Assembly: GCA_002104945.1 (NCBI GenBank)
Contig: MCFH01000083.1
Span: 62,001-126,000 of the forward strand
Direction: 5' to 3'
DNA from: Piromyces finnis finn
Lineage: Eukaryota; Fungi; Neocallimastigomycota
DNA: 64,000 bases
The notes under the pieces: model-generated
The model's database searches: none
Told to the model about the DNA's origin: nothing
Seen by the model: only the letters and a program-made list of their open reading frames with translations
Part shown: positions 1 to 64,000 of the stretch, piece after piece
Layout of the letters: each line of letters opens with the position of its first letter
Numbering within the stretch: position 1 is the stretch's first letter
Made by a program: the position numbers and the translations under genes

Positions 1-1074
1 TAATTTTTTGTAATCAATACAAAGACGTAACGATCCATCCTTCTTTTTCTGAAATAAAACAGGATAACCAGCTGGAGATTCAGATGGTCTAATGAATCCT
101 TTCTTGAGATTTTCATCTATGTATTCTTTAAGAACTAGAGATTCATCTTCAGATAGAGGATATATAGGACCATAATGTAAAGAAGCATCTTTTTGTAAAA
201 CGATTTTACAATCCGTTAGCCTATGTGGTGGTAGTTTATCAGCCTTAACCTTGCTGAAAACTTCCGCTAAATCACGATATGGTTCTGGTACTTCTTCTAA
301 TTTGAAGTCTTCTTCATTATCATCTTCATCATCAGTATTATAATCTTTTTCTCTATTAGCTAAAAATGAGTGAATAAAGTAATTATAGCTGAAATTTTGA
401 TATTTTGGTTTAGAGCAATTTTTCAAATTATTAAAAGATGTATTGGAAGTTAATTTATTATGATTAATGTTTTTAATTTTTAAATTTTTGGATTTATTCA
501 ATCGGTTTTTATTAATTTTATATATAATTTTATTAGAATTTAATTTTTTAAAATTGTTAAAATTTAAACTTGAATATACAAAATTTTTATTATAATTAAA
601 ATGTAGTTGATATTTGTGTAAAAATTTATTGCCTAATAACAAATCTATTGGAAGATTTTTAATAATTAGAAATTTTTCTTTAAAAGTAATTAAAAATTTT
701 GAATGATTAATATAGATAGTAGTCTTAAAATATAAGAAGGTGTATGTATCAATAAATATTGAACCACTAATTCCATTTATTTCAATTGAGTGTAATAATT
801 TGTGTGGTTTTAGTTTTAATTTATTGACCAAGTTGATTGAAATAAAGTTGCAATATGAGCCACTATCTAAAATTAAATTGTATTGATTTTTATTAATTGA
901 ATTTTTTAAATCATAAAGTTTGTTTAATTTAATTGGGATAAAAAATTTTAAGTTGAAAAATGTTGTAGGCAATTTTTTATTTATTTTAGAGTCATATGTA
1001 GGAAAGTTGTAATGTATTATTTTTGTATTATGAACTCTCTTAGACTCTCTTGAGAGTTCATTTCTTAGTTTTTT
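1..1074 (-). CDS. Gypsy family B pol (retropepsin protease + start of reverse transcriptase), runs off the left edge of the window
   Basis: Manual translation of the minus strand is open from the slippery site at 1068-1074 down to base 1. It gives LILDSGSYCNFIS (aspartic protease), IDLLLGNKFL, then LPPHRLTDCKIVL...YGPIYPLS...KGFIRPSESPAGYPVLFQKKKDGSLRLCIDYKKL (Gypsy RT N-terminus). Confidence 0.92.
1030..1074 (-). promoter_or_regulatory. -1 programmed ribosomal frameshift signal (A AAA AAC + 6-nt spacer + 10-bp stem-loop) joining family-B gag to pol
   Basis: Minus strand reads TCA AAA AAC TAA (gag stop at 1065-1067). ATGAACTCTC pairs with GAGAGTTCAT (1030-1039 / 1052-1061). The -1 frame is open into the protease. 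Confidence 0.85.
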
Positions 1075-1263
1075 GAGTTCATTTTTTGAACTTTATTGAC
1101 ATAATTATTATTATTGTTTGAATTTTGATAATGGGTTTTATTCTTATTGAATTTCCTATTGTTTCTCTTATTGTAATGTTGATTTTTATTATTATTATTA
1201 TTGATATTTAATTTATTATTAGTAGCAAGAGAATTTTCAAAAATTATACACTTTGTAACCATT
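1065..1263 (-). CDS. Gypsy family B gag, C-terminal part (continuation of 7465-8182 across the family-A insertion)
   Basis: Removing 1264-7469 rejoins ...PNTLSEMV|TKCIIFENSLATNN...KMNSKN* in frame. Confidence 0.88.
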
Positions 1264-1867
1264 TGTAAAGACATCAAACGCCTCTGTTTGATATCTTTAA
1301 TGTAACTTAAGCCACAAGTATTATTGTTTAAGTTACACAAATTATATTCAGAAAAAGAAAATGAGACATAATTTATTTATTAATAATTAAAGTTTAAAAC
1401 AAAATAAATTATTAGTTTATTTTTAATGTTTAACAAGTAAATTAATATTCTCAATTTAAATCCCTAGTTTTAGTATTGTTTTTTCATAGAAATAAATAAA
1501 TAATAAATGATTAATATATCAATAATACATGGGCACATATTCAAATTGAATAGTACTTAATTTGAATTGCCAATTGTATTTTACTAAAAATAGTTATAGT
1601 TTAAATATTTATTAATAATTAAGATTTTAGTGTAGATTTTAAATAATAATATATAAGAAATAAATAGTTATAATATAATATAAATGTATTTAGGAAAAAT
1701 ATAAATAGAAGATATTTTTCATCATTTTATCGATGTAATTGTTATTATTAAAATTCTATTATAATAAAAGATATTTTTAATAAAACAATTTTTTATTTTT
1801 ATTTTAAATTTAGTGTTATTGTAATAGAATAGATATCCTAATCTATTCTTTCTGTGTCGACTTTACA
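1264..1867 (+). repeat. 5' LTR of family A copy 1
   Basis: Starts TGTAAAG and ends CTTTACA; near-identical to 6860-7464. Confidence 0.96.
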
Positions 1868-1878
1868 ATAACAATTAC
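1868..1878 (+). promoter_or_regulatory. Self-priming primer-binding site ATAACAATTAC
   Basis: Immediately 3' of the LTR and the exact reverse complement of GTAATTGTTAT at 1735-1745 inside the LTR, which lies 35 nt downstream of TATAAATA (1700-1707). No TGG tRNA-type PBS is present. Confidence 0.85.
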
Positions 1879-2230
1879 CCAACGAAGATAGAGAATACGT
1901 TAGGGTATCTACCGCCGGGTACAAAAAGCAAGAAAGAACTTTAATTACTGGTTAGAATTGGAAACTACCGCCGAATAAAAAGAAAGAAGAAATTTTGACT
2001 ACTGGTTAGAATTAGAAACTACCACCGAGTGCAAGAAGAAAGAAGAATTAACCAATATTAATTAGTAATACAAAACTTGTTCGACACTGCTTTGCAGAAC
2101 GCGTTTGAATAACTTTTGTATTAGGATAAATTGTAGTAGTGTAATTAAAAAAAAAAAAAAATTTAAGATTACTTACTTGAAATAGTAGTAAGAAACCATT
2201 TTAATTTTATATTATATATTATATTTTGAA

Positions 2231-5200
2231 TTGGAGGATTTAATTAGTGAGTTTGAAAATTTAAATTTAGAAATGGGTGATAGGAATGTGGGTGTTTCCG
2301 GGAACTCGGGGAACATTATTAATGCTCCACCGACATTTTCTGGTAAACAAAGAGAATTGGATGGATTTTTAACTAGAGTGGAGTTGGTATTTCGTACTCG
2401 ACCGACACTGTATAATACAGATCGAGTCAAGGTCGACTTCGTTATATCATACTTTTCTGGTAAACCTTTGGAATGGGCTTCAGTGTTGATGAAGAATAAT
2501 AGTGGGGTTTTAAACCATTATGATGAATTTGTAGATAGGTTGAAGGCTAATTTTGGCAGTTATAGATACGATACCGTTGTAGCTAACGGTAAATTAGATA
2601 ATCTTCGCCAAAGGAAACTTGGTCAGGTATTAGATTACATTACCGAGTTTCAACGTATTAGCCAAAATTCAAGCTTTAATGATAGCGCAAAAATCTACAT
2701 GTTTCTGAAAGGTTTATTACCACCACTTAGGGAGAAGTTGGCTTTCATTGAATCAAACCCAACTTCAATTGAACAATTGATTTCTTCAACTATTTTAGTT
2801 GAAGATATGATGAAAAGGAATTCGCTTAGTGAATTTTATTTTAATGGTAGAAGGGCTAACGATCCTATGGATGTGGATGTATTTAGAATTAGTAGAGAAA
2901 ATAAACGCAAAAGGTATGTGAATATCCAAGGATCAAGTAAAAATTACAATGAAAACATAGACAATTTTGAAGAAGAAAAGAAAAAGGGGTTATGTTTTCT
3001 TTGTAAACAACCGGGACATTTAAAGTTTAATTGTCCTAATAGAGTAAAGCCCAGAAAAGTGTTAAGAATTGTTAAAGAAAGGACTCCAAAAATTGTTAAT
3101 CCAAAAATTTACAAAGTTGGAGTCAAGGGAGTGAAAAGTGATTTAAACCTTGTGGACTTTTACTTGAGTACCAATGAAGTTTCGGAAGTTAAGATTAAGG
3201 TTTTAATTGATTCCGGTTCTGAATTAAATTTCATTAATCCAAGTCTTGCTGAAGAACTTGGTATTAATTTGGAAAAAGTGGAACCATTCCGTGTTTCAGG
3301 TGTTAGTGATGGAGTTGTTAGTGTTTGGGAAAGGACTGAGAAGTGCATGCTCCGTTGCAAAAATCACTTCGAAGTAATTCAACTTTATGGATTACAAGTC
3401 CCCGGTGTTGATGTTATTCTTGGTTTGCCGTGGATAAAGAAGCATAATCCAAATGCTTTCTACGACTCTAAGAAAATCGCTTTTAGTTCTGGTTATTGTG
3501 CCAGACATTGTAATAAAGGCAAAAGAAAGAGAAAACCAAGAAAGAAGTCAAAGAATGATCAGTTAGATCATGATGTTCTCGACCGAAGCTTGACCAAAAA
3601 GCCGAAAGTAGATCCCTCTGTCCCAAAAAATGAAGAAAAAGAATATGTTAAAGGCCGCCTTGTTAGAACCATCAATGATGAAGATGATAGCGATGATGAA
3701 TATATTAGTTTTAATAAAAAAGTTAAATGGATTGTAACAAAAATTAATGAAACATGTAATAATGATAACGAATCATGTAGTAATAATAATAATAATGGAA
3801 AAGATATTAATAAAGATAAATTGGTCGCCGTACCAACCCAATATTTAGAATTTAGTGAAGTGTTTAATGAAAAAAATTGTGAAGTGTTACCTCCTCATAG
3901 ACCTTATGATTGTGAAATCAAACTTAAAGATGATTCGACTTTATTTTATGGACCTTTGTATCCATTAACTGAAGTTGAAAGAGAGGAACTTAAAAAATAT
4001 ATTGATGATAATTTAAATAAAGGTTTTATTAGGAAATCATCGTCTCCTGCTGGTGCCCCAATTTTATTTGTTAAAAAGAAGGATGGCTCCCTAAGACTTT
4101 GTATCGATTATAGAAAGTTGAATGATATTACCATTCGTAATTCATATCCTTTACCTTTAATTAGTGACCTTTTGGATAGGGTGAAAAATGCTAAGATTTT
4201 TACTAAATTAGACCTTAAATCCGCTTATAATCTTGTTCGTATTAAAGAAGGTGACGAATACAAAACGGCTTTTCGTACTAGATATGGACATTTTGAATAT
4301 CTGGTTATGCCTTTTGGATTAAAGAATGCACCTGCAACTTTTCAACACTTCATTAACGATGTCCTTAGTGACTATTTAGACGATTTTGTTATCTCATATA
4401 TTGATGATATTCTTATTTATTCTAATAATATCGAAGAACATCATGAGCATGTTAAAAAGGTACTTAAGAAACTACTTGAAAATAATCTTTATGTTAAATT
4501 AGAAAAATGTGAGTTTGATGTTGAGAAAACCACTTTTCTTGGTTATGTCATTTCAAAAGATGGGTTGCAAATGGACGAAAATAAAGTTAAAGCAATTCTC
4601 GATTGGCCGGTTCCCAAGAATGTTAAAGAGGTTCAGTCTTTTATTGGTTTATGCAATTATTACAGAATTTTTATTAAAGACTTTGCTAAAATTGCAAACC
4701 CTCTTCACAAACTCACTAGAAAGAATGTTGCTTTTAACTGGGTGAAAGAAGATCAGGACGCTTTTATTTTATTAAAATCTCTGTTCACGTCAGCTCCTAT
4801 TCTGAAACATGCGGATAGTAATAAACAATTTATTGTAGAAACTGATGCTAGTAATTATGCTGTCGGTGCTATTCTCTCTCAAGAATTTGATGGCAAATTA
4901 CATCCTATTGCATTTCTTTCTAAAAGTTTGACGAGTTGTCAAAGAAACTATCCTATATATGACAAGGAACTTTTAGCTATTGTAGTTGCTCTTGAAGAAT
5001 GGCGTCATTATTTAGAAGGTGCACGCCATCCGTTCATAATTTATACTGATCACAAGAATTTAACATTTCCTAGAAAACCTGAAATGTTATCTCAGAGACA
5101 AATTAGATGGAATTTGTTCTTATCCAGATTTGATTTTAAACTCATTTATAGAGCTGGAAAGAAATCCGGTAAGCCTGATATCCTGTCTCGTAGAAGTGAC

Positions 5201-6823
5201 CATTTAGAGAATAATATTAATTCTGATGTTTCTTGTCTTACTATTTCGTTTCATCATAGCGATAACAAACCGTTAATCGATTCTATTTTATTAGAACTTA
5301 AAAATGACGATTTGTATAATTCTATTGTCCAATTTAAAATGAATGGTTCTGCATGTAATGCACCTATTAAAAATATTGATAAAGTTATTATTGATAACGA
5401 GGGATTTTTGTTATATAATAATCTTATTTATGTTCCTAAATCTCTTAGGACAAGAGTTTTGGAACTTCATCATGATTCTGTTGCTGCTGGTCATTTCGGT
5501 ATTAAGAAAACCACTGAACTGATTTCCAGAAACTTTTGGTGGCCAAGGTTTCATTCAGACGTTAAATCTTTTATCAAATCTTGCGTGACTTGTTGCAAAT
5601 CCAAAGTCCCCAGACATAAGCCTTATGGATTGTTATCCCCTTTGGACACTCCCAGTAGGCCCTGGTCTGATATTTCTATTAATTTTATTGTTGATCTTCC
5701 TAAGTCCAGAGATATGACAACTCTCATGGTTGTTGTCGATAGATTTACTAAATTTGCTCACGCCATTCCTTTACGTTGTCTTCCTACTGCTTCGATTGCT
5801 GCTGATGCTTTTATTGCTAATGCCTTCCGTTTGCATGGTCTTCCTGATTCCATCATTTCTGATAGAGGCTCGCAATTTACTTCTGACTTTTGGTCAAGAC
5901 TTTGTGACCTTCTTAATATCAATCATTCATTATCAACTGCCAACCATCCGCAGACAGATGGTCAAACGGAGAGGGTGAACGGCATATTAGAACAATATTT
6001 CCGTTGTTTTATAAATAAAAAGCAGAATAACTGGGTTGATCTTATCCCATTTGCTGAATTTGCTTATAATAATACTTTACAACAATCTATAAATCAATCT
6101 CCATTCTTTGCTAATTATGGTTTTCATCCAAAGTTCAGCTTAGAAATTCCAGCTAATGATAGACCTAGTAGAGCTGAACAAAGAGTAATTGATATGAATG
6201 AAAACTTTAAATTATTAAAAGAAAACTTAGAAAAAGCAAAAGAAACATATAAGAAATATGCCGATATGAAGAGAATGATTCCCCCGGAGTTCGAAGTGGG
6301 AAAGAAGGTATGGTTATTGAAAGATTCTCCTGGAACTAACCTAAAGAGAAAATTAGCACCTCAAATGCTTGGCCCATTTGAGATAATTGAAAAAGTTAGT
6401 TCTCTCGCTTTCAAATTGAAACTTCCAAAGACAATGAGATGTCATCCAGTCTTTCATGTTTCATTGTTAGAACCATACTTTGAAAACAAGTTTAACGACA
6501 GGTCTAATCGTAGGAAGAGGAACATTCACCTTAACACAGATTTAATTGAAAAAATTCCAGAGAAAATTGAAAAGATGAAATCTGTTAATGGTGAAACATT
6601 TTATAAGTTATCATGGAAAGGATTTGACAAATCCACTTGGATTTCTGAAGATCAGATTCCAGATAAACAATTAATACAAGAGTTTGAAAGAAACTCTAAA
6701 AAGTCAAAATATAAGTCGAACGACTCCTCCATGAAAATTAGAAAGAATAAAGGTGGTAATCTAATCAAGCACAGATACCAACCATTTGTAATTGAAATTC
6801 CTTCGAGAAAAGATTCCTTATAA
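2231..6823 (+). CDS. Single-ORF Gag-PR-RT-RNaseH-IN-chromodomain polyprotein (first ATG at 2273); integrase first catalytic Asp mutated to Asn
   Basis: CCHC knuckle CFLCKQPGHLKFNC; protease LIDSGS; RT YIDDILIYS; RNaseH ETDASNYAVGAIL; IN GHFG..CVTC..ISDRGSQF..GQTERVN; chromodomain YKLSWKGFDKSTW. DISINFI (AAT, 5681-5683) versus DISIDFI in copy 2. Confidence 0.97.
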   Translation: MEDLISEFENLNLEMGDRNVGVSGNSGNIINAPPTFSGKQRELDGFLTRVELVFRTRPTLYNTDRVKVDFVISYFSGKPLEWASVLMKNNSGVLNHYDEFVDRLKANFGSYRYDTVVANGKLDNLRQRKLGQVLDYITEFQRISQNSSFNDSAKIYMFLKGLLPPLREKLAFIESNPTSIEQLISSTILVEDMMKRNSLSEFYFNGRRANDPMDVDVFRISRENKRKRYVNIQGSSKNYNENIDNFEEEKKKGLCFLCKQPGHLKFNCPNRVKPRKVLRIVKERTPKIVNPKIYKVGVKGVKSDLNLVDFYLSTNEVSEVKIKVLIDSGSELNFINPSLAEELGINLEKVEPFRVSGVSDGVVSVWERTEKCMLRCKNHFEVIQLYGLQVPGVDVILGLPWIKKHNPNAFYDSKKIAFSSGYCARHCNKGKRKRKPRKKSKNDQLDHDVLDRSLTKKPKVDPSVPKNEEKEYVKGRLVRTINDEDDSDDEYISFNKKVKWIVTKINETCNNDNESCSNNNNNGKDINKDKLVAVPTQYLEFSEVFNEKNCEVLPPHRPYDCEIKLKDDSTLFYGPLYPLTEVEREELKKYIDDNLNKGFIRKSSSPAGAPILFVKKKDGSLRLCIDYRKLNDITIRNSYPLPLISDLLDRVKNAKIFTKLDLKSAYNLVRIKEGDEYKTAFRTRYGHFEYLVMPFGLKNAPATFQHFINDVLSDYLDDFVISYIDDILIYSNNIEEHHEHVKKVLKKLLENNLYVKLEKCEFDVEKTTFLGYVISKDGLQMDENKVKAILDWPVPKNVKEVQSFIGLCNYYRIFIKDFAKIANPLHKLTRKNVAFNWVKEDQDAFILLKSLFTSAPILKHADSNKQFIVETDASNYAVGAILSQEFDGKLHPIAFLSKSLTSCQRNYPIYDKELLAIVVALEEWRHYLEGARHPFIIYTDHKNLTFPRKPEMLSQRQIRWNLFLSRFDFKLIYRAGKKSGKPDILSRRSDHLENNINSDVSCLTISFHHSDNKPLIDSILLELKNDDLYNSIVQFKMNGSACNAPIKNIDKVIIDNEGFLLYNNLIYVPKSLRTRVLELHHDSVAAGHFGIKKTTELISRNFWWPRFHSDVKSFIKSCVTCCKSKVPRHKPYGLLSPLDTPSRPWSDISINFIVDLPKSRDMTTLMVVVDRFTKFAHAIPLRCLPTASIAADAFIANAFRLHGLPDSIISDRGSQFTSDFWSRLCDLLNINHSLSTANHPQTDGQTERVNGILEQYFRCFINKKQNNWVDLIPFAEFAYNNTLQQSINQSPFFANYGFHPKFSLEIPANDRPSRAEQRVIDMNENFKLLKENLEKAKETYKKYADMKRMIPPEFEVGKKVWLLKDSPGTNLKRKLAPQMLGPFEIIEKVSSLAFKLKLPKTMRCHPVFHVSLLEPYFENKFNDRSNRRKRNIHLNTDLIEKIPEKIEKMKSVNGETFYKLSWKGFDKSTWISEDQIPDKQLIQEFERNSKKSKYKSNDSSMKIRKNKGGNLIKHRYQPFVIEIPSRKDSL

Positions 6824-6859
6824 ATTAATCTCGCAGGAGCTCGACTTAGAGAGAGAGAT

Positions 6860-7464
6860 TGTAAAGACATCAAACGCCTCTGTTTGATATCTTTAATGTA
6901 ACTTAAGCCACAAGTATTATTGTTTAAGTTACACAAATTATATTCAGAAAAAGAAAATGAGACATAATTTATTTATTAATAATTAAAGTTTAAAACAAAA
7001 TAAATTATTAATTTATTTTTAATGTTTAACAAGTAAATTAATATTCTCAATTTAAATCCCTAGTTTTAGTATTGTTTTTTTTATAGAAATAGATAAATAA
7101 TAAATGATTAATATATCAATAATACATGGGCACATATTCAAATTAAATAGTACTTAATTTGAATTGCCAATTGTATTTTACTAAAAATAGTTATAGTTTA
7201 AATATTTATTAATAATTAAGATTTTAGTGTAGATTTTAAATAATAATATATAAGAAATAAATAGTTATAATATAATATAAATGTATTTAGGAAAAATATA
7301 AATAGAAGATATTTTTCATCATTTTATCGATGTAATTGTTATTATTAAAATTCTATTATAATAAAAGATATTTTTAATAAAACAATTTTTTATTTTTATT
7401 TTAAATTTAGTGTTATTGTAATAGAATAGATATCCTAATCTATTCTTTCTGTGTCGACTTTACA
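6860..7464 (+). repeat. 3' LTR of family A copy 1
   Basis: Follows the PPT; TG...CA; followed by TSD CCATT. Confidence 0.96.
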
Positions 7465-8182
7465 CCATTTCACTTAAAGTGTTAGGTAAAATATCAGCTT
7501 TCTTAATTTCATTCTTATATTTTGGATGTAAACCATTTAAAAATATTAGTGAAAGACTAATGTCATCTATCTCTAAACAACGACTTAAATCTCTAAATTT
7601 GTTAATATAATCGTTCACTTTTCCATAAGCTTGTCTTAATTCTATTAATTGAATCATGGCTAATTTGGTACTGGTAACATTTGAAAAAGCTTTGTTTAAT
7701 TCACTTAATAGTTCGTTCATAGTCATAGGAGTAATACCATCTTTATATTTAATATGATACCAAGTTCTGGCAGAATCACGTAATCTAACAACAACAAAGT
7801 TAATTTTTACTTCTTCAGATAGTTGATTGTTAGGTGGAGTTTTAAAGGTAGCTTGGCAGAGTTCGCAGAATAACTCAGTCTGAGTAGTATCACCAGTAAA
7901 GAATCCTGGATCTGGTACTTGTTTGATAGGATAGGTTCTATTACGCATTATAACATCATGATCTTCATCATAATCAGTAGAAGATTCCTCGGTTTCAGTA
8001 TAATTAGCACGACTCTTAAGTTCCTTTAACATAGCATCCATACGTTCTAACAAGGAGGTGGTATTTTTATCCAATTGTTGAGTGATATACTTGTCTAATT
8101 CACCACAAAGATTTTTCTTAAATTCTTCTAAATCTTGAGGCTTTAGGAATTGTTGAACTGGTTTAGGTGTTGGTTGAGTCAT
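7465..8182 (-). CDS. Gypsy family B gag, N-terminal part (interrupted by family A insertion)
   Basis: 240-aa ORF with retrotransposon-gag-like motifs (PDPGFFTGD, KINFVVVRLRDSARTWY, YINKFRDL, FLNGLHPKYKNEI). It ends exactly at the TSD. Confidence 0.88.
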
Positions 8183-8240
8183 TTTTTTTTTTAAATTTTT
8201 AAATTAAGTTTTTTCCTAAGGTAGTTATGGTAAAAAACGC

Positions 8241-8631
8241 GGTAAAGATTATTGTAAAAGTTTTACTAAACTTATAATTTAATATTAAAATATCAAATTA
8301 AATAAAAGGTTAAGAGATAACTAGGTTAGAAAAAAAAATGTTTTATTAAAATAATCTTAATTGATTTATAAATGAATAATTAAATTATATATTATGGTTA
8401 AAATAATTTCTTTTATTTTATTTAATGATATATTGCTAAAATATATAATAATAAGATTATTTAGTAGTAATACTCATTAAGTATTAATTATTATTAATAG
8501 TTAATAATTTATAGTTAATAATCTTTAGTTAATAATTTATAGTTAATAATTTAATAATTTATGGTTAATAATTTTTGGTTAATAATCTTTACAAAGATTT
8601 TAATTTCATAAACTATTCTAAACTATTTATA
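8241..8631 (-). promoter_or_regulatory. Family B 5' LTR 3' end (8253), self-priming PBS ATAATCTTTAC (8242-8252), complementary site (8582-8592) and TATAAATA (8624-8631); distal LTR boundary not resolved
   Basis: The minus strand reads ...CTTTTACA|ATAATCTTTACC. The complement GTAAAGATTAT occurs on the same strand at 8582-8592, 39 nt downstream of TATAAATA. The partner LTR lies outside the window. Confidence 0.65.
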
Positions 8632-9367
8632 CTATTTGCAATTTTACATTTAATAATAAAATAACTTTTCAATACATGATTATATTCATAATATATTTTA
8701 TAATACTTAAACTAAACTTAAGACTTATTCCTAATTATTAAAAAATAACTATTGTTTATAATATTCATAATATTAATTATTTCTTAATTATAATATAATT
8801 CATTGAATATAATATTAATAATTATAATCCTCTAGTTCAAAGATTATAAATTATGTTATTGAAATAATTATTATAAAATAAAGTTAATTAGTTCCGGAAA
8901 ATAATGTTGATTTAATTAAACAATAATTTTTATACTTTGAGTGAATGATTTATGTTTGATATATCAGGGGTGATCATTCTCTGAATAAACAATTAATCAT
9001 TGCTAACAAAATATCTTTAAATTGGAATATCTCGTGAACCAGCAGAGATATTGACCTGATTTTAAGATATGTTGTTTGTCTCGAGCGTGGCTTTCTAACG
9101 AACGTAATTATAACCAAAATATTTTTATTCAAAAATCGTCATTCGTTGAGGAGATACGCGTGTTTTTTCTTATTCCATTTTAACGATAAGGGTTAAAGTT
9201 ATTTATTATAAAAATTATTAAGGGTTAAGGTCATATTTTAACCTTTCCTAAATTTTTAAATATTTCTTAATAAAATTTTATAATTTATTTGAAAATAAAC
9301 TATTTGTTGATTTTGAATTTTCATAAGTGATTTCACAATTCCAAGTGATCTTGAAATTGTAATTTCA

Positions 9368-9938
9368 CTAGTATTCGTGACAATTAAATAAGAATTAATA
9401 ATTATTCAATAAATAATTATTAATTCTTACAAATTGTAAAAGGTTTTTATATTATTAGTTAATAAGTTACTAATTAGTTAATTAAGTTAGTTATTACCTC
9501 TCTATACGAGTTAATAACTAAATAAAGTTTTATAAAAAATAATAAAAGAAAGAAAATAAATATTATAACACTAAAATAAATATAAACACTTATATAAATA
9601 TTTTATGAAATAACTTTTACTTAAATAATTATATTTTAATTATATCTTTTATTTATTTATTATAATTATCTACATTAATTATTATTATAGCTATTAATTT
9701 ACTTTAATACTAACGCTAAAGTATTTAACGTTAGTTTTGACTATACTATTTAACTATATGAGTTTATTTTCTTTACCACTTGATTGGGTAAAGCAAATAA
9801 ACTTCCTATTTAATTAATAACCATTAATATATGGTTATACATATATTTGGCCAATAAATGATGACCAGAATATATGGTTTCAATTGAAATATTTGTGGGC
9901 AAACTTATGGCCACAAATATTTCTTACACGAATACTAG
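9368..9938. mobile_element. Small non-autonomous element bounded by 12-bp inverted repeats with subterminal hairpins (Helitron/Helentron-like or MITE-like)
   Basis: CTAGTATTCGTG (9368-9379) is inverted to CACGAATACTAG (9927-9938). There is an 18-bp-stem hairpin at 9389-9429 and a 13-bp-stem hairpin at 9886-9923, each just inside a CTAG end. Confidence 0.45.
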
Positions 9939-9944
9939 AAATAA

Positions 9945-10015
9945 CTAAATTGTCTTAGTGGTTAGTAGCTAAGACTTTGAGTCTGAATGACACTAGTTCG
10001 AGACCTCATAGATAC
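9945..10015 (+). pseudogene. Degenerate tRNA-Gln(UUG)-like sequence / possible SINE head
   Basis: A-box-like TAGTGGTTAG, anticodon-like AGA-CTTTGAG-TCT and B-box-like GTTCGAGAC; acceptor and T stems pair poorly. Confidence 0.35.
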
Positions 10016-10362
10016 TATTTTAAAAAAATTATAATTTTATTTTATTTTATTTTATTTTTAAATTTTATTTTATATGAAGATTATTGATTGGTTAAGAATT
10101 TTAAGTTGAAAAAATTTTATAAATTAATTTAAAAATTTTTTAGTATAAATACGAGTGAATTTTCCCAAATATTTTAAAGAATCGAGATTTTATTAATAAA
10201 TAATTATATTATTAAACACTAACTTATTAAGTTAAATTCTATGTGTTTTTAATGATATTTTTATAAATTAATAATTTACAGAATATTTTAAAGTGTTAAT
10301 ATTACTAAGTTATTTAGTAAATATTATAATTTGTTTTATTGTTAAAGACACATTTCTTTACA

Positions 10363-12050
10363 CTACTGCTTCAATTGCTGCTGATGCTTTTATTGCCAAT
10401 GTCTTCCGTTTGCATGGTCTTCCTAATTCCATCATTTCTGATAGAGGCTCGCAATTTACTTCTGATTTCTGGTCAAGACTTTGTGACCTTCTTAATATCA
10501 ATCATTCATTGTCAACTGCTAACCATCCGCAGACAGATGGTCAAACGGAGAGGGTGAACGGCATATTAGAACAATATTTCCGTTGTTTTATCAATAAGAA
10601 GCAGAATAACTGGGTTGATCTTATTCCATTTGCTGAATTTGCATATAATAACACTTTACAGCAATCTATAAATCAATCCCCATTCTTTGCTAATTATGGT
10701 TTTCATCCAAAGTTCAGCTTGGAAATCCCGGCTAATGATAGACCTAGTAGAGCTGAACAAAGAGTAATTGATATGAATAAAAACTTTAAATTATTAAAAG
10801 AAAGCTTAGAAAAAGCAAAAGAAACATATAAGAAATATGCCGATATGAAAAGAATGAGTCCCCCGGAATTTGAAGTGGGAAAGAAGGTATGGTTATTGAA
10901 AGATTCTCCGGGAACTAACTTGAAGAAGAAATTAGCACCTCAAATGCTTGGTCCATTTGAAATAATTGAAAAAGTTAGTTCTCTCGCTTTTAAATTGAAA
11001 CTCCCAAAGACAATGAGATGTCATCCAGTCTTTCATGTCTCATTGTTAGAACCATACTTTGAAAACGAGTTTATAGATAGGTCTAATAGTAGGAAAAGAA
11101 ATATTCATCTTAACACAGATTTAATTGAAAAAATTCCAGAAAAAATTGAGAAGATGAAATCTGTTAATGGTGAGACATTTTATAAGTTATCGTGGAAAGG
11201 ATTTGACAAATCCACTTGGGTTTCTGAAGATCAGATCCCGGACAAACAATTAATACAAGAGTTCGAAAGAAACTCTAAAAAGTCAAAACATAAGTTGAAT
11301 GACTCCTCCATGAGAATAAGAAAGAATAAAGTTGGTAATCTAATTAAGCATAGATACCAACCATTTGTAATTGAAATTCCTTCGAGAAAGGATTCTTTAT
11401 AAATTAATCTCGCAGGAGCTCGACTTAGAGAGAGAGATTGTAAAGATATCAAACGCCACAGATTGATATCTTTAATGTAACTTAAGCCATAAATATCATT
11501 GTTTAAGTTACACGAATTATATTACAGAAAAAGAAAATGGGACATAATTTATTTATTAATAATTAAAGTTTAAAACAAAATAAATTATTAGTTTATTCTT
11601 AATGTTTAACAAATAAATTAAAATTCTCAATTCAAACCCCTAGTTTTAGTATTGTTTTGTAATAGAAATAGACATCTAGTATATAATTATTAAATGTTTA
11701 AATATCAATAATACATGGGCACATATTCAAATTGAATAGTACTTAATTTGAATTGCCAATTGTATTTTACTAAAAATAGTTATAGTTTAAATATTTATTA
11801 ATAATTAAGATTTTAGTGTAGATTATAAATAATAATATATAAGAAATAAATAGTTATAATATAATATAAATGTATTTAGGAAAAATATAAATAGAAGATA
11901 TTTTTCATCATTTTATCGATGTAATTGTTATTAATATAATTTCTATTATAATAAAAGATATTTTTTTAACAAAACAATTTTATATAAATCTTTAGTGTTA
12001 TTGTAATAGAATAGATATCCTAATCTATTCTTTCAGTATTCAACATTACA
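10363..12050 (+). mobile_element. 5'-truncated, more diverged family A copy (integrase core, chromodomain, PPT, 3' LTR 11439-12050)
   Basis: Homology to copy 1 begins abruptly at ~10363 (ctactgct). The same IN-chromodomain peptide carries scattered substitutions; the LTR is TGTAAAG...ATTACA. The first ~24 residues of the ORF-track entry at 10293 are unrelated flanking sequence. Confidence 0.93.
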
Positions 12051-14502
12051 CATTTGAAGAAATACTGACATTGAACTTTGTGTACGGAATATTAGGAATG
12101 TTCCTTTGTCATATTGGTATGCCGTCTGCCCTTTTGATCACTTCAAAAAGTAGTTTCATAGAGCTACTAATGATAGGGATTGTTTTAGTTAGAAAAGCTG
12201 CGAGACCCTCTATATATGGAACAGAAGTCCCAATTAACTGTAAAGGTGTTCATTAAAATATCTTTGTTCCACTTTATCAATTTGAAACTCATCATAAGCT
12301 AAAATTCCACCAAGAAGGAACGTAAAAATATCATTCTAACTTACACATTTATACCACTATTTTATTTCTTCATACTCTTCTTTTTCATATATTTCTCTCT
12401 ACATTTTTCTTTTAGAATAAAAGCTTGTCTTTTCATTATTTTAGTTAAGCATATATACTTCTTTACTATTAAACAACAACAACAACAACGTCATTTTTGA
12501 TGGAAAAACTATTGATGGTACATATATTTAAATATGTTTCATTATAATAAAAATGAAAATATCAATTAATATTTTATATTACCATGATATATTGATTTAT
12601 ATTTATAATTAATATTACTATTTAATAAATCATAAAAAAACGTATAGGATAGTTAAGATATATTAATGATATAAATTAAACTATTTATTAATAAATATAT
12701 AATTTGTTAAATGACTATTAAACTATTCCATATAGATTAAATTTTAAAAAGTTAATAGTTCTATTTCTAATAATGTATACATTTTATTGATATTTTTTTA
12801 TATCGTTTATTATATATATTGCCTTTTTTTGCAATATTTTTTTTTTTTACTTCATTTTATGGAAATACATTATAATATACCTAAAATTAATAATACAACA
12901 TAGTACAGTACTTTTATTAATTTTCTAATAAAATATGTATTAATAAGAATATTTAATGTTTTTCCATTTCTTATGAAATAATAGAAGTTTTATATAAAAA
13001 GATGGTAGTTTTTTTTTGATGATTTAATTAACAAAAAATAAATGATTTAAACCACTTTAAATTAATCAACTATATTAACTCTATATTGATCCATATATTT
13101 ATATTGAAATTAATATATTAAATTAATTTAATTCCATTTATTTAATTAATGTCTTACAAAACCATTGGATGGATGATCTTTATCAAAAAAAAAAAAATTC
13201 AATTCAAAGAAATATTTTTACATTAAATTCAATTTAAATTTTATTATTTAATAGAGTTAATTAATTAAATAAAGATAAATGGTAATAATATATTACTGTA
13301 TATTAAAATTTTTTGATTCATATATTAATTCAATATATTATCATTATTTTAAAATATATTTTATATATTTTTTTAACTAAGGATAAAAAAATTAAATTAA
13401 ATTCAATATATTAAAAAATACACAGTAAAAAGTCTTGTCTTTTCTTTATAAATAAGAAGTATTCAAAAACTTAAAGCCATAATATAATTATTAATATTTA
13501 TTATGTTTATAAGTCATGCTAATGGACTAGTTGTATATTCAGCTAAAATATTATTGTTAATTATCATGAAACTAGACAATGACTGAAATTAATGTATTTT
13601 ACATTTACCATACATTTTAATTTATTTTACATACTTTGTTAATCCAATAAAATAGAGAGTTTGAGTTTATTTTAACCTTAATTTTTATATAAAAAATAAT
13701 ATATTAATAAAATCATAATTCATATTATTTATATTATTAATTTATTAATATATTGTATTTAAATATTTTTATTAGTGCATTGATGCTTAAAATATTAGAA
13801 ATTATAAGTATTACGTCATTCCTTTTAACTCTTTACTTTTTATATATTTCAAATATATTTTTTTTATTAAACCTTAATCTTTTTCTGACAATAAATGCAT
13901 TCATACATTCATAGTATTAAGAGTTGTTTAATTTAGGTTTATAATTATGTCAACTTTATTAATATATTTTATGATAAAGAACTACTTGCGTTACATTCTT
14001 CTAAAACTACATGTATTTATACATTTACATTGTAGCTTAAACATATAATCAAATACAATATATACAAATGCGTTTTAATACATTTCAATACATTTGAATA
14101 CATGTGACATAACGTTTCACATATTCTAACATTCCCCCTCAAACCTAATTTTCTACTAAGTAAAATTTGGTTTGCTGGTGAATATGTGCATTTTATTATT
14201 TCTAAACTATTAACTATAAACTAAATCTAATGTTTAAAATTTTTATATTTCATTAACTGGAATTTAAAATATTTCACATATATTATTCACTAATTGCTTT
14301 AAAGAATTTAAATATTACCCTATAACTTCGTTTTTATGGATAAACTGAAAACCTTTGTATAATTTGGTAGTATTAAAGTTTAAAATTTGGATTGGATATT
14401 CATAAATTATTATACCATCCATTAAGGATTGAAAACCCTTCCGGTTTTACATTATCCTATAAACTATATTGGTAATCTCTCTGAGATTTACACAGAATTA
14501 TA

Positions 14503-14735
14503 GACAACACATGGTTTATCTCTTTGATTTTACGTCCTTATGACAACGCATGGTTTACCTCTTTGGTTTTACGTTTTCTTAACAACTCATGGTTAACCTT
14601 TGATTTTACGTCCTTATGACAACACATATGGATAACTCTTTTTGGTTTTACGTTCTCTTAACAACCTATGGTTAATCTTCTTGGTTTTACGTTCTTCGGA
14701 CAACCTATGGATAACTCTCTGGTTTTATGTCCTTA
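14503..14735. repeat. Six imperfect ~37-41-bp tandem repeats (ACAAC-N-ATGG...TTTTACGT)
   Basis: Repeated core acaac..atggtt..ctctttggttttacgt read directly from the sequence. Confidence 0.85.
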
Positions 14736-16690
14736 TAATTACAATTTTCTTTAGAATATTAGCATAATTGTATTTCAATCTATTTGTAAATACTAATTAA
14801 TAATGGTAAAATTTTAATTAAATTCTTAATAGTTATTTAGTTTATGTATATTGAATTTTAACATTTTCTTTTAGGTGTTTTTCCTTCCTTTTATGCCTTT
14901 TGTATTGATTAATTATTCTTATAATATTTAAGAATATTTTACTTTGTATTTGAAATTTTGTTCTTTTCATTTTTACATATTGAATCTTATAAATTTTTAC
15001 AATTTGAATTTCAATTCATTCTATTTATTAAGCCTTAGTTTCTATGCAATGTTTTAGTTATTTCCAATGTTTAACTAGAAACAAAAATTATTATCTTGAA
15101 TTTTAAATTTCGTATATTCACTACTTCCCCCTCAAATCTAGATGTTTAGTAATAAATACTTAGATTTGAAAATGAGAAATTTAAATTTCATAAAATTTCA
15201 TTCATTTTGCATCAAATTTTCATAATAATGAATAATTTTCCATAACATATACGATAAGTATTAATACCTATATAAATAATAAATAACATATTCTAATGTT
15301 TTCATTCATTTTTCTCAATTGCCTATCCTTTAAAATATAGTGAAATAATATTTTCATGATAATATATTTTAATGTAGTGATAATCATAGAATATCAAACT
15401 AATGAATAAAATATTCCTCAATTAAGTATTTCTTTACTTCAAATTAAAATAAGTAGATATACCAGTAAAATTATAACAAGTTAATATTGTAAGATAATGA
15501 CATTTAAAATATCGATTGTTGAAGAGAATAAAGTTCTTCTAAATTATATCGAAGTTGGCTCGGTTAATTAGAATGTCAGCTAATTGGTTGGCGATCACTC
15601 ACTACGTTGAAAGTGGCGATTTATATATGAGGTTACTAAATCACCGTAAATTATATTTTAAAACGGCGTCACAACATTCTTGAATGTTGGTAATAAATAA
15701 ATATGATGAATCAATGTCATCTAAATCTAAGGAGCCCTTACTATGAAGGTGCTACATTGTTATTGATGGGACCAAATTAAATATATATAGGTCTAAAACC
15801 ATCATTAATAATTATCTATGAATATAACTCATTTCACGCTAAGTTAAATCATGATAAGTTGTTAAAATATTATTGAATATACCCATTTCACGCTAGGTTA
15901 TTCAAAGTATATATATATGTAGAATATGCTCATTTCACGCTAAGCATTTCTAACTTTAATAAATTACCTCATTTGAAATATTTGCTATGTATATTAGCAA
16001 TAACAGCCTACGGGATGAGCATTTGACCAGTAATATATTTGCTTTATAGGTAGCAATAATTTAAATAATGCTTTTGAGGCTAAATATTATCTTAAAGTAT
16101 TGTTATAATGATTTAATTCAAAGAATAGTATACTGGATTAAATTATATAATACTGATTTGAGTGAAATTATCATAAAGAAATTGATTGACATTTTCACAA
16201 GGATAGTTTCAATGTTTATTGCATAATTTCATTACAATAGGGTATTTTATACAAACTTATCAAATAATGTTTAATTATTCTAATTCATGTTTCTAATTGT
16301 ATAAATTTTATGTATTTTCTTTATGTTCTATCTTTCCTCTATGGCGGAAAGAATATTTTCTCATTAAAATAGTAGTAGTTAAAGTATTTGAATATTTCAC
16401 AAACAATTTATTTACTTGAAATAAATATGTATGCTTTCAATAACAATAATGCTATTTTATGAATGTTAATAAAACTAGTTCTTTTGAAAATAAGATGAAA
16501 TATTGGTAAATATATGTAATTATGTGTTCATGAATATTTGTGAATGGATATTTTAATAACTGGATATATGGATATTTAATGTTATTGTATGCAAATTGAC
16601 ATAATGAGTAGATCAATATCAAGTTGAATAATCTTCATGCTATATAATAAACTTTATATCTTCCTAAATTATATTTTAACTATTTTCTTG

Positions 16691-17465
16691 TCAGAAGTGA
16701 GTTCTTTGACAAATAAATTTAACAACATCTATATATGGTCTTAATAGTTCTGGAACAATTAAAACATTTTCGGTTTGATAGTTTTCGAGAGTACAGCAAA
16801 AAGTATGTCCGTTAGCACAAAGAGTACCGTTTAATAAGTGAACGTAGTTCTTAACATGGGAGTTCATCTTCTTAACACCAAACATGTTACCTAAGTTTCT
16901 AGATTGGTAATCAGTATAGTTACGACAACTATCTAATTCCTTGTATTCAGGTTGGAATGGAAAATAAGCTTAAAGATCGTGTTTCTTAGTAGCAGCATTG
17001 TTTATGACATCAGAAACAATGGCAATAACGTGATATGGAAGTTTAAGAGATTGGTAGAAATCTTCAGTAGTACTAATTAATTGTTCTAATTCTTCCCAGC
17101 TCTTTTCTGATTGACAAAAATGGATTGCTCAATCTTTTCGAATTAGTTAATGCTGGAAAAGACCCTAAGTATTTTTGCTGTGAGCACCAGCTTTCTTTTT
17201 GAAACAAATTGAATAACTAGTATCTCTGACTAATAATTACTTTTCTGGTTCACTGAACCATTTACCACCATAGAAAGTACTGATTGGTTGTTCACTAACA
17301 TTTTGGTTCTGGATCATCATTAACTTTAGAAACCATGTATAATTCTTCATCAATATCAGATAATTGAGCTGTCTTGGTCATAACATCACTCTTCATAAGG
17401 AGTGGAATTAGAATCTTTCTGTAACCACGCTTCTTAAGGAAATATAAACCATATAGGATTTCTAA
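16691..17465 (-). pseudogene. SES1: Intronless, decayed C-terminal ~255 codons of cytosolic seryl-tRNA synthetase
   Basis: Minus-strand translation with stops and frameshifts: YGLYFLKKRGY, KTAQLSDIDEELY, SEQPISTF, EDFYQSLKLPYHVIAIVS, NNAATKKHDL*AYFPFQPEYKELDSCRNYTDYQSR, KNYVHLLNGTLCA, LENYQTENVLIVPELLRPY. These match SerRS motif regions. Confidence 0.9.
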
Positions 17466-18706
17466 TTTCATCAGTGTTAAGATCCATATTGGAGATATTA
17501 CATATTACAATTTTCAATATATATCATAATTGATAAATACTAATTTTCATAATTGTGTTCTCATATCCTTTCTTTAGATAATGGATGTAGAGATCTTTAT
17601 AAAATTTTGCTTTATTATAGAAGTAATATGGAATGCTAGGAAATATTCTTTTTGTTACATAAATTTTAAAATTATCCTGATAAATAATCTAAGCTTAAGG
17701 AACTTATTTATTCAAATTTCACATATTATATTCTTAATGTTAATACTACTATATCATATCTTCTTGAGAATAGAAGTTTTGTTACAATTGATATTATGTC
17801 TATATTCAAGGAATATTAAATTTACTGAAAGCTTTTTGTAGTTTACTATTGACGATTTGTTTTAAGCTACAAAGTTATCAAATCAATATAGTGATATAGG
17901 TATTGTTCCTTGGGGGTTTAAGCTATTTATTTATATTTAATTTGATTTGTATATTTTCTGAGTTTGTTGAATTCAAAATAATTTAAATTTTAGTAATTTA
18001 CCAGTTTTCGGAAATTTAATGTTTAAATTCTATCACTGTAGATTAACTTATATCATATTAGAAAATATACTACTTTCTATGTTTTATTTATCAGATTGAT
18101 TATTTCCTTATTTTCTATATTAAGTTACTTCGAATCTTTTATTTATGGCGAAAATAATATTTCAATCTTAAAATTTTGAAATCTCAAATTTTAGATCTCA
18201 AGATAATTTTACCAAACATAGAAAATTTCAGATTAAATAATTTAGTTCTGATAGTTACTTGCGTTACATTCTTCTAAAACTACATGTATTTATACATTTA
18301 CATTGTGGCTTAAACATATAATCAAATACAATATATACAAATGCGTTTTAATACATTTCAATACATTTGAATACATGTGACATAACGTTTCACATATTCT
18401 AACATTAGAAAAACAATTTTTACAAATATAGAAATTTTTCTATATGAGTAATATATTGAAATTATTACTTTTAAGAATGGAATATTCGAAACTCTTACTA
18501 ATATTTATATAATATATAAAAAATTGTAAAAAAGCATTATTTATTAATATAGTTATTATTTACTGTACTGTTCTAATATTATGATTTACTATTTTAACTA
18601 TTATTTTAAAATAAAAATATTCATAAAAAGTCCACCTAAGTTAAGAAAAGATAAAAAAAATACTTCCTAATAAAGAAATTCTTAATAAATCAACAAAAAA
18701 TATTCA

Positions 18707-18806
18707 AATTTAAATGTAACCAATGATAATTGAAAAGAATATCTAAATAAAAAATTAATAAATTAAATGTAACCAATGATAATTGAAAGGAATAACTAAA
18801 TAAAAA
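18707..18806 (+). repeat. Tandem duplication (53-bp period), each copy with a CCAAT box, ~1 kb upstream of the ABC transporter
   Basis: taaatgtaaccaatgataattgaaa(a/g)gaata occurs twice; CCAAT at 18720 and 18773. Confidence 0.6.
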
Positions 18807-19749
18807 TATATATCAATTATTAGTAATATAAATTAAAAAGAATATTCATTTTTAATTAATATATTAATTATGCCATATATTATTAAAGATTTTCTTTATA
18901 TTATTATTATAATTGAATAATATATTCAAAAGGCAAATCAACAATTGCGTATTTTTTATATTAAAATATCAACAAAACTTACAAATATAATTATTATTAT
19001 TAATTATTATTATTATTACAAAGTGGATATTTATTATTATTATTATTATTTATTATTATTATTACAAAGTGGATATTTATTATTATTATTTATTATTATT
19101 TATTATTATTTATTATTAATTATTATTTACTATTTTAGTTAGCTAAAAGTTGATATATTTATTATTAATAATTAATTAACTAAAATAATAAATAATAAGA
19201 AATAGTGTGATTATTTTAAATTGCTTATATAATACTATTAAATATTTTCATTATATCTCTTGATTAAAGAAAAATAATTGAATAAAATATAATAATTATA
19301 ATAAATCATGAAAGTTATTATATTAGTAATGGAGAATATATTGTTTTACTACAAATTTAGCCAATGTATTCAATATGAATATTTTTATTTTCCTATGTAT
19401 TATTAATTTTATTGGTTATGCTTTTAACTACTATTTCTGGGGTACTGAAGTTTATTTAATTTAATATTTCAAAATAAATATTAATTAATTACAATAAATT
19501 AATAATAAATGCATTATATTAAAAATAAATAATAAATAGCTTATGAAGTTTCTAATCAAAAAAAAAATATAAATATAGAAAAAAAGTTGTATTATCTTAA
19601 ATGTAAAAAAACAAAAAAAAACAAAAAATACTATCAATTATATATAGAAAATATATAAAATCATATAAAAATAATAATTTAGTTTATATTACATAGCAAA
19701 GTTATCTTATAAAAAATAATTAATAATAGAAAAAATAATTATTTTAATA

Positions 19750-22700
19750 ATGAAAAATAAAAAAGATAAAAGTAATAAGGAAAAAAAAGTTAATAATTCA
19801 AGCGATAATAATGAAATTAAAAAGGTTTCATTTTTTGAATTATTTAAATATTCAAGTATTAGAGAAAAGTTTTTACTTCTTTTAGGAGTTATATTTTCTA
19901 TTTTACAGGGTTTATCTCTTCCATTAATGTAATAATAATAATATAAAATTTTATAAGAATTATTATATTATTGTAATATTTAATTTTATTAAAAATAAAT
20001 ATATTAAAATAAATACACTATTATATTTTTACTATTAATACAATTAAATATTGCAATACTAAACAAAAAATTAAATTCTCATCAATTAATTATAATATAT
20101 ATAATTATTTTTTAAATATAGGTATTATTTTATGGGGGATTTAATGAATGTTTTTTTTTCACTTATTGTTAATATTTCTGTAAAAAGTACTTCAGGTATT
20201 CAAGATGATAATATATTAGAAGAATTTATTAATATTGGCAATCTTAGTAATAGCACTATTCAATATGCAAAATTCGAGGAGTTTAATAAAAAATATCCAG
20301 AGATTGATACTATCACTATAGGCCAAAAATTAGGATCTTCTCAACATAGTAATACCAGTACTTTTAGCGGAAATTATCGTTTTATGCCTATTGAAGATAT
20401 TAACCATGAATTATACAAGTACTTGATTATTTACTTGGGCATTGGATTAGCATCATTTATAGCTTCATTTATTTTCTATTCATGTTTTAGTATTACATCT
20501 ACTCGTCAGGTATCTCGAATTCGTAGTTTAGTTTTCCAATCCTTGATGAAACAAGATATCTTCTGGTACGAAAAAACAAGTCCAGGTGAATTAACATCTA
20601 GAATGATCAGTGATACTATTTTAATTGAAGAAGGCATTGGTGTAAAAGTAGGCTTATTTTTACAAAATTTGACAACGTTCATTGCCTGTTATGCTATTGC
20701 ATGTATTAGCGGATGGAAGTTGACATTAAACATGGCAATTGTATTGCCAGTAATTCTTATAGCTACTATAATTATGGGTATTATTTTAACTATATATACT
20801 AAAAAATCACAGAAAGTCTATGGAGAATTGGGTGGAATTGCACAAGAAGCCTTTTCCCAAATACGTACTATTGTTTCTTTCGGTAATGAACAAAATGAAA
20901 TTGATCGTTATACTAATAAGTTAAAGCCAACAAAAAAATATGGATTTATTATTTCTCAAGTAAATGCATTAGGTGTTGGTTTTATTTTTGCAGCAGTATA
21001 TTCAATTTTCTGTGTTGCTTTTATTAAAGGTTCCCAATTTATTCACGATAATGAAATGGATAGTGGTTCTGTACTTAAAGTCTTTATGACTGTAATCATG
21101 GGATCGGGAATGTTATCAGCTTGTAGTAGCTATTTGACAGCTTTCACTCAAGCTGTTGGAGCTGCTTCAAAGTTATTTTCCATTATTGAAAGAAAACCAG
21201 AGACTGATGCAGACCAAGGGGAAATACCAAACCATTCTATTAAAGGTTCTATAGAATTTCGTAATGTTCATTTTACTTATCCATCAAGACCAGATATAGA
21301 AATCTTAAAGGGTATTAGTTTTACATGTAAGCCAGGTAAAACTATTGCACTTGTAGGTTCTTCTGGTTCAGGAAAATCTACAATCATTCAACTTTTAGAA
21401 AGATATTATAATAAAAGTGAAGGTGATATTATTATTGACGGAAAAAAAATAGAAAATTATAGTATAAAGTGGTTACGTTCACAAATTGGTTTAGTTTCAC
21501 AAGAGCCAATTTTATTTAATGCTACTATTGCTGAAAATATTTCTATAGCTTGTCCAAATGCTACCAAAGAAGAAATTGAAGAAGCTGCTAAACTAGCTAA
21601 TGCTCATGATTTTATTACTAAATTACCAAATGGATATAATACAAATGCTGGTGAAAGAGGATTACAATTAAGTGGTGGTCAAAAGCAACGTATTTGCATT
21701 GCTCGTGCACTTATAATGAACCCTAAAATCTTATTACTAGATGAAGCTACTTCGGCTTTAGATAATCAATCTGAAAAAATAATTCAATCTGCTCTAGAAG
21801 TTGCCTCTTCTGGAAGAACTACAATTGTTATTGCTCATCGTCTTTCTACTATTAAAAATGCAGACTGTATTATTGTTATGGATAAAGGAATAATTACTGA
21901 AACTGGAAATCATGATGAATTGATGATGAAACAAGGAATTTATTACAAGTTAGTAAAAAGTCAAGATATGAATGTGGTAGAAAGTGATAATGAAGAAGAA
22001 AGTGATGAAATAAAACAAGATGAAGAAGAAGAATATAAAAATAATATTAATATGAATTTTAACGATATGTTTAATAATGAGGAAAATGAAGATATCTCTA
22101 GTAAATATTTATTAAATAAACGTGAATCAACAATTTTATCTCGTATACATACTAACCTCTCTAGTAATGGTTCTATTGAATATAATAAGAATAGTAGTAA
22201 TGATACTAAAATGAAAAAATCAAAGAAAAATGGTAATAATATGGATTGGAAACGCTATTTGCATTATAATAAGCCTGTATGGTGGGCTATCTTATTAGGT
22301 GTCCTTGGATCTATTTTAACTGGTTGTATCCAGCCAGTTTATGCTTTCCTTATGGCTTCAGCTATGAATGCTTTCAATAAACAAGGTGATGAACTATTAG
22401 ACGAAGGTCGTTACTGGGGTCTATTATTTTTGTTATTTAGTGGACTTATTTTCTTTGCTTATTATTTCCAATTAAGTGGTTATGGTACTTCTGGTGAATA
22501 TTTATCTTATACCTTCCGAAAATTAATGTATAATTCTATGATAAGACAAGAAATTGGATTCTTTGATTCTAATGAAATAAATTCATTAAATAAAAGCAAA
22601 AAAAATAAAACAAATTCTATTGATACTAATAATGCTAATAATTCAGGCGGTGCTGTAAGTACAGGAACATTAACAACAAAATTAACAACTGAAACAAGTT

Positions 22701-24079
22701 TAGTACAAGGATTAAACAATAATATTGGTTATATATTTGAAATTTGTGTCACAATGATAGTTGGTTTTGCTATTGCATTCTTTAATAGTTGGAAATTGAC
22801 TTTAATTTTATTCTGTACCATTCCACTTATATTTTCTGGTACAATTTTAGAATTAAAAACAAGTCAAGATAAAAACGAAGAAAAACGTCAAATTTATGAA
22901 ACAAGTACAAATATTGCTGTTGAATCAATTGTTAGTGTAAAGACTGTTTATGCACTTAATTTACAAAAGTATTTTAGTAAACTTTATGATAATAGCTTAG
23001 TAAAGTCTAAAAAAAGTCTCGAACGTAAATATTATATTAATGCATTTGGAAATGGTTTCAGTAATGCTGTAAATTTCATTTCTTATGCTTTTGGTTTCTA
23101 CTTTGGTTATATATTTGTTAAAAATGGTGAAATAGAATTCCAAAATATGTTTAGAGTTTTGATGGTAATTATTTTATCTACCGCTTCCATTGGTATTGCA
23201 AGTTCATCTGTACCAGACTACAAAAAAGCTGAAGAAGCTTTTGGCCAAGTTTTAAAAATAATTGACCGTCATTCTAAAATTGATGCAAATAGTCCAGAAG
23301 GAACAAAAAAAGATAAATTTGAAGGAAATATTATGTTCGATCGTCTTCGTTTTTCTTACCCATCCCGTCCAAATATTCCAGTATTACGTATGGGCAATAA
23401 TAAAATAAAAGTAGCTCAAGGAACAAATTTAGCTATTGTTGGTGGTTCTGGTTGTGGTAAAAGTACACTTATTGGATTATTATTACGTTGGTATGATGCT
23501 CAACATGGTGAAATATTAATTGATAATATAAAAAATAATAATTATAATATTAAATGGTTACGTAAGCAAATGGGTATTGTTAATCAAGAGCCTAATCTCT
23601 TTAATGTATCCATTAAAGATAACATTCGCTATGGAAAAGAAAATGCTACTGAAGAAGAAATTATTAATGCTGCTAAAAAAGCAAATATTCATGATTTTAT
23701 TGTTTCATTACCAGATGGTTACAACACTTTAGTTGGAGGTATAGGTACTTCTCAAATGAGTGGAGGACAAAAACAACGTATTGCTATTGCCCGTGCTATG
23801 ATTCGTAATCCAAAAATCTTGTTACTAGATGAAGCTACATCTGCTCTAGATGCTGAATCAGAAATTATTATTCAAAAAGATTTAGAAGAAGCTTCCAAAA
23901 ATCGTACAACTATAACTATTGCTCATCGTTTATCAACTATTAAGAATGCTGATATAATCATTGTTATGAAAGAAGGTAGAATATTAGAAATGGGTAATCA
24001 TAAAGAATTAATGGAACAAAAGGGTGAATATTATGAAATGGTTTTAGCTGGTGATAGTAGTGCTGGTAATGCTAATTAA
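19750..24079 (+). CDS. Full-length ABCB (MDR/P-glycoprotein-like) transporter, join(19750..19928,20122..24079)
   Basis: TMD-NBD-TMD-NBD; Walker A GSSGSGKST and GGSGCGKST; signatures LSGGQKQRI and MSGGQKQRI; LLLDEATSALD twice. A GT-AG intron at 19929-20121 joins LPL-M-YYFMGDL in frame. Confidence 0.95.
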
Positions 24080-25828
24080 AATTTAAAATAAAAGAAAAAA
24101 GAAAAAGCAAAAAAAAAAAAACGAAAAAATATAAAAAAATAATAAATAATAAATAATAAATAATAATAAAATAAAAAAGAGCAAAATAAAAACAAAAATA
24201 GAAAATAAAAAGGTAAAAATAAAAAAATAAAATAAAATATAATAACTAAATTAAGAAAAATAATAAAAATTAAAAATAAATTATTAATAAAGAATTAAGA
24301 TATAATTTTATTAAAATAATTATAATATTATAAAATGTATTTATTAAATAAAAAATAATAATAATTATAAAATATATAATAATTAATAATAATTATATTA
24401 ATATATGTAAATTAAATTATATGTAATTTTATTTACCATATATTATATTAATAAATTTGAAATATAATTATAAAATCTTATTTATTAACTCTTTATAATG
24501 ATTTGAAACTAAATAAAATTTAATAATATTAATTATAAAAGTTAAAATACTAATTTATTATAATTCATAAATATTAATTTAATTAGTTAAATTTTTAGTT
24601 TTTTTTTTTTTAAATTGATATTATTTATAAAGTAATAAAAATAAAATTAATAAATAATGAAATAAGGATAAATATCAAAATATAAAAAAAAGCAAATAAA
24701 TAACTGAATTAATTATCGAAAAGATAATAATAGTATTATGTAATAAATATTAAATAATAATGTATTAATATAATAATATAGTTTTAAATTAAATGAAAAG
24801 TATTTAATATTTAATAAAGATATTAATGTAATAATATATTTCAAAATAAAAAGCAAAAAAAAAAAATTTAAATTAATAATATTTTAAAATTAAAAATTGT
24901 GGAATAAATTATTTATTTATATTTAATAATATTATAAACTTTCATATACAAAGCAATACATATAAGCATATAAGATATATAGAACTTTTCTTTTAGTATT
25001 TCTACTCAAAATTTTCTAGAATAAAAGAAAATTTAAAGGAAAATAAATAAAAATAAATTAAATATTTTATTATATAATTTTTATATATATTTTATTATTA
25101 TTATATAAATATTTGAATTAAAAATTTTAAAAAGAATATTTGAAGTAATACTAAATATAACATTTAAAATAAATCAAATTAATTAAGCAATTCGAATTAA
25201 TTTATTTTATATATGATTATTAGTAATTATTAAATTTTTTAAAATCTAAATAATAATAATAGTAATAATATAGTATTATTATTTATTTATAAAAGTGTTA
25301 TATCAAATATTAAAAAAAATAATATGAATAATTTTTTTTTTATTTTATTATTTAGTTTATTTTAATATAAAGGAATAAATATTAAAAATTAGGGTTAGAG
25401 ATTTATTTTTTAGAATTTTATACGTACATAATAATTTATAAAAAGAATACGTAATTATTCGGAATAAAGGGAAAAAAAAATTAAAAATTTTATAATTAAA
25501 TAAAATAATAAAAAACTTTGATTAAAACTCAATAAAGAATTATATACATAATAATATATCTTTAAAATTAATTTATAAAATTTTATTTATATAATAATTA
25601 ATAAATTAAATGTTCCACAATTAATAATATATTGTGAAACTTTAATAAAAAATAAAGATAATAAATATTTTCAAAAGAAAAATAGAATATAGGAAAATTA
25701 AAATAAATTTTATAAAATTCATATGAAAATATTTTATTTTCCAAGGAAGATAAAATTTAATAAAAACAGAAACATAAAATAAGATAATATAAAAAATTGA
25801 AAAGTACAAATACTATAAACTTAAAAGA

Positions 25829-26206
25829 ATGTTTATAAAAAAGAATTTTAACAATTTATATTTTGTTAAAAAGTACTTGAAAGAGTATAATGAACTTGAA
25901 AAAATATTAAGTGATCCTGAATATATTTTAAGTCAAAATATTGAAATTTGCATTAATGAATATTATGTTATGTTATTTTGTTGTTCAATTTCAATGATTC
26001 ACAATAATTTTAATTATTTTATTATTAAAGCATTATTATATAATATTTTTGATAGTTCTTATTTTGATGTACTTGATAAGAAACTTGTTTTTTTTAAGTA
26101 TACGTGTGAAGAACCATATATTAGAAAAATATTTAATATATTATGTTCAACTCCACATGAAGTATTTAATAATTATATTTTAATAAAAGATTATAATCCT
26201 AATTAA
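25829..26206 (+). CDS. Hypothetical 125-aa protein
   Basis: ATG-initiated ORF with mixed composition inside otherwise non-coding AT-rich DNA; no motif recognised. Confidence 0.4.
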   Translation: MFIKKNFNNLYFVKKYLKEYNELEKILSDPEYILSQNIEICINEYYVMLFCCSISMIHNNFNYFIIKALLYNIFDSSYFDVLDKKLVFFKYTCEEPYIRKIFNILCSTPHEVFNNYILIKDYNPN

Positions 26207-26416
26207 AAAAAAATTCTTTTTTTTTTTTAGATTTTTATAAATTGAAAGAATTGTTATTTTTATATATATGTATTTGGTATATATTTTACTTTATGTATAT
26301 AAATTTATATAATTTTTAAAAAGCAAATTTAATATGTTTTATCATAAATATTATAAAATGATTTTTTTACGAATTTAAATAATTAACAAACAAATTGTTA
26401 TATATAGTATTTTATT

Positions 26417-26875
26417 ATGGATTTGCTATTAATATCGTTGATAACTTTTACATTTTTTGCTAATTATATTTTAGCGAAAATAGATAAAAAGGAGTTCTGT
26501 TTGCATAACTATAATGGTATCACAAAAATAGTTGATCCCTTTTATATCAACTCTAAAAATGAAACGATTTATTTTGATACTATTGAAGAGTATTCGAAAT
26601 ACATTGGACCTACATGGTTTGGCGTAGCCTATTGTGGTAATAATACTATTGTTAATAATGTAGGACGTTATTTTAAATATATTGGAGATGATGTTAATCC
26701 ATCAACAGATATTACACCAACAGAAATAAGCGATAAATCAGATGAAGCAGAAACTGAAGGAGTATTTGAAGAAGATGACATGTACAACGATGATGCAAAT
26801 GAAGTTTTTGTTGTTAATAAAGTAAGTTCCAAGAAGCAATCTAAAGTCAAAAGGTACATGAATTTTGTTAAGCGA

Positions 26876-26918
<43 letters not shown>

Positions 26919-29900
26919 GTGATAATTGTAATGATAATGGTAATGACAATAAAAATTTTTTGAATCTACATACCAAAGAAGAATTTACAAATTATTATAG
27001 TAATCTTTATGATAAGTTGATGGATCCTGAGAAGCCATTAAAATGTGTTCCATTGAATAGTGTTAATCCAGCGTACAATCCCTATCATCCTTTATTGATT
27101 AGAACAACCAATAGAGAAAGAGCAAATATTATAAATAATATGGGTACTGTGTATGGAGGTAATAGTAATAAAATAATGGAATTTATTAAAGATAGTAAAG
27201 ATATACAACCATGTGGAATTGTTATGAAGATGAAAGATTCATCTATTTCGTGTAGCGTTCGAATTTCAAATACAATTGATGAAAGTGTGACTATTACAGA
27301 CAGCAATGGGAAAACTTATCATCAAGCATATGGAGTTGTTTATAGTGATACTAATTCATTTTCTGATGATATTAATACAGTTTTAGAATTGTCAGTATCT
27401 TCGACAGAGAGTAAATCACTTTCATATTCCGAATCCGATACGGTTTCTAAATCAGCTGAAAGAGTGCTTTCATATACAAAATCCAAAGGTAAATCTGTTA
27501 CAGATTCAAGTGAAGACACTCACACTGATACTCACGAGAGCTCTTATGCTTATACAGAAAGTGAAGAACATTCTCATGCAAGAAGTGATGGTGGTGAAGT
27601 TGTTGATGAGACTAATTGGAGTAAAAGTGAAGAAATATCACATGTTGAAGAATATAGTCGAATGGAAAGGAAGGATTATGAAAAAGCCAAATTAAAACAA
27701 AAAAGAAATGATGTAGTATCGTTATGCAAACGTGAAAGTATTTGTATTCCTTGTGATGTTGTTGATACCGTTACAAATGTAGTTGGTACTGCTGCTAATA
27801 TAGGCTTGCAAATACAATCTAATAATTTACAAAAAGAGTCTAATGATATAGCCAGAAATTCCACAGAAGCTGCTTACATAGCTAATGATATCGCTAGAAA
27901 CTCCACAGAAGCTGCTTTTATTGCTAATAATATAGCAAGTAATGCCAATGAGATTGCAAAAGACGCTAATGCTGCTTCATGGAAGGCAAATAATTTAACG
28001 TTACAGTCGATAGAATCTCAAGAAGATATAGCAAGGAAAGACAGAGAATTGCAAAGAGAACTTAATGAACTTAATGCACAACAAGAACTTGCTATTGCAT
28101 TTGCAGGTACAAGAACTACAAGTGATAGTTATAGTACGGTTAAAAGTGAAGGTGGAAGTCATAGTCAGTCTGAAAATTGGTCTGATACCTATACCGATTC
28201 TACAGGTATTAGCAACACCTGGACTACATCTGATGGATATTCCGATTCACATACTCAAGGTCATTCGGAAACAACTACTGAAGAAAGTACTCGATCTGAT
28301 TCTATTTCACATTTATTAACAAATACATTTACTAAAGATAAAGGTTGGAGTTTTGAATCTTCTAATACTAATTCAGCATCCAATAGTTATTCTTACGGCA
28401 AATCAAATACAATATCCCATACAAATGATATTTCCATAGACCAGTCTATTGAAGTATCGGCTGAGAGATCATATCAGAAATCGGTTTCAAGATCTAACAC
28501 CGAAGAACATAGTAAAACTCTCGAATTCCATATTCCAGATAATGGTTGTTACAATCTAACAGCTGTTCCTTTATTTAGATCAGAAGTAAATATTTGGGCG
28601 TGTGGTGACTATGATATATACGGAAATTATTATACACGTTTTCAAAAAACCATTCATCCAATTGAATTAACAGATTTTGCCAAAACACCAATTGAATGCA
28701 ATAAGGAGCAAATTGATCCAGTTATTATTGATAACAATTATCAGAATAGAAATTATATTCCTGATAACGGCATGCCTAAAAACACACTAATTTCAGGTCA
28801 AGTTTTAAATAAAGGCAATAAAATTAAATCACGCAATGGTAAATATTATTTTGGATTATTGGATGATACAGGAGAATTAGCTTTATGTAAAGGTGAGTTC
28901 AAAAAAGAAAATATTGTGTGGAGTAATGGTATAGATTTTTTGAAAGATGATAAATACAATCTTAAATTTAAAGTAAATTATAACGGACATTTGGTTGTTA
29001 CAGCAAAGAATATATTTTCAAAATATAGAGTAATGGATACTGATCAAAATAATGATGTAAATATTAATATTAATAATAATTCCAAGTTATCAAAGCGTCG
29101 TAATGCATTAGATAGATTATCTTCATTACTAGATAATAAAACAACAACAACAACGACAACAACTTCTACTACTACAACAACTACAACTACAACTACAACT
29201 ACAATTAATACTACTACAACTAATAAAACTAATTCTATTGCTATTACAACATCCACAATCGAAAATACAAATAAAAATACTAGTAAAGAGAGTTCAACAT
29301 CTTCATCTAATTTAATTGTTTCAAAGGCAACCGAGAATTTAAGTAGCTTAATATTTTCTAGTACTTATTCTACCACATCTAATGAACCTACATCGACTGC
29401 TGTTAACACATCTACTAATACAAGTAGTTCTGAACCAGTTAAAATGGCTAATTATAGAAATACCGAGGAATTCATTATATGGGATTCATTACCTAAAGAT
29501 TTACCATTCAATGTAGGCTACTCAGATGGATCGGGATACTCATTGGTCTTAAATGACGACGAAAATACCGATTATTGCACTTTAACATTATATGATGGTG
29601 TAGGTGTAAAAATTTGGGAAATTAAGCCAGGGCAGTATGATTATATAGGATATGCGTTTCCAAGAGAATATAATATGCCATTAGCATTCGAAACTAAAAA
29701 AGCTGAAAAAGATATTAGTAAGTATGATTTTCACAATGTTATTAGACCGGAAGTAAAAGATGTATTTATTCATAAAATGAGCTTCACTTGTGATACAAAG
29801 ATGCGCGAAAATGAGGCGTTGGTATCAAGTAATGGCAAATATAGATTTTATGTACAACCATCAGGTAATTTAGTTATTAAAGAAAATTCCAGAACGATGT

Positions 29901-32900
29901 GGTCTTCATTAACTGCTAATATTGAAATATTTGAGGCACCATATATTTTGTCATTCTCACCATTGGGCGAACTATTATTGAGAGATAAAAATAAGTTTTT
30001 AATATGGCACACTGTAAACGGAGATTCATTTAAAAATACAGAAAAGATTGAAGACATTCGTAAATTTTCCTTAATATTATCAGATGATGGTGAATTATAT
30101 ATCGAGGATAATTATCATAATATGTATTGGAGTTCATGGCCTGTAAGATTATATAATCAACATATACGATATGTTGAGCCAATGATTTATGATATATCCA
30201 TATGTAAGGAAACTATAAGAAATAAATACATCTACGATCTCTTTTCCAATCCAAATATTTATAATTATTATGAAGATCCAGATGACTCAACTACCTATGT
30301 TCGTAAATACTATGTTAATAATTTATTACCAAATGAGTCATTGCTTTCAATATACCATGCTACTTTAAATGTTACAGATACTGAAGTTGTATTTTATTAT
30401 AAGTATAAAGATAAAATGCATTCAAAGGAATTGGCCAGTTGCAGTAAAAATTCGAATGTTAAGGAATTGAAATTAGAAAAAAATGGTTTATATTTGTATT
30501 GTAATGATAACACCTATAAAACTATTGCTATGGTACCAGAGAATCAAAAATATTATCGTCTTTCTATTGAGAAAAGATATAAAATGGATTATCCTGATTT
30601 AATGATATACAACACCAAAACTAAGGAGTTCTTATGGGGATTGAATCCAGTTAAATTTTTGTATAGTGTTGTTCCCAATAAAACTAAATATGGTGAATAC
30701 AATAGAATTGTTACTGCTAATACATTTACAACATTTGATAGATTAATATCTTATAATGGTGGTGGAAATCATGTGTATATGTCCAATTCTCATGGATTAG
30801 AATTGAGTAATTCAGCATACACTGAATTTAAGAGCTTATCCCTATTGGATGATAACTTTTATATTAATGATGAAATAATTATTAAGAATGAAAAAAATAT
30901 GGAACTTTCTTATGATGGTATCAATGATAAATTAATAATCACAAATGATGCCGATACATTGTGGGAATTATTTGGAAGAAAAAAATGTAATAAATTTATT
31001 TCTTCTGATGAAAATTGTAATACTCTATAGTCCTTTAGTGAGTTTTACAATGACGAAAATGAAAAAACTTTTCATTTAGCTTCATATTGGCTATTATATA
31101 AAAGTAATACGTTTTATATTTTTAATATAATAGAGTATCTTAAAACCATTAATGAGCCAATATTTTCAATGAAACTAAATGAAAATGGTGACATTACATT
31201 AAACAATAATAAATATATATTTCACAAAGAATATTACAAAAAGGATCAATATTACGAATTAATTACCAATAATTATAATTTAATATTAAAATCAAGTACT
31301 GGAGAATATAAATGGGCACTTGGAGATATCTTCAACCGTGCCTATAATGCAGATATCTTAAAAATTGGAGATTCTTTCAAAGAAGGTGAAATGTTATTCT
31401 GTGATGATTATTCTCTAATTATTCTTGGCGGTAAATTATTGTATAGAGACCACAAAACATTTAATGAAGTCGACATTTTAAATTTAAAAAATAACTATGT
31501 TTCAAAATTAGCTATAGGATTTAGAAGTTTAACATTCTTTGATAAAAGTAATGAACCAATTTATGCGATTATGTCACCTGATAGTGTTGATTATCCTGAC
31601 AGCTGTCTTAAATGTGATAAAATCAATAAAGGAGTGTATTGGGATGACGGTAATGGAAATTCATTATGGAGTTATCCTAAGAATTTACCAAAAACCGATA
31701 CTACTACAATTACTTCAACTACCACCACTACCACCACAACCACCACTACTACTACTACTACTACCACTAGCATTATGCAAACTCCTCAAACTATTGTTTT
31801 TACTACACATGTTACTAACTACTCAACCGAATATATAACAGAATCACAAACTAGTATAGCCACTAAAACTAGTTATAGTTATGCAACTTATACCAATGTA
31901 AGTTATCAAGGAAGTATTGGATCAAAGTATTACCTAGGTATAAATGAATTAAAAGAATATGTCACACTTGAAGCTAAATATGGTGGAAATAATAAACAGC
32001 CAAGCAAGTATATTAAATGGTTAATTAAATCTGAAAAGGAACCTTCATATATGCATATAGTAAATAATAATGGTGAAATATCAAATTATTGTTTAGACGT
32101 AGGTAAAAGTAAAAACAAATATTCTTACTATTTAAGAATTAGTAAATGTTCAGAAGACACTTACTTATTTAAATATAATGTGCCATTTACTGATTATGAA
32201 AATTCAAAAATAAATAATCCAAATAATATTATTGTTTATAAAAACGATAATTCTTTATTTACTAATAGTAACGGTGTACCATATTGTATTTATTACAGCG
32301 ATACATTGCGTATAGAAGAGTGTAAAGATCCTAAAGATTATGAAAATTTCAATTGGAAAAAATACAATAATGGCTATTTTACTGAAACTTCCACAAAGAC
32401 TAAATTACAAACTTCTACTGAATATCTTACCAAGAGCACAGTAGTACCAACCATATTAACTTCAACAATAACCTCAATTTTATTACCTACTTTTTCACCT
32501 ACTTTTTCACCAACTACGTCTACTACAACGAATATAAGTAGTATTACTACTAAGGATATAAATCCTACACAATCCATTGATTTACTATTTATTCCTTTAA
32601 CCTTTAAAGGTATACAAAATGGAAATTCCAGTATTTTCTTAAGTGTTCCAAAATTAGGAACAAATGAATCTTTTGATATGAGAATATCTGACAGCTACTA
32701 TACATGGTTTGTTACTTCAACTACAAATCCTTCTTATCTTTATCTATCTGAAGGTATTTCAGGAAATATTGGAAATCCAACAAATTATTGTTTGGATTTA
32801 GGCGACTTTGTTCATAATGAAAAGGATAACTATAATTATTTACGTATCGAAAATTGTTCTAATGTAAAGTATAAATTTATGTATAATGCTTCAGATAATG

Positions 32901-33064
32901 CTAAATATGGAACAATTAATGTTTACGATATCAATGGTAATCCTCTTTCTATTAATAATGACTTTATGTGTATTTACTATTCAATGACACCTCGTGTCGA
33001 TAAATGTGTTGATCCATCCCTTAATACTAAAATGGGTTGGGAAATGTCTCTAATAAAAAATTAA
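26417..33064 (+). CDS. Giant secreted multidomain protein: aerolysin/ETX-MTX2-like Ser/Thr beta-hairpin region, bulb-type lectin repeats and C-terminal beta-trefoil-like lectin modules; one in-frame TAG at 31028-31030
   Basis: Hydrophobic N-terminal signal. The two track ORFs (26417-31030 and 31169-33064) are in the same frame, and 31031-31168 is open. Bulb-lectin-like LISGQVL..IKSRNGKYYFGL and ALVSSNGKYRFYVQPSGNLVI..MWSS; YCLD.G...LRI..C motifs occur twice; poly-Thr linkers. Confidence 0.75.
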
Positions 33065-33197
33065 TAATAAATTAAATTATTAATTATTATTATCATCAAA
33101 TAATTATAATTTATTCTATTAATTAATTAAAATGTATAGATTTATAGAAAAAATAAAAAAATAAAAAAAATAGATAAAAATATAAAGATAGAAATAA

Positions 33198-33231
<34 letters not shown>

Positions 33232-33661
33232 TATGAAATATGAAAAATATTTAAAATAAATAAATAAATAAATAAAAAGATAAATAGAAAAAAACAAAAA
33301 AAAAAAGAAATAAATAGGATAGGGTCAATAAAAAATATATATATAATAATAACAAAATTATATATATTTTTTAAAATTTTAAATATTTCTTTTTTAGTAT
33401 CAGTTTTCTATCTTCATTTATTGTTATTTTTTTTAAACCGTATAATATATTATTTATTATGATTATAATAACAAAATTTTCATGTAAAGAAATTATAAAC
33501 TATTTTATATTTTTATATTACTTTTATAAAATGATTTTATAAGATTTTAATAAAAATAATTATAAAATAAAATAAATTAGAAATTACATATATATAAATA
33601 AATATATATATATATTTAAAAAAAAACTATAAATTCAAGCAAAAATTTTTAAACAGAAGAA

Positions 33662-34380
33662 ATGAAAACTGTTACATTATTAGTATTTTTAAGCTTTTCT
33701 GTTTTAATTTATGCTAATTCGATTAATTTTTTGAAATTATTGAAAAGAGATGTTGCATTTGATGGAGATACTTTCAAGAATAGTATAAGTGAAGAATGTT
33801 TAAATGAATATAAAAATTCAGAATATAATGAATGTTTGCCTACAATTACATTGGATAATTTTAAAGGTGAGTGCTTAAAAATACAAAATGAAAAATGTCA
33901 AAAGTTTTATGAGGATCCATTAAAATACTATCCTATTTGTGGAAATTTCCCAGCTTTTAAAGAATTGTATCAGCCAAATATGATTAAAAGTTTATTACAA
34001 GGTTATGATATATATTGTCAAACTAATGAAAATGGTGATTTATGTCCATTTTCTATAAATGTAATAACAAAAATGATAATATTGAAATTTTAAATGAACA
34101 ATGTAAATCTAAAAAATGCACTGAATCTTTACTTAAGGTCTATAAAGAAATAAGTAAGGATCAATATACAGCTTATGAAAATTCATCATTCACTTCTGGA
34201 AATTATTCTGATCAAGATTTAAATGAATTAAACCATATTATTTCTACATTAGAATCGGAACAATGTAAATCTTCACATGTATCAAATGATAACGAAACTA
34301 GTGATTCTATTTCTATTAAGATCAATAATATTTTATTAATTTCATTATCTTTATTATTATTAATTTTTTATGAATTTTAA
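33662..34380 (+). pseudogene. Cys-rich secreted, probably GPI-anchored surface protein, broken by a frameshift at ~34045-34090
   Basis: Signal peptide and Cys-spaced domain in ORF 33662-34093. The continuation (LNEQCKSKKCTESL...Ser-rich stalk, hydrophobic C-tail) is in the overlapping frame 34042-34380. Confidence 0.75.
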
Positions 34381-35048
34381 ATAAAATAAAAATTTACTAT
34401 TTTATAACTATAGTATTTTTTACTAAATAATTAATAATAAAAATATATAAAAAAATTAGATATACTAAAAATTAGTATTTAGATCAATTATTTAAAAGCT
34501 CTATAATATTAATATGTTTTAATCATATTAATAATAATTATAATCATATAATATTATAAAATTTATTTTCTATCAAATAAATATATATTATATATTATAC
34601 TTGTTAATTATGTAATTATAATATAACAAAATTATTAAAAAATTATAAATAATTAATTATATTTTAATTATATAATAAAACAAAATAATAATAAAATACT
34701 ATTACATAAATGTTTTTTTTTAGATCGTATTTTTTTTTAAAAAAAAAATATTTTAATCTTCTTTTTCCTTTCCTTTTCTTTTTTTTTTTTAAAAAAAATT
34801 TTTTTTATTTATTTGTTATTTAATTAAAAATATATATACTAAAATAATATCAAAAAGATTAATTTTAAAAGAAATTATACGTATGTTAATAAATATTTTA
34901 TATATATAATAAATAAAATTAAAAGTTTTTTTTAAAAAAAAATTATTAACTAATATAATATAAAATAAGAAATTTGCAATATTAAGCCTTTATTTAAAAA
35001 GGTTTTATATTATATATTCCATATATATATATATATTTACTTTCATAT

Positions 35049-35897
35049 TTATTCTACATTTATATTTGAGTTAATGTAAGAATCATAAGAAAAATACATA
35101 ATATTATAATGAGAATTAATTACATTTATAATGTTATTATACATTACAACAGGATTATTTTCAGTGATATCACTAATTCTTTTATTAATATCATTAATGT
35201 CATATGGAATACCATATTCACCAAGAAAAGATATAATCTTTTTATATATTGGTTTATCTTTAAGTGAATCAATCGATTTTAATGATACCTTTGCATACAT
35301 ATTTGATTGGAGATCTTCACCATACTTATTAACTTCAACATAATGTGTTGCCATATAATAGCTTTCCTTTTTATCTGAAGAAATATAATGAATAACAAAT
35401 ACTCCAGCTCCAAAATAACCTGAAAATTCAGTAAAAAATAAAATGTAAGAATTGACAGAATTTGAAGTACTTTCAATTTTCAAAGGCCATTTAGTATTGA
35501 TATTATAATCTAGTGGTAACTTATTTTGAGATATCCATTCATTTCCTAATAATACTGTATTAGCAATAATTTCATATTTGTATTTATTAGCAACCATTTT
35601 TATGTGTTCAGGTAATGGTAACTTACCTTCAGAACGTAAATGTGTACCACAATAAACATGACCAGGAGTACACTTATTTTTGCAAGTAGTTTTATTCCTT
35701 TTGATTGCTATACAAGTATCATTAATGGAAAGTTTATTCATTTCTTTTATTGGTGGTTGATTACTAATTTCACTTTCTAAATTCTCAATTATACTTTCTT
35801 TTTTAATATCTAAATTATAGCTATTATTGAAAACCTCTACAGCTTTATTAGTGATTTCATCAATAATCGTATTATAATATTTTTCTAAATTTTCCAT
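35049..35897 (-). CDS. Virus-type hypothetical protein with a DUF5763-like C-C-C-H motif
   Basis: CIAIKRNKTTCKNKCTPGHVYCGTH resembles the small CCCH module common in giant-virus proteins; 282 aa, intronless. Confidence 0.6.
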   Translation of the reverse strand: MENLEKYYNTIIDEITNKAVEVFNNSYNLDIKKESIIENLESEISNQPPIKEMNKLSINDTCIAIKRNKTTCKNKCTPGHVYCGTHLRSEGKLPLPEHIKMVANKYKYEIIANTVLLGNEWISQNKLPLDYNINTKWPLKIESTSNSVNSYILFFTEFSGYFGAGVFVIHYISSDKKESYYMATHYVEVNKYGEDLQSNMYAKVSLKSIDSLKDKPIYKKIISFLGEYGIPYDINDINKRISDITENNPVVMYNNIINVINSHYNIMYFSYDSYINSNINVE

Positions 35898-37270
35898 TTT
35901 TTATTTTTTTTTATTTTTTTTTTACTAATTTATTTATACTTTTTAATTTTAGTTTTATATTTAATTTATATTAATATATTTGAAAAATAGAAAAATAAAA
36001 GAGAAAGAAAACAATAAAAGAATTATTTAATTATTTTTATATTAATATATAGAAAAATAAATATCATTTTAAGATATAAAATAATATAATTGGCGAATAA
36101 AAAATAAACTTTAATTTATATTACACATTGTTTTTCAATATAATTGATAATGAAAATGAAATTTCTGAAATATAAAGAAGCTTACTTCTATATTGAAAAT
36201 TTTATTATTTATATTTATATTTGTATTTGTATTTGTATATATATACATATGGATATATATATATAATTTTTAATTTTAAACTTTATACCTATTTTATTAT
36301 TATATAATATAGAATATAAACATTAAACTATTATTTTTTTTTAATAATATACTCTTCATTTTATAATAAAAAAAATAATAAACTTAAATTATTTAATTGA
36401 TATTTATAATAATATTAAGTACCGTTATAATAGCTTTTATAATTCAATCTCTATGTAGAGGTAACTAGTTATATAGTTTGATATAGATTATGTCACAAAG
36501 AGCATTAATGCTGAAGAAATAGTAGGACAGGTCAGGAGGGCCAGCGCAACCAATGGAGATCATAATTTTGTTTCTTGATAAAATTTTGTTCTTTGGCTCT
36601 GTGTCCCATTGGAAGTCAAATACAATTATTATACTTTAGTATAATAATCATGGCTTTCTTATTTTAATTAAAATTACAAGAGTACATATACCCAATTTTT
36701 TATTCATTTGTGTTTATTTAAACATTTTTTTTTTTTTATTTTTTATTTTTAATTTTTAATTTTGTTTTTTTTATAACATGTATTATAATTTTAATTAAAT
36801 TAATAATAAAGTTTAAAAATATTTGATACTGTAAAAAAAAAAAAGGATTATGCCATTGGTTCGAATCCGACTATTTACTTTTTTTATAAATTTATGTTTT
36901 AATTGAACAAACAGTTTAATAAATTATATATAATATAAATATATATATAAATAGAAAATAAATAAATTTATATTAATTTATTTTCCAATCATGTATGTAG
37001 GAAATGTAGGAATGTAGTATAGAACAGAATTAATGAATCTAAATATTCATAATGATTTCTCTTTTTTGTTATTTATTAAAGATATTTTTAAAATACTCAA
37101 TAATTTTAAAATGATTATTTAAATATATATAAATTTATTTATCCTTCACAAAAAATTCAAGTTACCAAGAATTTATTTTGGTCCATTTAATTAATTAATA
37201 TTAAAATTTGATTTTTCATTTTATTAAGTTCCATCATTTCATTTTAATTCATTTTATATAGAATAAAAAT

Positions 37271-38426
37271 ATGACATATTCAGATATTCAAGAACTTTGT
37301 AAATATCGGGAATTCAAAGAAATATATACTGAAGAAAAATTGATTGAAGAGAATCTCCATATGAAGCGATATCAAATTTTACCTGTACGATATATGACAA
37401 ATGAAAATGAAATAGCTAAAAGATTTCTAATTTATCATTCGCCGGGTACTGGGAAATCATTTACAGCTCTATGGATTTTATTGAATTTCATTGATATTTA
37501 TAAAAAACCAAGTATTATATTGGTAAAAAGTAAAGAGGCCATTATGGAATTTAAACAGAGAGTCGCGTTATGGTACGCTTACACATACAATTATCGTCAA
37601 CCTCCAACCGGTATTACCAATTATCACCAATTTATAAAAAGATACATCGAATTTCATACCTACATTACTTTTTGTAAATCCGTTGAAACCATAAAAGATA
37701 TTTCGTTATATGAAAATAGGCTTTTAATCATTGACGAAATACACCATTTTCGAAATACAGTTGGTAATAAAATTATATATAATAAATTACTTAAATTTTT
37801 AAATAACATAAAAGATTCGAGAGTCTTATTTATGTCGGCTACTCCGATTTTCGATAATTATAATGAAATAACAAGTTTAGTAAAATTAATAAAACCTGAT
37901 TTTGATTTCAGTATTAAAATAACACCGAAAAAATTGGAAGAAATAATGAAAGGTCATGTATCGTATTATGGATTAAATCCACCGGACACATCAGTTAATT
38001 TTATAGGTTCTCATGTGCCAAGAATTGAACGCTTTAAAATATTTAAAGTTTCCATGAAAGGATTGCAACTTGAAAATTACAAAACGTTAGCTAGTGAATC
38101 AAAAAGTATATGCAACATTGGAATTAGTCATGTGAAAGCAACGCTTGGTATAATTGGTTTTAAAGAAGAGGATTCACACGATAATTATGATGAAAGTTCA
38201 TCTAACAATATTTCAGATAATAATAATGATGAAAATTCATCTAACAATATTTCAGATGATAATAATGATGAAAATATTTCTATTTCCATTTCAAATGATG
38301 ATGATAATGAAAATTTTTCTGAAAATATGTCAGATGATGAAAATAACGATAATGATTCTGACAATATTTTAAATGATGTTAATAACGATGATTCTAATAA
38401 TAATAATAATAATAATAATTCAGAAG

Positions 38427-38464
<38 letters not shown>

Positions 38465-38501
38465 TCAGAAGATAATAATAATAATAATAATAATTCAGAA
38501 G

Positions 38502-38545
<44 letters not shown>

Positions 38546-38552
38546 TCAGAAG

Positions 38553-38599
<47 letters not shown>

Positions 38600-40813
38600 T
38601 CAGAAGATAATAATAATAATAATAATTCAGATGATCGGTACATTTTAAAAAATGAAAATATTATTAATAGTAACAGTATTATTCAGAATATTATAAGAAA
38701 ACAATCAAAGAAACTTGAAAACTACTGCTGTAAATTACATGAATGCCTTAAAATCATTAATAGTGAAAATAGTCCGGATGGTCCTGTTTTTATTTACTGT
38801 AATATTATTGATGAAGTAGGTATTTATTATTTTGCTGCATTACTCTGTGAAATGGGCTATAAATACATTTATGATAAAAAATCAGCATTAAAATTCGGAC
38901 AAAAGTTATCTTTAAATGAAAATATTAACTATCCGGAATTAAAAGAAATGCGAATAAACAGAAACAAGAAAAAATGGAATTTTACCTTTGTTACCGGAGA
39001 TAAGAGACTATGCCCAAACGTTATGGAACGCTTAGGCATATTTAATGATACAAGTAATAGAAATGGTACAACTATTAAAGTACTTCTTGGAAGTGATATA
39101 TTATCGGAAAGTGTAGATATCATGAATATTCGCCAATTACACATATTGACACCGCACTGGAATTATGAAAAAATTAACCAAATTATCGGCCGAATTCGTA
39201 GAGTGGGATCTCATGACGCTTTACCACCACACCAAAGAAATGTTAATATTTATCTATACATGGCTTATAACAGTGATCATGAATGCGAATATGAAAATTC
39301 GATAAATTACAGCATTGATTATGTTAAGTATATTATTAGCGAAAAAAAGTATAATCAAGCTTTAATGTATAACAACGCCTTACAAAATGCTTCCATTGAG
39401 TCTTTAATATGTGATAATCAGTCAGAAATTAATTCTAATAATACCAACACCAACACTAACACCAACACCAACACCGATACCATAGACAATTTTCAATATT
39501 CCAAAAACTATCTACGTAAAACTCTACCGATATACCTTTCCATAGCATGCAATGAATTTAAAAGTGTATTCGATTCATCTACCTGCTGCTATATAAGTGT
39601 AAACGATTTCAGAAAAAGAGTACCCCTATTAAATACCTTTATAATGAATAAAATTATTGAAATAATTAAATCTAAAAATATTATTATTAATGAAAAAAAT
39701 TTAGAATATTCATGTGCCTTATTTTTCCTTGAATCTGTCCCAAATGTCCATTTTTGTAATAGCGCTAATGTAAGTATAAGCAACCCATCACTTAGTATGC
39801 TTACTCACTACAATCCTAACTACTCTGCATACACACCAAAAAAAATAGCGTCCAAAAAGCACAAAGATAAAACTATCGAATATAACCCTCAAAATGATAA
39901 CCAACTCAGTAAAGCTTTGTTAAATACCGAAAATTCTGAAATTGTAATGAAAATAAAAAATATGGAAGATCTTTTAAATAGTAAATTAATAAAAGAATTT
40001 TACGACAGTATATCTCAACTTACACACACAGAAATCCTCGACATTTTAAAATATAGTCTTAAAAACGATTTAAAGAATTTTAAACAATTATTAAGTCCTT
40101 ACTGGATGGAATATAAAGAATTATTTTATATTTTATATTTTTCGAGCATTAAAAATTCCTCTTATGCTAGTAACAAAAAACGTTCCATTAACGATTTTAG
40201 TAATATGATCATGTATAGCGATAGAAATTTTGAAAATTGGACTCTATTGAAGAATAAGGAATTGAAAAATTTATCCATTGTATTTCAGCGTCATTACAAT
40301 GAAAAAACATCTATACGCATTAATAATCGTCTAAAGTATGTTTATGTATTATGTAATGATTTCACCCTTCGTTATCGTGACTTGCGCAGTGACTTGAATC
40401 TTTATTCGAAAAAAGAAGATGATTCTAATAATCTTAGGAATATAAATCGTGGTAGAAATATTGATAATTTTTATGACAAAAAGGAATTGATAGAAAGGTT
40501 AGTATACTCGGTATGTTTTGACAATCTTGAAGATGAATTGCCTTTAATAGAAAACTATAAAAAAATATCTGTTTCGGACATTACCGATTTACTTGAAAAT
40601 AACACCAATGAAAACACTGATTTAATTGAATATATATTAAATGTTGTAACTAATGATAACATAAATGAATATTGTAGTAAAAGACCTTATCAAGCATTTT
40701 TATTATATACATTACTTTCTTCAATACCATGTTTAATTAAAACAACAAGGTATAATATTATTGATGTTTGGAAAAAGTATTTATTTACTTATAATTTAAT
40801 AGTTGTTTTATAA
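37271..40813 (+). CDS. NCLDV D6/D11-type SF2 helicase (VETF small subunit / NPH-I family) with a poly-Asn insertion
   Basis: FLIYHSPGTGKS (motif I), LIIDEIHHF (II), FMSATP (III), LGSDILSESVDIMNIRQLHILTPHWN (V), QIIGRIRRVGSHDALPPHQRNVNIY (VI plus the NCLDV-typical tail). Confidence 0.88.
38395..38635 (+). repeat. Higher-order microsatellite [(AAT)n-TCAGAAGAT] inside the helicase ORF
   Basis: Encodes (N)n-SED repeats, all in frame. Confidence 0.95.
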
Positions 40814-41214
40814 TTTAAAATATAATTTAAAATATATTTAAAAATATAATTAAAACTTTACTTTTCTTTTATTGTTTAGACTAAATATTTTTTTAAAAAA
40901 TTAAAAAATAAATAAATAAACCTTTTTTTATTATCTTTAATTATTAATTGGTAAAAAAAATTAACAAGTTTACTAAATTATTACAAATTTAGCAAAATAA
41001 TACTTATAATTCTTATTTATATTATTATTTATTTAGTTATTTATATATATAGGAATAGAAAGAAATAGAAGATTTTACATAAATTCTTTCTAAAATATAA
41101 TTAATTTATTATTTTTATATTTTTAATATTTTAATATTTTAATATTTTATTTTCATTATTACTTCATTCTTTTTTTTTTAAAAAAAAAAAAAAGAAAGAA
41201 AATATTAAATATAA

Positions 41215-41216
41215 TG

Positions 41217-41260
<44 letters not shown>
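41215..41260 (+). repeat. (TA)n(TG)n compound microsatellite
   Basis: Directly visible in the sequence. Confidence 0.9.
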
Positions 41261-41437
41261 AATTATAAATAAATTTTTAAAAAAAATAAAATATTCATAT
41301 TTAATAAATTTTAATTATTTCGCAATACTAAAATTGCTTATCTACTAAAATATTTTAATATTTGTATATAGAATTATGTAAATATAACAATTTATAATTT
41401 AAACAAAAATCTAAAACATTACAAATCATATTCTTCT

Positions 41438-42277
41438 TTATAATCTTTCAGTACTACTACGAAGAGAATTAGACGAAATATTAATATCAACAAAATAAGC
41501 TTTGCAAGTAAAATTTACCATTGGTACCCCATTAATCATTCGTTCATTAACTAACACATAACAAACTTTAATAATAGGATAAATATTACCATGAATATAG
41601 CAAAAAGTGTCTTTGGAAAGAAGATCAGCAACTTCTTTTGAATAAACATCACCGCAATACACATTAGTTCCTATTTTGAACTTTTCTTTAATTGGATCCT
41701 TGAAATAACGGAAATTAATATATTCAGCATCTTTACTTTTATTAATTATCCCAGTGTACGTCCAATTTTGAGTGTAAGTTACCTTATTTTTAGTAAGTAA
41801 GTTTGAGATAGGTGAAGTCATATCCATATTCTTTATATAGTTTGAAATTAAATATTTTATTCTTTCATCAACTAATCGAACATGTTCAATAAATTTATTG
41901 GTTGAGGCAGTTTCATTGTTAGATATTTTATGGAAGAAATTGTCTTGAATATAGTTATTTTTATTAAGGTGATAATGTGACATTGGAATGGATAAAGCAG
42001 GTAAATCCGATAAAGATAAATCTGAGGTGTCATTTACAGCGCCGATAACCACATTACTACAGTTATTATAGCATTTAACAACAAATCTGTACATTTTATT
42101 ATTTTTAGGTAAGGGGACAACTTCTTTAAAATTTATGGTATTAACCATAGTTTGAAATACAATGTCTGAATAACATGACGCTAAAACCCTTTTGTAATAA
42201 TCCAAACGAGGATTACTCGATTCATTATTCGACTTAACTAATTTCGTAAGTTGTTCCGAAGATGTTGAATTATTCAT
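41438..42277 (-). CDS. Virus-region hypothetical protein, possibly an OB-fold ssDNA-binding protein
   Basis: 279-aa intronless beta-rich ORF. The C-terminal IYPIIKVCYVLV...VNFTCKAYFV is reminiscent of NCLDV/T7-type SSB strands (weak, by eye). Confidence 0.4.
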   Translation of the reverse strand: MNNSTSSEQLTKLVKSNNESSNPRLDYYKRVLASCYSDIVFQTMVNTINFKEVVPLPKNNKMYRFVVKCYNNCSNVVIGAVNDTSDLSLSDLPALSIPMSHYHLNKNNYIQDNFFHKISNNETASTNKFIEHVRLVDERIKYLISNYIKNMDMTSPISNLLTKNKVTYTQNWTYTGIINKSKDAEYINFRYFKDPIKEKFKIGTNVYCGDVYSKEVADLLSKDTFCYIHGNIYPIIKVCYVLVNERMINGVPMVNFTCKAYFVDINISSNSLRSSTERL

Positions 42278-42819
42278 ACTATTATTTAATATTCTATCCT
42301 ATTTTATTATATTATATTATATAATATTATATAATATTATATTATATTATATTTATTAATATTATATTGTATTTATTAATATTATATAAATATAGTTAAA
42401 ATTTAAATCAATTTATGAAATAATGGAAAGGATTTATAATACAATATTAAAAGAAAATTTTATTTATCATTTTATATATTTTATATCAAACTTTGAATTA
42501 AATTTTAAAAACAAAGCATATTACAATTAACATATCGCTAATTTATAATTAATTAATTAATTAATTAATTTATTTATTAAAAGTATTTACAATTAAATAA
42601 TTCTTTAATATAGTATTAAGTTAAAAAATAGGTAATTTATAATATATAAATTATTATATTATAAATTTATAGTAAATATATTCTATGTAATAAAATATAA
42701 AATAGGTTATATTTTAAAGTTAATGTTTTTTTTTTCTTTATTTATTAAATTATGAAATTCATATATAAATATATAGATATTTTTAATAAATTATAAATTA
42801 TATTTAATGAGGATTTTTT

Positions 42820-43077
42820 TTAAATAATCTTTTTACAATTTAAACAATAATATACTAGCGTAGCTTCTTCGTCACTACGACGAATTTGTATACGTCTAAT
42901 ATCAATGTTGTTACTGTGACATCTTTTACAAAGTAACGAACTATTTGATATATTATTTATTTTATTTTCTAGTAATTCCAATTCTTGTTGCTCCTTTATT
43001 CTATCTTCCTTAAACAAAGAGGATTCTTCAAAAAATTTATCTAATGAATTAATTGATAAATCAGCCATTGCTATCAA
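42820..43077 (-). CDS. Stand-alone TFIIS/RPB9-type zinc-ribbon protein (viral transcript-cleavage factor-like)
   Basis: CKRC...QIRRSDEEATLVYYCLNC retains the four Cys and the acidic DE hairpin. Only ~82-85 aa, lacking the TFIIS N-terminal domains; the likely ATG is at 43068. Confidence 0.85.
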   Translation of the reverse strand: MIAMADLSINSLDKFFEESSLFKEDRIKEQQELELLENKINNISNSSLLCKRCHSNNIDIRRIQIRRSDEEATLVYYCLNCKKII

Positions 43078-43559
43078 ATAAAATTAAATAGTTTAAATAT
43101 AAAGTATAAAAAAAGATTTTGGTTAAAATATTAGTTATTAAATTATCTCTATTTTTATTTATGGTAATCTAAATAAAACAATAAAGATTTATATTATAAT
43201 GAAATAAAAGATATTACAAATATTTTATGTATTTTATAAAGGTAATTAACTTAATATAAATTATAATAAAGATTTATAAATTAAATGATATTTTTCAATT
43301 TTTAATTTAACAAATATTTAAATATTTATTATCATTTTAGAAAAAAAATTTTTTTTTTTTTATTTTTTATTTATTTTTTTTTTTTTTTTTGAATTAATTT
43401 TAATGTTTTAAATAATTATATTAAATATTCAAAAATAAAATATATTAATATAAAATGATATTTATACAAGTTTAAAATAATAATACTAAAATTTTCTGTA
43501 TTATAATTGTTAATGTATTGTTAGTAAAATACAATTTTTTATTAGATAAACTTTAAAAA

Positions 43560-45758
43560 ATGGATATCATTCAATTAATTAATAATTTATTAAGTAATAA
43601 CAAATGCCTATCTAATGAATATGAAATAATAATAAATAATAAAAAATTTTCATTTTTTGAAGGAATCAATATAATTGACTGTAATAAACTTTCCAAAGAT
43701 CAATATGCTGTTAAATGTAAAGATAATATAAAAGTTGACGCAAATTATTCATCATTTTTTTCTCTTTTTAACATATTGGAAAGAAAATCAAAAGAGAAAA
43801 TCTTCAAATATAATTTCGATTTAAAGGATACAACAAAAACAAGCTTTTATATTCCGGTCAATATTTCTATACATACTTTTAAAGAAGTGTATAATAAATT
43901 AATAAAATTAGATTTGCCGAATACTTGCCAATATGTCATTGGTTTTATTGGAGGATTACATTATTATCATTACTTTAATAATGATTGCTACACCGGATCA
44001 TATAATTATAATCAAAATTTAATTAAAATGGATAGGGTTAAAGATATTGAAGATTTAGATAATTATATAATTATAAGATGTTGTCATGATTGTATAAAAA
44101 TCACCCATGATAAAATTGTGTTTTCCGAAAGAGATACGTATGACAATATTATTTGTAGAATATTGCCATGTTTTAATTACACAAATGAACAAATACTAAT
44201 TAGATTTACACCTTGTGATGCTTCTTTTATCTATCCAATATCTATAAACTTTCAATTATTTGATCTAATGCTCTATGAAAATGGTTTTTATCCTTATATA
44301 TATGCCAATGAAAGCGATAGTTTAATAAAGTGCCAAGAAAAATTAGTGTATACAATGAATATTCTTAATAAATCCATTAACATGTTGCTTTACAACAAAT
44401 ACAAGCAATTTACAGAAACTATCCAATTTCAAGATTTAGAGTGGTATATGTACTCGGCTGTTAAAAAAGTGTTGAAATACCTATATTTATTTTATATTGA
44501 CTTCCATATACGTTATTATCAAAGAAATGAACCTTTCAGTACTCCAATTAAAATAAATTACAATAGATTATTTGGAAAATATTATACTAGATATTTTAAT
44601 AATAAAGATAAAGTATTGCCGGTGATTGCTGATAAGGATTACTGCGTCGAAAATAATATTCCGTATGTTCAATGGAATAGCAATTACTATAGAGCTCCGG
44701 AAAATTCGGGATATAAAATAATTCTTTCAACAAATAAAAAATATACAGATAATAACGGAATTCCTAAATGTGTTAAAGTCATAAGAAAGTATAAGGAAAA
44801 AAGGGAAGTTGTCTACTTTAACATAACCCATGAACTAAACGAACATTGTAAAGGCCAATTCCCTTCAAATTTATTTATATCCTATGGCTTTGAATTACTG
44901 CATTTATACCGTGTATATTTCGATATCCCGGAAATATCTAGTAAATTTACCACTTGTCCTAAATGCAACACCTACATTAGCATTCCAAGTCAAAAAGACT
45001 TGGTAAATACCATAAAAGACTTACTTCATCACAACCAATTAAAAATACTAAATAAAAATTACAGTTTCAATGATGTTAACATACTTTCTTTTTCTATTGA
45101 TAACGATATGAATGTATATCCGTATTGCGTTTTTAACCACGTTTACAGTTTTAATCCTTTCATTCCTTTTTTAATAGTTATATTAAACACTTCTAAATTA
45201 TATACATTTCCTAATTATCGATTTGAATTTGTGGTAGGCCCAAATGACAATTGGTTCAATTTTAATGATGATCTTGTACAGGCTATATTTTCTATGTATA
45301 AAAAAAACTCTATTTTAATTATGGATAGTACTAAATTAAATAAATGCATTAAGCAATACGTCTTAGATAATGACACTGCAACCACTACTATTTTAATAGC
45401 AGAAAAAGAATATCCAAATGAAAATTTTTATCTATGGAGATCTATTTATTCAGAAGTAATACCTAAGATACCAATAATAAAGGATGCCGAAGAATTTCAC
45501 AATACCCTGCCATCATTTTCATTTCTATGTAAAACGATTAAAAGTATATCTGCTTTTCATTACAATGCATTGGATGAAAATAATGAAAAATTCATGGTTT
45601 ATGGTGTATGGGAAAATGAAATTTATTACCCATGTAAAGCATCATTGGAGATAGTAAAACCGGATAGCATTAATAAACCTTACTTATTAATAAAAAGAAA
45701 TTTAGATGGAACTGTTTATTCATTTACTAAAGATAGTTCTAATTTTATAGTTTTTTAA
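43560..45758 (+). CDS. Putative early transcription factor large subunit (poxvirus A7L / VETF-L-like)
   Basis: 732 aa, intronless. YYTRY...LPVI...YYRAP...GIPKCVK is a degenerate version of the VETF-L Y.R.C...P.....YY.CP...PCC motif, followed by G.FP.NL; the neighbours are NCLDV transcription genes. Confidence 0.55.
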   Translation: MDIIQLINNLLSNNKCLSNEYEIIINNKKFSFFEGINIIDCNKLSKDQYAVKCKDNIKVDANYSSFFSLFNILERKSKEKIFKYNFDLKDTTKTSFYIPVNISIHTFKEVYNKLIKLDLPNTCQYVIGFIGGLHYYHYFNNDCYTGSYNYNQNLIKMDRVKDIEDLDNYIIIRCCHDCIKITHDKIVFSERDTYDNIICRILPCFNYTNEQILIRFTPCDASFIYPISINFQLFDLMLYENGFYPYIYANESDSLIKCQEKLVYTMNILNKSINMLLYNKYKQFTETIQFQDLEWYMYSAVKKVLKYLYLFYIDFHIRYYQRNEPFSTPIKINYNRLFGKYYTRYFNNKDKVLPVIADKDYCVENNIPYVQWNSNYYRAPENSGYKIILSTNKKYTDNNGIPKCVKVIRKYKEKREVVYFNITHELNEHCKGQFPSNLFISYGFELLHLYRVYFDIPEISSKFTTCPKCNTYISIPSQKDLVNTIKDLLHHNQLKILNKNYSFNDVNILSFSIDNDMNVYPYCVFNHVYSFNPFIPFLIVILNTSKLYTFPNYRFEFVVGPNDNWFNFNDDLVQAIFSMYKKNSILIMDSTKLNKCIKQYVLDNDTATTTILIAEKEYPNENFYLWRSIYSEVIPKIPIIKDAEEFHNTLPSFSFLCKTIKSISAFHYNALDENNEKFMVYGVWENEIYYPCKASLEIVKPDSINKPYLLIKRNLDGTVYSFTKDSSNFIVF

Positions 45759-46189
45759 TTTAATATATGAAAAAAAAATTGTAGTTACAAAAAATTTTTA
45801 AATTAGAATTTCCTATTTATTTTTAAAATTTATATACTTTGTTTTTTTTAAATGATATAAATAATATATATATATTTTATTTTATTTTATTTTATTATAT
45901 AAATAGTTATAAACATTAAATTTTGTCTTCAAAAGAATATTAAAAATAAATAAATGTATAAATAAATGATATAATAATTAATTACAAATAATTAATAATT
46001 AAATATACATCTACCTATCTTTCTAAATATATATGTATATATAATAAAATATAATTAATTAATTAAATAAATTGAATTTTGAATTTAATATAAAATGATA
46101 ATTTATTTATCTGAATAATAATTAATCTATTATAAATATATAGTGTAAATTATATTGTAAATATTTTTTTAAATATTTTATAAATCAAT

Positions 46190-47839
46190 ATGAATTTGGA
46201 AGACTTTCCTGATAATGATATCGATTATATTTGTAATGAAATACATAAAAAATTTGAAAGAAATAAAAGCTTAATAACATATATTAATCAAGTTAATGAT
46301 AAAGTTAGAACCTTTTTAAAGAAAAAACATAAATCAGAAAAAATAGATTGTGATAAGTTTGTTAAATATATTGTTGATAAAATTGAGTTTCGTATGATAA
46401 AAGAAAATGTTCATGTTGGCATTTTAGCAGCTCAGTCAATTGGTGAACCGGTTACACAATCAGCATTAAGTTACTTTCATAACTTAACTAGTAATAAAGA
46501 AAATATTAATGGATTGAAGGAACTGTACAATATAACCCATAATAAGTTGGATTTCAGCGTAGCTGAATTCTACTTCAAATCAAAAGATTATGATAGAGTA
46601 TTAAAGAAGACGGTAATGAGCAATATGGAATATAAGACTTTAAATGATGTAGTTTTAGATGTTGTATATGATGGTTTCATCCTTCGCTTTTATTTATGCC
46701 GCCATACTATATTTAATTTCAGATTTCATCCCCAAACTATTTTTGATGCTCTAAAAAAATATTTAAATGATACAAAAAATATATTGAATACATGGGAAGC
46801 ATCTATAAATTTTTCGGATCTTTATATTCAATTTTCTCAACCTTCTTCAAAGTTTCTTGACTGGTTGGATGATCATCAAATTAAATATTTAGTAGATGTA
46901 GATATGATATGTGTTTATAAACAAAATGAAAATGAAAATGAAAATGAAAATGAAAATGAAAATGAAAATGAAAATGAAAATGAAAATGAAAATGAAAATG
47001 AAAATGAAAATGAAAATGAAAATGAAAATGAAAATGAAAATGAAAATGAAAATGAAAATGAAAATGAAAATGAAAATGTTGATTATAATAATACACATAT
47101 TAGGGAAAACAATAATATAAACTATTTTGATATTAATGAACATAATATTGGAAATATTAAATTTATGTCAAATATTATAAAAAAAAGAAATTTTATTACT
47201 GATTATTTTGAAGACCATAAATTAAAATTCGAAGAAAATGATAAATATTATATACTTGATAGTGGCTATATTAATTTAAATAAAGATGATATAACAAAAA
47301 TATTAGATAATGTTGTATTATCAGGAACTAAAGGGGTTGTTAAAGTTGAAAAGAACTTTATTGGAGATGAATTATATTTAGAGGTTACAGGATTAAACTT
47401 AAATTCTCTCTTTAATAATAAATATCTTGATAAGAATCGCTCTAGATATATCGTATATGGTAATTCAATGGACATTAACTTTGAATTACGTAAACAAAAT
47501 ATTTTAATGCAATTACAAAGAATTGTGAATGTTGATTCTTCCTCAACCTATAATAACCAACATATATAATTATTAACTAATTTTATGTGTCGTGATAACA
47601 CAATTTTGCCAATGTCCCGTTTTGGAATGAAAAAAGGTAATTATTCTTTTATATCTCAATTATCTTTTGAAGATCCTTATAGCGTAATTCAAGATGTATT
47701 CTATGGTGTCAAAGATAATTTAACATCTATATCTTCAAAGTTGATTACAGGAATATATAATGATAATGAAGAAGAAAATACTGAAAATACTGAAAAAGAT
47801 AAAAAGAATGATAAGAACGAGAAGAATGAAAAAGATTAA
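46190..47839 (+). CDS. rpb1: RNA polymerase largest subunit, C-terminal half only (RPB1-C / archaeal A''-like split), with an EN-repeat insertion and one in-frame TAA at 47567-47569
   Basis: VGILAAQSIGEPVTQSALSYFH (trigger-loop region). After the stop, HI*LLTNFMCRDNTILPMSRFG...LSFED continues in frame, matching RPB1 RH.xLLxDxM...SFE. Confidence 0.85.
46925..47077 (+). repeat. (GAAAAT)n hexamer microsatellite, ~25 units, in frame in RPB1-C
   Basis: Directly visible; encodes (NE)n. Confidence 0.95.
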
Positions 47840-48190
47840 ATACACTGAAAATAAATAAGAAATATTAGAAGAACTAGCATGATTTTATTTTAATATTATT
47901 TTTATTTTATATTCTTAATTTTGATATACAAAGTCATATAATGTTATTACACTTTTTTTTTTTAAAAAAAATAAAATATTATCTTTAATTATAAAATATT
48001 TTTATTAATAAACATAATTAAATATTAGTAAGTAATTATAAATGTAGTTTTAAAAAATATATAATAGATATAAAAAATACTTTTTTTAAAAAAAATATAT
48101 TTAGTGTATAAGAATATTATAAATATTTAAATAGTAAATTATTTTTTATTTCTTTCTAGATTAGTAATTATATTTATAACATAAAATAAA

Positions 48191-51100
48191 TTATAATAAA
48201 TCACTAATATTTGTATTTAAAACTTTTAATAAACTTTTGAATCCTGTTTCTACATAATGATAATAATAATATTGATAATCTAGTTTAGGCTTACTAATAT
48301 TTTTATTTTTAGTAGCCTTTTCACATATATTTTTGTACAAGTCTAAAGATATCATTTTGTCTCCTAATAATTTTGAATTCTCATTAAATGCAAATGAATT
48401 GGTATCTATAATTATATATTCAACTTTTTCACCAACTTTATAATCCAAGTTATACATTTTATGGTTATTAACAAAGAGTAAAACATAGTAAGACTTATTA
48501 ACGTACTTTGGTCCAATAGACAATTTCATAATCAACTTTTCTAATGGTACATCACCAGAAAGCAACTTATTTTTCATTTCTAGTACCTTATTACGTATCA
48601 GGTTTTCTGGATAATCAAAAAGTATCATATATAAAAATATTTTATAATAATCTCTAATGAAAATACAAGTATTCTTTTTAATAATATCTATCCCTTTGAT
48701 ATACAATTCCGATGTATTTGCCAAAACACCACAGTATTTCTTTTTGGAAATAATTAACATTCTTTTAAATGTGTTTTCATATTTTAGATGCATTCCTTCG
48801 GGTAATTGATCGGTAACATATTCTGCTACTAATTTACAGTCTTCAATAAATTTATTAATATTAAAATCTTTAGTATCATGATATTTTTCGCTACTTTTAT
48901 TTTCTACATCCTTCTTATATTCAATAAGACATGAATCTGTATCACCATAAATTACTCTAAATTTGGTATTTTCACAAATTAAGGCAATCGTTTTATTCAA
49001 GTAGTTTCTTCCCATTCCTGTGGTACATTCAGCACCTGGTAGGAATCTTAAATACTTTAAAGAACCCGAGCCAAGACACCCATAAATAGAATTAGCTTGT
49101 ATCTTTAATGCATATTGACGTTTATCATATATAATATAATCGGATCCAGATGCCTTTTTCATCATGTTTTTATAGCGAATTCTTTCTGAAAGAAGTAACT
49201 TCATCATTCGAGGTAAGATGCCAACATGACTTTTTGTAAAATAATACACTTTATTCCCTATATCAATTTTATGATACTCATCTTCCGCATACTTTCCAAT
49301 ATCACTGTTATGAATTAATGTTGTATAGCATATATTATGCGTAATGATGACACTTGGATATAAACTTGTAAAATCCAGCATAGTACAATAATTGTATACA
49401 CCGGATAATGGTTCAATAACAGTAGCACCTTTATAGCTAGATATATCAGAATTATCAATATCTATGCAAATATTATTATCATAGCAATATTTATATAATA
49501 AATTTGCAAATTTTTTACTCTGCCCGTTTTTATAAACTTCATCAACCCGGATTCTTGAAGTTTTGGCAATTTCTAAAAGTTGAATCCATTGATATGAAAT
49601 GTTAAATATTTCTAGAGTTAGGATGGAATCCATAATACAATACATTGCCACTTTATTTAAAGAATCATTGGTATTTTCGTAAATTAAATAAAACATGTCT
49701 TTGAAGGGTAAATCGATTTTATGCTTATTTAATAGTTGCTCAGAAACATAATTTAAACTAGCCGATGGCATATTTAAAGATTTTGCGTATTTGAAAATAT
49801 CAATTGTAATTCTACCTGGAATCTTAAGTTCAACTTCATTATTAGAAGTAGTCATGAATTTTGTTGGCATATTTAGAATTCTATTGGCCTTAAATGGTGA
49901 ATCCTTCTGATCAATAATCGAATACATACCAGCTCTTTGGGCTAAGTATTTATAATCGAATCCAAAAGTATTATAACCGATAATTAGGTCCGGATCCAAT
50001 TTCCGGATTTGATTAAAAAATTCACAAATTAAGTCATATTCTGATTCCACAAATATAATATCATATTTATCATTTAAAATATCACTTTTTAGAATTTTAT
50101 CCTTTTTAGATTTTTCGTGTTTCATAATAAATTCTTCTATTGGTTCTAATGAGCTTTCTTCCTCTTCCTCTTTCTTTGTAAAACTATTTAGAGAATTTTT
50201 AATCAACTTTTCATTTTTCAAACTATTATTTAGTATACTTTTTAGTCTATTAAATCTACTTTTAATATCACAATTATATGTGCAGTTATTATTATTTAAA
50301 AGCGCTTTTAGTCTATGATATCTTTTTTCCACCTCAATATCATTAGTTTTAATAATAACACTATTATTATTATTATCATTTTTATTATTTTTATTGTTGT
50401 TAATACTTGTAGTAGGGTTAGTAGAGGAAAAAGAAGATAAGGTTGTTGTAGTGTCATTAATAAAAAATGAATTATTTATATCCATACAAACTGATTTAGA
50501 TTTACTACAATTAATTGTATTATCAACAGTGCTAGTATGAATTGAATTATTATAATCATTTATAGTATTACTCATATTACTATTGATATTTAAACTATCC
50601 ACTTTTTGTTTTTCTTTTGCAATTACTGAATTGCACTTAACACCAACATCTAATTTATCTAATTCAATGGAACCTTGGTCATCTTTGTAACTTTTATTAA
50701 TATTATTAATATTATTAATATTATTGCTATTTTCATTTTCGATTTTTTTATCAAAAAATACAAAATTTTTGCACGAATTATTAAATTTATTGATATCAAT
50801 AAAAGATATAAATGAAGGACTAATTTCATTTAATTGTGACCGATTTACAATATTATTTTTGTCTTTGTACTTTACACAAATAGCAATATTTCTTTGAATG
50901 TCTTTATAATGATATACAATACTAACAGTTGATATATAGTCATTATATAAATAGCAATTTGGAAAAGATTCAAAATCATGAGACATGCATTCTATATCAA
51001 ACGACAATATAGAGGGTTCCGGATAATTGTCTATTTTTTTTTCATGAATATCTTTATAGCTGATGATATATTCCTTATTGAAAGTGGTATATTTTTCCAT

Positions 51101-51481
51101 TTCATTTTTTTGGTATACATTTGAATAAATCCATCCAATGGTATCTAGATTTTGAGTTGAAAGAAAAGATGACACTAAGTCAACATTAAATAGAGTTGTA
51201 TGAAATGAAGCGTATTCAGAATATTTTTTAAAATACACTTTATAAACTTTCTTTTCTCCATCGAGGTAATGACGTAATAATCTTTTGTGTAAAACTTCTT
51301 TTTTATTATTAATATAATTAAAATTATTCATATTTATGGATTCAGAATATTTAAACAATGGAAAATCCTTAATAACAACTGCTATTTTATCATTATTTTT
51401 GTTATACCCAAATCCGATAATAATAGGTGAATCGTCATTAATGAATAATTCCCAATTATAAATAAAACAAGTTAATACCAT
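48191..51481 (-). CDS. polB: Viral-type family B DNA polymerase (RNA-primed type) with an Asn-rich insertion between ExoI and ExoII
   Basis: ExoI SFDIEC, ExoII GYNTFGFD, ExoIII YCIMDS, motif A DFTSLYPS, motif B K..ANSIYG, motif C YGDTDS. No introns and no C-terminal Cys zinc clusters of host Pol alpha/delta/zeta. Confidence 0.95.
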   Translation of the reverse strand: MVLTCFIYNWELFINDDSPIIIGFGYNKNNDKIAVVIKDFPLFKYSESINMNNFNYINNKKEVLHKRLLRHYLDGEKKVYKVYFKKYSEYASFHTTLFNVDLVSSFLSTQNLDTIGWIYSNVYQKNEMEKYTTFNKEYIISYKDIHEKKIDNYPEPSILSFDIECMSHDFESFPNCYLYNDYISTVSIVYHYKDIQRNIAICVKYKDKNNIVNRSQLNEISPSFISFIDINKFNNSCKNFVFFDKKIENENSNNINNINNINKSYKDDQGSIELDKLDVGVKCNSVIAKEKQKVDSLNINSNMSNTINDYNNSIHTSTVDNTINCSKSKSVCMDINNSFFINDTTTTLSSFSSTNPTTSINNNKNNKNDNNNNSVIIKTNDIEVEKRYHRLKALLNNNNCTYNCDIKSRFNRLKSILNNSLKNEKLIKNSLNSFTKKEEEEESSLEPIEEFIMKHEKSKKDKILKSDILNDKYDIIFVESEYDLICEFFNQIRKLDPDLIIGYNTFGFDYKYLAQRAGMYSIIDQKDSPFKANRILNMPTKFMTTSNNEVELKIPGRITIDIFKYAKSLNMPSASLNYVSEQLLNKHKIDLPFKDMFYLIYENTNDSLNKVAMYCIMDSILTLEIFNISYQWIQLLEIAKTSRIRVDEVYKNGQSKKFANLLYKYCYDNNICIDIDNSDISSYKGATVIEPLSGVYNYCTMLDFTSLYPSVIITHNICYTTLIHNSDIGKYAEDEYHKIDIGNKVYYFTKSHVGILPRMMKLLLSERIRYKNMMKKASGSDYIIYDKRQYALKIQANSIYGCLGSGSLKYLRFLPGAECTTGMGRNYLNKTIALICENTKFRVIYGDTDSCLIEYKKDVENKSSEKYHDTKDFNINKFIEDCKLVAEYVTDQLPEGMHLKYENTFKRMLIISKKKYCGVLANTSELYIKGIDIIKKNTCIFIRDYYKIFLYMILFDYPENLIRNKVLEMKNKLLSGDVPLEKLIMKLSIGPKYVNKSYYVLLFVNNHKMYNLDYKVGEKVEYIIIDTNSFAFNENSKLLGDKMISLDLYKNICEKATKNKNISKPKLDYQYYYYHYVETGFKSLLKVLNTNISDLL

Positions 51482-51552
51482 ATTTGAAATATTAGAACAA
51501 TAAAATTATATGTTTACCAAAATATGTATTTAAAATAAAAAATCAATTATAA

Positions 51553-51993
51553 TTATAATGAAACATATTTATCATTACCAATTAAATTATATATATGTAA
51601 ATAGCGAATAATATCAAAAGCATATTCCATATGACTTTCATCATTGTCCATTCTCATAATGTCTTTTAAAAGTTCATTAATTTTACCCCTATAATTAGGA
51701 TTATTAATGTCATTGGAATGAAATTTCGGATATTCATAATTCTTAATAATATAAATTAAATATAGCATCGAAATATTTAATTTATTGAAGCGATTTTCGT
51801 TTTCATTTGAATCACTACGATAAAATATATGAACCTTTAAGAAATCGATAAATTCATTAACGTATAATGAATTGCTATACTTTCCAGTAGTAGTACTTAA
51901 CAATTTATAGTGAATTTGCTGATGGATACTTTTATCATAGCTGAAACTGTTTCCTTTTAATTGATGAGTAATTTTAGAAGAGTCTAAATTCAT
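51553..51993 (-). CDS. Hypothetical 146-aa protein in the viral block
   Basis: ATG-initiated intronless ORF co-directional with polB; no motif recognised. Confidence 0.6.
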   Translation of the reverse strand: MNLDSSKITHQLKGNSFSYDKSIHQQIHYKLLSTTTGKYSNSLYVNEFIDFLKVHIFYRSDSNENENRFNKLNISMLYLIYIIKNYEYPKFHSNDINNPNYRGKINELLKDIMRMDNDESHMEYAFDIIRYLHIYNLIGNDKYVSL

Positions 51994-52400
51994 TTTTATT
52001 TAACTTACTTTTTATCAAATGAACCTAATTATTTTAATCATTTTATATATTATAATCTATTACTAAATCAGTTAATTAACTAATTAATTAAATTTTTTAT
52101 TTAATTAATTATTTATAAACCTATTAATTTTAAATATATATATATCTAATTAAATGCATTTTTTTGTATATAATAAGATAAAACTTAATATTTATAATCA
52201 ATTAATTGGTGTATTTAAAAATAAACAAATATATATTTGTTTATATAAATACTCAATGATATTCCATTCACAACAAATGATTTTTATTTCATTTAATTAA
52301 TATTTTATAAATTATAAATTAGAAAGTAAAGTTTCTGTTTTTTTTAATCCTTATAAATAAGAAAAACTAAAAAAAAAAAAAAAAAAGTATAAATCAAGAA

Positions 52401-52985
52401 ATGTCAGAAGTAGTAAAGAATCTATCTCAAATGAGATTAAATGAACTAAAGCGTACAGCAATTACTGACGCCATTACTCTTGTCTTAAATACGATAAGTA
52501 AGCAAGTTTCAATAACCAAAAAAGATAAATCTTTTACTGTTAAGAAATTAACAAAAACAATAGAATTAATGTACAAATTACTTGCTGACTTAAATAACGA
52601 CCAATTCCCTTTGGATATTATTAGTTCATTGAAACCTCACATCACAAGCAGCTTAAGCAATACATTTTGTTACAAACCACCACTTAAAAGTAGTAGTAAA
52701 AAGGAAATCTTTGAAAGTACACCAATTATATTTACTCCTAATATTCAATTAGCTTTAGAAATTTCTTACAAAGAAATTAAAAAGGATATCAAATTACAAA
52801 AATTGCCAGAGTATTATCACTTCTTTGTATTACCTTTAAATATTGATGATAAAGAATACATTATTACCTATGCTGAAGAAAACAAATATTCAAAACGTGA
52901 AATTATTGAGATATTACTCGATAATGTCGAAATTAGTAAAGATGCACTTTCTAAGGAAATTAAAACTAAATATGAATTTATTTAA
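52401..52985 (+). CDS. Hypothetical 194-aa protein, weakly DUF1016-N-like helical C-terminus
   Basis: LPEYYHFFVLPL...EYIITYAEENKYSKREIIEIL resembles the LSWSHY...A...WS.REL pattern; weak. Confidence 0.5.
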   Translation: MSEVVKNLSQMRLNELKRTAITDAITLVLNTISKQVSITKKDKSFTVKKLTKTIELMYKLLADLNNDQFPLDIISSLKPHITSSLSNTFCYKPPLKSSSKKEIFESTPIIFTPNIQLALEISYKEIKKDIKLQKLPEYYHFFVLPLNIDDKEYIITYAEENKYSKREIIEILLDNVEISKDALSKEIKTKYEFI

Positions 52986-53030
52986 TGAAATTTTATTTAT
53001 GCCCTAACCTTTTTAGCATAATAATAATAA

Positions 53031-53170
53031 TAATAAAAATCTTATAAAAATAATAAAAATCTTATAAAAATAATAAAAATCTTATAAAAATAATAAAAAT
53101 CTTATAAAAATAATAAAAATCTTATAAAAATAATAAAAATCTTATAAAAATAATAAAAATCTTATAAAAA
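53031..53170 (+). repeat. Perfect 20-bp tandem repeat x7 (TAATAAAAATCTTATAAAAA)
   Basis: Seven identical units read directly. Confidence 0.95.
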
Positions 53171-53638
53171 TAATTTATTTAGTTATTAAAAAGATATATT
53201 TATATATATTTGTAAATAGTTTAGTTATGACGTCATTAATTCATCTATTTTACTAATGTTATTGGATGTTTAAATTGGAATAATATATGTAATTAACATT
53301 AATTATAATAATGATAATAAAGAGAGTTATATGATGATTGATATATAAATAAAATTATTTGATTTATATAAATGAATATACATTATATTCTATTTAAATT
53401 TTTAATCTAAGTAAATAAATTATTATTAAAGATTAAAGTTATTTTTTTTTTTAAAAGTAAAAATTAATGTCAGTTTATGTAAGAATTCTATCAATATAAA
53501 ATGCATTAAATTCTCATTAACTTATAATTTAAATATATTAAAATTTTCAATTTTATTTTTAAAATGAAAATAAGTTTATTTTATTTTATGTTTACAAAGT
53601 CTTCTTTAATAATAATCTATTAATACAATAATTTGTTA

Positions 53639-55426
53639 ATGGTATCCTTAAGTACAAAAGAAATAGAGACAGATGGTATTAATATATACCATCCAATTGT
53701 ATACTTTTTATTTATCTTGTTAAAACATGATGAAACCAAAAAATCAAAATCTTATACATTAATTGCTAACTACCTAAAAACATATAATGTACAAATTGAT
53801 AAAAAAGATGAAAAAGATACAATGACAAATATAGAAATTGGAATTCTTAATAACCGATTAAATAATATAAAGATTGAGGAAAACAATGCTTTGGAAAATA
53901 AAAAGTTCAAAAATGATATTATTGACATAATTTATAGTTGTATTGACGAATTTGGATTACGCATTGTAAATATTGCCCGATTAATGACTATAAAAAAATA
54001 TTACAGTAAAACAGTATTAACAAATCATTCCATATTCAATATATTTATTATTTTAAATTTGGGATATTTTGTATACAGTGATAAAGAATGGTATAAATTT
54101 TTCTATAGTCTTAATGGATGGGAATCGATTAGTTCTTACGATATAGCTAAAGAAATAAATTTATATTTAACCGGAAACCTTAAGAATATGTGCCTCGAAT
54201 ACAATATATCTTTGGATGGCATCACTAATGAATTAATGAATTTCTTTACCAATCATACCATAATCTACAATCATTTGGAACAACTTGAAACCTTCTTTTA
54301 TACATATGATTTTATTAAACGCATTGATAAAGGTAATGTATTAAGATTCGAAGATTATGTTTATGATTTTGGTATCAATGCTCCACGTCCTGGACGTCCT
54401 AATGACTTTTGTCTGAAATCAACCAATTACAATTACTACAATGATAACAAAGATAAAATAGAAGAAGTCTATCAATTTCTAAGAGAAATTTTCGTTGAGG
54501 ATGATTTAATAGAATATGTATTGAAAGTGATTGCTTCTACCCTTACTCTTGGTAATAAATTACGTTCCATTCTATTTTTCATTGGATCTGGTCGTAATGG
54601 TAAAACTACCTTTACCAATATGTTGCGACTTGCACTTGGAGATTATGCTGCCACTCCAAACGTATCTTTATTTTTAGGAAAGTCTACAAGCGCCGATAAA
54701 CCTAGTCCTCATATGATGGATCTTAATAACTGCAGAATTTCGATATGTGAAGAACCAGATGCACGATCTATCAATATCACCGGTGATGCTAAAGCCATTA
54801 CAGGAAATGTCGGGTATATTAAGACTAGATCTTTGTATAAGGATTTGCAAACCGTTTATGTTGATTTGTTACCGATTATCAATACCAATGATAAATTAAC
54901 TATATCCAATTTGGACAATGCTTTAATTGACAGAATCTTGGTAATTCCTTTCACTCAACGTTTTGTGAACAAGATGAATATTTCAATATTATCCTCCACT
55001 CAAAACATTAACAATACCTCCATCAAGCATGCCAATACAATGTGGCAAGGTTCCCATGTTCAAAGTTATGCTGAAGCATTAATGCACATCTTGATTCAAA
55101 ATTATCAAAAGGACTATACGAATCTGGAGATCCCTCAAAGTGTAATTCATGCCACAAAGCATTTCATTATGAGATGTGATCATATCGCTCGATTCTTAGA
55201 AAAGTATATTATTGATAAAAATGACACTTTTGCCATTCCTATCGATGAACTTTATTCCTTATATAAAAATTGGTTTAAGCAATATGTTTCAACTAGAGCT
55301 ATTAATTACAGTTTGGAAGATTTTCGTATGGATTTAATTAAATACAATATAAGAATAAACAATGTAATGACAACTGATACCAACCGTTCAATTGAATCTA
55401 TTATTGGTTATCGAATATTAAATTAA
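53639..55426 (+). CDS. D5-like SF3 helicase (D5_N + helicase), N-terminal AEP primase not evident
   Basis: D5_N-like YDF..NAPRPGRPNDF..ST; Walker A GSGRNGKTT; Walker B CEEPD; K.ITG...TRSLY; motif C INTND; RILVIPF..RF. An in-frame stop lies just upstream of the first ATG. Confidence 0.92.
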   Translation: MVSLSTKEIETDGINIYHPIVYFLFILLKHDETKKSKSYTLIANYLKTYNVQIDKKDEKDTMTNIEIGILNNRLNNIKIEENNALENKKFKNDIIDIIYSCIDEFGLRIVNIARLMTIKKYYSKTVLTNHSIFNIFIILNLGYFVYSDKEWYKFFYSLNGWESISSYDIAKEINLYLTGNLKNMCLEYNISLDGITNELMNFFTNHTIIYNHLEQLETFFYTYDFIKRIDKGNVLRFEDYVYDFGINAPRPGRPNDFCLKSTNYNYYNDNKDKIEEVYQFLREIFVEDDLIEYVLKVIASTLTLGNKLRSILFFIGSGRNGKTTFTNMLRLALGDYAATPNVSLFLGKSTSADKPSPHMMDLNNCRISICEEPDARSINITGDAKAITGNVGYIKTRSLYKDLQTVYVDLLPIINTNDKLTISNLDNALIDRILVIPFTQRFVNKMNISILSSTQNINNTSIKHANTMWQGSHVQSYAEALMHILIQNYQKDYTNLEIPQSVIHATKHFIMRCDHIARFLEKYIIDKNDTFAIPIDELYSLYKNWFKQYVSTRAINYSLEDFRMDLIKYNIRINNVMTTDTNRSIESIIGYRILN

Positions 55427-55630
55427 AATTTCTTATCAAATTAAAATTTTAATATTATATAGTTACTCTATAGCTCTTGTTGATATATATATATATTTAT
55501 ATATATATAAATGTGATAATAATTTAAAATAATAAAATAATTTTTCACTATTTTATTAAATTTTTATAAAAATTAAAATATTGCAAAATTAAATGTTAGT
55601 TTTATAGGTTGAAAAGTACATGTATTATAT

Positions 55631-58600
55631 TGTAAAGATATCAAACGCCTCTGTTTGATATCTTTAATGTAACTTAAGCCACAAGTATTATTGTTTAAGT
55701 TACACAAATTATATTCAGAAAAAGAAAATGAGACATAATTTATTTATTAATAATTAAAGTTTAAAACAAAATAAATTATTAATTTATTTTTAATGTTTAA
55801 CAAGTAAATTAATATTCTCAATTTAAATCCCTAGTTTTAGTATTGTTTTTTTTATAGAAATAGATAAATAATAAATGATTAATATATCAATAATACATGG
55901 GCACATATTCAAATTAAATAGTACTTAATTTGAATTGCCAATTGTATTTTACTAAAAATAGTTATAGTTTAAATATTTATTAATAATTAAGATTTTAGTG
56001 TAGATTTTAAATAATAATATATAAGAAATAAATAGTTATAATATAATATAAATGTATTTAGGAAAAATATAAATAGAAGATATTTTTCATCATTTTATCG
56101 ATGTAATTGTTATTATTAAAATTCTATTATAATAAAAGATATTTTATAAAACAATTTTTTATTTTATTTTTTCAAAATCTTGTGTTATTGTAATAGAATA
56201 GATATCCTAATCTATTCTTTCTGTGTCGCCATTACAATAACAATTACCTAACGAAAACCAAGAATACGTTAGGGTATCTACCGCCGAGTAAAAGAAGAAA
56301 AAGAAGGAATAACTACTGGGTTGAAATTGAGTCTACCGCCGAGTAAAAGAAGAAAAAAGAAGGAATAACTACTGGGTTGAAATTGAATCTACCGCCGCCG
56401 AGTGGGAAGAAAGGACCAAGAATAACCATTAAGGATTGATTAGTAGTACAAAACTTGTTCGACACTGCTTTTTGCAGAACGCGTCTGAATAACTTTTGTA
56501 TTGTTAGATATACTAAAATTATCTTTTATAAATAATTAAAAAAAAAAAAAAAAAAAAAAAAATTACTTACTTGAAATAGTAGTAAGAAAACATTTTATTT
56601 ATTTTAGTAAGTTGGAGGGTTTAATTAGTGAATTTGAAAATTTGAATTTGGAAATGGGTGATAGGAATGTGGGTGTTTCCGGGAACTCGGGGAACATTAT
56701 TAATGCTCCACCGATATTCTCTGGTAAACAACGTGAATTAGATGGATTTTTAACTAGAGTGGAGTTGGTATTTCGTACTCGACCGACACTGTACAATACA
56801 GATCGAGTCAAGGTCGACTTCGTTATATCATACTTCTCTGGTAAACCTTTGGAATGGGCTTCAGTGTTGATGAAGAATAATAGTGGGGTTTTAAACCATT
56901 ATGATGAATTTGTAGATAGGTTGAAGGCTAATTTTGGCAGTTATAGATACGATACCGTTGTAGCTAACGGAAAATTAGATAATCTTCGCCAAAGGAAACT
57001 TGGTCAGGTATTAGATTACATTACCGAGTTTCAACGTATTAGCCAAAATTCAAGCTTTAATGATAGCGCAAAAATCTACATGTTTCTGAAAGGTTTATTA
57101 CCACCACTTAGGGAGAAGTTGGCTTTCATTGAATCAAACCCAACTTCAATTGAACAATTGATTTCTTCAACTATTTTAGTTGAAGATATGATGAAAAGGA
57201 ATTCTTTAAGTGAATTTTATTTTAATGGTAGAAGGGCTAATGATCCTATGGATGTGGATGTATTTAAAATTAGTAGAGAGAATAAACGAAAAAGGTATGT
57301 GAATATTCAAGGATCAAGTAAAAATTACAATGAAAACATAGATAACTTTGAAGAAGAAAAGAAAAAAGGGTTATGTTTTCTTTGTAAACAACCGGGACAT
57401 TTAAAATTTAATTGTCCTAATAGAGTAAAGCCCAGAAAAGTGTTAAGAATTGTTAAAGAAAGGACTCCAAAAATTGTTAATCCAAAAATTTACAAAGTTG
57501 GAGTTAAGGGAGTGAAAAGTGATTTAAACCTTGTGGACTTTTACTTGAGTACCAATGAAGTTTCGGAAGTTAAAATTAAGGTTTTAATTGATTCCGGTTC
57601 TGAATTAAATTTCATTAATCCAAGTCTTGCTGAAGAACTTGGTATTAATTTGGAAAAAGTGGAACCATTCCGTGTTTCAGGTGTTAGTGATGGAGTTGTT
57701 AGTGTTTGGGAAAGGACTGAGAAGTGCATGCTCCGTTGCAAAAATCACTTCGAAGTAATTCAACTTTATGGATTACAAGTCCCCGGTGTTGATGTTATTC
57801 TTGGTTTGCCGTGGATAAAGAAGCATAATCCAAATGCTTTCTACGACTCTAAGAAAATCGCTTTTAGTTCTGGTTATTGTGCCAGACATTGTAATAAAGG
57901 CAAAAGAAAGAGAAAACCAAGAAAGAAGTCAAAGAATGATCAGTTAGATCATGATGTTCTCGACCGAAGCTTGACCAAAAAGCCGAAAGTAGATCCCTCT
58001 GTCCCAAAAAATGAAGAAAAAGAATATGTTAAAGGCCGCCTTGTTAGAACCATCAATGATGAAGATGATAGCGATGATGAATATATTAGTTTTAATAAAA
58101 AAGTTAAATGTATTGTAACAAAAATTAATGAAACATGTAATAATGATAACGAATCATGTAGTAATAATAATAATAATGGAAAAGATATTAATAAAGATAA
58201 ATTGGTCGCCGTACCAACCCAATATTTAGAATTTAGTGAAGTATTTAATGAAAAAAATTGTGAAGTGTTACCTCCTCATAGACCTTATGATTGTGAAATC
58301 AAACTTAAAGATGATTCGACTTTATTTTATGGACCTTTGTATCCATTAACTGAAGTTGAAAGAGAGGAACTTAAAAAATATATTGATGATAATTTAAATA
58401 AAGGTTTTATTAGGAAATCATCGTCTCCTGCTGGTGCCCCAATTTTATTTGTTAAAAAGAAGGATGGCTCCCTAAGACTTTGTATCGATTATAGAAAGTT
58501 GAATGATATTACCATTCGTAATTCATATCCTTTACCTTTAATTAGTGACCTTTTGGATAGGGTGAAAAATGCTAAGATTTTTACTAAATTAGACCTTAAA

Positions 58601-61600
58601 TCCGCTTATAATCTTGTTCGTATTAAAGAAGGTGACGAATACAAAACGGCTTTTCGTACTAGATATGGACATTTTGAATATCTGGTTATGCCTTTTGGAT
58701 TAAAGAATGCACCTGCAACTTTTCAACACTTCATTAACGATGTCCTTAGTGACTATTTAGACGATTTTGTTATCTCATATATTGATGATATTCTTATTTA
58801 TTCTAATAATATCGAAGAACATCATGAGCATGTTAAAAAGGTACTTAAGAAACTACTTGAAAATAATCTTTATGTTAAATTAGAAAAATGTGAGTTTGAT
58901 GTTGAGAAAACCACTTTTCTTGGTTATGTCATTTCAAAGGATGGATTGCAAATGGATGAAAATAAAGTTAAAGCAATTCTCGATTGGCCGGTTCCCAAGA
59001 ATGTTAAAGAGGTTCAGTCTTTTATTGGTTTATGCAACTATTACAGAATTTTTATTAAAGACTTTGCTAAAATTGCAAACCCTCTTCACAAACTCACTAG
59101 AAAGAATGTTGCTTTTAACTGGGTGAAAGAAGATCAGGACGCTTTTATTTTATTAAAATCTCTGTTCACGTCAGCTCCTATTCTGAAACATGCGGATAGT
59201 AATAAACAATTTATTGTAGAAACTGATGCTAGTAATTATGCTGTCGGTGCTATTCTCTCTCAAGAATTTGATGGCAAATTACATCCTATTGCATTTCTTT
59301 CTAAAAGTTTGACGAGTTGTCAAAGAAACTATCCTATATATGACAAGGAACTTTTAGCTATTGTAGTTGCTCTTGAAGAATGGCGTCATTATTTAGAAGG
59401 TGCACGCCATCCGTTCATAATTTATACTGATCACAAGAATTTAACATTTCCTAGAAAACCTGAAATGTTATCTCAGAGACAAATTAGATGGAATTTGTTC
59501 TTATCCAGATTTGATTTTAAACTCATTTATAGAGCTGGAAAGAAATCCGGTAAGCCTGATATCCTGTCTCGTAGAAGTGATCATGTAGAGAATAATATTA
59601 ATTCTGATGTTTCTTGTCTTACTATTTCGTTTCATCATAGCGATAACAAACCGTTAATCGATTCTATTTTATTAGAACTTAAAAATGACGATTTGTATAA
59701 TTCTATTGTCCAATTTAAAATGAATGGTTCTGCATGTAATGCACCTATTAAAAATATTGATAAAGTTATTATTGATAACGAGGGATTTTTGTTATATAAT
59801 AATCTTATTTATGTTCCTAAATCTCTTAGGACAAGAGTTTTGGAACTTCATCATGATTCTGTTGCTGCTGGTCATTTCGATATTAAGAAAACCACTGAAC
59901 TGATTTCCAGAAACTTTTGGTGGCCAAGGTTTCATTCAGACGTTAAATCTTTTATCAAATCTTGCGTGACTTGTTGCAAATCCAAAGTCCCCAGACATAA
60001 GCCTTATGGATTGTTATCCCCTTTGGACACTCCCAGTAGGCCCTGGTCTGATATTTCTATTGATTTTATTGTTGATCTTCCTAAGTCCAGAGATATGACA
60101 ACTCTCATGGTTGTTGTCGATAGATTTACTAAATTTGCTCACGCCATTCCTTTACGTTGTCTTCCTACTGCTTCGATTGCTGCTGATGCTTTTATTGCTA
60201 ATGTCTTCCGTTTGCATGGTCTTCCTGATTCCATCATTTCTGATAGAGGCTCGCAATTTACTTCTGACTTTTGGTCAAGACTTTGTGACCTTCTTAATAT
60301 CAATCATTCATTATCAACTGCCAACCATCCGCAGACAGATGGTCAAACGGAGAGGGTGAACGGCATATTAGAACAATATTTCCGTTGTTTTATAAATAAA
60401 AAGCAGAATAACTGGGTTGATCTTATCCCATTTGCTGAATTTGCATATAATAATACTTTACAACAATCTATAAATCAATCTCCATTCTTTGCTAATTATG
60501 GTTTTCATCCAAAGTTCAGCTTAGAAATTCCAGCTAATGATAGACCTAGTAGAGCTGAACAAAGAGTAATTGATATGAATGAAAACTTTAAATTATTAAA
60601 AGAAAACTTAGAAAAAGCAAAAGAAACATATAAGAAATATGCCGATATGAAGAGAATGATTCCCCCGGAGTTCGAAGTGGGAAAGAAGGTATGGTTATTG
60701 AAAGATTCTCCTGGAACTAACCTAAAGAGAAAATTAGCACCTCAAATGCTTGGCCCATTTGAGATAATTGGAAAAGTTAGTTCTCTCGCTTTCAAATTGA
60801 AACTTCCAAAGACAATGAGATGTCATCCAGTCTTTCATGTTTCATTGTTAGAACCATACTTTGAAAACAAGTTTAACGACAGGTCTAATCGTAGGAAGAG
60901 GAACATTCACCTTAACACAGATTTAATTGAAAAAATTCCAGAGAAAATTGAAAAGATGAAATCTGTTAATGGTGAAACATTTTATAAGTTATCATGGAAA
61001 GGATTTGACAAATCCACTTGGATTTCTGAAGATCAGATTCCAGATAAACAATTAATACAAGAGTTTGAAAGAAACTCTAAAAAGTCAAAATATAAGTCGA
61101 ACGACTCCTCCATGAAAATTAGAAAGAATAAAGTTGGTAATCTAATCAAGCACAGATACCAACCATTTGTAATTGAAATTCCTTCGAGTAAAGATTCCTT
61201 ATAAATTAATCTCGCAGGAGCTCGACTTAGAGAGAGAGATTGTAAAGATATCAAACGCCTCTGTTTGATATCTTTAATGTAACTTAAGCCACAAGTATTA
61301 TTGTTTAAGTTACACAAATTATATTCAGAAAAAGAAAATGAGACATAATTTATTTATTAATAATTAAAGTTTAAAACAAAATAAATTATTAATTTATTTT
61401 TAATGTTTAACAAGTAAATTAATATTCTCAATTTAAATCCCTAGTTTTAGTATTGTTTTTTTTATAGAAATAGATAAATAATAAATGATTAATATATCAA
61501 TAATACATGGGCACATATTCAAATTAAATAGTACTTAATTTGAATTGCCAATTGTATTTTACTAAAAATAGTTATAGTTTAAATATTTATTAATAATTAA

Positions 61601-61846
61601 GATTTTAGTGTAGATTTTAAATAATAATATATAAGAAATAAATAGTTATAATATAATATAAATGTATTTAGGAAAAATATAAATAGAAGATATTTTTCAT
61701 CATTTTATCGATGTAATTGTTATTATTAAAATTCTATTATAATAAAAGATATTTTATAAAACAATTTTTTATTTTATTTTTTCAAAATCTTGTGTTATTG
61801 TAATAGAATAGATATCCTAATCTATTCTTTCTGTGTCGCCATTACA
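55631..61846 (+). mobile_element. Complete family A Ty3/Gypsy chromovirus, copy 2, inserted inside the viral block
   Basis: LTRs at 55631-56236 and 61241-61846 appear identical by eye; TSD TATAT (55626-55630 and 61847-61851); PBS ATAACAATTAC at 56237-56247; intact gag-pol. Confidence 0.97.
56612..61204 (+). CDS. Gag-Pol polyprotein of family A copy 2 (1530 aa; DDE intact; GHFG->GHFD in the IN zinc-finger region)
   Basis: Nearly identical to 2231-6823; DISIDFI retained; GAT at 59879-59881 replaces GGT. Confidence 0.97.
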   Translation: MEGLISEFENLNLEMGDRNVGVSGNSGNIINAPPIFSGKQRELDGFLTRVELVFRTRPTLYNTDRVKVDFVISYFSGKPLEWASVLMKNNSGVLNHYDEFVDRLKANFGSYRYDTVVANGKLDNLRQRKLGQVLDYITEFQRISQNSSFNDSAKIYMFLKGLLPPLREKLAFIESNPTSIEQLISSTILVEDMMKRNSLSEFYFNGRRANDPMDVDVFKISRENKRKRYVNIQGSSKNYNENIDNFEEEKKKGLCFLCKQPGHLKFNCPNRVKPRKVLRIVKERTPKIVNPKIYKVGVKGVKSDLNLVDFYLSTNEVSEVKIKVLIDSGSELNFINPSLAEELGINLEKVEPFRVSGVSDGVVSVWERTEKCMLRCKNHFEVIQLYGLQVPGVDVILGLPWIKKHNPNAFYDSKKIAFSSGYCARHCNKGKRKRKPRKKSKNDQLDHDVLDRSLTKKPKVDPSVPKNEEKEYVKGRLVRTINDEDDSDDEYISFNKKVKCIVTKINETCNNDNESCSNNNNNGKDINKDKLVAVPTQYLEFSEVFNEKNCEVLPPHRPYDCEIKLKDDSTLFYGPLYPLTEVEREELKKYIDDNLNKGFIRKSSSPAGAPILFVKKKDGSLRLCIDYRKLNDITIRNSYPLPLISDLLDRVKNAKIFTKLDLKSAYNLVRIKEGDEYKTAFRTRYGHFEYLVMPFGLKNAPATFQHFINDVLSDYLDDFVISYIDDILIYSNNIEEHHEHVKKVLKKLLENNLYVKLEKCEFDVEKTTFLGYVISKDGLQMDENKVKAILDWPVPKNVKEVQSFIGLCNYYRIFIKDFAKIANPLHKLTRKNVAFNWVKEDQDAFILLKSLFTSAPILKHADSNKQFIVETDASNYAVGAILSQEFDGKLHPIAFLSKSLTSCQRNYPIYDKELLAIVVALEEWRHYLEGARHPFIIYTDHKNLTFPRKPEMLSQRQIRWNLFLSRFDFKLIYRAGKKSGKPDILSRRSDHVENNINSDVSCLTISFHHSDNKPLIDSILLELKNDDLYNSIVQFKMNGSACNAPIKNIDKVIIDNEGFLLYNNLIYVPKSLRTRVLELHHDSVAAGHFDIKKTTELISRNFWWPRFHSDVKSFIKSCVTCCKSKVPRHKPYGLLSPLDTPSRPWSDISIDFIVDLPKSRDMTTLMVVVDRFTKFAHAIPLRCLPTASIAADAFIANVFRLHGLPDSIISDRGSQFTSDFWSRLCDLLNINHSLSTANHPQTDGQTERVNGILEQYFRCFINKKQNNWVDLIPFAEFAYNNTLQQSINQSPFFANYGFHPKFSLEIPANDRPSRAEQRVIDMNENFKLLKENLEKAKETYKKYADMKRMIPPEFEVGKKVWLLKDSPGTNLKRKLAPQMLGPFEIIGKVSSLAFKLKLPKTMRCHPVFHVSLLEPYFENKFNDRSNRRKRNIHLNTDLIEKIPEKIEKMKSVNGETFYKLSWKGFDKSTWISEDQIPDKQLIQEFERNSKKSKYKSNDSSMKIRKNKVGNLIKHRYQPFVIEIPSSKDSL

Positions 61847-62170
61847 TATATATGTATTTAATAAAAATATTATTAATCATATTATTAATAAAAATAAAAA
61901 TAAATATTGTATATTGTACATATAGGAATAAATTTTACTTTATAGTTTTATTTAATTTTTTCATTGATAAATTTATAAATATATACTCATTTGTCAATGG
62001 TTTTTATTATGATATTAAGCAATCTTTTTATAAATCTATTATTATATAAAATAAGAAAATATTTTAAATTGTATTTTTTTAAAAAATCAATTAAATTATT
62101 TTTTTTTTTTAAAAAAAAAAAAAAACAACTGATATTAAGTTGTAAAATTTATAGATATTATTCATAGATA

Positions 62171-64000
62171 TTATTCATACATAGTTGTTTGTATACCAAT
62201 AGAATTTAAATATGAATTCATGATATTAAAACTATTTGATATTGTTAGAGATTTTGTTGCAGAATTACAGCATGTTTCTGATGTACTTATTGAATGACAA
62301 ATATTACAATATTTAATTTCCATAATATCTGTATTATTTCGAAACATATCTTTTAATATTGCATTGACTCCGTGTGCTACTAATGCATCTTTTTCCATTT
62401 CTCCTATTCTCAATCCACCATTATTAGCTTTTCCTTCGGTTGGTTGTTTGCTAATAGAATTAACATTTCCGGTAATTCGATAAAACATTTTTTCTTCCAC
62501 TTGATGTTGTAAAGCTGTATAGTAGCATACGCCTACAAACGCAGATCCTATATTCATTCCTGTTTTGGCATCAATCATTTTTTCCATGATCGGTATTCCA
62601 CTTTCAATAAATGTTGATCTGAAATTTTTTATATCATTACTTTCTATGGAAGCATCAAAAAATGTTCCAAATTTCTGAGGATCAATCACCATACACTTAC
62701 CGACGTACATTTCGATTAAATGGCCAACTGTCATTCTGGATGGAAAGGCATGTGGATTAACAATGATATCTGGTATTATTCCATGTTCCGTTTTAGGTAA
62801 TACATCCTCTGGTAATATTGATCCAATGACTCCCTTTTGAGCATAGCGACTAGCAAACTTATCTCCTTGCTGTGGTTTATATATATGCTGTACTTCCACA
62901 CAACAATAACAAATATCATCTTTAATAAAGGTAGTACAGCGATCAACAATAACCGGCTTTCTAAAAATATTTTCTATATCTGAAACTTCGTTTTTAATAA
63001 AATTGTATTTTCTAAATAATGGTTCATTACTACTGTATACATTTTGTGCAATCGGTGTATTTGGTTTTGGCAATCCATTTTCATAATTTTCATTTATATT
63101 CAATAAAATTTCTTCCTTAGTATTGTAGGAAATATATTGGTATCTATATTTAATATTACTAAATAAGCCATTTTCTATACTTTTAGCATTGAATATGACA
63201 CTATCTTCTTGATTATTTCCAAATGCCATAATAGCTACCACCACATTCTGACCACTAAATCTATGATAAGTATTATTATTTGTTATTGCTGATGATGTTG
63301 TCGTTGAGTTATTATTACTGTTATTTTCATCTTTTTCAATGTTTATATTTGTAAGAAGGTCAATTCGGCTTCTAAATTCGTCGTTATTTAATTTTATATT
63401 TTTTTTCAATTTAATATGACTATTTTTGTTAGTGTCATCTGAATAAGAATTGTTTTCATTTATCATTTCAAATCCGTTTTCATCATTTTCATCATCAATA
63501 TTTATAAATAGATTAAATAGATTATTCGAATTATTATTGGGATTGTTTAATAAAATGCTTAAGGGATGATAATGACATACTCTACGTGATAAAATAGATT
63601 CTAATTTGGTCATACAAAATGGACGTTGGGCATTAATTAATCTTCTTGAGTTATCATTAAATTGAAATATTGTACTATCATTCGACATACACTGTTTCGT
63701 CATACCGGCTTGAAATGTTAGTCTTGGAACATGATTGTTTCCTGGAAATGGTGAAAGTGCACTGATTAGACCAAACACAAAATTTGGATTTATTTCTTCA
63801 TATTTATATTCAGTATTACATTTGTATTCAGAAATATCAATAAATCTTACGCCTATTTCAATTCCATCTTTTAAAACTTTTATTGGCCTCATAATTCTTC
63901 CTTCATCCGTAAATAGATAGAACGCTGTATTATCAAATAGACAACTAATAAATGGATAAGTTAATTTCAATTCTTTGTAGGTATGTTCGACAAAGTCAAT
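62171..64000 (-). CDS. rpb2: Viral-type RNA polymerase second-largest subunit (RPB2), C-terminal part; ORF is open to the window edge
   Basis: GDKFASRYAQKG, PDIIVNPHAFPSRMTVGHLIE, LQHQVEEK, QPTEGKANNGGLRIGEMEKDALVAHG. It is far more diverged than a fungal RPB2, intronless, and has an Asn-rich insertion. Confidence 0.93.
   Translation of the reverse strand: MDFVEHTYKELKLTYPFISCLFDNTAFYLFTDEGRIMRPIKVLKDGIEIGVRFIDISEYKCNTEYKYEEINPNFVFGLISALSPFPGNNHVPRLTFQAGMTKQCMSNDSTIFQFNDNSRRLINAQRPFCMTKLESILSRRVCHYHPLSILLNNPNNNSNNLFNLFINIDDENDENGFEMINENNSYSDDTNKNSHIKLKKNIKLNNDEFRSRIDLLTNINIEKDENNSNNNSTTTSSAITNNNTYHRFSGQNVVVAIMAFGNNQEDSVIFNAKSIENGLFSNIKYRYQYISYNTKEEILLNINENYENGLPKPNTPIAQNVYSSNEPLFRKYNFIKNEVSDIENIFRKPVIVDRCTTFIKDDICYCCVEVQHIYKPQQGDKFASRYAQKGVIGSILPEDVLPKTEHGIIPDIIVNPHAFPSRMTVGHLIEMYVGKCMVIDPQKFGTFFDASIESNDIKNFRSTFIESGIPIMEKMIDAKTGMNIGSAFVGVCYYTALQHQVEEKMFYRITGNVNSISKQPTEGKANNGGLRIGEMEKDALVAHGVNAILKDMFRNNTDIMEIKYCNICHSISTSETCCNSATKSLTISNSFNIMNSYLNSIGIQTTMYE

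Follow-up and report, generated by a model that had tools for sequence, protein, structure and literature searches.

Gene content of the locus

The right-hand part of the window (the whole 64-kb stretch of Piromyces finnis DNA that was analysed), positions 35049-64000, was found by ORF calling to carry eleven intronless ORFs on both strands (Table 1), in line with the initial annotation, which had reported at least eight adjacent intronless genes. The size of at least 29 kb given there includes 6.2 kb of inserted Ty3 retrotransposon and the element proper is therefore 22.7 kb, but its integrated state and its derivation from a giant virus were upheld. Coding density is 76% with the Ty3 excluded. 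Neither tRNAs, Rfam families nor a long inverted repeat marking an end were found in the window, and none of its genes was identified as a primase, as a guanylyltransferase or as the small subunit of VETF.

Table 1. Features of the block, with positions counted from the first base of the window.
Feature	Position	Strand	Remarks
o282, 282 aa, left end of the element seen	35049..35897	-	N-terminal CCCH-type motif
TAAAATGA motifs, 12 non-coding copies, dispersed	36064..53567		First bases and strands: 36071-, 36363-, 37107+, 37223-, 37246-, 37256-, 42474-, 43339-, 43451+, 46091+, 52045-, 53560+
D6/D11-type SF2 helicase, 1180 aa	37271..40813	+	Nearest solved structure vaccinia NPH-I
o279, 279 aa, putative ssDNA-binding protein of giant-virus type	41438..42277	-	
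Stand-alone TFIIS zinc ribbon	42820..43068	-	Acidic DE pair; Pfam E 6.7e-10
VETF-L, early transcription factor large subunit	43560..45758	+	TBP-like domain; predicted fold
RPB1-C, C-terminal subunit of split RPB1	46190..47839	+	In-frame stop 47567-47569
PolB, family B DNA polymerase, Pimascovirales-related	48191..51481	-	Motifs intact
o146, orphan ORF, adjoins PolB upstream	51553..51993	-	TAAAATGA at -53
o194, orphan ORF	52401..52985	+	No family match
Tandem array of an AT-rich 20-bp repeat, in the o194-D5 spacer	53024..53174		
D5-type SF3 helicase	53639..55426	+	Walker A/B and motif C
Host Ty3 LTR retrotransposon between D5 and RPB2	55631..61846	+	LTRs and TSD
RPB2, 3' part	62171..64000	-	Open at window end; Pfam E 4.8e-57

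The profile matches of the TFIIS ribbon and RPB2 confirmed the identities proposed for them earlier, as did those of PolB (Pfam E 1.5e-66, with the full set of exonuclease and polymerase motifs), the D5 helicase (NCBIfam primase_Cterm E 3.3e-38; ASFV C962R E 1.3e-6) and the SF2 helicase (vaccinia NPH-I, E 2.7e-18), which contains an in-frame Asn/Ser/Asp repeat insert. PolB carries the Pfam DNA_pol_B and exonuclease domains and has no match to the protein-primed family, and profile searches detected no primase domain on D5. RPB1-C was also correctly named (Pfam E 5.6e-5, PDB E 2.8e-6), but it is not intact, with a stop at codon 460 after which the conserved tail stays in frame to 47839. A short-read contig agrees with this stop with 0 differences, and four other contigs have a sense codon; the gene also holds an in-frame microsatellite insert of 156 nt. 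Among solved structures, RPB2 and RPB1-C match archaeal and eukaryotic polymerases best, and in published RPB1 and RPB2 trees the element genes fall outside Pol I-III (PMC7017919).

The VETF-L-like protein (732 aa) has no sequence match in Pfam or PDB, and it was the fold search with its model (pLDDT 62) that substantiated the assignment. Foldseek returned E 3e-14, with best matches in marseille-, pitho- and iridoviruses, and vaccinia 7amv_K at E 2e-4, followed by TBP. As modeled, the protein has the VETF large subunit fold, which is new relative to published descriptions. Its cluster has 80 members, and 12 of the 15 members listed sit on contigs of 36-108 kb.

Likewise new to published descriptions is o279, likely a ssDNA-binding protein of giant-virus type, with Atlas scores of 0.91-0.95 to Nucleocytoviricota clusters, some of which hold DUF2738 (10-13% of members) or Pox_I3 (12%); no Pfam or PDB match was obtained for the family. 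A 99% copy of o279 is present on another contig, and in gene model P0286 the TFIIS ribbon is fused to an o279 homologue, showing that the neighbourhood is conserved. The orphan o146 gave no family match in profile searches.

The C-terminal domain of o282 is beta-rich with no matched fold. Its model (pLDDT 72) found no fold match (at best Foldseek E 0.08 and Z 4.3), which does not imply a new fold, and the structure search gave no match to a nuclease or recombinase. The DUF5763 link suggested before is a lead rather than a firm assignment, as 1 of 22 family members matches (E 0.0034) and the Atlas score is 0.87.

The inserted Ty3

The retrotransposon has an intact gag-pol of 1516 aa (56654-61204) in Ty3 order, LTRs identical at 606 of 606 positions and a 5-bp TSD, TATAT, and its insertion is very recent. 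The initial annotation had placed a host chromovirus with a clean TSD between D5 and RPB2; site and TSD were correct and the element is a Ty3, whereas the chromodomain is visible by eye only, without a Pfam match at E 0.05. The insert shares 97.4% identity with a copy in the host flank, and because a member of this host family has inserted into the block with a TSD, the block resides in the chromosome, as had been claimed. The RPB1-C stop and the Ty3 insertion mean that the present copy is disabled.

A promoter-like motif

The motif TAAAATGA occurs upstream of 7 of the 10 genes, at varying distance 50-200 nt from the ATG, a frequency reached in 0 of 5000 shuffles, the motif having been picked from the same upstream regions. 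It is also found upstream of 2 of 5 flank genes, and a single base separates it from TATATAAAATTGA, which has been proposed as the ancestral form (PMC5294985). Judged by its sequence and placing, TAAAATGA looks promoter-like, resembling giant-virus early promoters, and is absent from published descriptions.

Phylogeny of PolB

Over the aligned parts PolB is 100% identical to P0001, a protein named as from P. finnis, which agrees with an anaerobic gut fungus as host. The gut-fungus PolB proteins form a clade with 100% support, and all three polymerase motifs are retained in 23 of 23 relatives. A baculovirus-rooted tree, in which the long outgroup branch fell with the fungal clade, was for that reason set aside for rooting, and the tree was rebuilt without the baculovirus. 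In this quick tree of 24 rows, with no named pithovirus, PolB groups with three iridoviruses and Lausannevirus at 98% SH-aLRT, a marker placement that points to Pimascovirales. The comparison with host polymerases called for in the initial annotation rejected a grouping with Pol delta (AU p=1.9e-7). Thus the PolB trees and the VETF-L fold search bear out a Nucleocytoviricota origin, and the core informational genes are of viral, not host, ancestry, as evident from the PolB AU test, the VETF-L fold and the NPH-I match.

Copies and unit size

Dozens of near-identical copies of the element were found, some on contigs of 0.4-4 Mb. PolB copies differ by 11-15%, and o282 has four copies at 99-100% identity in P. 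finnis, two of them on contigs of equal size. All named sources among its 31 homologues are anaerobic gut fungi, and these homologues sit on contigs equal in size to those with PolB or VETF matches; o282 is also present on two contigs, 42.5 and 52.8 kb long. On single N. lanati contigs two copies of the gene are separated by 17 and 20 accession numbers, 'same contig' being deduced from equal contig sizes and accession spacing. The repetition suggests either repeats at the termini or units of about 40 kb arranged in tandem, and o282 likely sits in such a terminal repeat or repeated unit. Of 39 differences between copies 25 fall at third codon positions and one at a second, and this bias, with the PolB motifs kept throughout, indicates sequence divergence under constraint.

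Relation to known elements

The block is genuine and of giant-virus origin, but already known: the same elements, from the same species and with the same gene order, have been described under the name of fundsalphaviruses (PMC7017919), and the novelty implied by the initial annotation does not hold. Fundsalphaviruses, catalogued as viral fossils with 6 copies in P. finnis and 26 in Neocallimastix californiae, have the same hosts and the genes DNAP, D5, D6/D11 helicase, RPB2 and split RPB1, and in Fig. S2 of Gong et al. the labels of one P. finnis locus follow each other in this order, with a Ty3 between RPB2 and D5 and an ABC transporter flank (PMC7017919). The linkage of D5, D6/D11 helicase, RPB2 and a separate RPB1-C is found here too, and PolB clade and listed host identify the block, at the level of sequence, as a fundsalphavirus with no difference in kind. 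A like-ordered locus has MTase, RP1n and UDG beyond RPB2; SAM methyltransferase and RPB1-N are linked in fundsalphaviruses, and RPB5 in some hosts (PMC7017919). Gong et al. label VETF-L merely as a fungus-specific protein and give no TFIIS, SSB-like gene, repeated end gene, promoter motif or capsid-less reading for these loci (PMC7017919). In the literature searched, which lies outside most subscription journals, 'fundsalphavirus' occurs in one paper only and no capsid-less replicon is described.

The 11 ORFs, from 22.7 kb of an element of probably about 40 kb, comprise replication and early-type transcription genes only and gave no match to a capsid, packaging ATPase, late factor or element integrase; no transposase is present in the window and its only integrase belongs to the inserted Ty3. 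Polintons/Mavericks are rejected on this ground and because PolB is not protein-primed. The gene maps of Gong et al. show no capsid, packaging or late-gene label, and no integrase as a constant label, near fundsalphavirus polymerases (PMC7017919). NCLDV-like regions of the moss Physcomitrium patens, which fall inside the fundsalphavirus clade (PMC7017919), are also multi-copy (61 loci), with PolB, split RPB1, RPB2, TFIIS and UDG and without capsid, packaging ATPase or integrase (PMC4083422). Their consensus is a compact 13 kb in which terminal repeats were not found, whereas the fungal element has longer genes, wider spacers and a repeated end gene; Maumus et al. considered it unlikely that the moss relatives derive from a (mitochondrial) plasmid (PMC4083422).

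Pimascovirales (Iridoviridae, Marseilleviridae and pithovirus-like viruses) share the PolB clade, the VETF-L fold and a promoter core of AAAAT(T)GA type (PMC5294985), but they are at least 100 kb and virion-forming, with capsid and late genes, none of which is among the 11 ORFs. Mycodnaviridae are likewise integrated Nucleocytoviricota of zoosporic fungi; according to Myers et al. 2026 they are MCP-defined, up to 350 kb, basal to Imitervirales and hosted by Chytridiomycota, Monoblepharidomycota and Blastocladiomycota (PMC13533422). The window by comparison has no MCP, and its PolB lies with Pimascovirales in trees that contained no Mycodnaviridae sequence.

In yeast virus-like elements the polymerase is protein-primed and depends on a terminal protein. 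Membership of this group is rejected, as PolB is not protein-primed and D5 is present; the fungal element further differs in its delta-like PolB, VETF-L, TFIIS and Pimascovirales ancestry, the yeast RNA polymerase being poxvirus-related. For the working of the element they nevertheless appear to be the best analogue: the pGKL2 type is capsid-less fungal DNA with a two-part RNA polymerase and a D6/D11-like helicase (PMC6211774), and an own RNA polymerase, such a helicase and a shared upstream TGA motif are found here as well. The pGKL promoter is poxvirus-early-like with a TGA core, 20-40 nt upstream as against 50-200 nt here (PMC6211774). Yeast virus-like elements are linear cytoplasmic DNA with terminal inverted repeats; a feature of the gut-fungus element that might correspond is the end gene recurring on single contigs.

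Nature of the element

The block may be the integrated form of a replicon that has no capsid, transcribes its own genes and works like the yeast virus-like elements, a reading we hold to be about as probable as all others together. The element would be small, about 40 kb, and descended from the iridovirus/marseillevirus/pithovirus branch; we infer both its lack of a capsid and its terminal repeats. VETF-L is predicted to recognise TAAAATGA and then recruit the split RPB1/RPB2 polymerase; the SF2 helicase and TFIIS would assist, as would a cap methyltransferase known from the published loci beyond the window. PolB, the D5 helicase, the likely ssDNA-binding protein and a uracil-DNA glycosylase (again from the published loci) would copy the DNA. 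Having its own transcription and replication machinery, the element might live in the cytoplasm, as yeast virus-like elements do, and be inherited inside the fungus, with repeated capture into chromosomes, probably via host repair, and subsequent decay of the copies.

Somewhat less probable is the wider proposal that fundsalphaviruses are a living class of such ~40-kb replicons and not giant-virus fossils. They would have been reduced from Pimascovirales to early transcription and replication genes and, as yeast killer elements do, would bear lectin or chitin-binding cargo close to their termini. Maintained in the fungi of rumen and hindgut, they would give rise to dozens of copies in the chromosomes and constitute a second, independent origin of 'virus-like elements' on a D5/PolB giant-virus chassis.

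To our knowledge, pithovirus-like viruses assemble their virions without the standard capsid protein and lack A32, so structural genes of the element could be unrecognisable. In the main rival reading, which we consider rather unlikely, the block is the core of a larger pithovirus-related virus that forms virions in gut fungi; this core has integrated repeatedly, and the structural genes lie elsewhere or are too divergent. Gong et al. and the initial annotation share this reading, and the cross-species transmission among six fungal phyla inferred by the former is more easily explained by a particle (PMC7017919). The Pimascovirales affinities of PolB and VETF-L agree with it, the sister rows L080 and L124 resemble ordinary large-virus contigs (RCC1, kinase, RING and DUF5763 genes), and purifying selection among copies is equally expected. 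On the other hand, the same small gene set recurs across fungi and moss, the end gene comes back at an interval of 17-20 genes, and the A32 and MCP trees of Gong et al. hold no match from any of 14 host species even though pithovirus, cedratvirus and orpheovirus MCPs are included (PMC7017919). Neocallimastigomycota are absent from the matches that Myers et al. name for their MCP screen (PMC13533422). Searches with PolB, VETF-L and o282 patterns found no close relative in IMG/VR; prokaryote genomes had none, plasmids yielded bacterial and archaeal PolB only, and generic PolB patterns retrieved only distant polymerases among the metagenome matches listed. Viral ancestry was correctly recognised in the initial annotation, but its view of the block as part of a giant virus that infects rumen fungi is doubtful because the family looks small and multi-copy, with some 17-20 genes and no recognised virion genes.

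A giant nuclear transposon with its own polymerase, an unseen integrase and o282 in terminal repeats is less probable still. The many near-identical copies, some on contigs of megabase scale, their similar depths and the near identity of o282 at four places as against the divergence of PolB would suit it, but neither the window nor the published maps, as a constant label, show an integrase or transposase (PMC7017919), o282 resembles no nuclease or recombinase, and an RNA polymerase, VETF and cap enzyme of its own would be of little use to a nuclear element (as argued in PMC4083422). Divergent host paralogues, which the structure matches of RPB2 and RPB1-C might suggest, or foreign DNA mis-assembled onto a host contig are very improbable given the rejected Pol delta grouping, the viral VETF-L fold, the host Ty3 with its TSD inside the block, and equivalent loci in four gut-fungus species among the PolB relatives found here and in five in the table of Gong et al. 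(PMC7017919).

If the elements are capsid-less replicons, a giant-virus lineage has been reduced to a plasmid-like state, RNA polymerase, VETF-L, helicase, TFIIS and one promoter make up a minimal viral early-transcription kit, and the capsid-less moss insertions are explained. Anaerobic gut fungi can be cultured, but we know of no good genetic tools for them, and a native replicon that brings along its promoter would be useful in this respect.

In run X1 the contigs of the present copy have depths of 272-300 and those of other copies 142-217 (8 pieces among the matches listed); depth is not copy number, but with depths so similar no high-copy free form shows there. None of the runs that contain these sequences is registered as RNA; run X3, which is presumably RNA but may be DNA, contains low-depth contigs identical to the PolB of the present copy, together with contigs of other copies.

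Gene content of the element

From 35049 to the end of the window, which is very AT-rich (GC 10-35%), 11 ORFs without introns were found on both strands, together with one Ty3 element. Pfam matches were obtained for PolB (E 1.5e-66), RPB2 (E 4.8e-57) and TFIIS (E 6.7e-10), and the SF2 helicase was also confirmed by Pfam, with vaccinia NPH-I as the closest match (E 2.7e-18); the Pfam matches of RPB1-C, a part of the split RPB1, and of D5 were weak. D5 matched primase_Cterm (E 3.3e-38), its match to ASFV C962R was confined to the helicase part, and no primase domain was detected when D5 was searched for one. PolB, D5, the helicase, RPB2 and TFIIS all keep their catalytic motifs.

The 732-aa protein gave no match by sequence. 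When a structure model of it (pLDDT 62) was used for a fold search, viral early transcription factor large subunits were matched (E 3e-14), with Tunisvirus, pithoviruses and iridoviruses at the top, and a comparison with the PDB matched vaccinia VETF-L and TBP. The giant-virus-type genes and inserted Ty3 element observed in the initial annotation were confirmed. In language-model features the 279-aa protein o279 is close to SSB clusters of giant viruses (0.91-0.95; 10-13% of cluster members carry DUF2738 or Pox_I3), and profile searches gave no support for its identity as an SSB. Microsatellite-like inserts that keep the reading frame open are present in three of the genes (see table).

Features of the window and its flanks
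Feature	Position	Strand	Remarks
Second full copy of the Ty3 family	1264-7464		intact 1516-aa ORF; 97.4% identical to the insert
gag ORF of a different element	7460-8182	-	
Partial third Ty3 copy	10363-12050		93%
151-bp direct repeat	13983 and 18256		flanks the seryl-tRNA synthetase-like ORF region
Short ORF, similar to seryl-tRNA synthetase tail	16691-16885	+	by eye; SerS label agrees (PMC7017919)
Host ABCB-type transporter	20132-24079	+	
Two long intronless ORFs	26417-33064	+	1537 and 631 aa
Cysteine-rich secreted-type protein	33662-34380	+	split, two overlapping frames of 143 and 112 aa
Insert in helicase	38395-38626		microsatellite-like
Insert in RPB1-C	46923-47078		microsatellite-like
Insert in PolB	50330-50430		microsatellite-like
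Ty3 insert	55631-61846		LTRs identical (606/606 bases); TATAT duplication

Relatives and prior description

Of 491 proteins found with PolB as query, the 23 best matches were 49-100% identical; 12 of these 23 are species-named, and every one of the 12 belongs to an anaerobic gut fungus (P. finnis 3, Anaeromyces robustus 2, Neocallimastix lanati 6, Piromyces sp. E2 1). One homologue, P0001, is identical to the window's PolB over the aligned parts. Fourteen further polymerases (P0024-P0037; 29-36% identity, 630-890 aa) form a wider clade with the gut-fungus copies (99%), and are likely to be relatives in other hosts; one of them sits on a 43-kb contig. In a 24-row PolB tree, which included no named pithovirus, the fungal clade plus two metagenome rows joined three iridoviruses and Lausannevirus (98% SH-aLRT). 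The metagenome polymerases, L080:9560-12826 and L124:7294-10584, are sister to the fungal clade (96%), and their contigs are perhaps from pithovirus-like viruses. RCC1, kinase, TFIIS, RING and DUF5763 genes lie near PolB on these contigs.

The element had been described before. In 2020, Gong, Zhang and Han reported "fundsalphaviruses" from 14 species of fungi, with Pithovirus and the moss insertions as relatives, and counted six copies of the polymerase in P. finnis and 26 in N. californiae (PMC7017919). Their Fig. S2 labels a P. finnis locus with UDG, RP1n, methyltransferase, RPB2, Ty3 domains, D5, POL, RP1c, a fungus-specific protein, DEXDc, ABC transporter and SerS, which is the window's order reversed, with a row assignment that is possibly off because the labels come from the PDF text (PMC7017919). 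The idea of an unrecorded lineage was therefore not borne out.

State of the copy

RPB1-C carries an in-frame stop at codon 460, and its conserved tail runs on behind the stop. The stretch with the stop equals a short-read contig of depth 272 with 0 differences, and four other contigs have a sense codon there, so that the lesion is real and specific to this copy, with short-read support that is not independent because the window itself may derive from that run. Summed read depth in coding bins was 1,100-2,050 versus 272-300 for the window's copy, which agrees with several copies. Differences between copies fell on third (25), first (13) and second (1) codon positions (p 8e-5; 39 of the 40 differences listed, with 565 more, the 39 coming from two paralogue contigs and one from a third being dropped), and the copies therefore diverged while functional. 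The Ty3 family is recently active.

Promoter-like motif

Of 10 genes, 7 have the motif TAAAATGA in sense orientation in the 250 nt upstream of them, a count reached in 0 of 5000 shuffles, and 2 have it in antisense; its discovery was made in the same upstream regions on which this enrichment was counted. The motif occurs 12 times in the 5,471 non-coding bases of the element versus 3 times in 11,443 flank bases. In a motif-blind control of 500 draws, four shared 10-mers were reached in 0, 9-mers in 10 and 8-mers in 53. The context, ATATATAAAATGAT, resembles the mimivirus early motif AAAATTGA and a proposed ancestral motif, TATATAAAATTGA (PMC5294985), as well as the yeast element motif ATNTGA (PMC6211774).

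Four minus-strand copies point into a gene-free stretch (36363-37256), possibly a decayed gene, in which a short patch at about 36480-36630 is richer in GC and GGTTCGAATCC, at 36858-36868, resembles a tRNA B box; tRNA and Rfam searches of the stretch gave no match.

Extent and organisation

Four copies of o282, the leftmost element gene seen, were found at 99-100% identity, two of them on equal-sized contigs and one on a contig equal in size to that bearing a 99% copy of o279. The gene has 31 homologues, with PolB or VETF-L matches on equal-sized contigs in five cases, the window's own aside. Since these matches recur in this way, o279 as well as o282 is part of the element, and its left edge is thus seen at or left of 35049; the host-type secreted gene to the left ends at 34380.

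Two N. lanati contigs each have two occurrences of an identical o282 homologue, separated by 17 and 20 accession numbers. With 2.1 kb per gene, as in the window, this gives a unit of 35-42 kb. Such spacing would imply terminal repeats or a tandem arrangement, and an N. californiae contig of 40.3 kb with POL at its start and D5 at its end (PMC7017919) fits a circular or tandem unit. At 90% identity, 80 proteins from Neocallimastix assemblies fall into one VETF-L cluster. Of its members, 12 of the 15 listed are on contigs of 36-108 kb, and 11 of the 15 o282 members listed are on contigs of 41-87 kb; such contigs could be either unresolved repeats or free molecules.

Readings of the element

Among the 11 element ORFs in the window neither a capsid gene nor A32 was found, nor any late factor or integrase, and the moss regions likewise are without them (PMC4083422). 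Among all labels of the A32 and MCP trees of Gong et al. none is of the 14 host species (PMC7017919), and the account of MCP matches in Myers et al. gives other phyla only, gut fungi being absent from it (PMC13533422). Judged from an incomplete copy, the likeliest reading, in our view an even bet, is that the family is a capsid-less replicon. It would retain only early transcription and DNA replication functions, would replicate outside the nucleus, and would have been captured into chromosomes again and again, the window's copy being one capture, since disabled. That fundsalphaviruses are such replicons we rate a little short of even; whether they are is the point of interest, and a testable question.

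In short-read run X1 no form of excess depth was seen, and the genes seen include no identified primase or capping guanylyltransferase; both points count against the replicon reading. Pithovirus-like particles are not known to be built with the standard capsid, and this too counts against it. That the copies are recurrent core fragments of a larger virus is the main rival, and less likely. A giant transposon of the nucleus, set beside the same lack of integrase, is less probable still. Host paralogues or mis-assembly deserve hardly any credence: union of the fungal PolB clade with Pol delta was rejected (AU test, p 1.9e-7), which upholds the giant-virus ancestry proposed initially, and residence in the host chromosome was supported as well.

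Flanks and possible cargo

Two of the three flank copies of TAAAATGA precede the 1537-aa lectin gene (at -63) and the 143-aa secreted gene (at -135), and the element or its cargo may therefore reach further left. The lectin ORF (26417-31030) has a signal-like N-terminus. A Ser/Thr-rich region in it matches NF033849 (E 1.2e-5), and its B-lectin domain, of the mannose-binding type, matches the putidacin L1 family (E 5.8e-7). This ORF could belong to the host or be cargo of the element; the map of an Anaeromyces copy in Gong et al. has a B_lectin label between POL and helicase (PMC7017919). The split of the secreted gene lies at a run of A, and is either a real frameshift or an assembly error. 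In Fig. S2, many Neocallimastix copies have ChtBD1 (chitin-binding) labels on their flanks, and the labels of the Zancudomyces copy include LysM, ChtBD1 and GH18 zymocin-alpha (PMC7017919), which recalls yeast killer elements.

Follow-up and report, generated by a model that had tools for sequence, protein, structure and literature searches.

An integrated fundsalphavirus-type gene block in Piromyces finnis and the case for a compact, giant-virus-derived replicon of gut fungi

Maumus et al. 2014 (PMC4083422) left open whether NCLDV-like gene sets that lack a capsid represent complete genomes or only parts of them, and the same question is raised by a 64,000-nucleotide stretch of Piromyces finnis contig MCFH01000083.1 (hereafter, the window), in which positions 35,049–64,000 hold ~22.7 kb of viral sequence once a Ty3 element is left out. 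An initial annotation had put this block at ~23 kb, which our measurement bears out, and had proposed that it is a reduced, capsid-less NCLDV derivative. Both the family and the locus are already published: Gong et al. 2020 (PMC7017919, drawn on here in part) mapped the block as a 'fundsalphavirus' copy of Piromyces finnis, and the missing capsid has been discussed for moss relatives (PMC4083422).

The gene content is informational, as the initial annotation had stated, with replication and early-transcription genes comprising a family B DNA polymerase (PolB), a D5-like helicase, a single-stranded DNA-binding protein (SSB), a split RPB1, RPB2, TFIIS, a D6/D11 helicase and a VETF-L-like factor. 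PolB (48,191–51,481, minus strand) is of the RNA-primed type with a proofreading domain (PF00136, E 1.5e-66, and PF03104; PF03175 absent), has intact catalytic motifs, and is 100% identical to P0001, an entry named Piromyces finnis. The D5-like SF3 helicase (53,639–55,426, plus strand, 595 aa; TIGR01613, E 3.3e-38) aligns over residues 277–551 with residues 599–873 of ASFV C962R, that is, over the helicase part only. Its N-terminus is ~320 aa shorter than that of C962R, and neither a primase domain nor a DxD motif was found in the protein; a D5 of equal length is present on L001, a stray 5.1-kb contig in GTDB. Thus, of the earlier claim that an RNA-primed PolB and D5 are both kept, the polymerase type and the helicase stand and the primase does not. 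RPB1 is represented by its C-terminal half (46,190–47,839, plus strand; TIGR02389, RNA polymerase A'', E 4.8e-12), and RPB2 by its C-terminal 609 aa (62,171–64,000, minus strand, open at the window edge; Pfam Rpb2_6 and Rpb2_7). A TFIIS/RPB9-type zinc ribbon of 82 aa (42,820–43,068, minus strand; Pfam Zn_ribbon_TFIIS, E 6.7e-10) has homologues in Neocallimastix.

Two further long ORFs were placed by predicted fold. The 279-aa product of 41,438–42,277 (minus strand) was modelled with AF2 at pLDDT 83.8 from an alignment of 30 rows, and Foldseek matched it to ASFV CP312R (E 4.7e-4), followed by the phage Enc34 and T7 SSBs; it also has 93 viral matches at E ≤ 0.001 and hits Nucleocytoviricota clusters of the Atlas at 0.91–0.95, one of them with Pox_I3 on 12% of its members, which identifies an NCLDV-type SSB. 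The 732-aa ORF at 43,560–45,758 (plus strand) is predicted to encode an early transcription factor resembling the VETF large subunit. Its model is of low confidence (pLDDT 52, pTM 0.30), and at E ≤ 0.001 Foldseek returned five matches, every one of them a VETF large subunit (from pithoviruses, marseillevirus, solivirus and entomopoxvirus). Residues 90–219 resemble TBP with a middling Z of 6.4 (rmsd 2.6, 78 aligned); we give no weight to the lack of jelly-roll rows in the VIA list. For the VETF-L-like homologue the Atlas gave no usable match, and PDB sequence searches with it were blank or at chance level. The D6/D11-family SF2 helicase (37,271–40,813, plus strand; Pfam ResIII/DEAD/Helicase_C), which carries a long Asn-rich insert and finds vaccinia NPH-I as its top PDB match (E 2.7e-18), probably acts as VETF's small-subunit partner. 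Three shorter ORFs have no assigned family. The 282-aa ORF at 35,049–35,897 (minus strand) has a small Cys/His zinc-finger-like motif (zf-TRM13_CCCH, weak at E 0.005, below cut-off) and is the leftmost gene that looks clearly viral, the left boundary of the element being uncertain. Upstream of PolB, a conserved 146-aa ORF (51,553–51,993, minus strand) has counterparts in A. robustus and N. 'constans', where fused gene models carry N-terminal stretches that are 37–44% identical to it. The 194-aa ORF (52,401–52,985, plus strand) matched no family above cut-off; exact or near-exact contigs at depths of 41 and 60 were found for it in two studies, from runs only guessed to be RNA, and contigs from runs of the same guessed type cover D5 thinly; we do not take this coverage as a sign of expression.

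Between 35,049 and 55,426, 11 ORFs occupy 75.7% of the sequence, and the nine spacers measure 1373, 624, 542, 491, 431, 351, 71, 407 and 653 bp at 8–16% GC, with 15 bp past the in-frame RPB1-C stop left out of the count. Together with the D5–RPB2 spacer, 523 bp after removal of Ty3, eight of the 10 fall into the AT-rich 0.4–1.4-kb range described initially. No upstream motif common to the genes beat shuffled sequence (145–149 of 200 shuffles for 6- and 7-mers, 22 of 200 for 8-mers), and the window sequence searched gave no tRNA or Rfam match. The Ty3 LTR retrotransposon in the D5–RPB2 spacer (55,631–61,846, plus strand; gag-pol 56,654–61,204) has 606-bp LTRs that are 100% identical and a 5-bp target duplication; it is a host element that inserted very recently. 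On L001, which also has D5 next to RPB2, the two genes lie 502 bp apart with no insertion.

The copy in the window is no plasmid: it is chromosomally integrated among host genes and partly broken. The RPB1-C frame is interrupted by a stop codon at 47,567–47,569 and then runs on to 47,839, and the stop is present in a contig from a DNA run with 0 differences. Comparison of read depth, proposed initially as a way to detect episomal copies, gave only a ~2x excess in one DNA run (268–300 for exact contigs versus 99–171 for contigs with short chance matches only). A second contig with a near-identical copy would account for this, and the depth shows no high-copy episome in this strain.

We then considered the virion genes. 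The initial annotation had reported no major capsid protein (MCP), A32 ATPase, VLTF3, capping enzyme or RNR, and within the window this holds at the level of profiles: none of these families was matched by 19 ORFs searched against Pfam, by 15 against PHROGs and NCBIfam, by 10 at E ≤ 10, or by 49 further stop-to-stop frames, drawn from the 160 others that reach ≥40 aa and comprising every mostly intergenic frame (29) together with 20 long overlapping frames. By fold, the two longest unnamed ORFs fall into non-capsid families, as described above, and the remaining three, at 282, 146 and 194 aa, are short for a double jelly-roll MCP. The capping part of the claim does not extend beyond the window. 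Supplementary Fig. 2 of Gong et al., covering a 168,386-bp contig, places a SAM cap methyltransferase, RPB1-N and UDG to the right of RPB2 (PMC7017919), so the lack of a capping enzyme is an artefact of where the window ends. In the MCP and A32 trees of the same study no match comes from these hosts, none of the 27 'finnis' lines of its supplement occurring in either tree, and in moss both MCP and ATPase are absent from 61 loci (PMC4083422). Pfam found no integrase, transposase or recombinase in the window, the published maps show none apart from flanking retrotransposons (PMC7017919), and self-comparison revealed no terminal repeat at the left edge.

Relatives of three window genes (PolB, RPB2 and SSB) at 83–87% identity occur on up to 47 public contigs, the longest of which converge at 42.3–42.5 kb, and this convergence, with the purifying selection and the several lineages per host described below, is what our analysis adds. 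For PolB (87%), the longest contig measures 42,473 bp (17 contigs), 42,285 bp (7) and 42,490 bp (5) in three of six cluster members and 11.6, 28.3 and 36.8 kb in the other three. The RPB2 relatives span 63–84% identity, those at 84% lying on 38 contigs and those of SSB (83%) on 47, each with a longest contig of 42,490 bp. These ~42.4-kb contigs, which carry P0121, P0250 and P0297 and are known here from their size and matched genes alone, suggest that a ~42-kb unit is extant. The N. 'constans' contigs that bear these genes are mostly not of unit length, ranging from 20 kb to 918 kb with two near 42.5 kb. Two RPB2 models lie 16 accession numbers apart on one 308-kb contig of this species, which suggests a unit of only ~16 gene models, and 30 of its contigs encode the 82-aa TFIIS protein in identical form.

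In a FastTree phylogeny of 40 PolB rows, with neither a named NCLDV reference nor a Mycodnaviridae sequence among them, a gut-fungal NCLDV-like clade of 21 rows (support 100) is separate from five Pol delta rows, and the related PolBs form one subclade with three P. finnis copies (support 100). The pithovirus affinity of the fundsalphaviruses accordingly rests on the trees of Gong et al. (PMC7017919) and not on ours. Copies from N. lanati fall into three subclades and those from A. robustus into two places; single hosts thus carry several lineages, which suggests repeated invasion. Codon comparisons indicate that the genes are under purifying selection, with dN/dS of 0.06–0.13 against L001 and L002 (dS near saturation) and, between two P. 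finnis copies, 19 of 32 changed codons synonymous versus 18.7% of possible changes. IMG/VR returned no relatives for PolB, D5, RPB2 and SSB queries; an RPB2 query of JGI metagenomes found at least three loci, namely the short family members L002 and L003 and an archaeal operon, L004. In GTDB there was only the stray L001, whose bearer genome has no family PolB or helicase. The 328 related genomes gave one low-complexity match with stops, and among the matches listed PLSDB held only cellular-type PolB at ≤28% identity.

With the fundsalphaviruses the element shares PolB, D5, the D6/D11 helicase, split RPB1, RPB2, gene order and, by the published map, the SAM methyltransferase, the order helicase–RPB1-C–PolB–D5–RPB2 being found in the window. 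The published maps show the informational set as recurrent, with permuted orders in N. californiae, and Gong et al. regard the loci as fossils left by earlier viral infections; the parts of that study drawn on here do not put forward an SSB, a VETF-L-like gene, a primase-less D5, a ~42-kb unit or capsid loss (PMC7017919). 'Ariadnavirales' was considered as a prior name and rejected, its listing being a different group. The NCLDV-like regions of Physcomitrella patens, nested within the fundsalphaviruses (PMC7017919), have DNA polymerase, D5, SSB, UDG, cap methyltransferase, split RPB1, RPB2, TFIIS, an SNF2 helicase, LTR insertions and purifying selection, and likewise no MCP or packaging ATPase, but differ in having a ~13-kb consensus that includes FLAP and RPB5, in being methylated and silent, and in lacking a free form; Maumus et al. 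weighed mitochondrial-plasmid and transposable-element origins for them and rejected both (PMC4083422). The pGKL2-type virus-like elements (VLEs) of yeasts, Mucoromycota and Zoopagomycota (Heneghan et al. 2026, PMC13348850) are, like the proposed replicon, virion-less and AT-rich, with nuclear integrated copies and with a helicase, a capping enzyme and RNA polymerase subunits of their own that derive from Nucleocytoviricota, but are linear DNAs of 9–13 kb that use a protein-primed PolB with terminal protein. The window element has its own RNA polymerase and a D6/D11-type helicase too, and differs in its PolB (PF00136 and PF03104, no PF03175), D5-like helicase, SSB, VETF-like factor, UDG (placed by the published map) and proposed ~3x larger unit; it likely works like a VLE without being one. 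Against virion-forming Nucleocytoviricota, it has the RNA-primed family B polymerase and multisubunit RNA polymerase, but no MCP, A32 ATPase or VLTF3 by profiles in the window and no fused D5 primase-helicase. Mycodnaviridae (Myers et al. 2026, PMC13533422) are also Nucleocytoviricota-related DNA persisting in zoosporic fungi, but were found through MCP in Chytridiomycota, Monoblepharidomycota and Blastocladiomycota, reach ~345 kb and lie near Imitervirales. The 35–45-kb Mriyaviricetes (Yutin et al. 2024, PMC11253617, drawn on here in part) are a mirror image, Nucleocytoviricota-related with MCP and ATPase kept and DNA and RNA polymerases lacking.

We lean, with slightly better than even confidence, towards reading the block as an integrated, partly broken fundsalphavirus-type copy, and the family as a compact, plasmid-like replicon of ~42 kb that derives from a giant virus, no longer has virion genes and persists within the fungal cell. 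The initial proposal would then hold for the family (the ~42.4-kb contigs, the recurrent gene set, MCP and A32 trees without these hosts) and not for the window copy, which is integrated and damaged. Such an element would rely for transcription on a polymerase, VETF and capping activity that it encodes, from which we infer a cytoplasmic location, and its DNA would be copied by PolB, SSB and the D5 helicase. With no virion stage it would need the early promoter class alone, which would account both for the retention of VETF and for the lack of any sign of VLTF3, A32 and MCP. The element would pass on through coenocytic hyphae and zoospores, and occasional capture by the nucleus would leave decaying copies such as the present one.

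An unlikely but substantial alternative is a small true virus whose capsid and packaging module is too divergent for BLAST and Pfam and sits within the ~42-kb unit, on a second segment or with a helper, the window being the informational half of a provirus. Gene-size arithmetic leaves ~10 kb of the unit unassigned, room enough for a divergent capsid and ATPase given that capsid-bearing Nucleocytoviricota of 35–45 kb exist (PMC11253617). Three window ORFs lack an assigned family, Maumus et al. proposed dependence on the host or a co-infecting virus (PMC4083422), and a particle would make it easier to account for a spread that takes in six fungal phyla and moss and shows no co-speciation (PMC7017919). 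Weighing against this are the trees without these hosts, the 61 moss loci, and the SSB and VETF-L folds of the two longest unnamed ORFs, which leave only products of 146–282 aa. We consider it improbable that the family is a nucleus-resident mobile element or tandem array, giant-transposon-like and with no lasting free form, although a multi-copy integrated element or array would likewise assemble at unit length, its unit-length contigs being collapsed insertions. The many copies on long chromosomal contigs, their clustering on the 308-kb contig, the identical TFIIS proteins and the depth of only ~2x fit such an element; the lack of an integrase, transposase, recombinase or left-edge terminal repeat does not, and in the nucleus an element would gain little from having its own RNA polymerase, VETF and capping enzyme, as Maumus et al. 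argued (PMC4083422). It seems very improbable that the block is a fossil piece left by an ordinary large NCLDV (>100 kb), from which only the core-gene cluster was inserted and later duplicated. The damaged, integrated window copy and the view of Gong et al. (PMC7017919) and later authors of such loci as endogenous fossils or pseudogenes accord with it, but intact near-identical proteins recur on dozens of contigs ending at ~42.4 kb, copies differ from one another mostly by synonymous changes, one small gene set is shared from gut fungi to moss, and the IMG/VR queries found no match.

Returning to the plasmid-like replicon, the broader proposition, to which we give an even chance, is that fundsalphaviruses are living, capsid-less ~42-kb plasmids of gut fungi, other coenocytic fungi and moss, derived from Nucleocytoviricota, with giant-virus replication and early transcription, one promoter class and possibly a secreted lectin or chitin-binding cargo. 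Giant viruses would then have given rise to plasmids twice, independently: here and in the yeast killer-plasmid system, which is protein-primed. The ~42.4-kb contigs with P0121, P0250 and P0297 make the genome-or-fragment question directly testable on public data. If the unit is free and capsid-less, it would be a giant-virus lineage reduced to a plasmid that retained an RNA-primed-type polymerase, and a near-minimal NCLDV replication and transcription kit. To our knowledge there are no good genetic tools for anaerobic gut fungi, and such a unit would be a native replicon for them.

The block at 35,049–64,000 belongs to the fundsalphavirus family, named by Gong et al. 2020 (PMC7017919), who describe it from 14 fungal species across six phyla and place it near pithoviruses. 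In the window, which has a GC content of ~23%, the block is preceded on the left by Ty3 elements, an ABC transporter and a SerRS-like exon fragment (the latter recognised by eye). Profile searches identified two helicases, one of D6/D11 type and one D5-like, together with a PolB of the RNA-primed type, RPB1-C, RPB2 and a TFIIS ribbon. PolB (48,191–51,481) is identical, across the region searched, to a Piromyces finnis protein on a 168,386-bp contig, for which the map of Gong et al. (PMC7017919) gives the same gene order as in the window. Two genes carry low-complexity in-frame expansions that leave their frames open, one Asn-rich (38,180–38,690, helicase) and one Glu-Asn (46,923–47,078, RPB1-C). 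Of the region 35,049–55,426, 75.7% is coding (n = 11 ORFs), and the AT-rich 0.4–1.4-kb spacers described in the initial annotation were recovered, with eight of ten falling in that range at 8–16% GC. Since the AT-rich D5–RPB2 spacer of a relative is similarly long (502 bp vs 523 bp in the window copy), long spacers are a family trait rather than a sign of decay.

Searches of the called ORFs and of 49 of the 160 other frames of the window returned zero profile matches to major capsid protein (MCP), A32 packaging ATPase, VLTF3, capping and RNR families, which bears out the earlier observation that MCP, A32, VLTF3 and RNR were not in view. The reported absence of a capping enzyme likewise stands for the window and fails beyond RPB2, where the map of Gong et al. 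(PMC7017919) locates an AdoMet methyltransferase, RPB1-N and UDG. Because their tree places this methyltransferase among NCLDV and eukaryotic sequences, and its moss counterpart was named as an mRNA capping methyltransferase (Maumus et al. 2014, PMC4083422), the element probably encodes a capping function outside the window. As for the remaining ORFs, the 279-aa product gave a confident fold (pLDDT 83.8) matching ASFV CP312R and phage SSBs, and the 732-aa product gave a poor model (pLDDT 52), for which all five matches at E ≤ 0.001 were VETF large subunits. The best-modelled domain of the latter is TBP-like, in a low-confidence model; VETF-L has a TBP-like domain. Neither ORF is a capsid protein as judged from these predicted folds. 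ORFs of 282, 146 and 194 aa were assigned to no family by profile searches, and similarity of D5 to ASFV C962R is confined to the helicase part, its N-terminal side being ~320 aa shorter.

Relatives occur in public contigs. A tight PolB group comprised 23 of the 120 matches listed (48–100% identity), namely 3 from P. finnis, 6 from N. lanati, 2 from A. robustus, 1 from Piromyces E2 and 11 others. In the cluster of the 87% PolB relative, the longest contigs of three of six members measured 42,473 bp (n = 17 contigs), 42,285 bp (n = 7) and 42,490 bp (n = 5), and those of the remaining three 11.6, 28.3 and 36.8 kb; the longest contig was also 42,490 bp for the RPB2 relative (84%, 38 contigs) and the SSB relative (83%, 47 contigs). 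Three genes and three alleles therefore end within 205 bp of one length. In a 40-row FastTree, the three P. finnis copies fall together with the 87%-relative PolBs (support 100), the 21-row PolB family is separate from Pol delta, and N. lanati copies are scattered across three subclades. Divergence between copies is mostly synonymous, one such count covering 38 listed of the 47 differences in the contig compared. VETF-L-like and SSB pieces (relatives P0379, P0380, P0381, P0325 and P0295) lie on P. finnis contigs of 217–994 kb outside the six PolB loci of Gong et al.; there are therefore more copies and fragments than published. A GTDB scan gave an RPB2–D5 piece (L001, 1–5,134) that had been binned with a methanogen genome; it is probably contamination by DNA of a co-occurring fungus. 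Two intact distant PolBs from Logan (P0024 and P0026, 33–34%), whose sister group in the tree is the gut-fungal clade (support 91), sit on contigs of ~2.55 kb, scarcely longer than the gene. These contigs may be transcripts from relatives that are active in other hosts.

The window copy itself is chromosomal and damaged. Between D5 and RPB2, which are adjacent in L001, lies a Ty3 element whose 606-bp LTRs are identical and whose insertion left a 5-bp target duplication. An in-frame stop removes the last ~90 codons of RPB1-C; a DNA-run contig carries the same stop with 0 differences. The Ty3 family, recently active, has three copies in the window (1,263–7,464, 10,363–12,055 and 55,631–61,846): two full-length ones, 97.4% identical and each with an open 1,516-aa gag-pol, and a 3' remnant (93%). 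In one DNA run, six of eight listed pieces were exact or near-exact at depths of 268–300, with variant copies at 177–229 and contigs with short matches only at 99–171, figures that are a hint and not a copy number. A comparison of depth with the flanks was proposed initially as a way to detect episomal copies; here, set against other contigs, depth hints at a ~twofold excess, with no episome evident in this strain; a second P. finnis contig carries a near-identical SSB, and such a copy can explain the excess.

Left of the block, 26,417–33,064 (+) holds one intronless frame of ~2,200 codons with a single stop (31,028–31,030), a start resembling a signal peptide, a Ser/Thr-rich stretch and weakly matching bulb-type lectin repeats. 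The frame may encode a secreted cargo protein carried by the element: in the maps of Gong et al. (PMC7017919), a B-lectin lies within one of the A. robustus copies, Neocallimastix copies contain ChtBD1, and a zymocin-alpha-like chitinase adjoins the Zancudomyces copy. An orphan, intronless 125-aa ORF with zero family matches (25,829–26,206, +) could place the left edge of the element near 25.6 kb rather than 35 kb. A Cys-rich, secreted-looking gene over two overlapping frames of 143 and 112 aa (33,662–34,380, +) is host-like by eye, and frameshifted or intron-containing.

The locus has been described before; what is new, and still unproven, is the unit length together with the reading as a capsid-less, free-living element. 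We found no publication describing a free or unit-length form, in a literature coverage outside which most subscription journals lie. Such loci are still cited as pseudogenes in Heneghan et al. 2026 (PMC13348850). A divergent capsid, encoded in the unseen ~10 kb of the unit or on a helper or segment, is a real if minority possibility. Against it, the MCP and A32 trees of Gong et al. (PMC7017919) have no line from these hosts. In a set of 141 fungi that may not include gut fungi, Myers et al. 2026 (PMC13533422) found MCPs in 17, from three other phyla. That the element is a multi-copy nuclear one seems unlikely. What favours it is that, in N. 'constans', an identical TFIIS protein occurs on 30 contigs and two RPB2 models lie 16 accessions apart on a single 308-kb contig; the majority of contigs from N. 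'constans' are not unit-length. Least credible, and very improbable, is a fragment of a large virus. For the moss relatives, whose PolB lies near Pithoviridae (Gallot-Lavallee and Blanc 2017), Maumus et al. (PMC4083422) describe a ~13-kb consensus with 20 ORFs, a split RPB1 and SSB, and neither MCP nor ATPase; they favoured a cytoplasmic virus and rejected mitochondrial-plasmid and TE origins.

We lean, modestly, towards a capsid-less cytoplasmic replicon that spreads without a virion and is sometimes captured by the nucleus. For replication the element encodes PolB, SSB and a helicase; for transcription it has a split RNA polymerase, TFIIS and the D6/D11 helicase, along with a VETF-L predicted from its fold. 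A private transcription and capping kit would imply cytoplasmic life, and retention of an early factor, with no late factor, ATPase or capsid in view, fits a replicon that never makes particles, for which a late cascade would be unneeded. The element likely works similarly to pGKL2-type yeast elements, although it is not one of them, lacking a protein-primed PolB; as described, mriyaviruses (PMC11253617) are its mirror image. Gut-fungal hosts have aseptate hyphae, which would let such an element spread without a virion, and capture by the nucleus would leave behind copies like the one in the window.

Follow-up and report, generated by a model that had tools for sequence, protein, structure and literature searches.

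The window analysed here is a 64,000-nucleotide stretch of contig MCFH01000083.1 from the anaerobic fungus Piromyces finnis. About 23 kb of a virus-derived element are visible in it, and the element continues beyond the right window end; its left boundary, the host–virus junction, rests on the assembly. Eleven element ORFs were seen, 10 of them open. Probably the leftmost is a reverse-strand 282-aa ORF (35049..35897), a candidate CCCH-type zinc finger protein (zf-TRM13_CCCH, E=0.005, below the curated cutoff). An NPH-I/D11-like SF2 helicase of 1180 aa then occupies an open forward frame (37271..40813); vaccinia NPH-I was its only PDB match at E<=1e-8 (3.4e-22). Next come a reverse-strand 279-aa ORF (41438..42277), to which ORF and family searches assigned no family, a reverse-strand TFIIS-type zinc ribbon protein of 82 aa (42820..43068; PF01096, E=6.7e-10), absent from the gene list of the original prediction, and a forward 732-aa ORF (43560..45758), likewise assigned no family by ORF and family searches. 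The separately encoded C-terminal part of RPB1 (RPB1-C; 46190..47839, forward) is interrupted by an in-frame stop. In the Neocallimastix gene model P0098, sequence similar by eye to the 732-aa ORF is fused onto RPB1-C, a hint that the gene order is shared.

The family B DNA polymerase (PolB), 1096 aa long, lies on the reverse strand (48191..51481) with Exo I–III and polymerase motifs present. Upstream of it is a reverse-strand 146-aa ORF (51553..51993); gene models P0014 and P0017 join similar sequence, again judged by eye, directly to PolB. A forward 194-aa ORF without family (52401..52985) has matching contigs in two sequencing runs guessed to be RNA. An open forward frame encodes a D5-like SF3 helicase of the primase-helicase family (53639..55426; TIGR01613, E=3.3e-38). 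Between it and RPB2 a forward Ty3/gypsy LTR retrotransposon (55631..61846) is inserted, with identical LTRs and a 5-bp target duplication. The 3′ part of RPB2 is an open reverse-strand frame (62171..64000) that runs off the window, its 5′ part lying beyond the window end.

Judged by sequence, this gene set is that of a fundsalphavirus, a known endogenous NCLDV-like element of anaerobic fungi (Gong 2020, PMC7017919). The accessible part of that report describes the same hosts (P. finnis, Neocallimastix and Anaeromyces), the same PolB, D5, D6/D11-like helicase, RPB2 and separately listed RP1c, and likewise retrotransposons nearby and stops in some copies. The fundsalphavirus flanking genes found at our locus are D5, the D6/D11-like helicase, RPB2 and the split RPB1 (RP1c); RPB5, RP1n and a SAM methyltransferase were not found in the window, beyond whose right end the element continues. 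No window ORF matched a capsid family, with ∼23 kb of the element in view; neither integrase nor terminal repeat was seen within the window, and tRNA and Rfam searches gave no match.

PolB is identical, over the aligned part, to a protein named Piromyces finnis. In a FastTree analysis of 32 rows, none of them a named Pithovirus or an Imitervirales/Algavirales reference, this NCLDV-type PolB groups inside a clade of 15 rows (support 100) that includes proteins named as P. finnis, Neocallimastix and Anaeromyces; outside this clade the tree came with warnings on long branches and composition. A BFVD structural search with the PolB model gave Pithovirus LCPAC104 as top match (3.7e-53, 20% identity), by a narrow margin over other NCLDV polymerases. 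Six polymerase copies are given for P. finnis in the accessible part of Gong 2020 (PMC7017919). The copy studied here is probably one of several chromosomal, divergent copies of a known fungal DNA element that is likely related to Pithovirus.

The repeats and inserts that the original prediction located in the helicase, RPB1-C, PolB and RPB2 exist, in frame and at about the predicted coordinates. The Asn-rich helicase segment (38156..38635, forward; 160 aa, 53% Asn) consists of about five degenerate 39-nt units, mutually 77–94% alike and absent from the original prediction, followed by six (AAT)6–15 runs joined by a 9-nt SED spacer; 14/14 aligned homologs have only 14–51 aa here. Further downstream, an NT run at about 39440–39482 falls inside a site of 26 aa (39410..39487, forward) that measures 8–70 aa in homologs. 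In the jaw-region variable segment of RPB1-C, the repeat scan found a perfect forward array of 26 hexamers (46923..47078; 156 nt), encoding (EN)25; repeat lengths here, as at the other sites, are those of the assembly. None of 14 homologs carries a perfect 1–2 aa repeat longer than 4 aa at this site, which spans 45–94 aa with 22–38% Asn in 13 of them and 8 aa in P0082. Short NEN and NT seeds are present in the closest relatives; private to this copy, on the sequences compared, are the pure (EN)25 and poly-Asn arrays alone.

The inserts in PolB (50066..50746, reverse) and RPB2 (63269..63553, reverse; ∼95 aa, 31% Asn) are of another kind. PolB has no perfect repeat above 15 nt and RPB2 none of at least 12 nt; these inserts are low-complexity segments, not microsatellites. 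The RPB2 insert separates two blocks whose spacing in archaeal Rpo2 is 29 residues, in a comparison including no close homolog. The ExoI–ExoII spacing of PolB is 204–380 aa, with 14–25% Asn, in 13/13 complete members of the anaerobic-fungal clade (two N-terminally cut rows of the 15 being left out), as against 78–92 aa in 13 and 143 aa in one of 14 outside relatives and 80 aa in 3/3 Pol delta sequences. The Asn-rich PolB insert is thus, as far as the aligned sequences go, clade-wide in anaerobic-fungal members and absent in outside relatives. Insertion sites had been expected in surface loops. In a structure model with pLDDT 79 (an earlier one from 20 close homologs, pLDDT 44, was set aside) the PolB core is mostly above 90 and insert residues 236–381 and 394–439 fall below 50, so that the insert is predicted to be largely unstructured.

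In-frame repeats are by themselves ordinary, since almost all repeats in coding sequence come in multiples of three. Perfect repeats of at least 12 nt have 3- or 6-nt units in 10/10 cases in viral ORFs, compared with 3/28 between ORFs (Fisher p = 6e-7). The same pattern (6/6 repeats) is seen in host-type ORFs, which also show the Asn-rich style that the virus genes had been said to share with host genes. We regard the in-frame pattern as weak evidence of recent selection, because host-type ORFs share it, because slippage in codon repeats alone would add whole codons, and because so young a copy (see below) may be frameshift-free by chance. The viral ORFs showed no frameshift, RPB2 being represented by its 3′ part only. 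That they stay in frame despite homopolymer-rich DNA, as had been supposed, misdescribes the ORFs: A/T runs of at least 10 nt number 0 in viral ORFs as against 13 between genes, and runs of at least 7 nt number 13 where codon shuffles predict 25.

Nor have all frames been kept translatable, as was originally proposed. RPB1-C contains an in-frame TAA (47567..47569, forward) followed by 89 open codons, 63 of which encode a segment with 89% identity to the C-terminus of homolog P0082; at the stop column, 13/14 aligned homologs carry E or D. The stop removes the part matching residues ∼1370–1431 of yeast Rpb1, and the conserved C-terminus is lost. A short-read contig of DNA run X1, which may be the source sample, matches 47090–47597 without a difference, reaching just 28 letters beyond the stop; an error of assembly is therefore an improbable source of the TAA. 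The LTRs of the Ty3 element are identical over 608 bases, and the element is 97% identical to a copy near 1260–7460. One stop per 13,263 coding sites corresponds to ∼0.13% (0.003–0.74%) neutral change; this, together with the insertion of a retrotransposon with identical LTRs, indicates that the copy is likely young and beginning to decay. At the upper end of that age range the absence of frameshifts is improbable (P0 of at most 0.006, with indel ratios assumed), which counts against our preferred reading, as do the open frames of every other viral ORF in the window. The 39-nt helicase units are too diverged for a neutral age of 0.13%; part of the private insert was therefore probably carried under selection, as originally proposed. 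The order of repeat growth, integration and stop is not readable from one copy.

Selection on the family was assessed as the original prediction had suggested. Against L001, the single matching locus in JGI metagenomes (3,449 bp), PolB has a dN/dS of 0.19 outside the insert (852 codons, dS 1.16), a purifying value, and 0.57 inside it. Against run X1, 27 synonymous and five non-synonymous changes were found among 32 differences listed (from 40 of 130 rows), with 20% of sites synonymous; these differences derive from collapsed contigs and not from phased copies. Such comparisons place the element family under purifying selection. Codon usage, also suggested as a check, tracks host-type genes (RSCU r = 0.93). 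Whole-CDS CpG o/e is 0.91 in viral and 0.64 in host-type genes; CpG depletion was rejected as a gauge of chromosomal time, values at codon 3|1 junctions being 0.74 versus 0.75 (p = 0.23). The proposed long co-evolution is accordingly supported for the lineage, given the clade-wide PolB insert, the codon usage and the purifying selection; for this copy the original interpretation is not supported, given the nonsense mutation in RPB1-C and the very recent retrotransposon.

The longest contigs bearing the closest PolB, RPB1-C and helicase relatives measure 42,285, 42,391, 42,473 and 42,490 bp, and such 42.3–42.5 kb contigs recur in many sequencing runs, P0082 being identical on 47 contigs. Their lengths, the sole basis for the proposal, suggest a free unit-length replicon of ∼42 kb in the closest relatives. 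The relative on these contigs branches among P. finnis-named copies (FastTree). In Neocallimastix assemblies there are dozens of near-identical copies, some on megabase contigs. Free relatives already carrying the same inserts had been named as evidence against long evolution in the host. The relatives found, which are probably free, fit half of this: at the same PolB site they have an Asn-rich insert, and the EN and poly-Asn arrays are missing from them. Elsewhere, IMG/VR yielded no close relative for PolB, RPB2 or P0100, and only distant ones for the helicase and RPB1-C (23–50% in the best segment, among the matches listed); GTDB contigs yielded no close relative, and a plasmid search returned one archaeal PolB (27%).

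We consider it probable that the locus is a chromosomal fundsalphavirus copy with inserts at family-variable sites, the stop and the fresh retrotransposon marking it as a likely young, decaying copy that is not domesticated. Comparison among relatives shows an old layer of inserts: the clade ancestor already had an Asn-rich ExoI–ExoII segment in PolB, and the helicase and the RPB1 jaw region each had a variable segment. The length and sequence of these segments keep changing, whereas purifying selection acts on the cores, a pattern that likely reflects an AT-rich element replicating over a long time in hosts that are AT-rich as well, with inserts tolerated in loops. A young layer, the pure (EN)25 and poly-Asn arrays, would have grown by slippage of pre-existing short codon repeats, adding whole codons and so preserving frame without selection. 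Selection would likely act on replicating family members, probably the ∼42 kb unit-length molecule in the closest relatives, a form that may repeatedly deposit copies in host chromosomes.

It is unlikely, though worth weighing, that the chromosomal copies are themselves the selected and transmitted form, a latent provirus population whose members complement one another, so that intact genes stay useful despite a dead RPB1-C. Ten of 11 element ORFs are open, within one DNA run related copies diverge mainly at synonymous sites, and the near-identical Neocallimastix copies, some on megabase contigs, fit such a population; the synonymous excess, however, is equally expected from independently integrating strains, and the window showed neither an integrase nor a terminal repeat. 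The 194-aa ORF (depth 38–60) and parts of PolB (depth 2–6) have matching contigs in the two runs taken for RNA, but no record lists these runs as RNA and their content may be DNA. There is a slight chance that splicing removes parts of the inserts as introns, leaving the proteins unenlarged: the public gene model P0001 omits 369 nt of the PolB insert (about 50408–50773), from GT to AG. The omitted stretch is, however, a stop-free multiple of three, metagenomic homologs and L001 carry the insert as a single open frame, no joint is listed at the site, though the RNA-like runs had nil coverage there. Least probable is domestication, which the original prediction had entertained and in which the host would retain the genes for its own use, drifting to host-style poly-Asn under host selection. 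The host-like codon usage (r = 0.93) and the Asn-rich style of host-type ORFs are what it would predict; the premature stop in RPB1-C, the recent retrotransposon, the many divergent copies per genome, the branching of the 42-kb-contig relative among P. finnis-named copies and published phylum-level co-speciation tests, which favour multiple integrations, all argue against it.

Beyond the young-copy reading, we tentatively propose, at somewhat less than even chances, that fundsalphaviruses of anaerobic gut fungi are, besides fossils, a living and very small NCLDV-derived replicon of ∼42 kb, possibly capsid-less, with its own PolB, split RNA polymerase and helicase and with host-like Asn-rich proteins, which seeds chromosomes; our locus would be a recent seed whose pure microsatellites have grown since. 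Yeast cytoplasmic virus-like elements (pGKL2) are similarly small and AT-rich, encode a PolB, an RNA polymerase and an NPH-I-like helicase of their own, and also leave chromosomal copies; their polymerase is protein-primed and they are below 15 kb. In contrast, PolB here belongs to the Pol delta/NCLDV type, and a D5 helicase accompanies it. In the accessible part of Gong 2020 (PMC7017919) fundsalphaviruses are treated as fossils, and Asn-rich inserts, selection on copies and a unit-length free form go unmentioned; the searchable literature, which includes few subscription journals, yielded nothing further on a free form or Asn-rich inserts. Mycodnaviridae (Myers et al. 2026, PMC13533422) are likewise Nucleocytoviricota found as insertions in genomes of early-diverging fungi and can be latent or active, but they reach 350 kb, were found via the major capsid protein and are related to Imitervirales and Algavirales; the main text contains no occurrence of Neocallimasti-, Piromyces or Pithovir-. 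Homopeptide and homocodon levels have been coupled to AT/GC bias and intrinsic disorder, in a study that in its accessible part concerns Dikarya host proteomes and not viral elements (Wang and Harrison 2021, PMC8113271).

New relative to the searchable literature is that an anaerobic-fungal branch enlarged its core enzymes with Asn-rich segments, under purifying selection, and seemingly has a recurrent 42-kb molecule. If this is true, cultured rumen fungi would harbour an active Pithovirus-side DNA virus or plasmid at a fraction of the usual giant-virus genome size. It would be testable in existing cultures and, more speculatively, might provide a vector backbone for work on fungi in which genetic manipulation is difficult.

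The window is very AT-rich. Its left part carries Ty3 elements, an ABC transporter and large host-type ORFs, and from ~35049 there follows a block of intronless-looking ORFs for a helicase (37271..40813, +), a TFIIS zinc ribbon, the separately encoded C-terminal part of RPB1 (RPB1-C; 46190..47839, +), PolB (48191..51481, −), D5 and RPB2 (3′ part, 62171..64000, −). The accessible part of Gong, Zhang and Han 2020 (PMC7017919) describes this gene set in fundsalphavirus, a Pithovirus-related endogenous lineage, which identifies the element, as judged from its sequence, as an already published one. In the same source P. finnis has six listed polymerase copies and N. californiae 26, some of them reported to carry stops and frameshifts. 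The Mycodnaviridae are a separate group from this element in the accessible part of PMC13533422; that of PMC7482067 deals with RNA viruses. A short GC-richer stretch between a 282-aa ORF and the helicase (36470-36620) gave zero matches in Rfam and tRNA searches.

The original prediction held that five repeat features of the viral ORFs, built of 3- or 6-nt units, had left the genes translatable despite homopolymer-rich DNA. All five, namely the (AAT)n-SED (38156..38635) and NT repeats of the helicase, the EN units of RPB1-C and the Asn-rich inserts of PolB (50066..50746) and RPB2 (63269..63553), are present at the predicted positions. The unit sizes hold for the perfect repeats of the viral ORFs (10/10, vs 3/28 between genes), but the PolB and RPB2 inserts are of low complexity rather than microsatellites. 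Host-type ORFs show the same bias (6/6 perfect repeats), and a perfect intergenic array of 20-nt units (~53024-53173), just downstream of a 194-aa ORF, indicates that local repeat growth is not confined to multiples of three. Slippage of codon repeats would insert whole codons and so keep the frame without selection. The viral ORFs are in fact homopolymer-poor, and the observation, mostly right otherwise, overlooked an in-frame TAA that interrupts RPB1-C.

Downstream of this stop (47567-47569) the frame stays open for 89 codons, 63 of which match the end of the RPB1-C homolog P0082 at 89% identity. In an alignment of 14 of the 18 homologs found, the stop column holds E or D in 13; 11 of the 14 extend to the conserved end, and three gene models are themselves cut in the region. 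The same TAA is present in one short-read contig. The lost part corresponds to yeast Rpb1 residues ~1370-1431, which includes switch 1, and the truncated product is for this reason likely to be inactive.

Some inserts are shared across the family. In a FastTree tree of 32 rows, the anaerobic-fungal polymerases form one clade (15 rows), and all 13 of its complete members have an ExoI-ExoII spacing of 204-380 aa with 14-25% Asn, as compared with 78-143 aa in 14 viral-type relatives and 80 in three Pol delta sequences outside it. Insert sequence varies among copies. Many relatives also carry another Asn-rich insert downstream of YGDTDS, almost wholly missing from the window copy. In an AlphaFold model built on 76 sequences the core is confident and the insert lies between two exonuclease-domain strands, mostly at pLDDT <50, a value partly due to the absence of alignable sequence. 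The variable site of RPB1-C, mapping between yeast Rpb1 1148 and 1267 (the jaw), carries 45-94 Asn-rich residues in 13/14 homologs. Taken together, the PolB clade, the PolB model and the RPB1-C site argue that the inserts belong to the lineage and are not a product of the window integration, in PolB and RPB1-C. AT bias is generally linked to homopeptides (accessible part of PMC8113271). The window PolB is identical to a Piromyces finnis-named protein apart from a skipped segment; a public gene model calls part of the insert (50408-50773) a GT-AG intron, and other named homologs may have been shortened by the same intron-type modelling. The nearest relatives outside the clade are compact viral-type polymerases of 811-931 aa on metagenomic contigs (P0187-P0202).

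The pure arrays are peculiar to the window copy. The RPB1-C hexamer array comprises 26 perfect units, at a site where none of the 14 aligned homologs has a 1-2 aa repeat >4 aa long, and the helicase segment spans 160 aa, as against 14-51 aa in 14 aligned homologs (of 20 found). The closest relatives have short repeat seeds at both sites. A purely neutral origin fits less well with the 39-nt units of the helicase: at 77-94% similarity to one another, they suggest that this segment arose earlier, while the gene was under selection.

Against L001, a 3,449-bp metagenomic locus with a PolB homolog, dN/dS was 0.19 outside the PolB insert and 0.57 inside (a rough NG86 estimate at dS about 1.2). Among the 40 listed of 130 differences from X1, a DNA sequencing run perhaps from the source sample, 32 fell in PolB, 27 synonymous and five non-synonymous. 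The low ratio and the synonymous excess argue that the element family is under selection. Viral codon usage correlates at 0.93 with host-type genes and 0.94 with L001. One stop per 13,263 coding sites corresponds to ~0.13% neutral change (range 0.003-0.74%), which marks the window copy as apparently young; under assumed indel ratios the probability of no frameshift is 0.07-0.41 at 0.13% and ≤0.006 at 0.74%. The LTRs of the Ty3 element between D5 and RPB2 are identical, and its insertion is flanked by a target duplication of 5 bp. A CpG argument on the copy's age failed.

For PolB, RPB1-C and the helicase, the nearest relatives from outside P. finnis lie on Logan contigs, the longest of 42,285, 42,391, 42,473 and 42,490 bp. 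The closest relatives (P0031-P0033, P0082, P0100 and P0120) come from many runs with contigs topping out at 42.3-42.5 kb: the PolB variants, 1-3 residues apart, occur on 17, 7 and 5 contigs, P0082 occurs on 47 and P0120 on 27. This common maximum suggests a unit-length molecule, of a size that could accommodate the 23 kb seen here together with those published genes that the window lacks. The longest contigs of two further variants are shorter (28,339 and 36,808), and the longest matching record from run X1, by contrast, is 17,945 bp at roughly 280-fold depth; Neocallimastix copies are often on 37-65 kb contigs and some on megabase contigs. The 42-kb relative groups with three P. finnis-named copies at a supported FastTree node. 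Its PolB carries an Asn-rich insert, with a spacing of 266 aa, but neither the EN nor the poly-Asn arrays are present in this relative. We regard a free form of the element as a lead.

In two putative RNA runs, the 194-aa ORF (52401-52985, +), to which no family could be assigned, is the best-covered part, with contig matches at depth 38-60, and PolB has fragmentary matches at depth 2-6; these matches fall short of proving transcription. The paralog differences of this ORF comprise five synonymous changes and one non-synonymous change.

Two nearly full Ty3/gypsy elements (1260-7460 and 55631-61846) are 97% identical, each with an open 1516-aa ORF, and 10363-12015 is a 3′ fragment; the family looks active at present. 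In the host part, a 39-nt tandem array (14478-14736) and two direct repeats of 151 nt, at 99% similarity and 4.3 kb apart (13983-14133 and 18256-18406), are probably another mobile element. Two large host-type ORFs of 1537 and 631 aa (26417-33064, +), neither with a Pfam match, share a frame across a single TAG (31028-31030), to be explained by gene breakage, by an intron or by misassembly. Another host-type ORF, with hydrophobic ends (33662-34380, +), changes frame near 34040-34090, where its two halves overlap.

The original prediction also read the repeats as a sign of long co-evolution, persistent infection or domestication. Long co-evolution applies to the lineage, which appears long adapted to AT-rich hosts and under selection. 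Domestication is unlikely; the window copy probably integrated recently, with damage already present, and gained its pure repeats by expansion.
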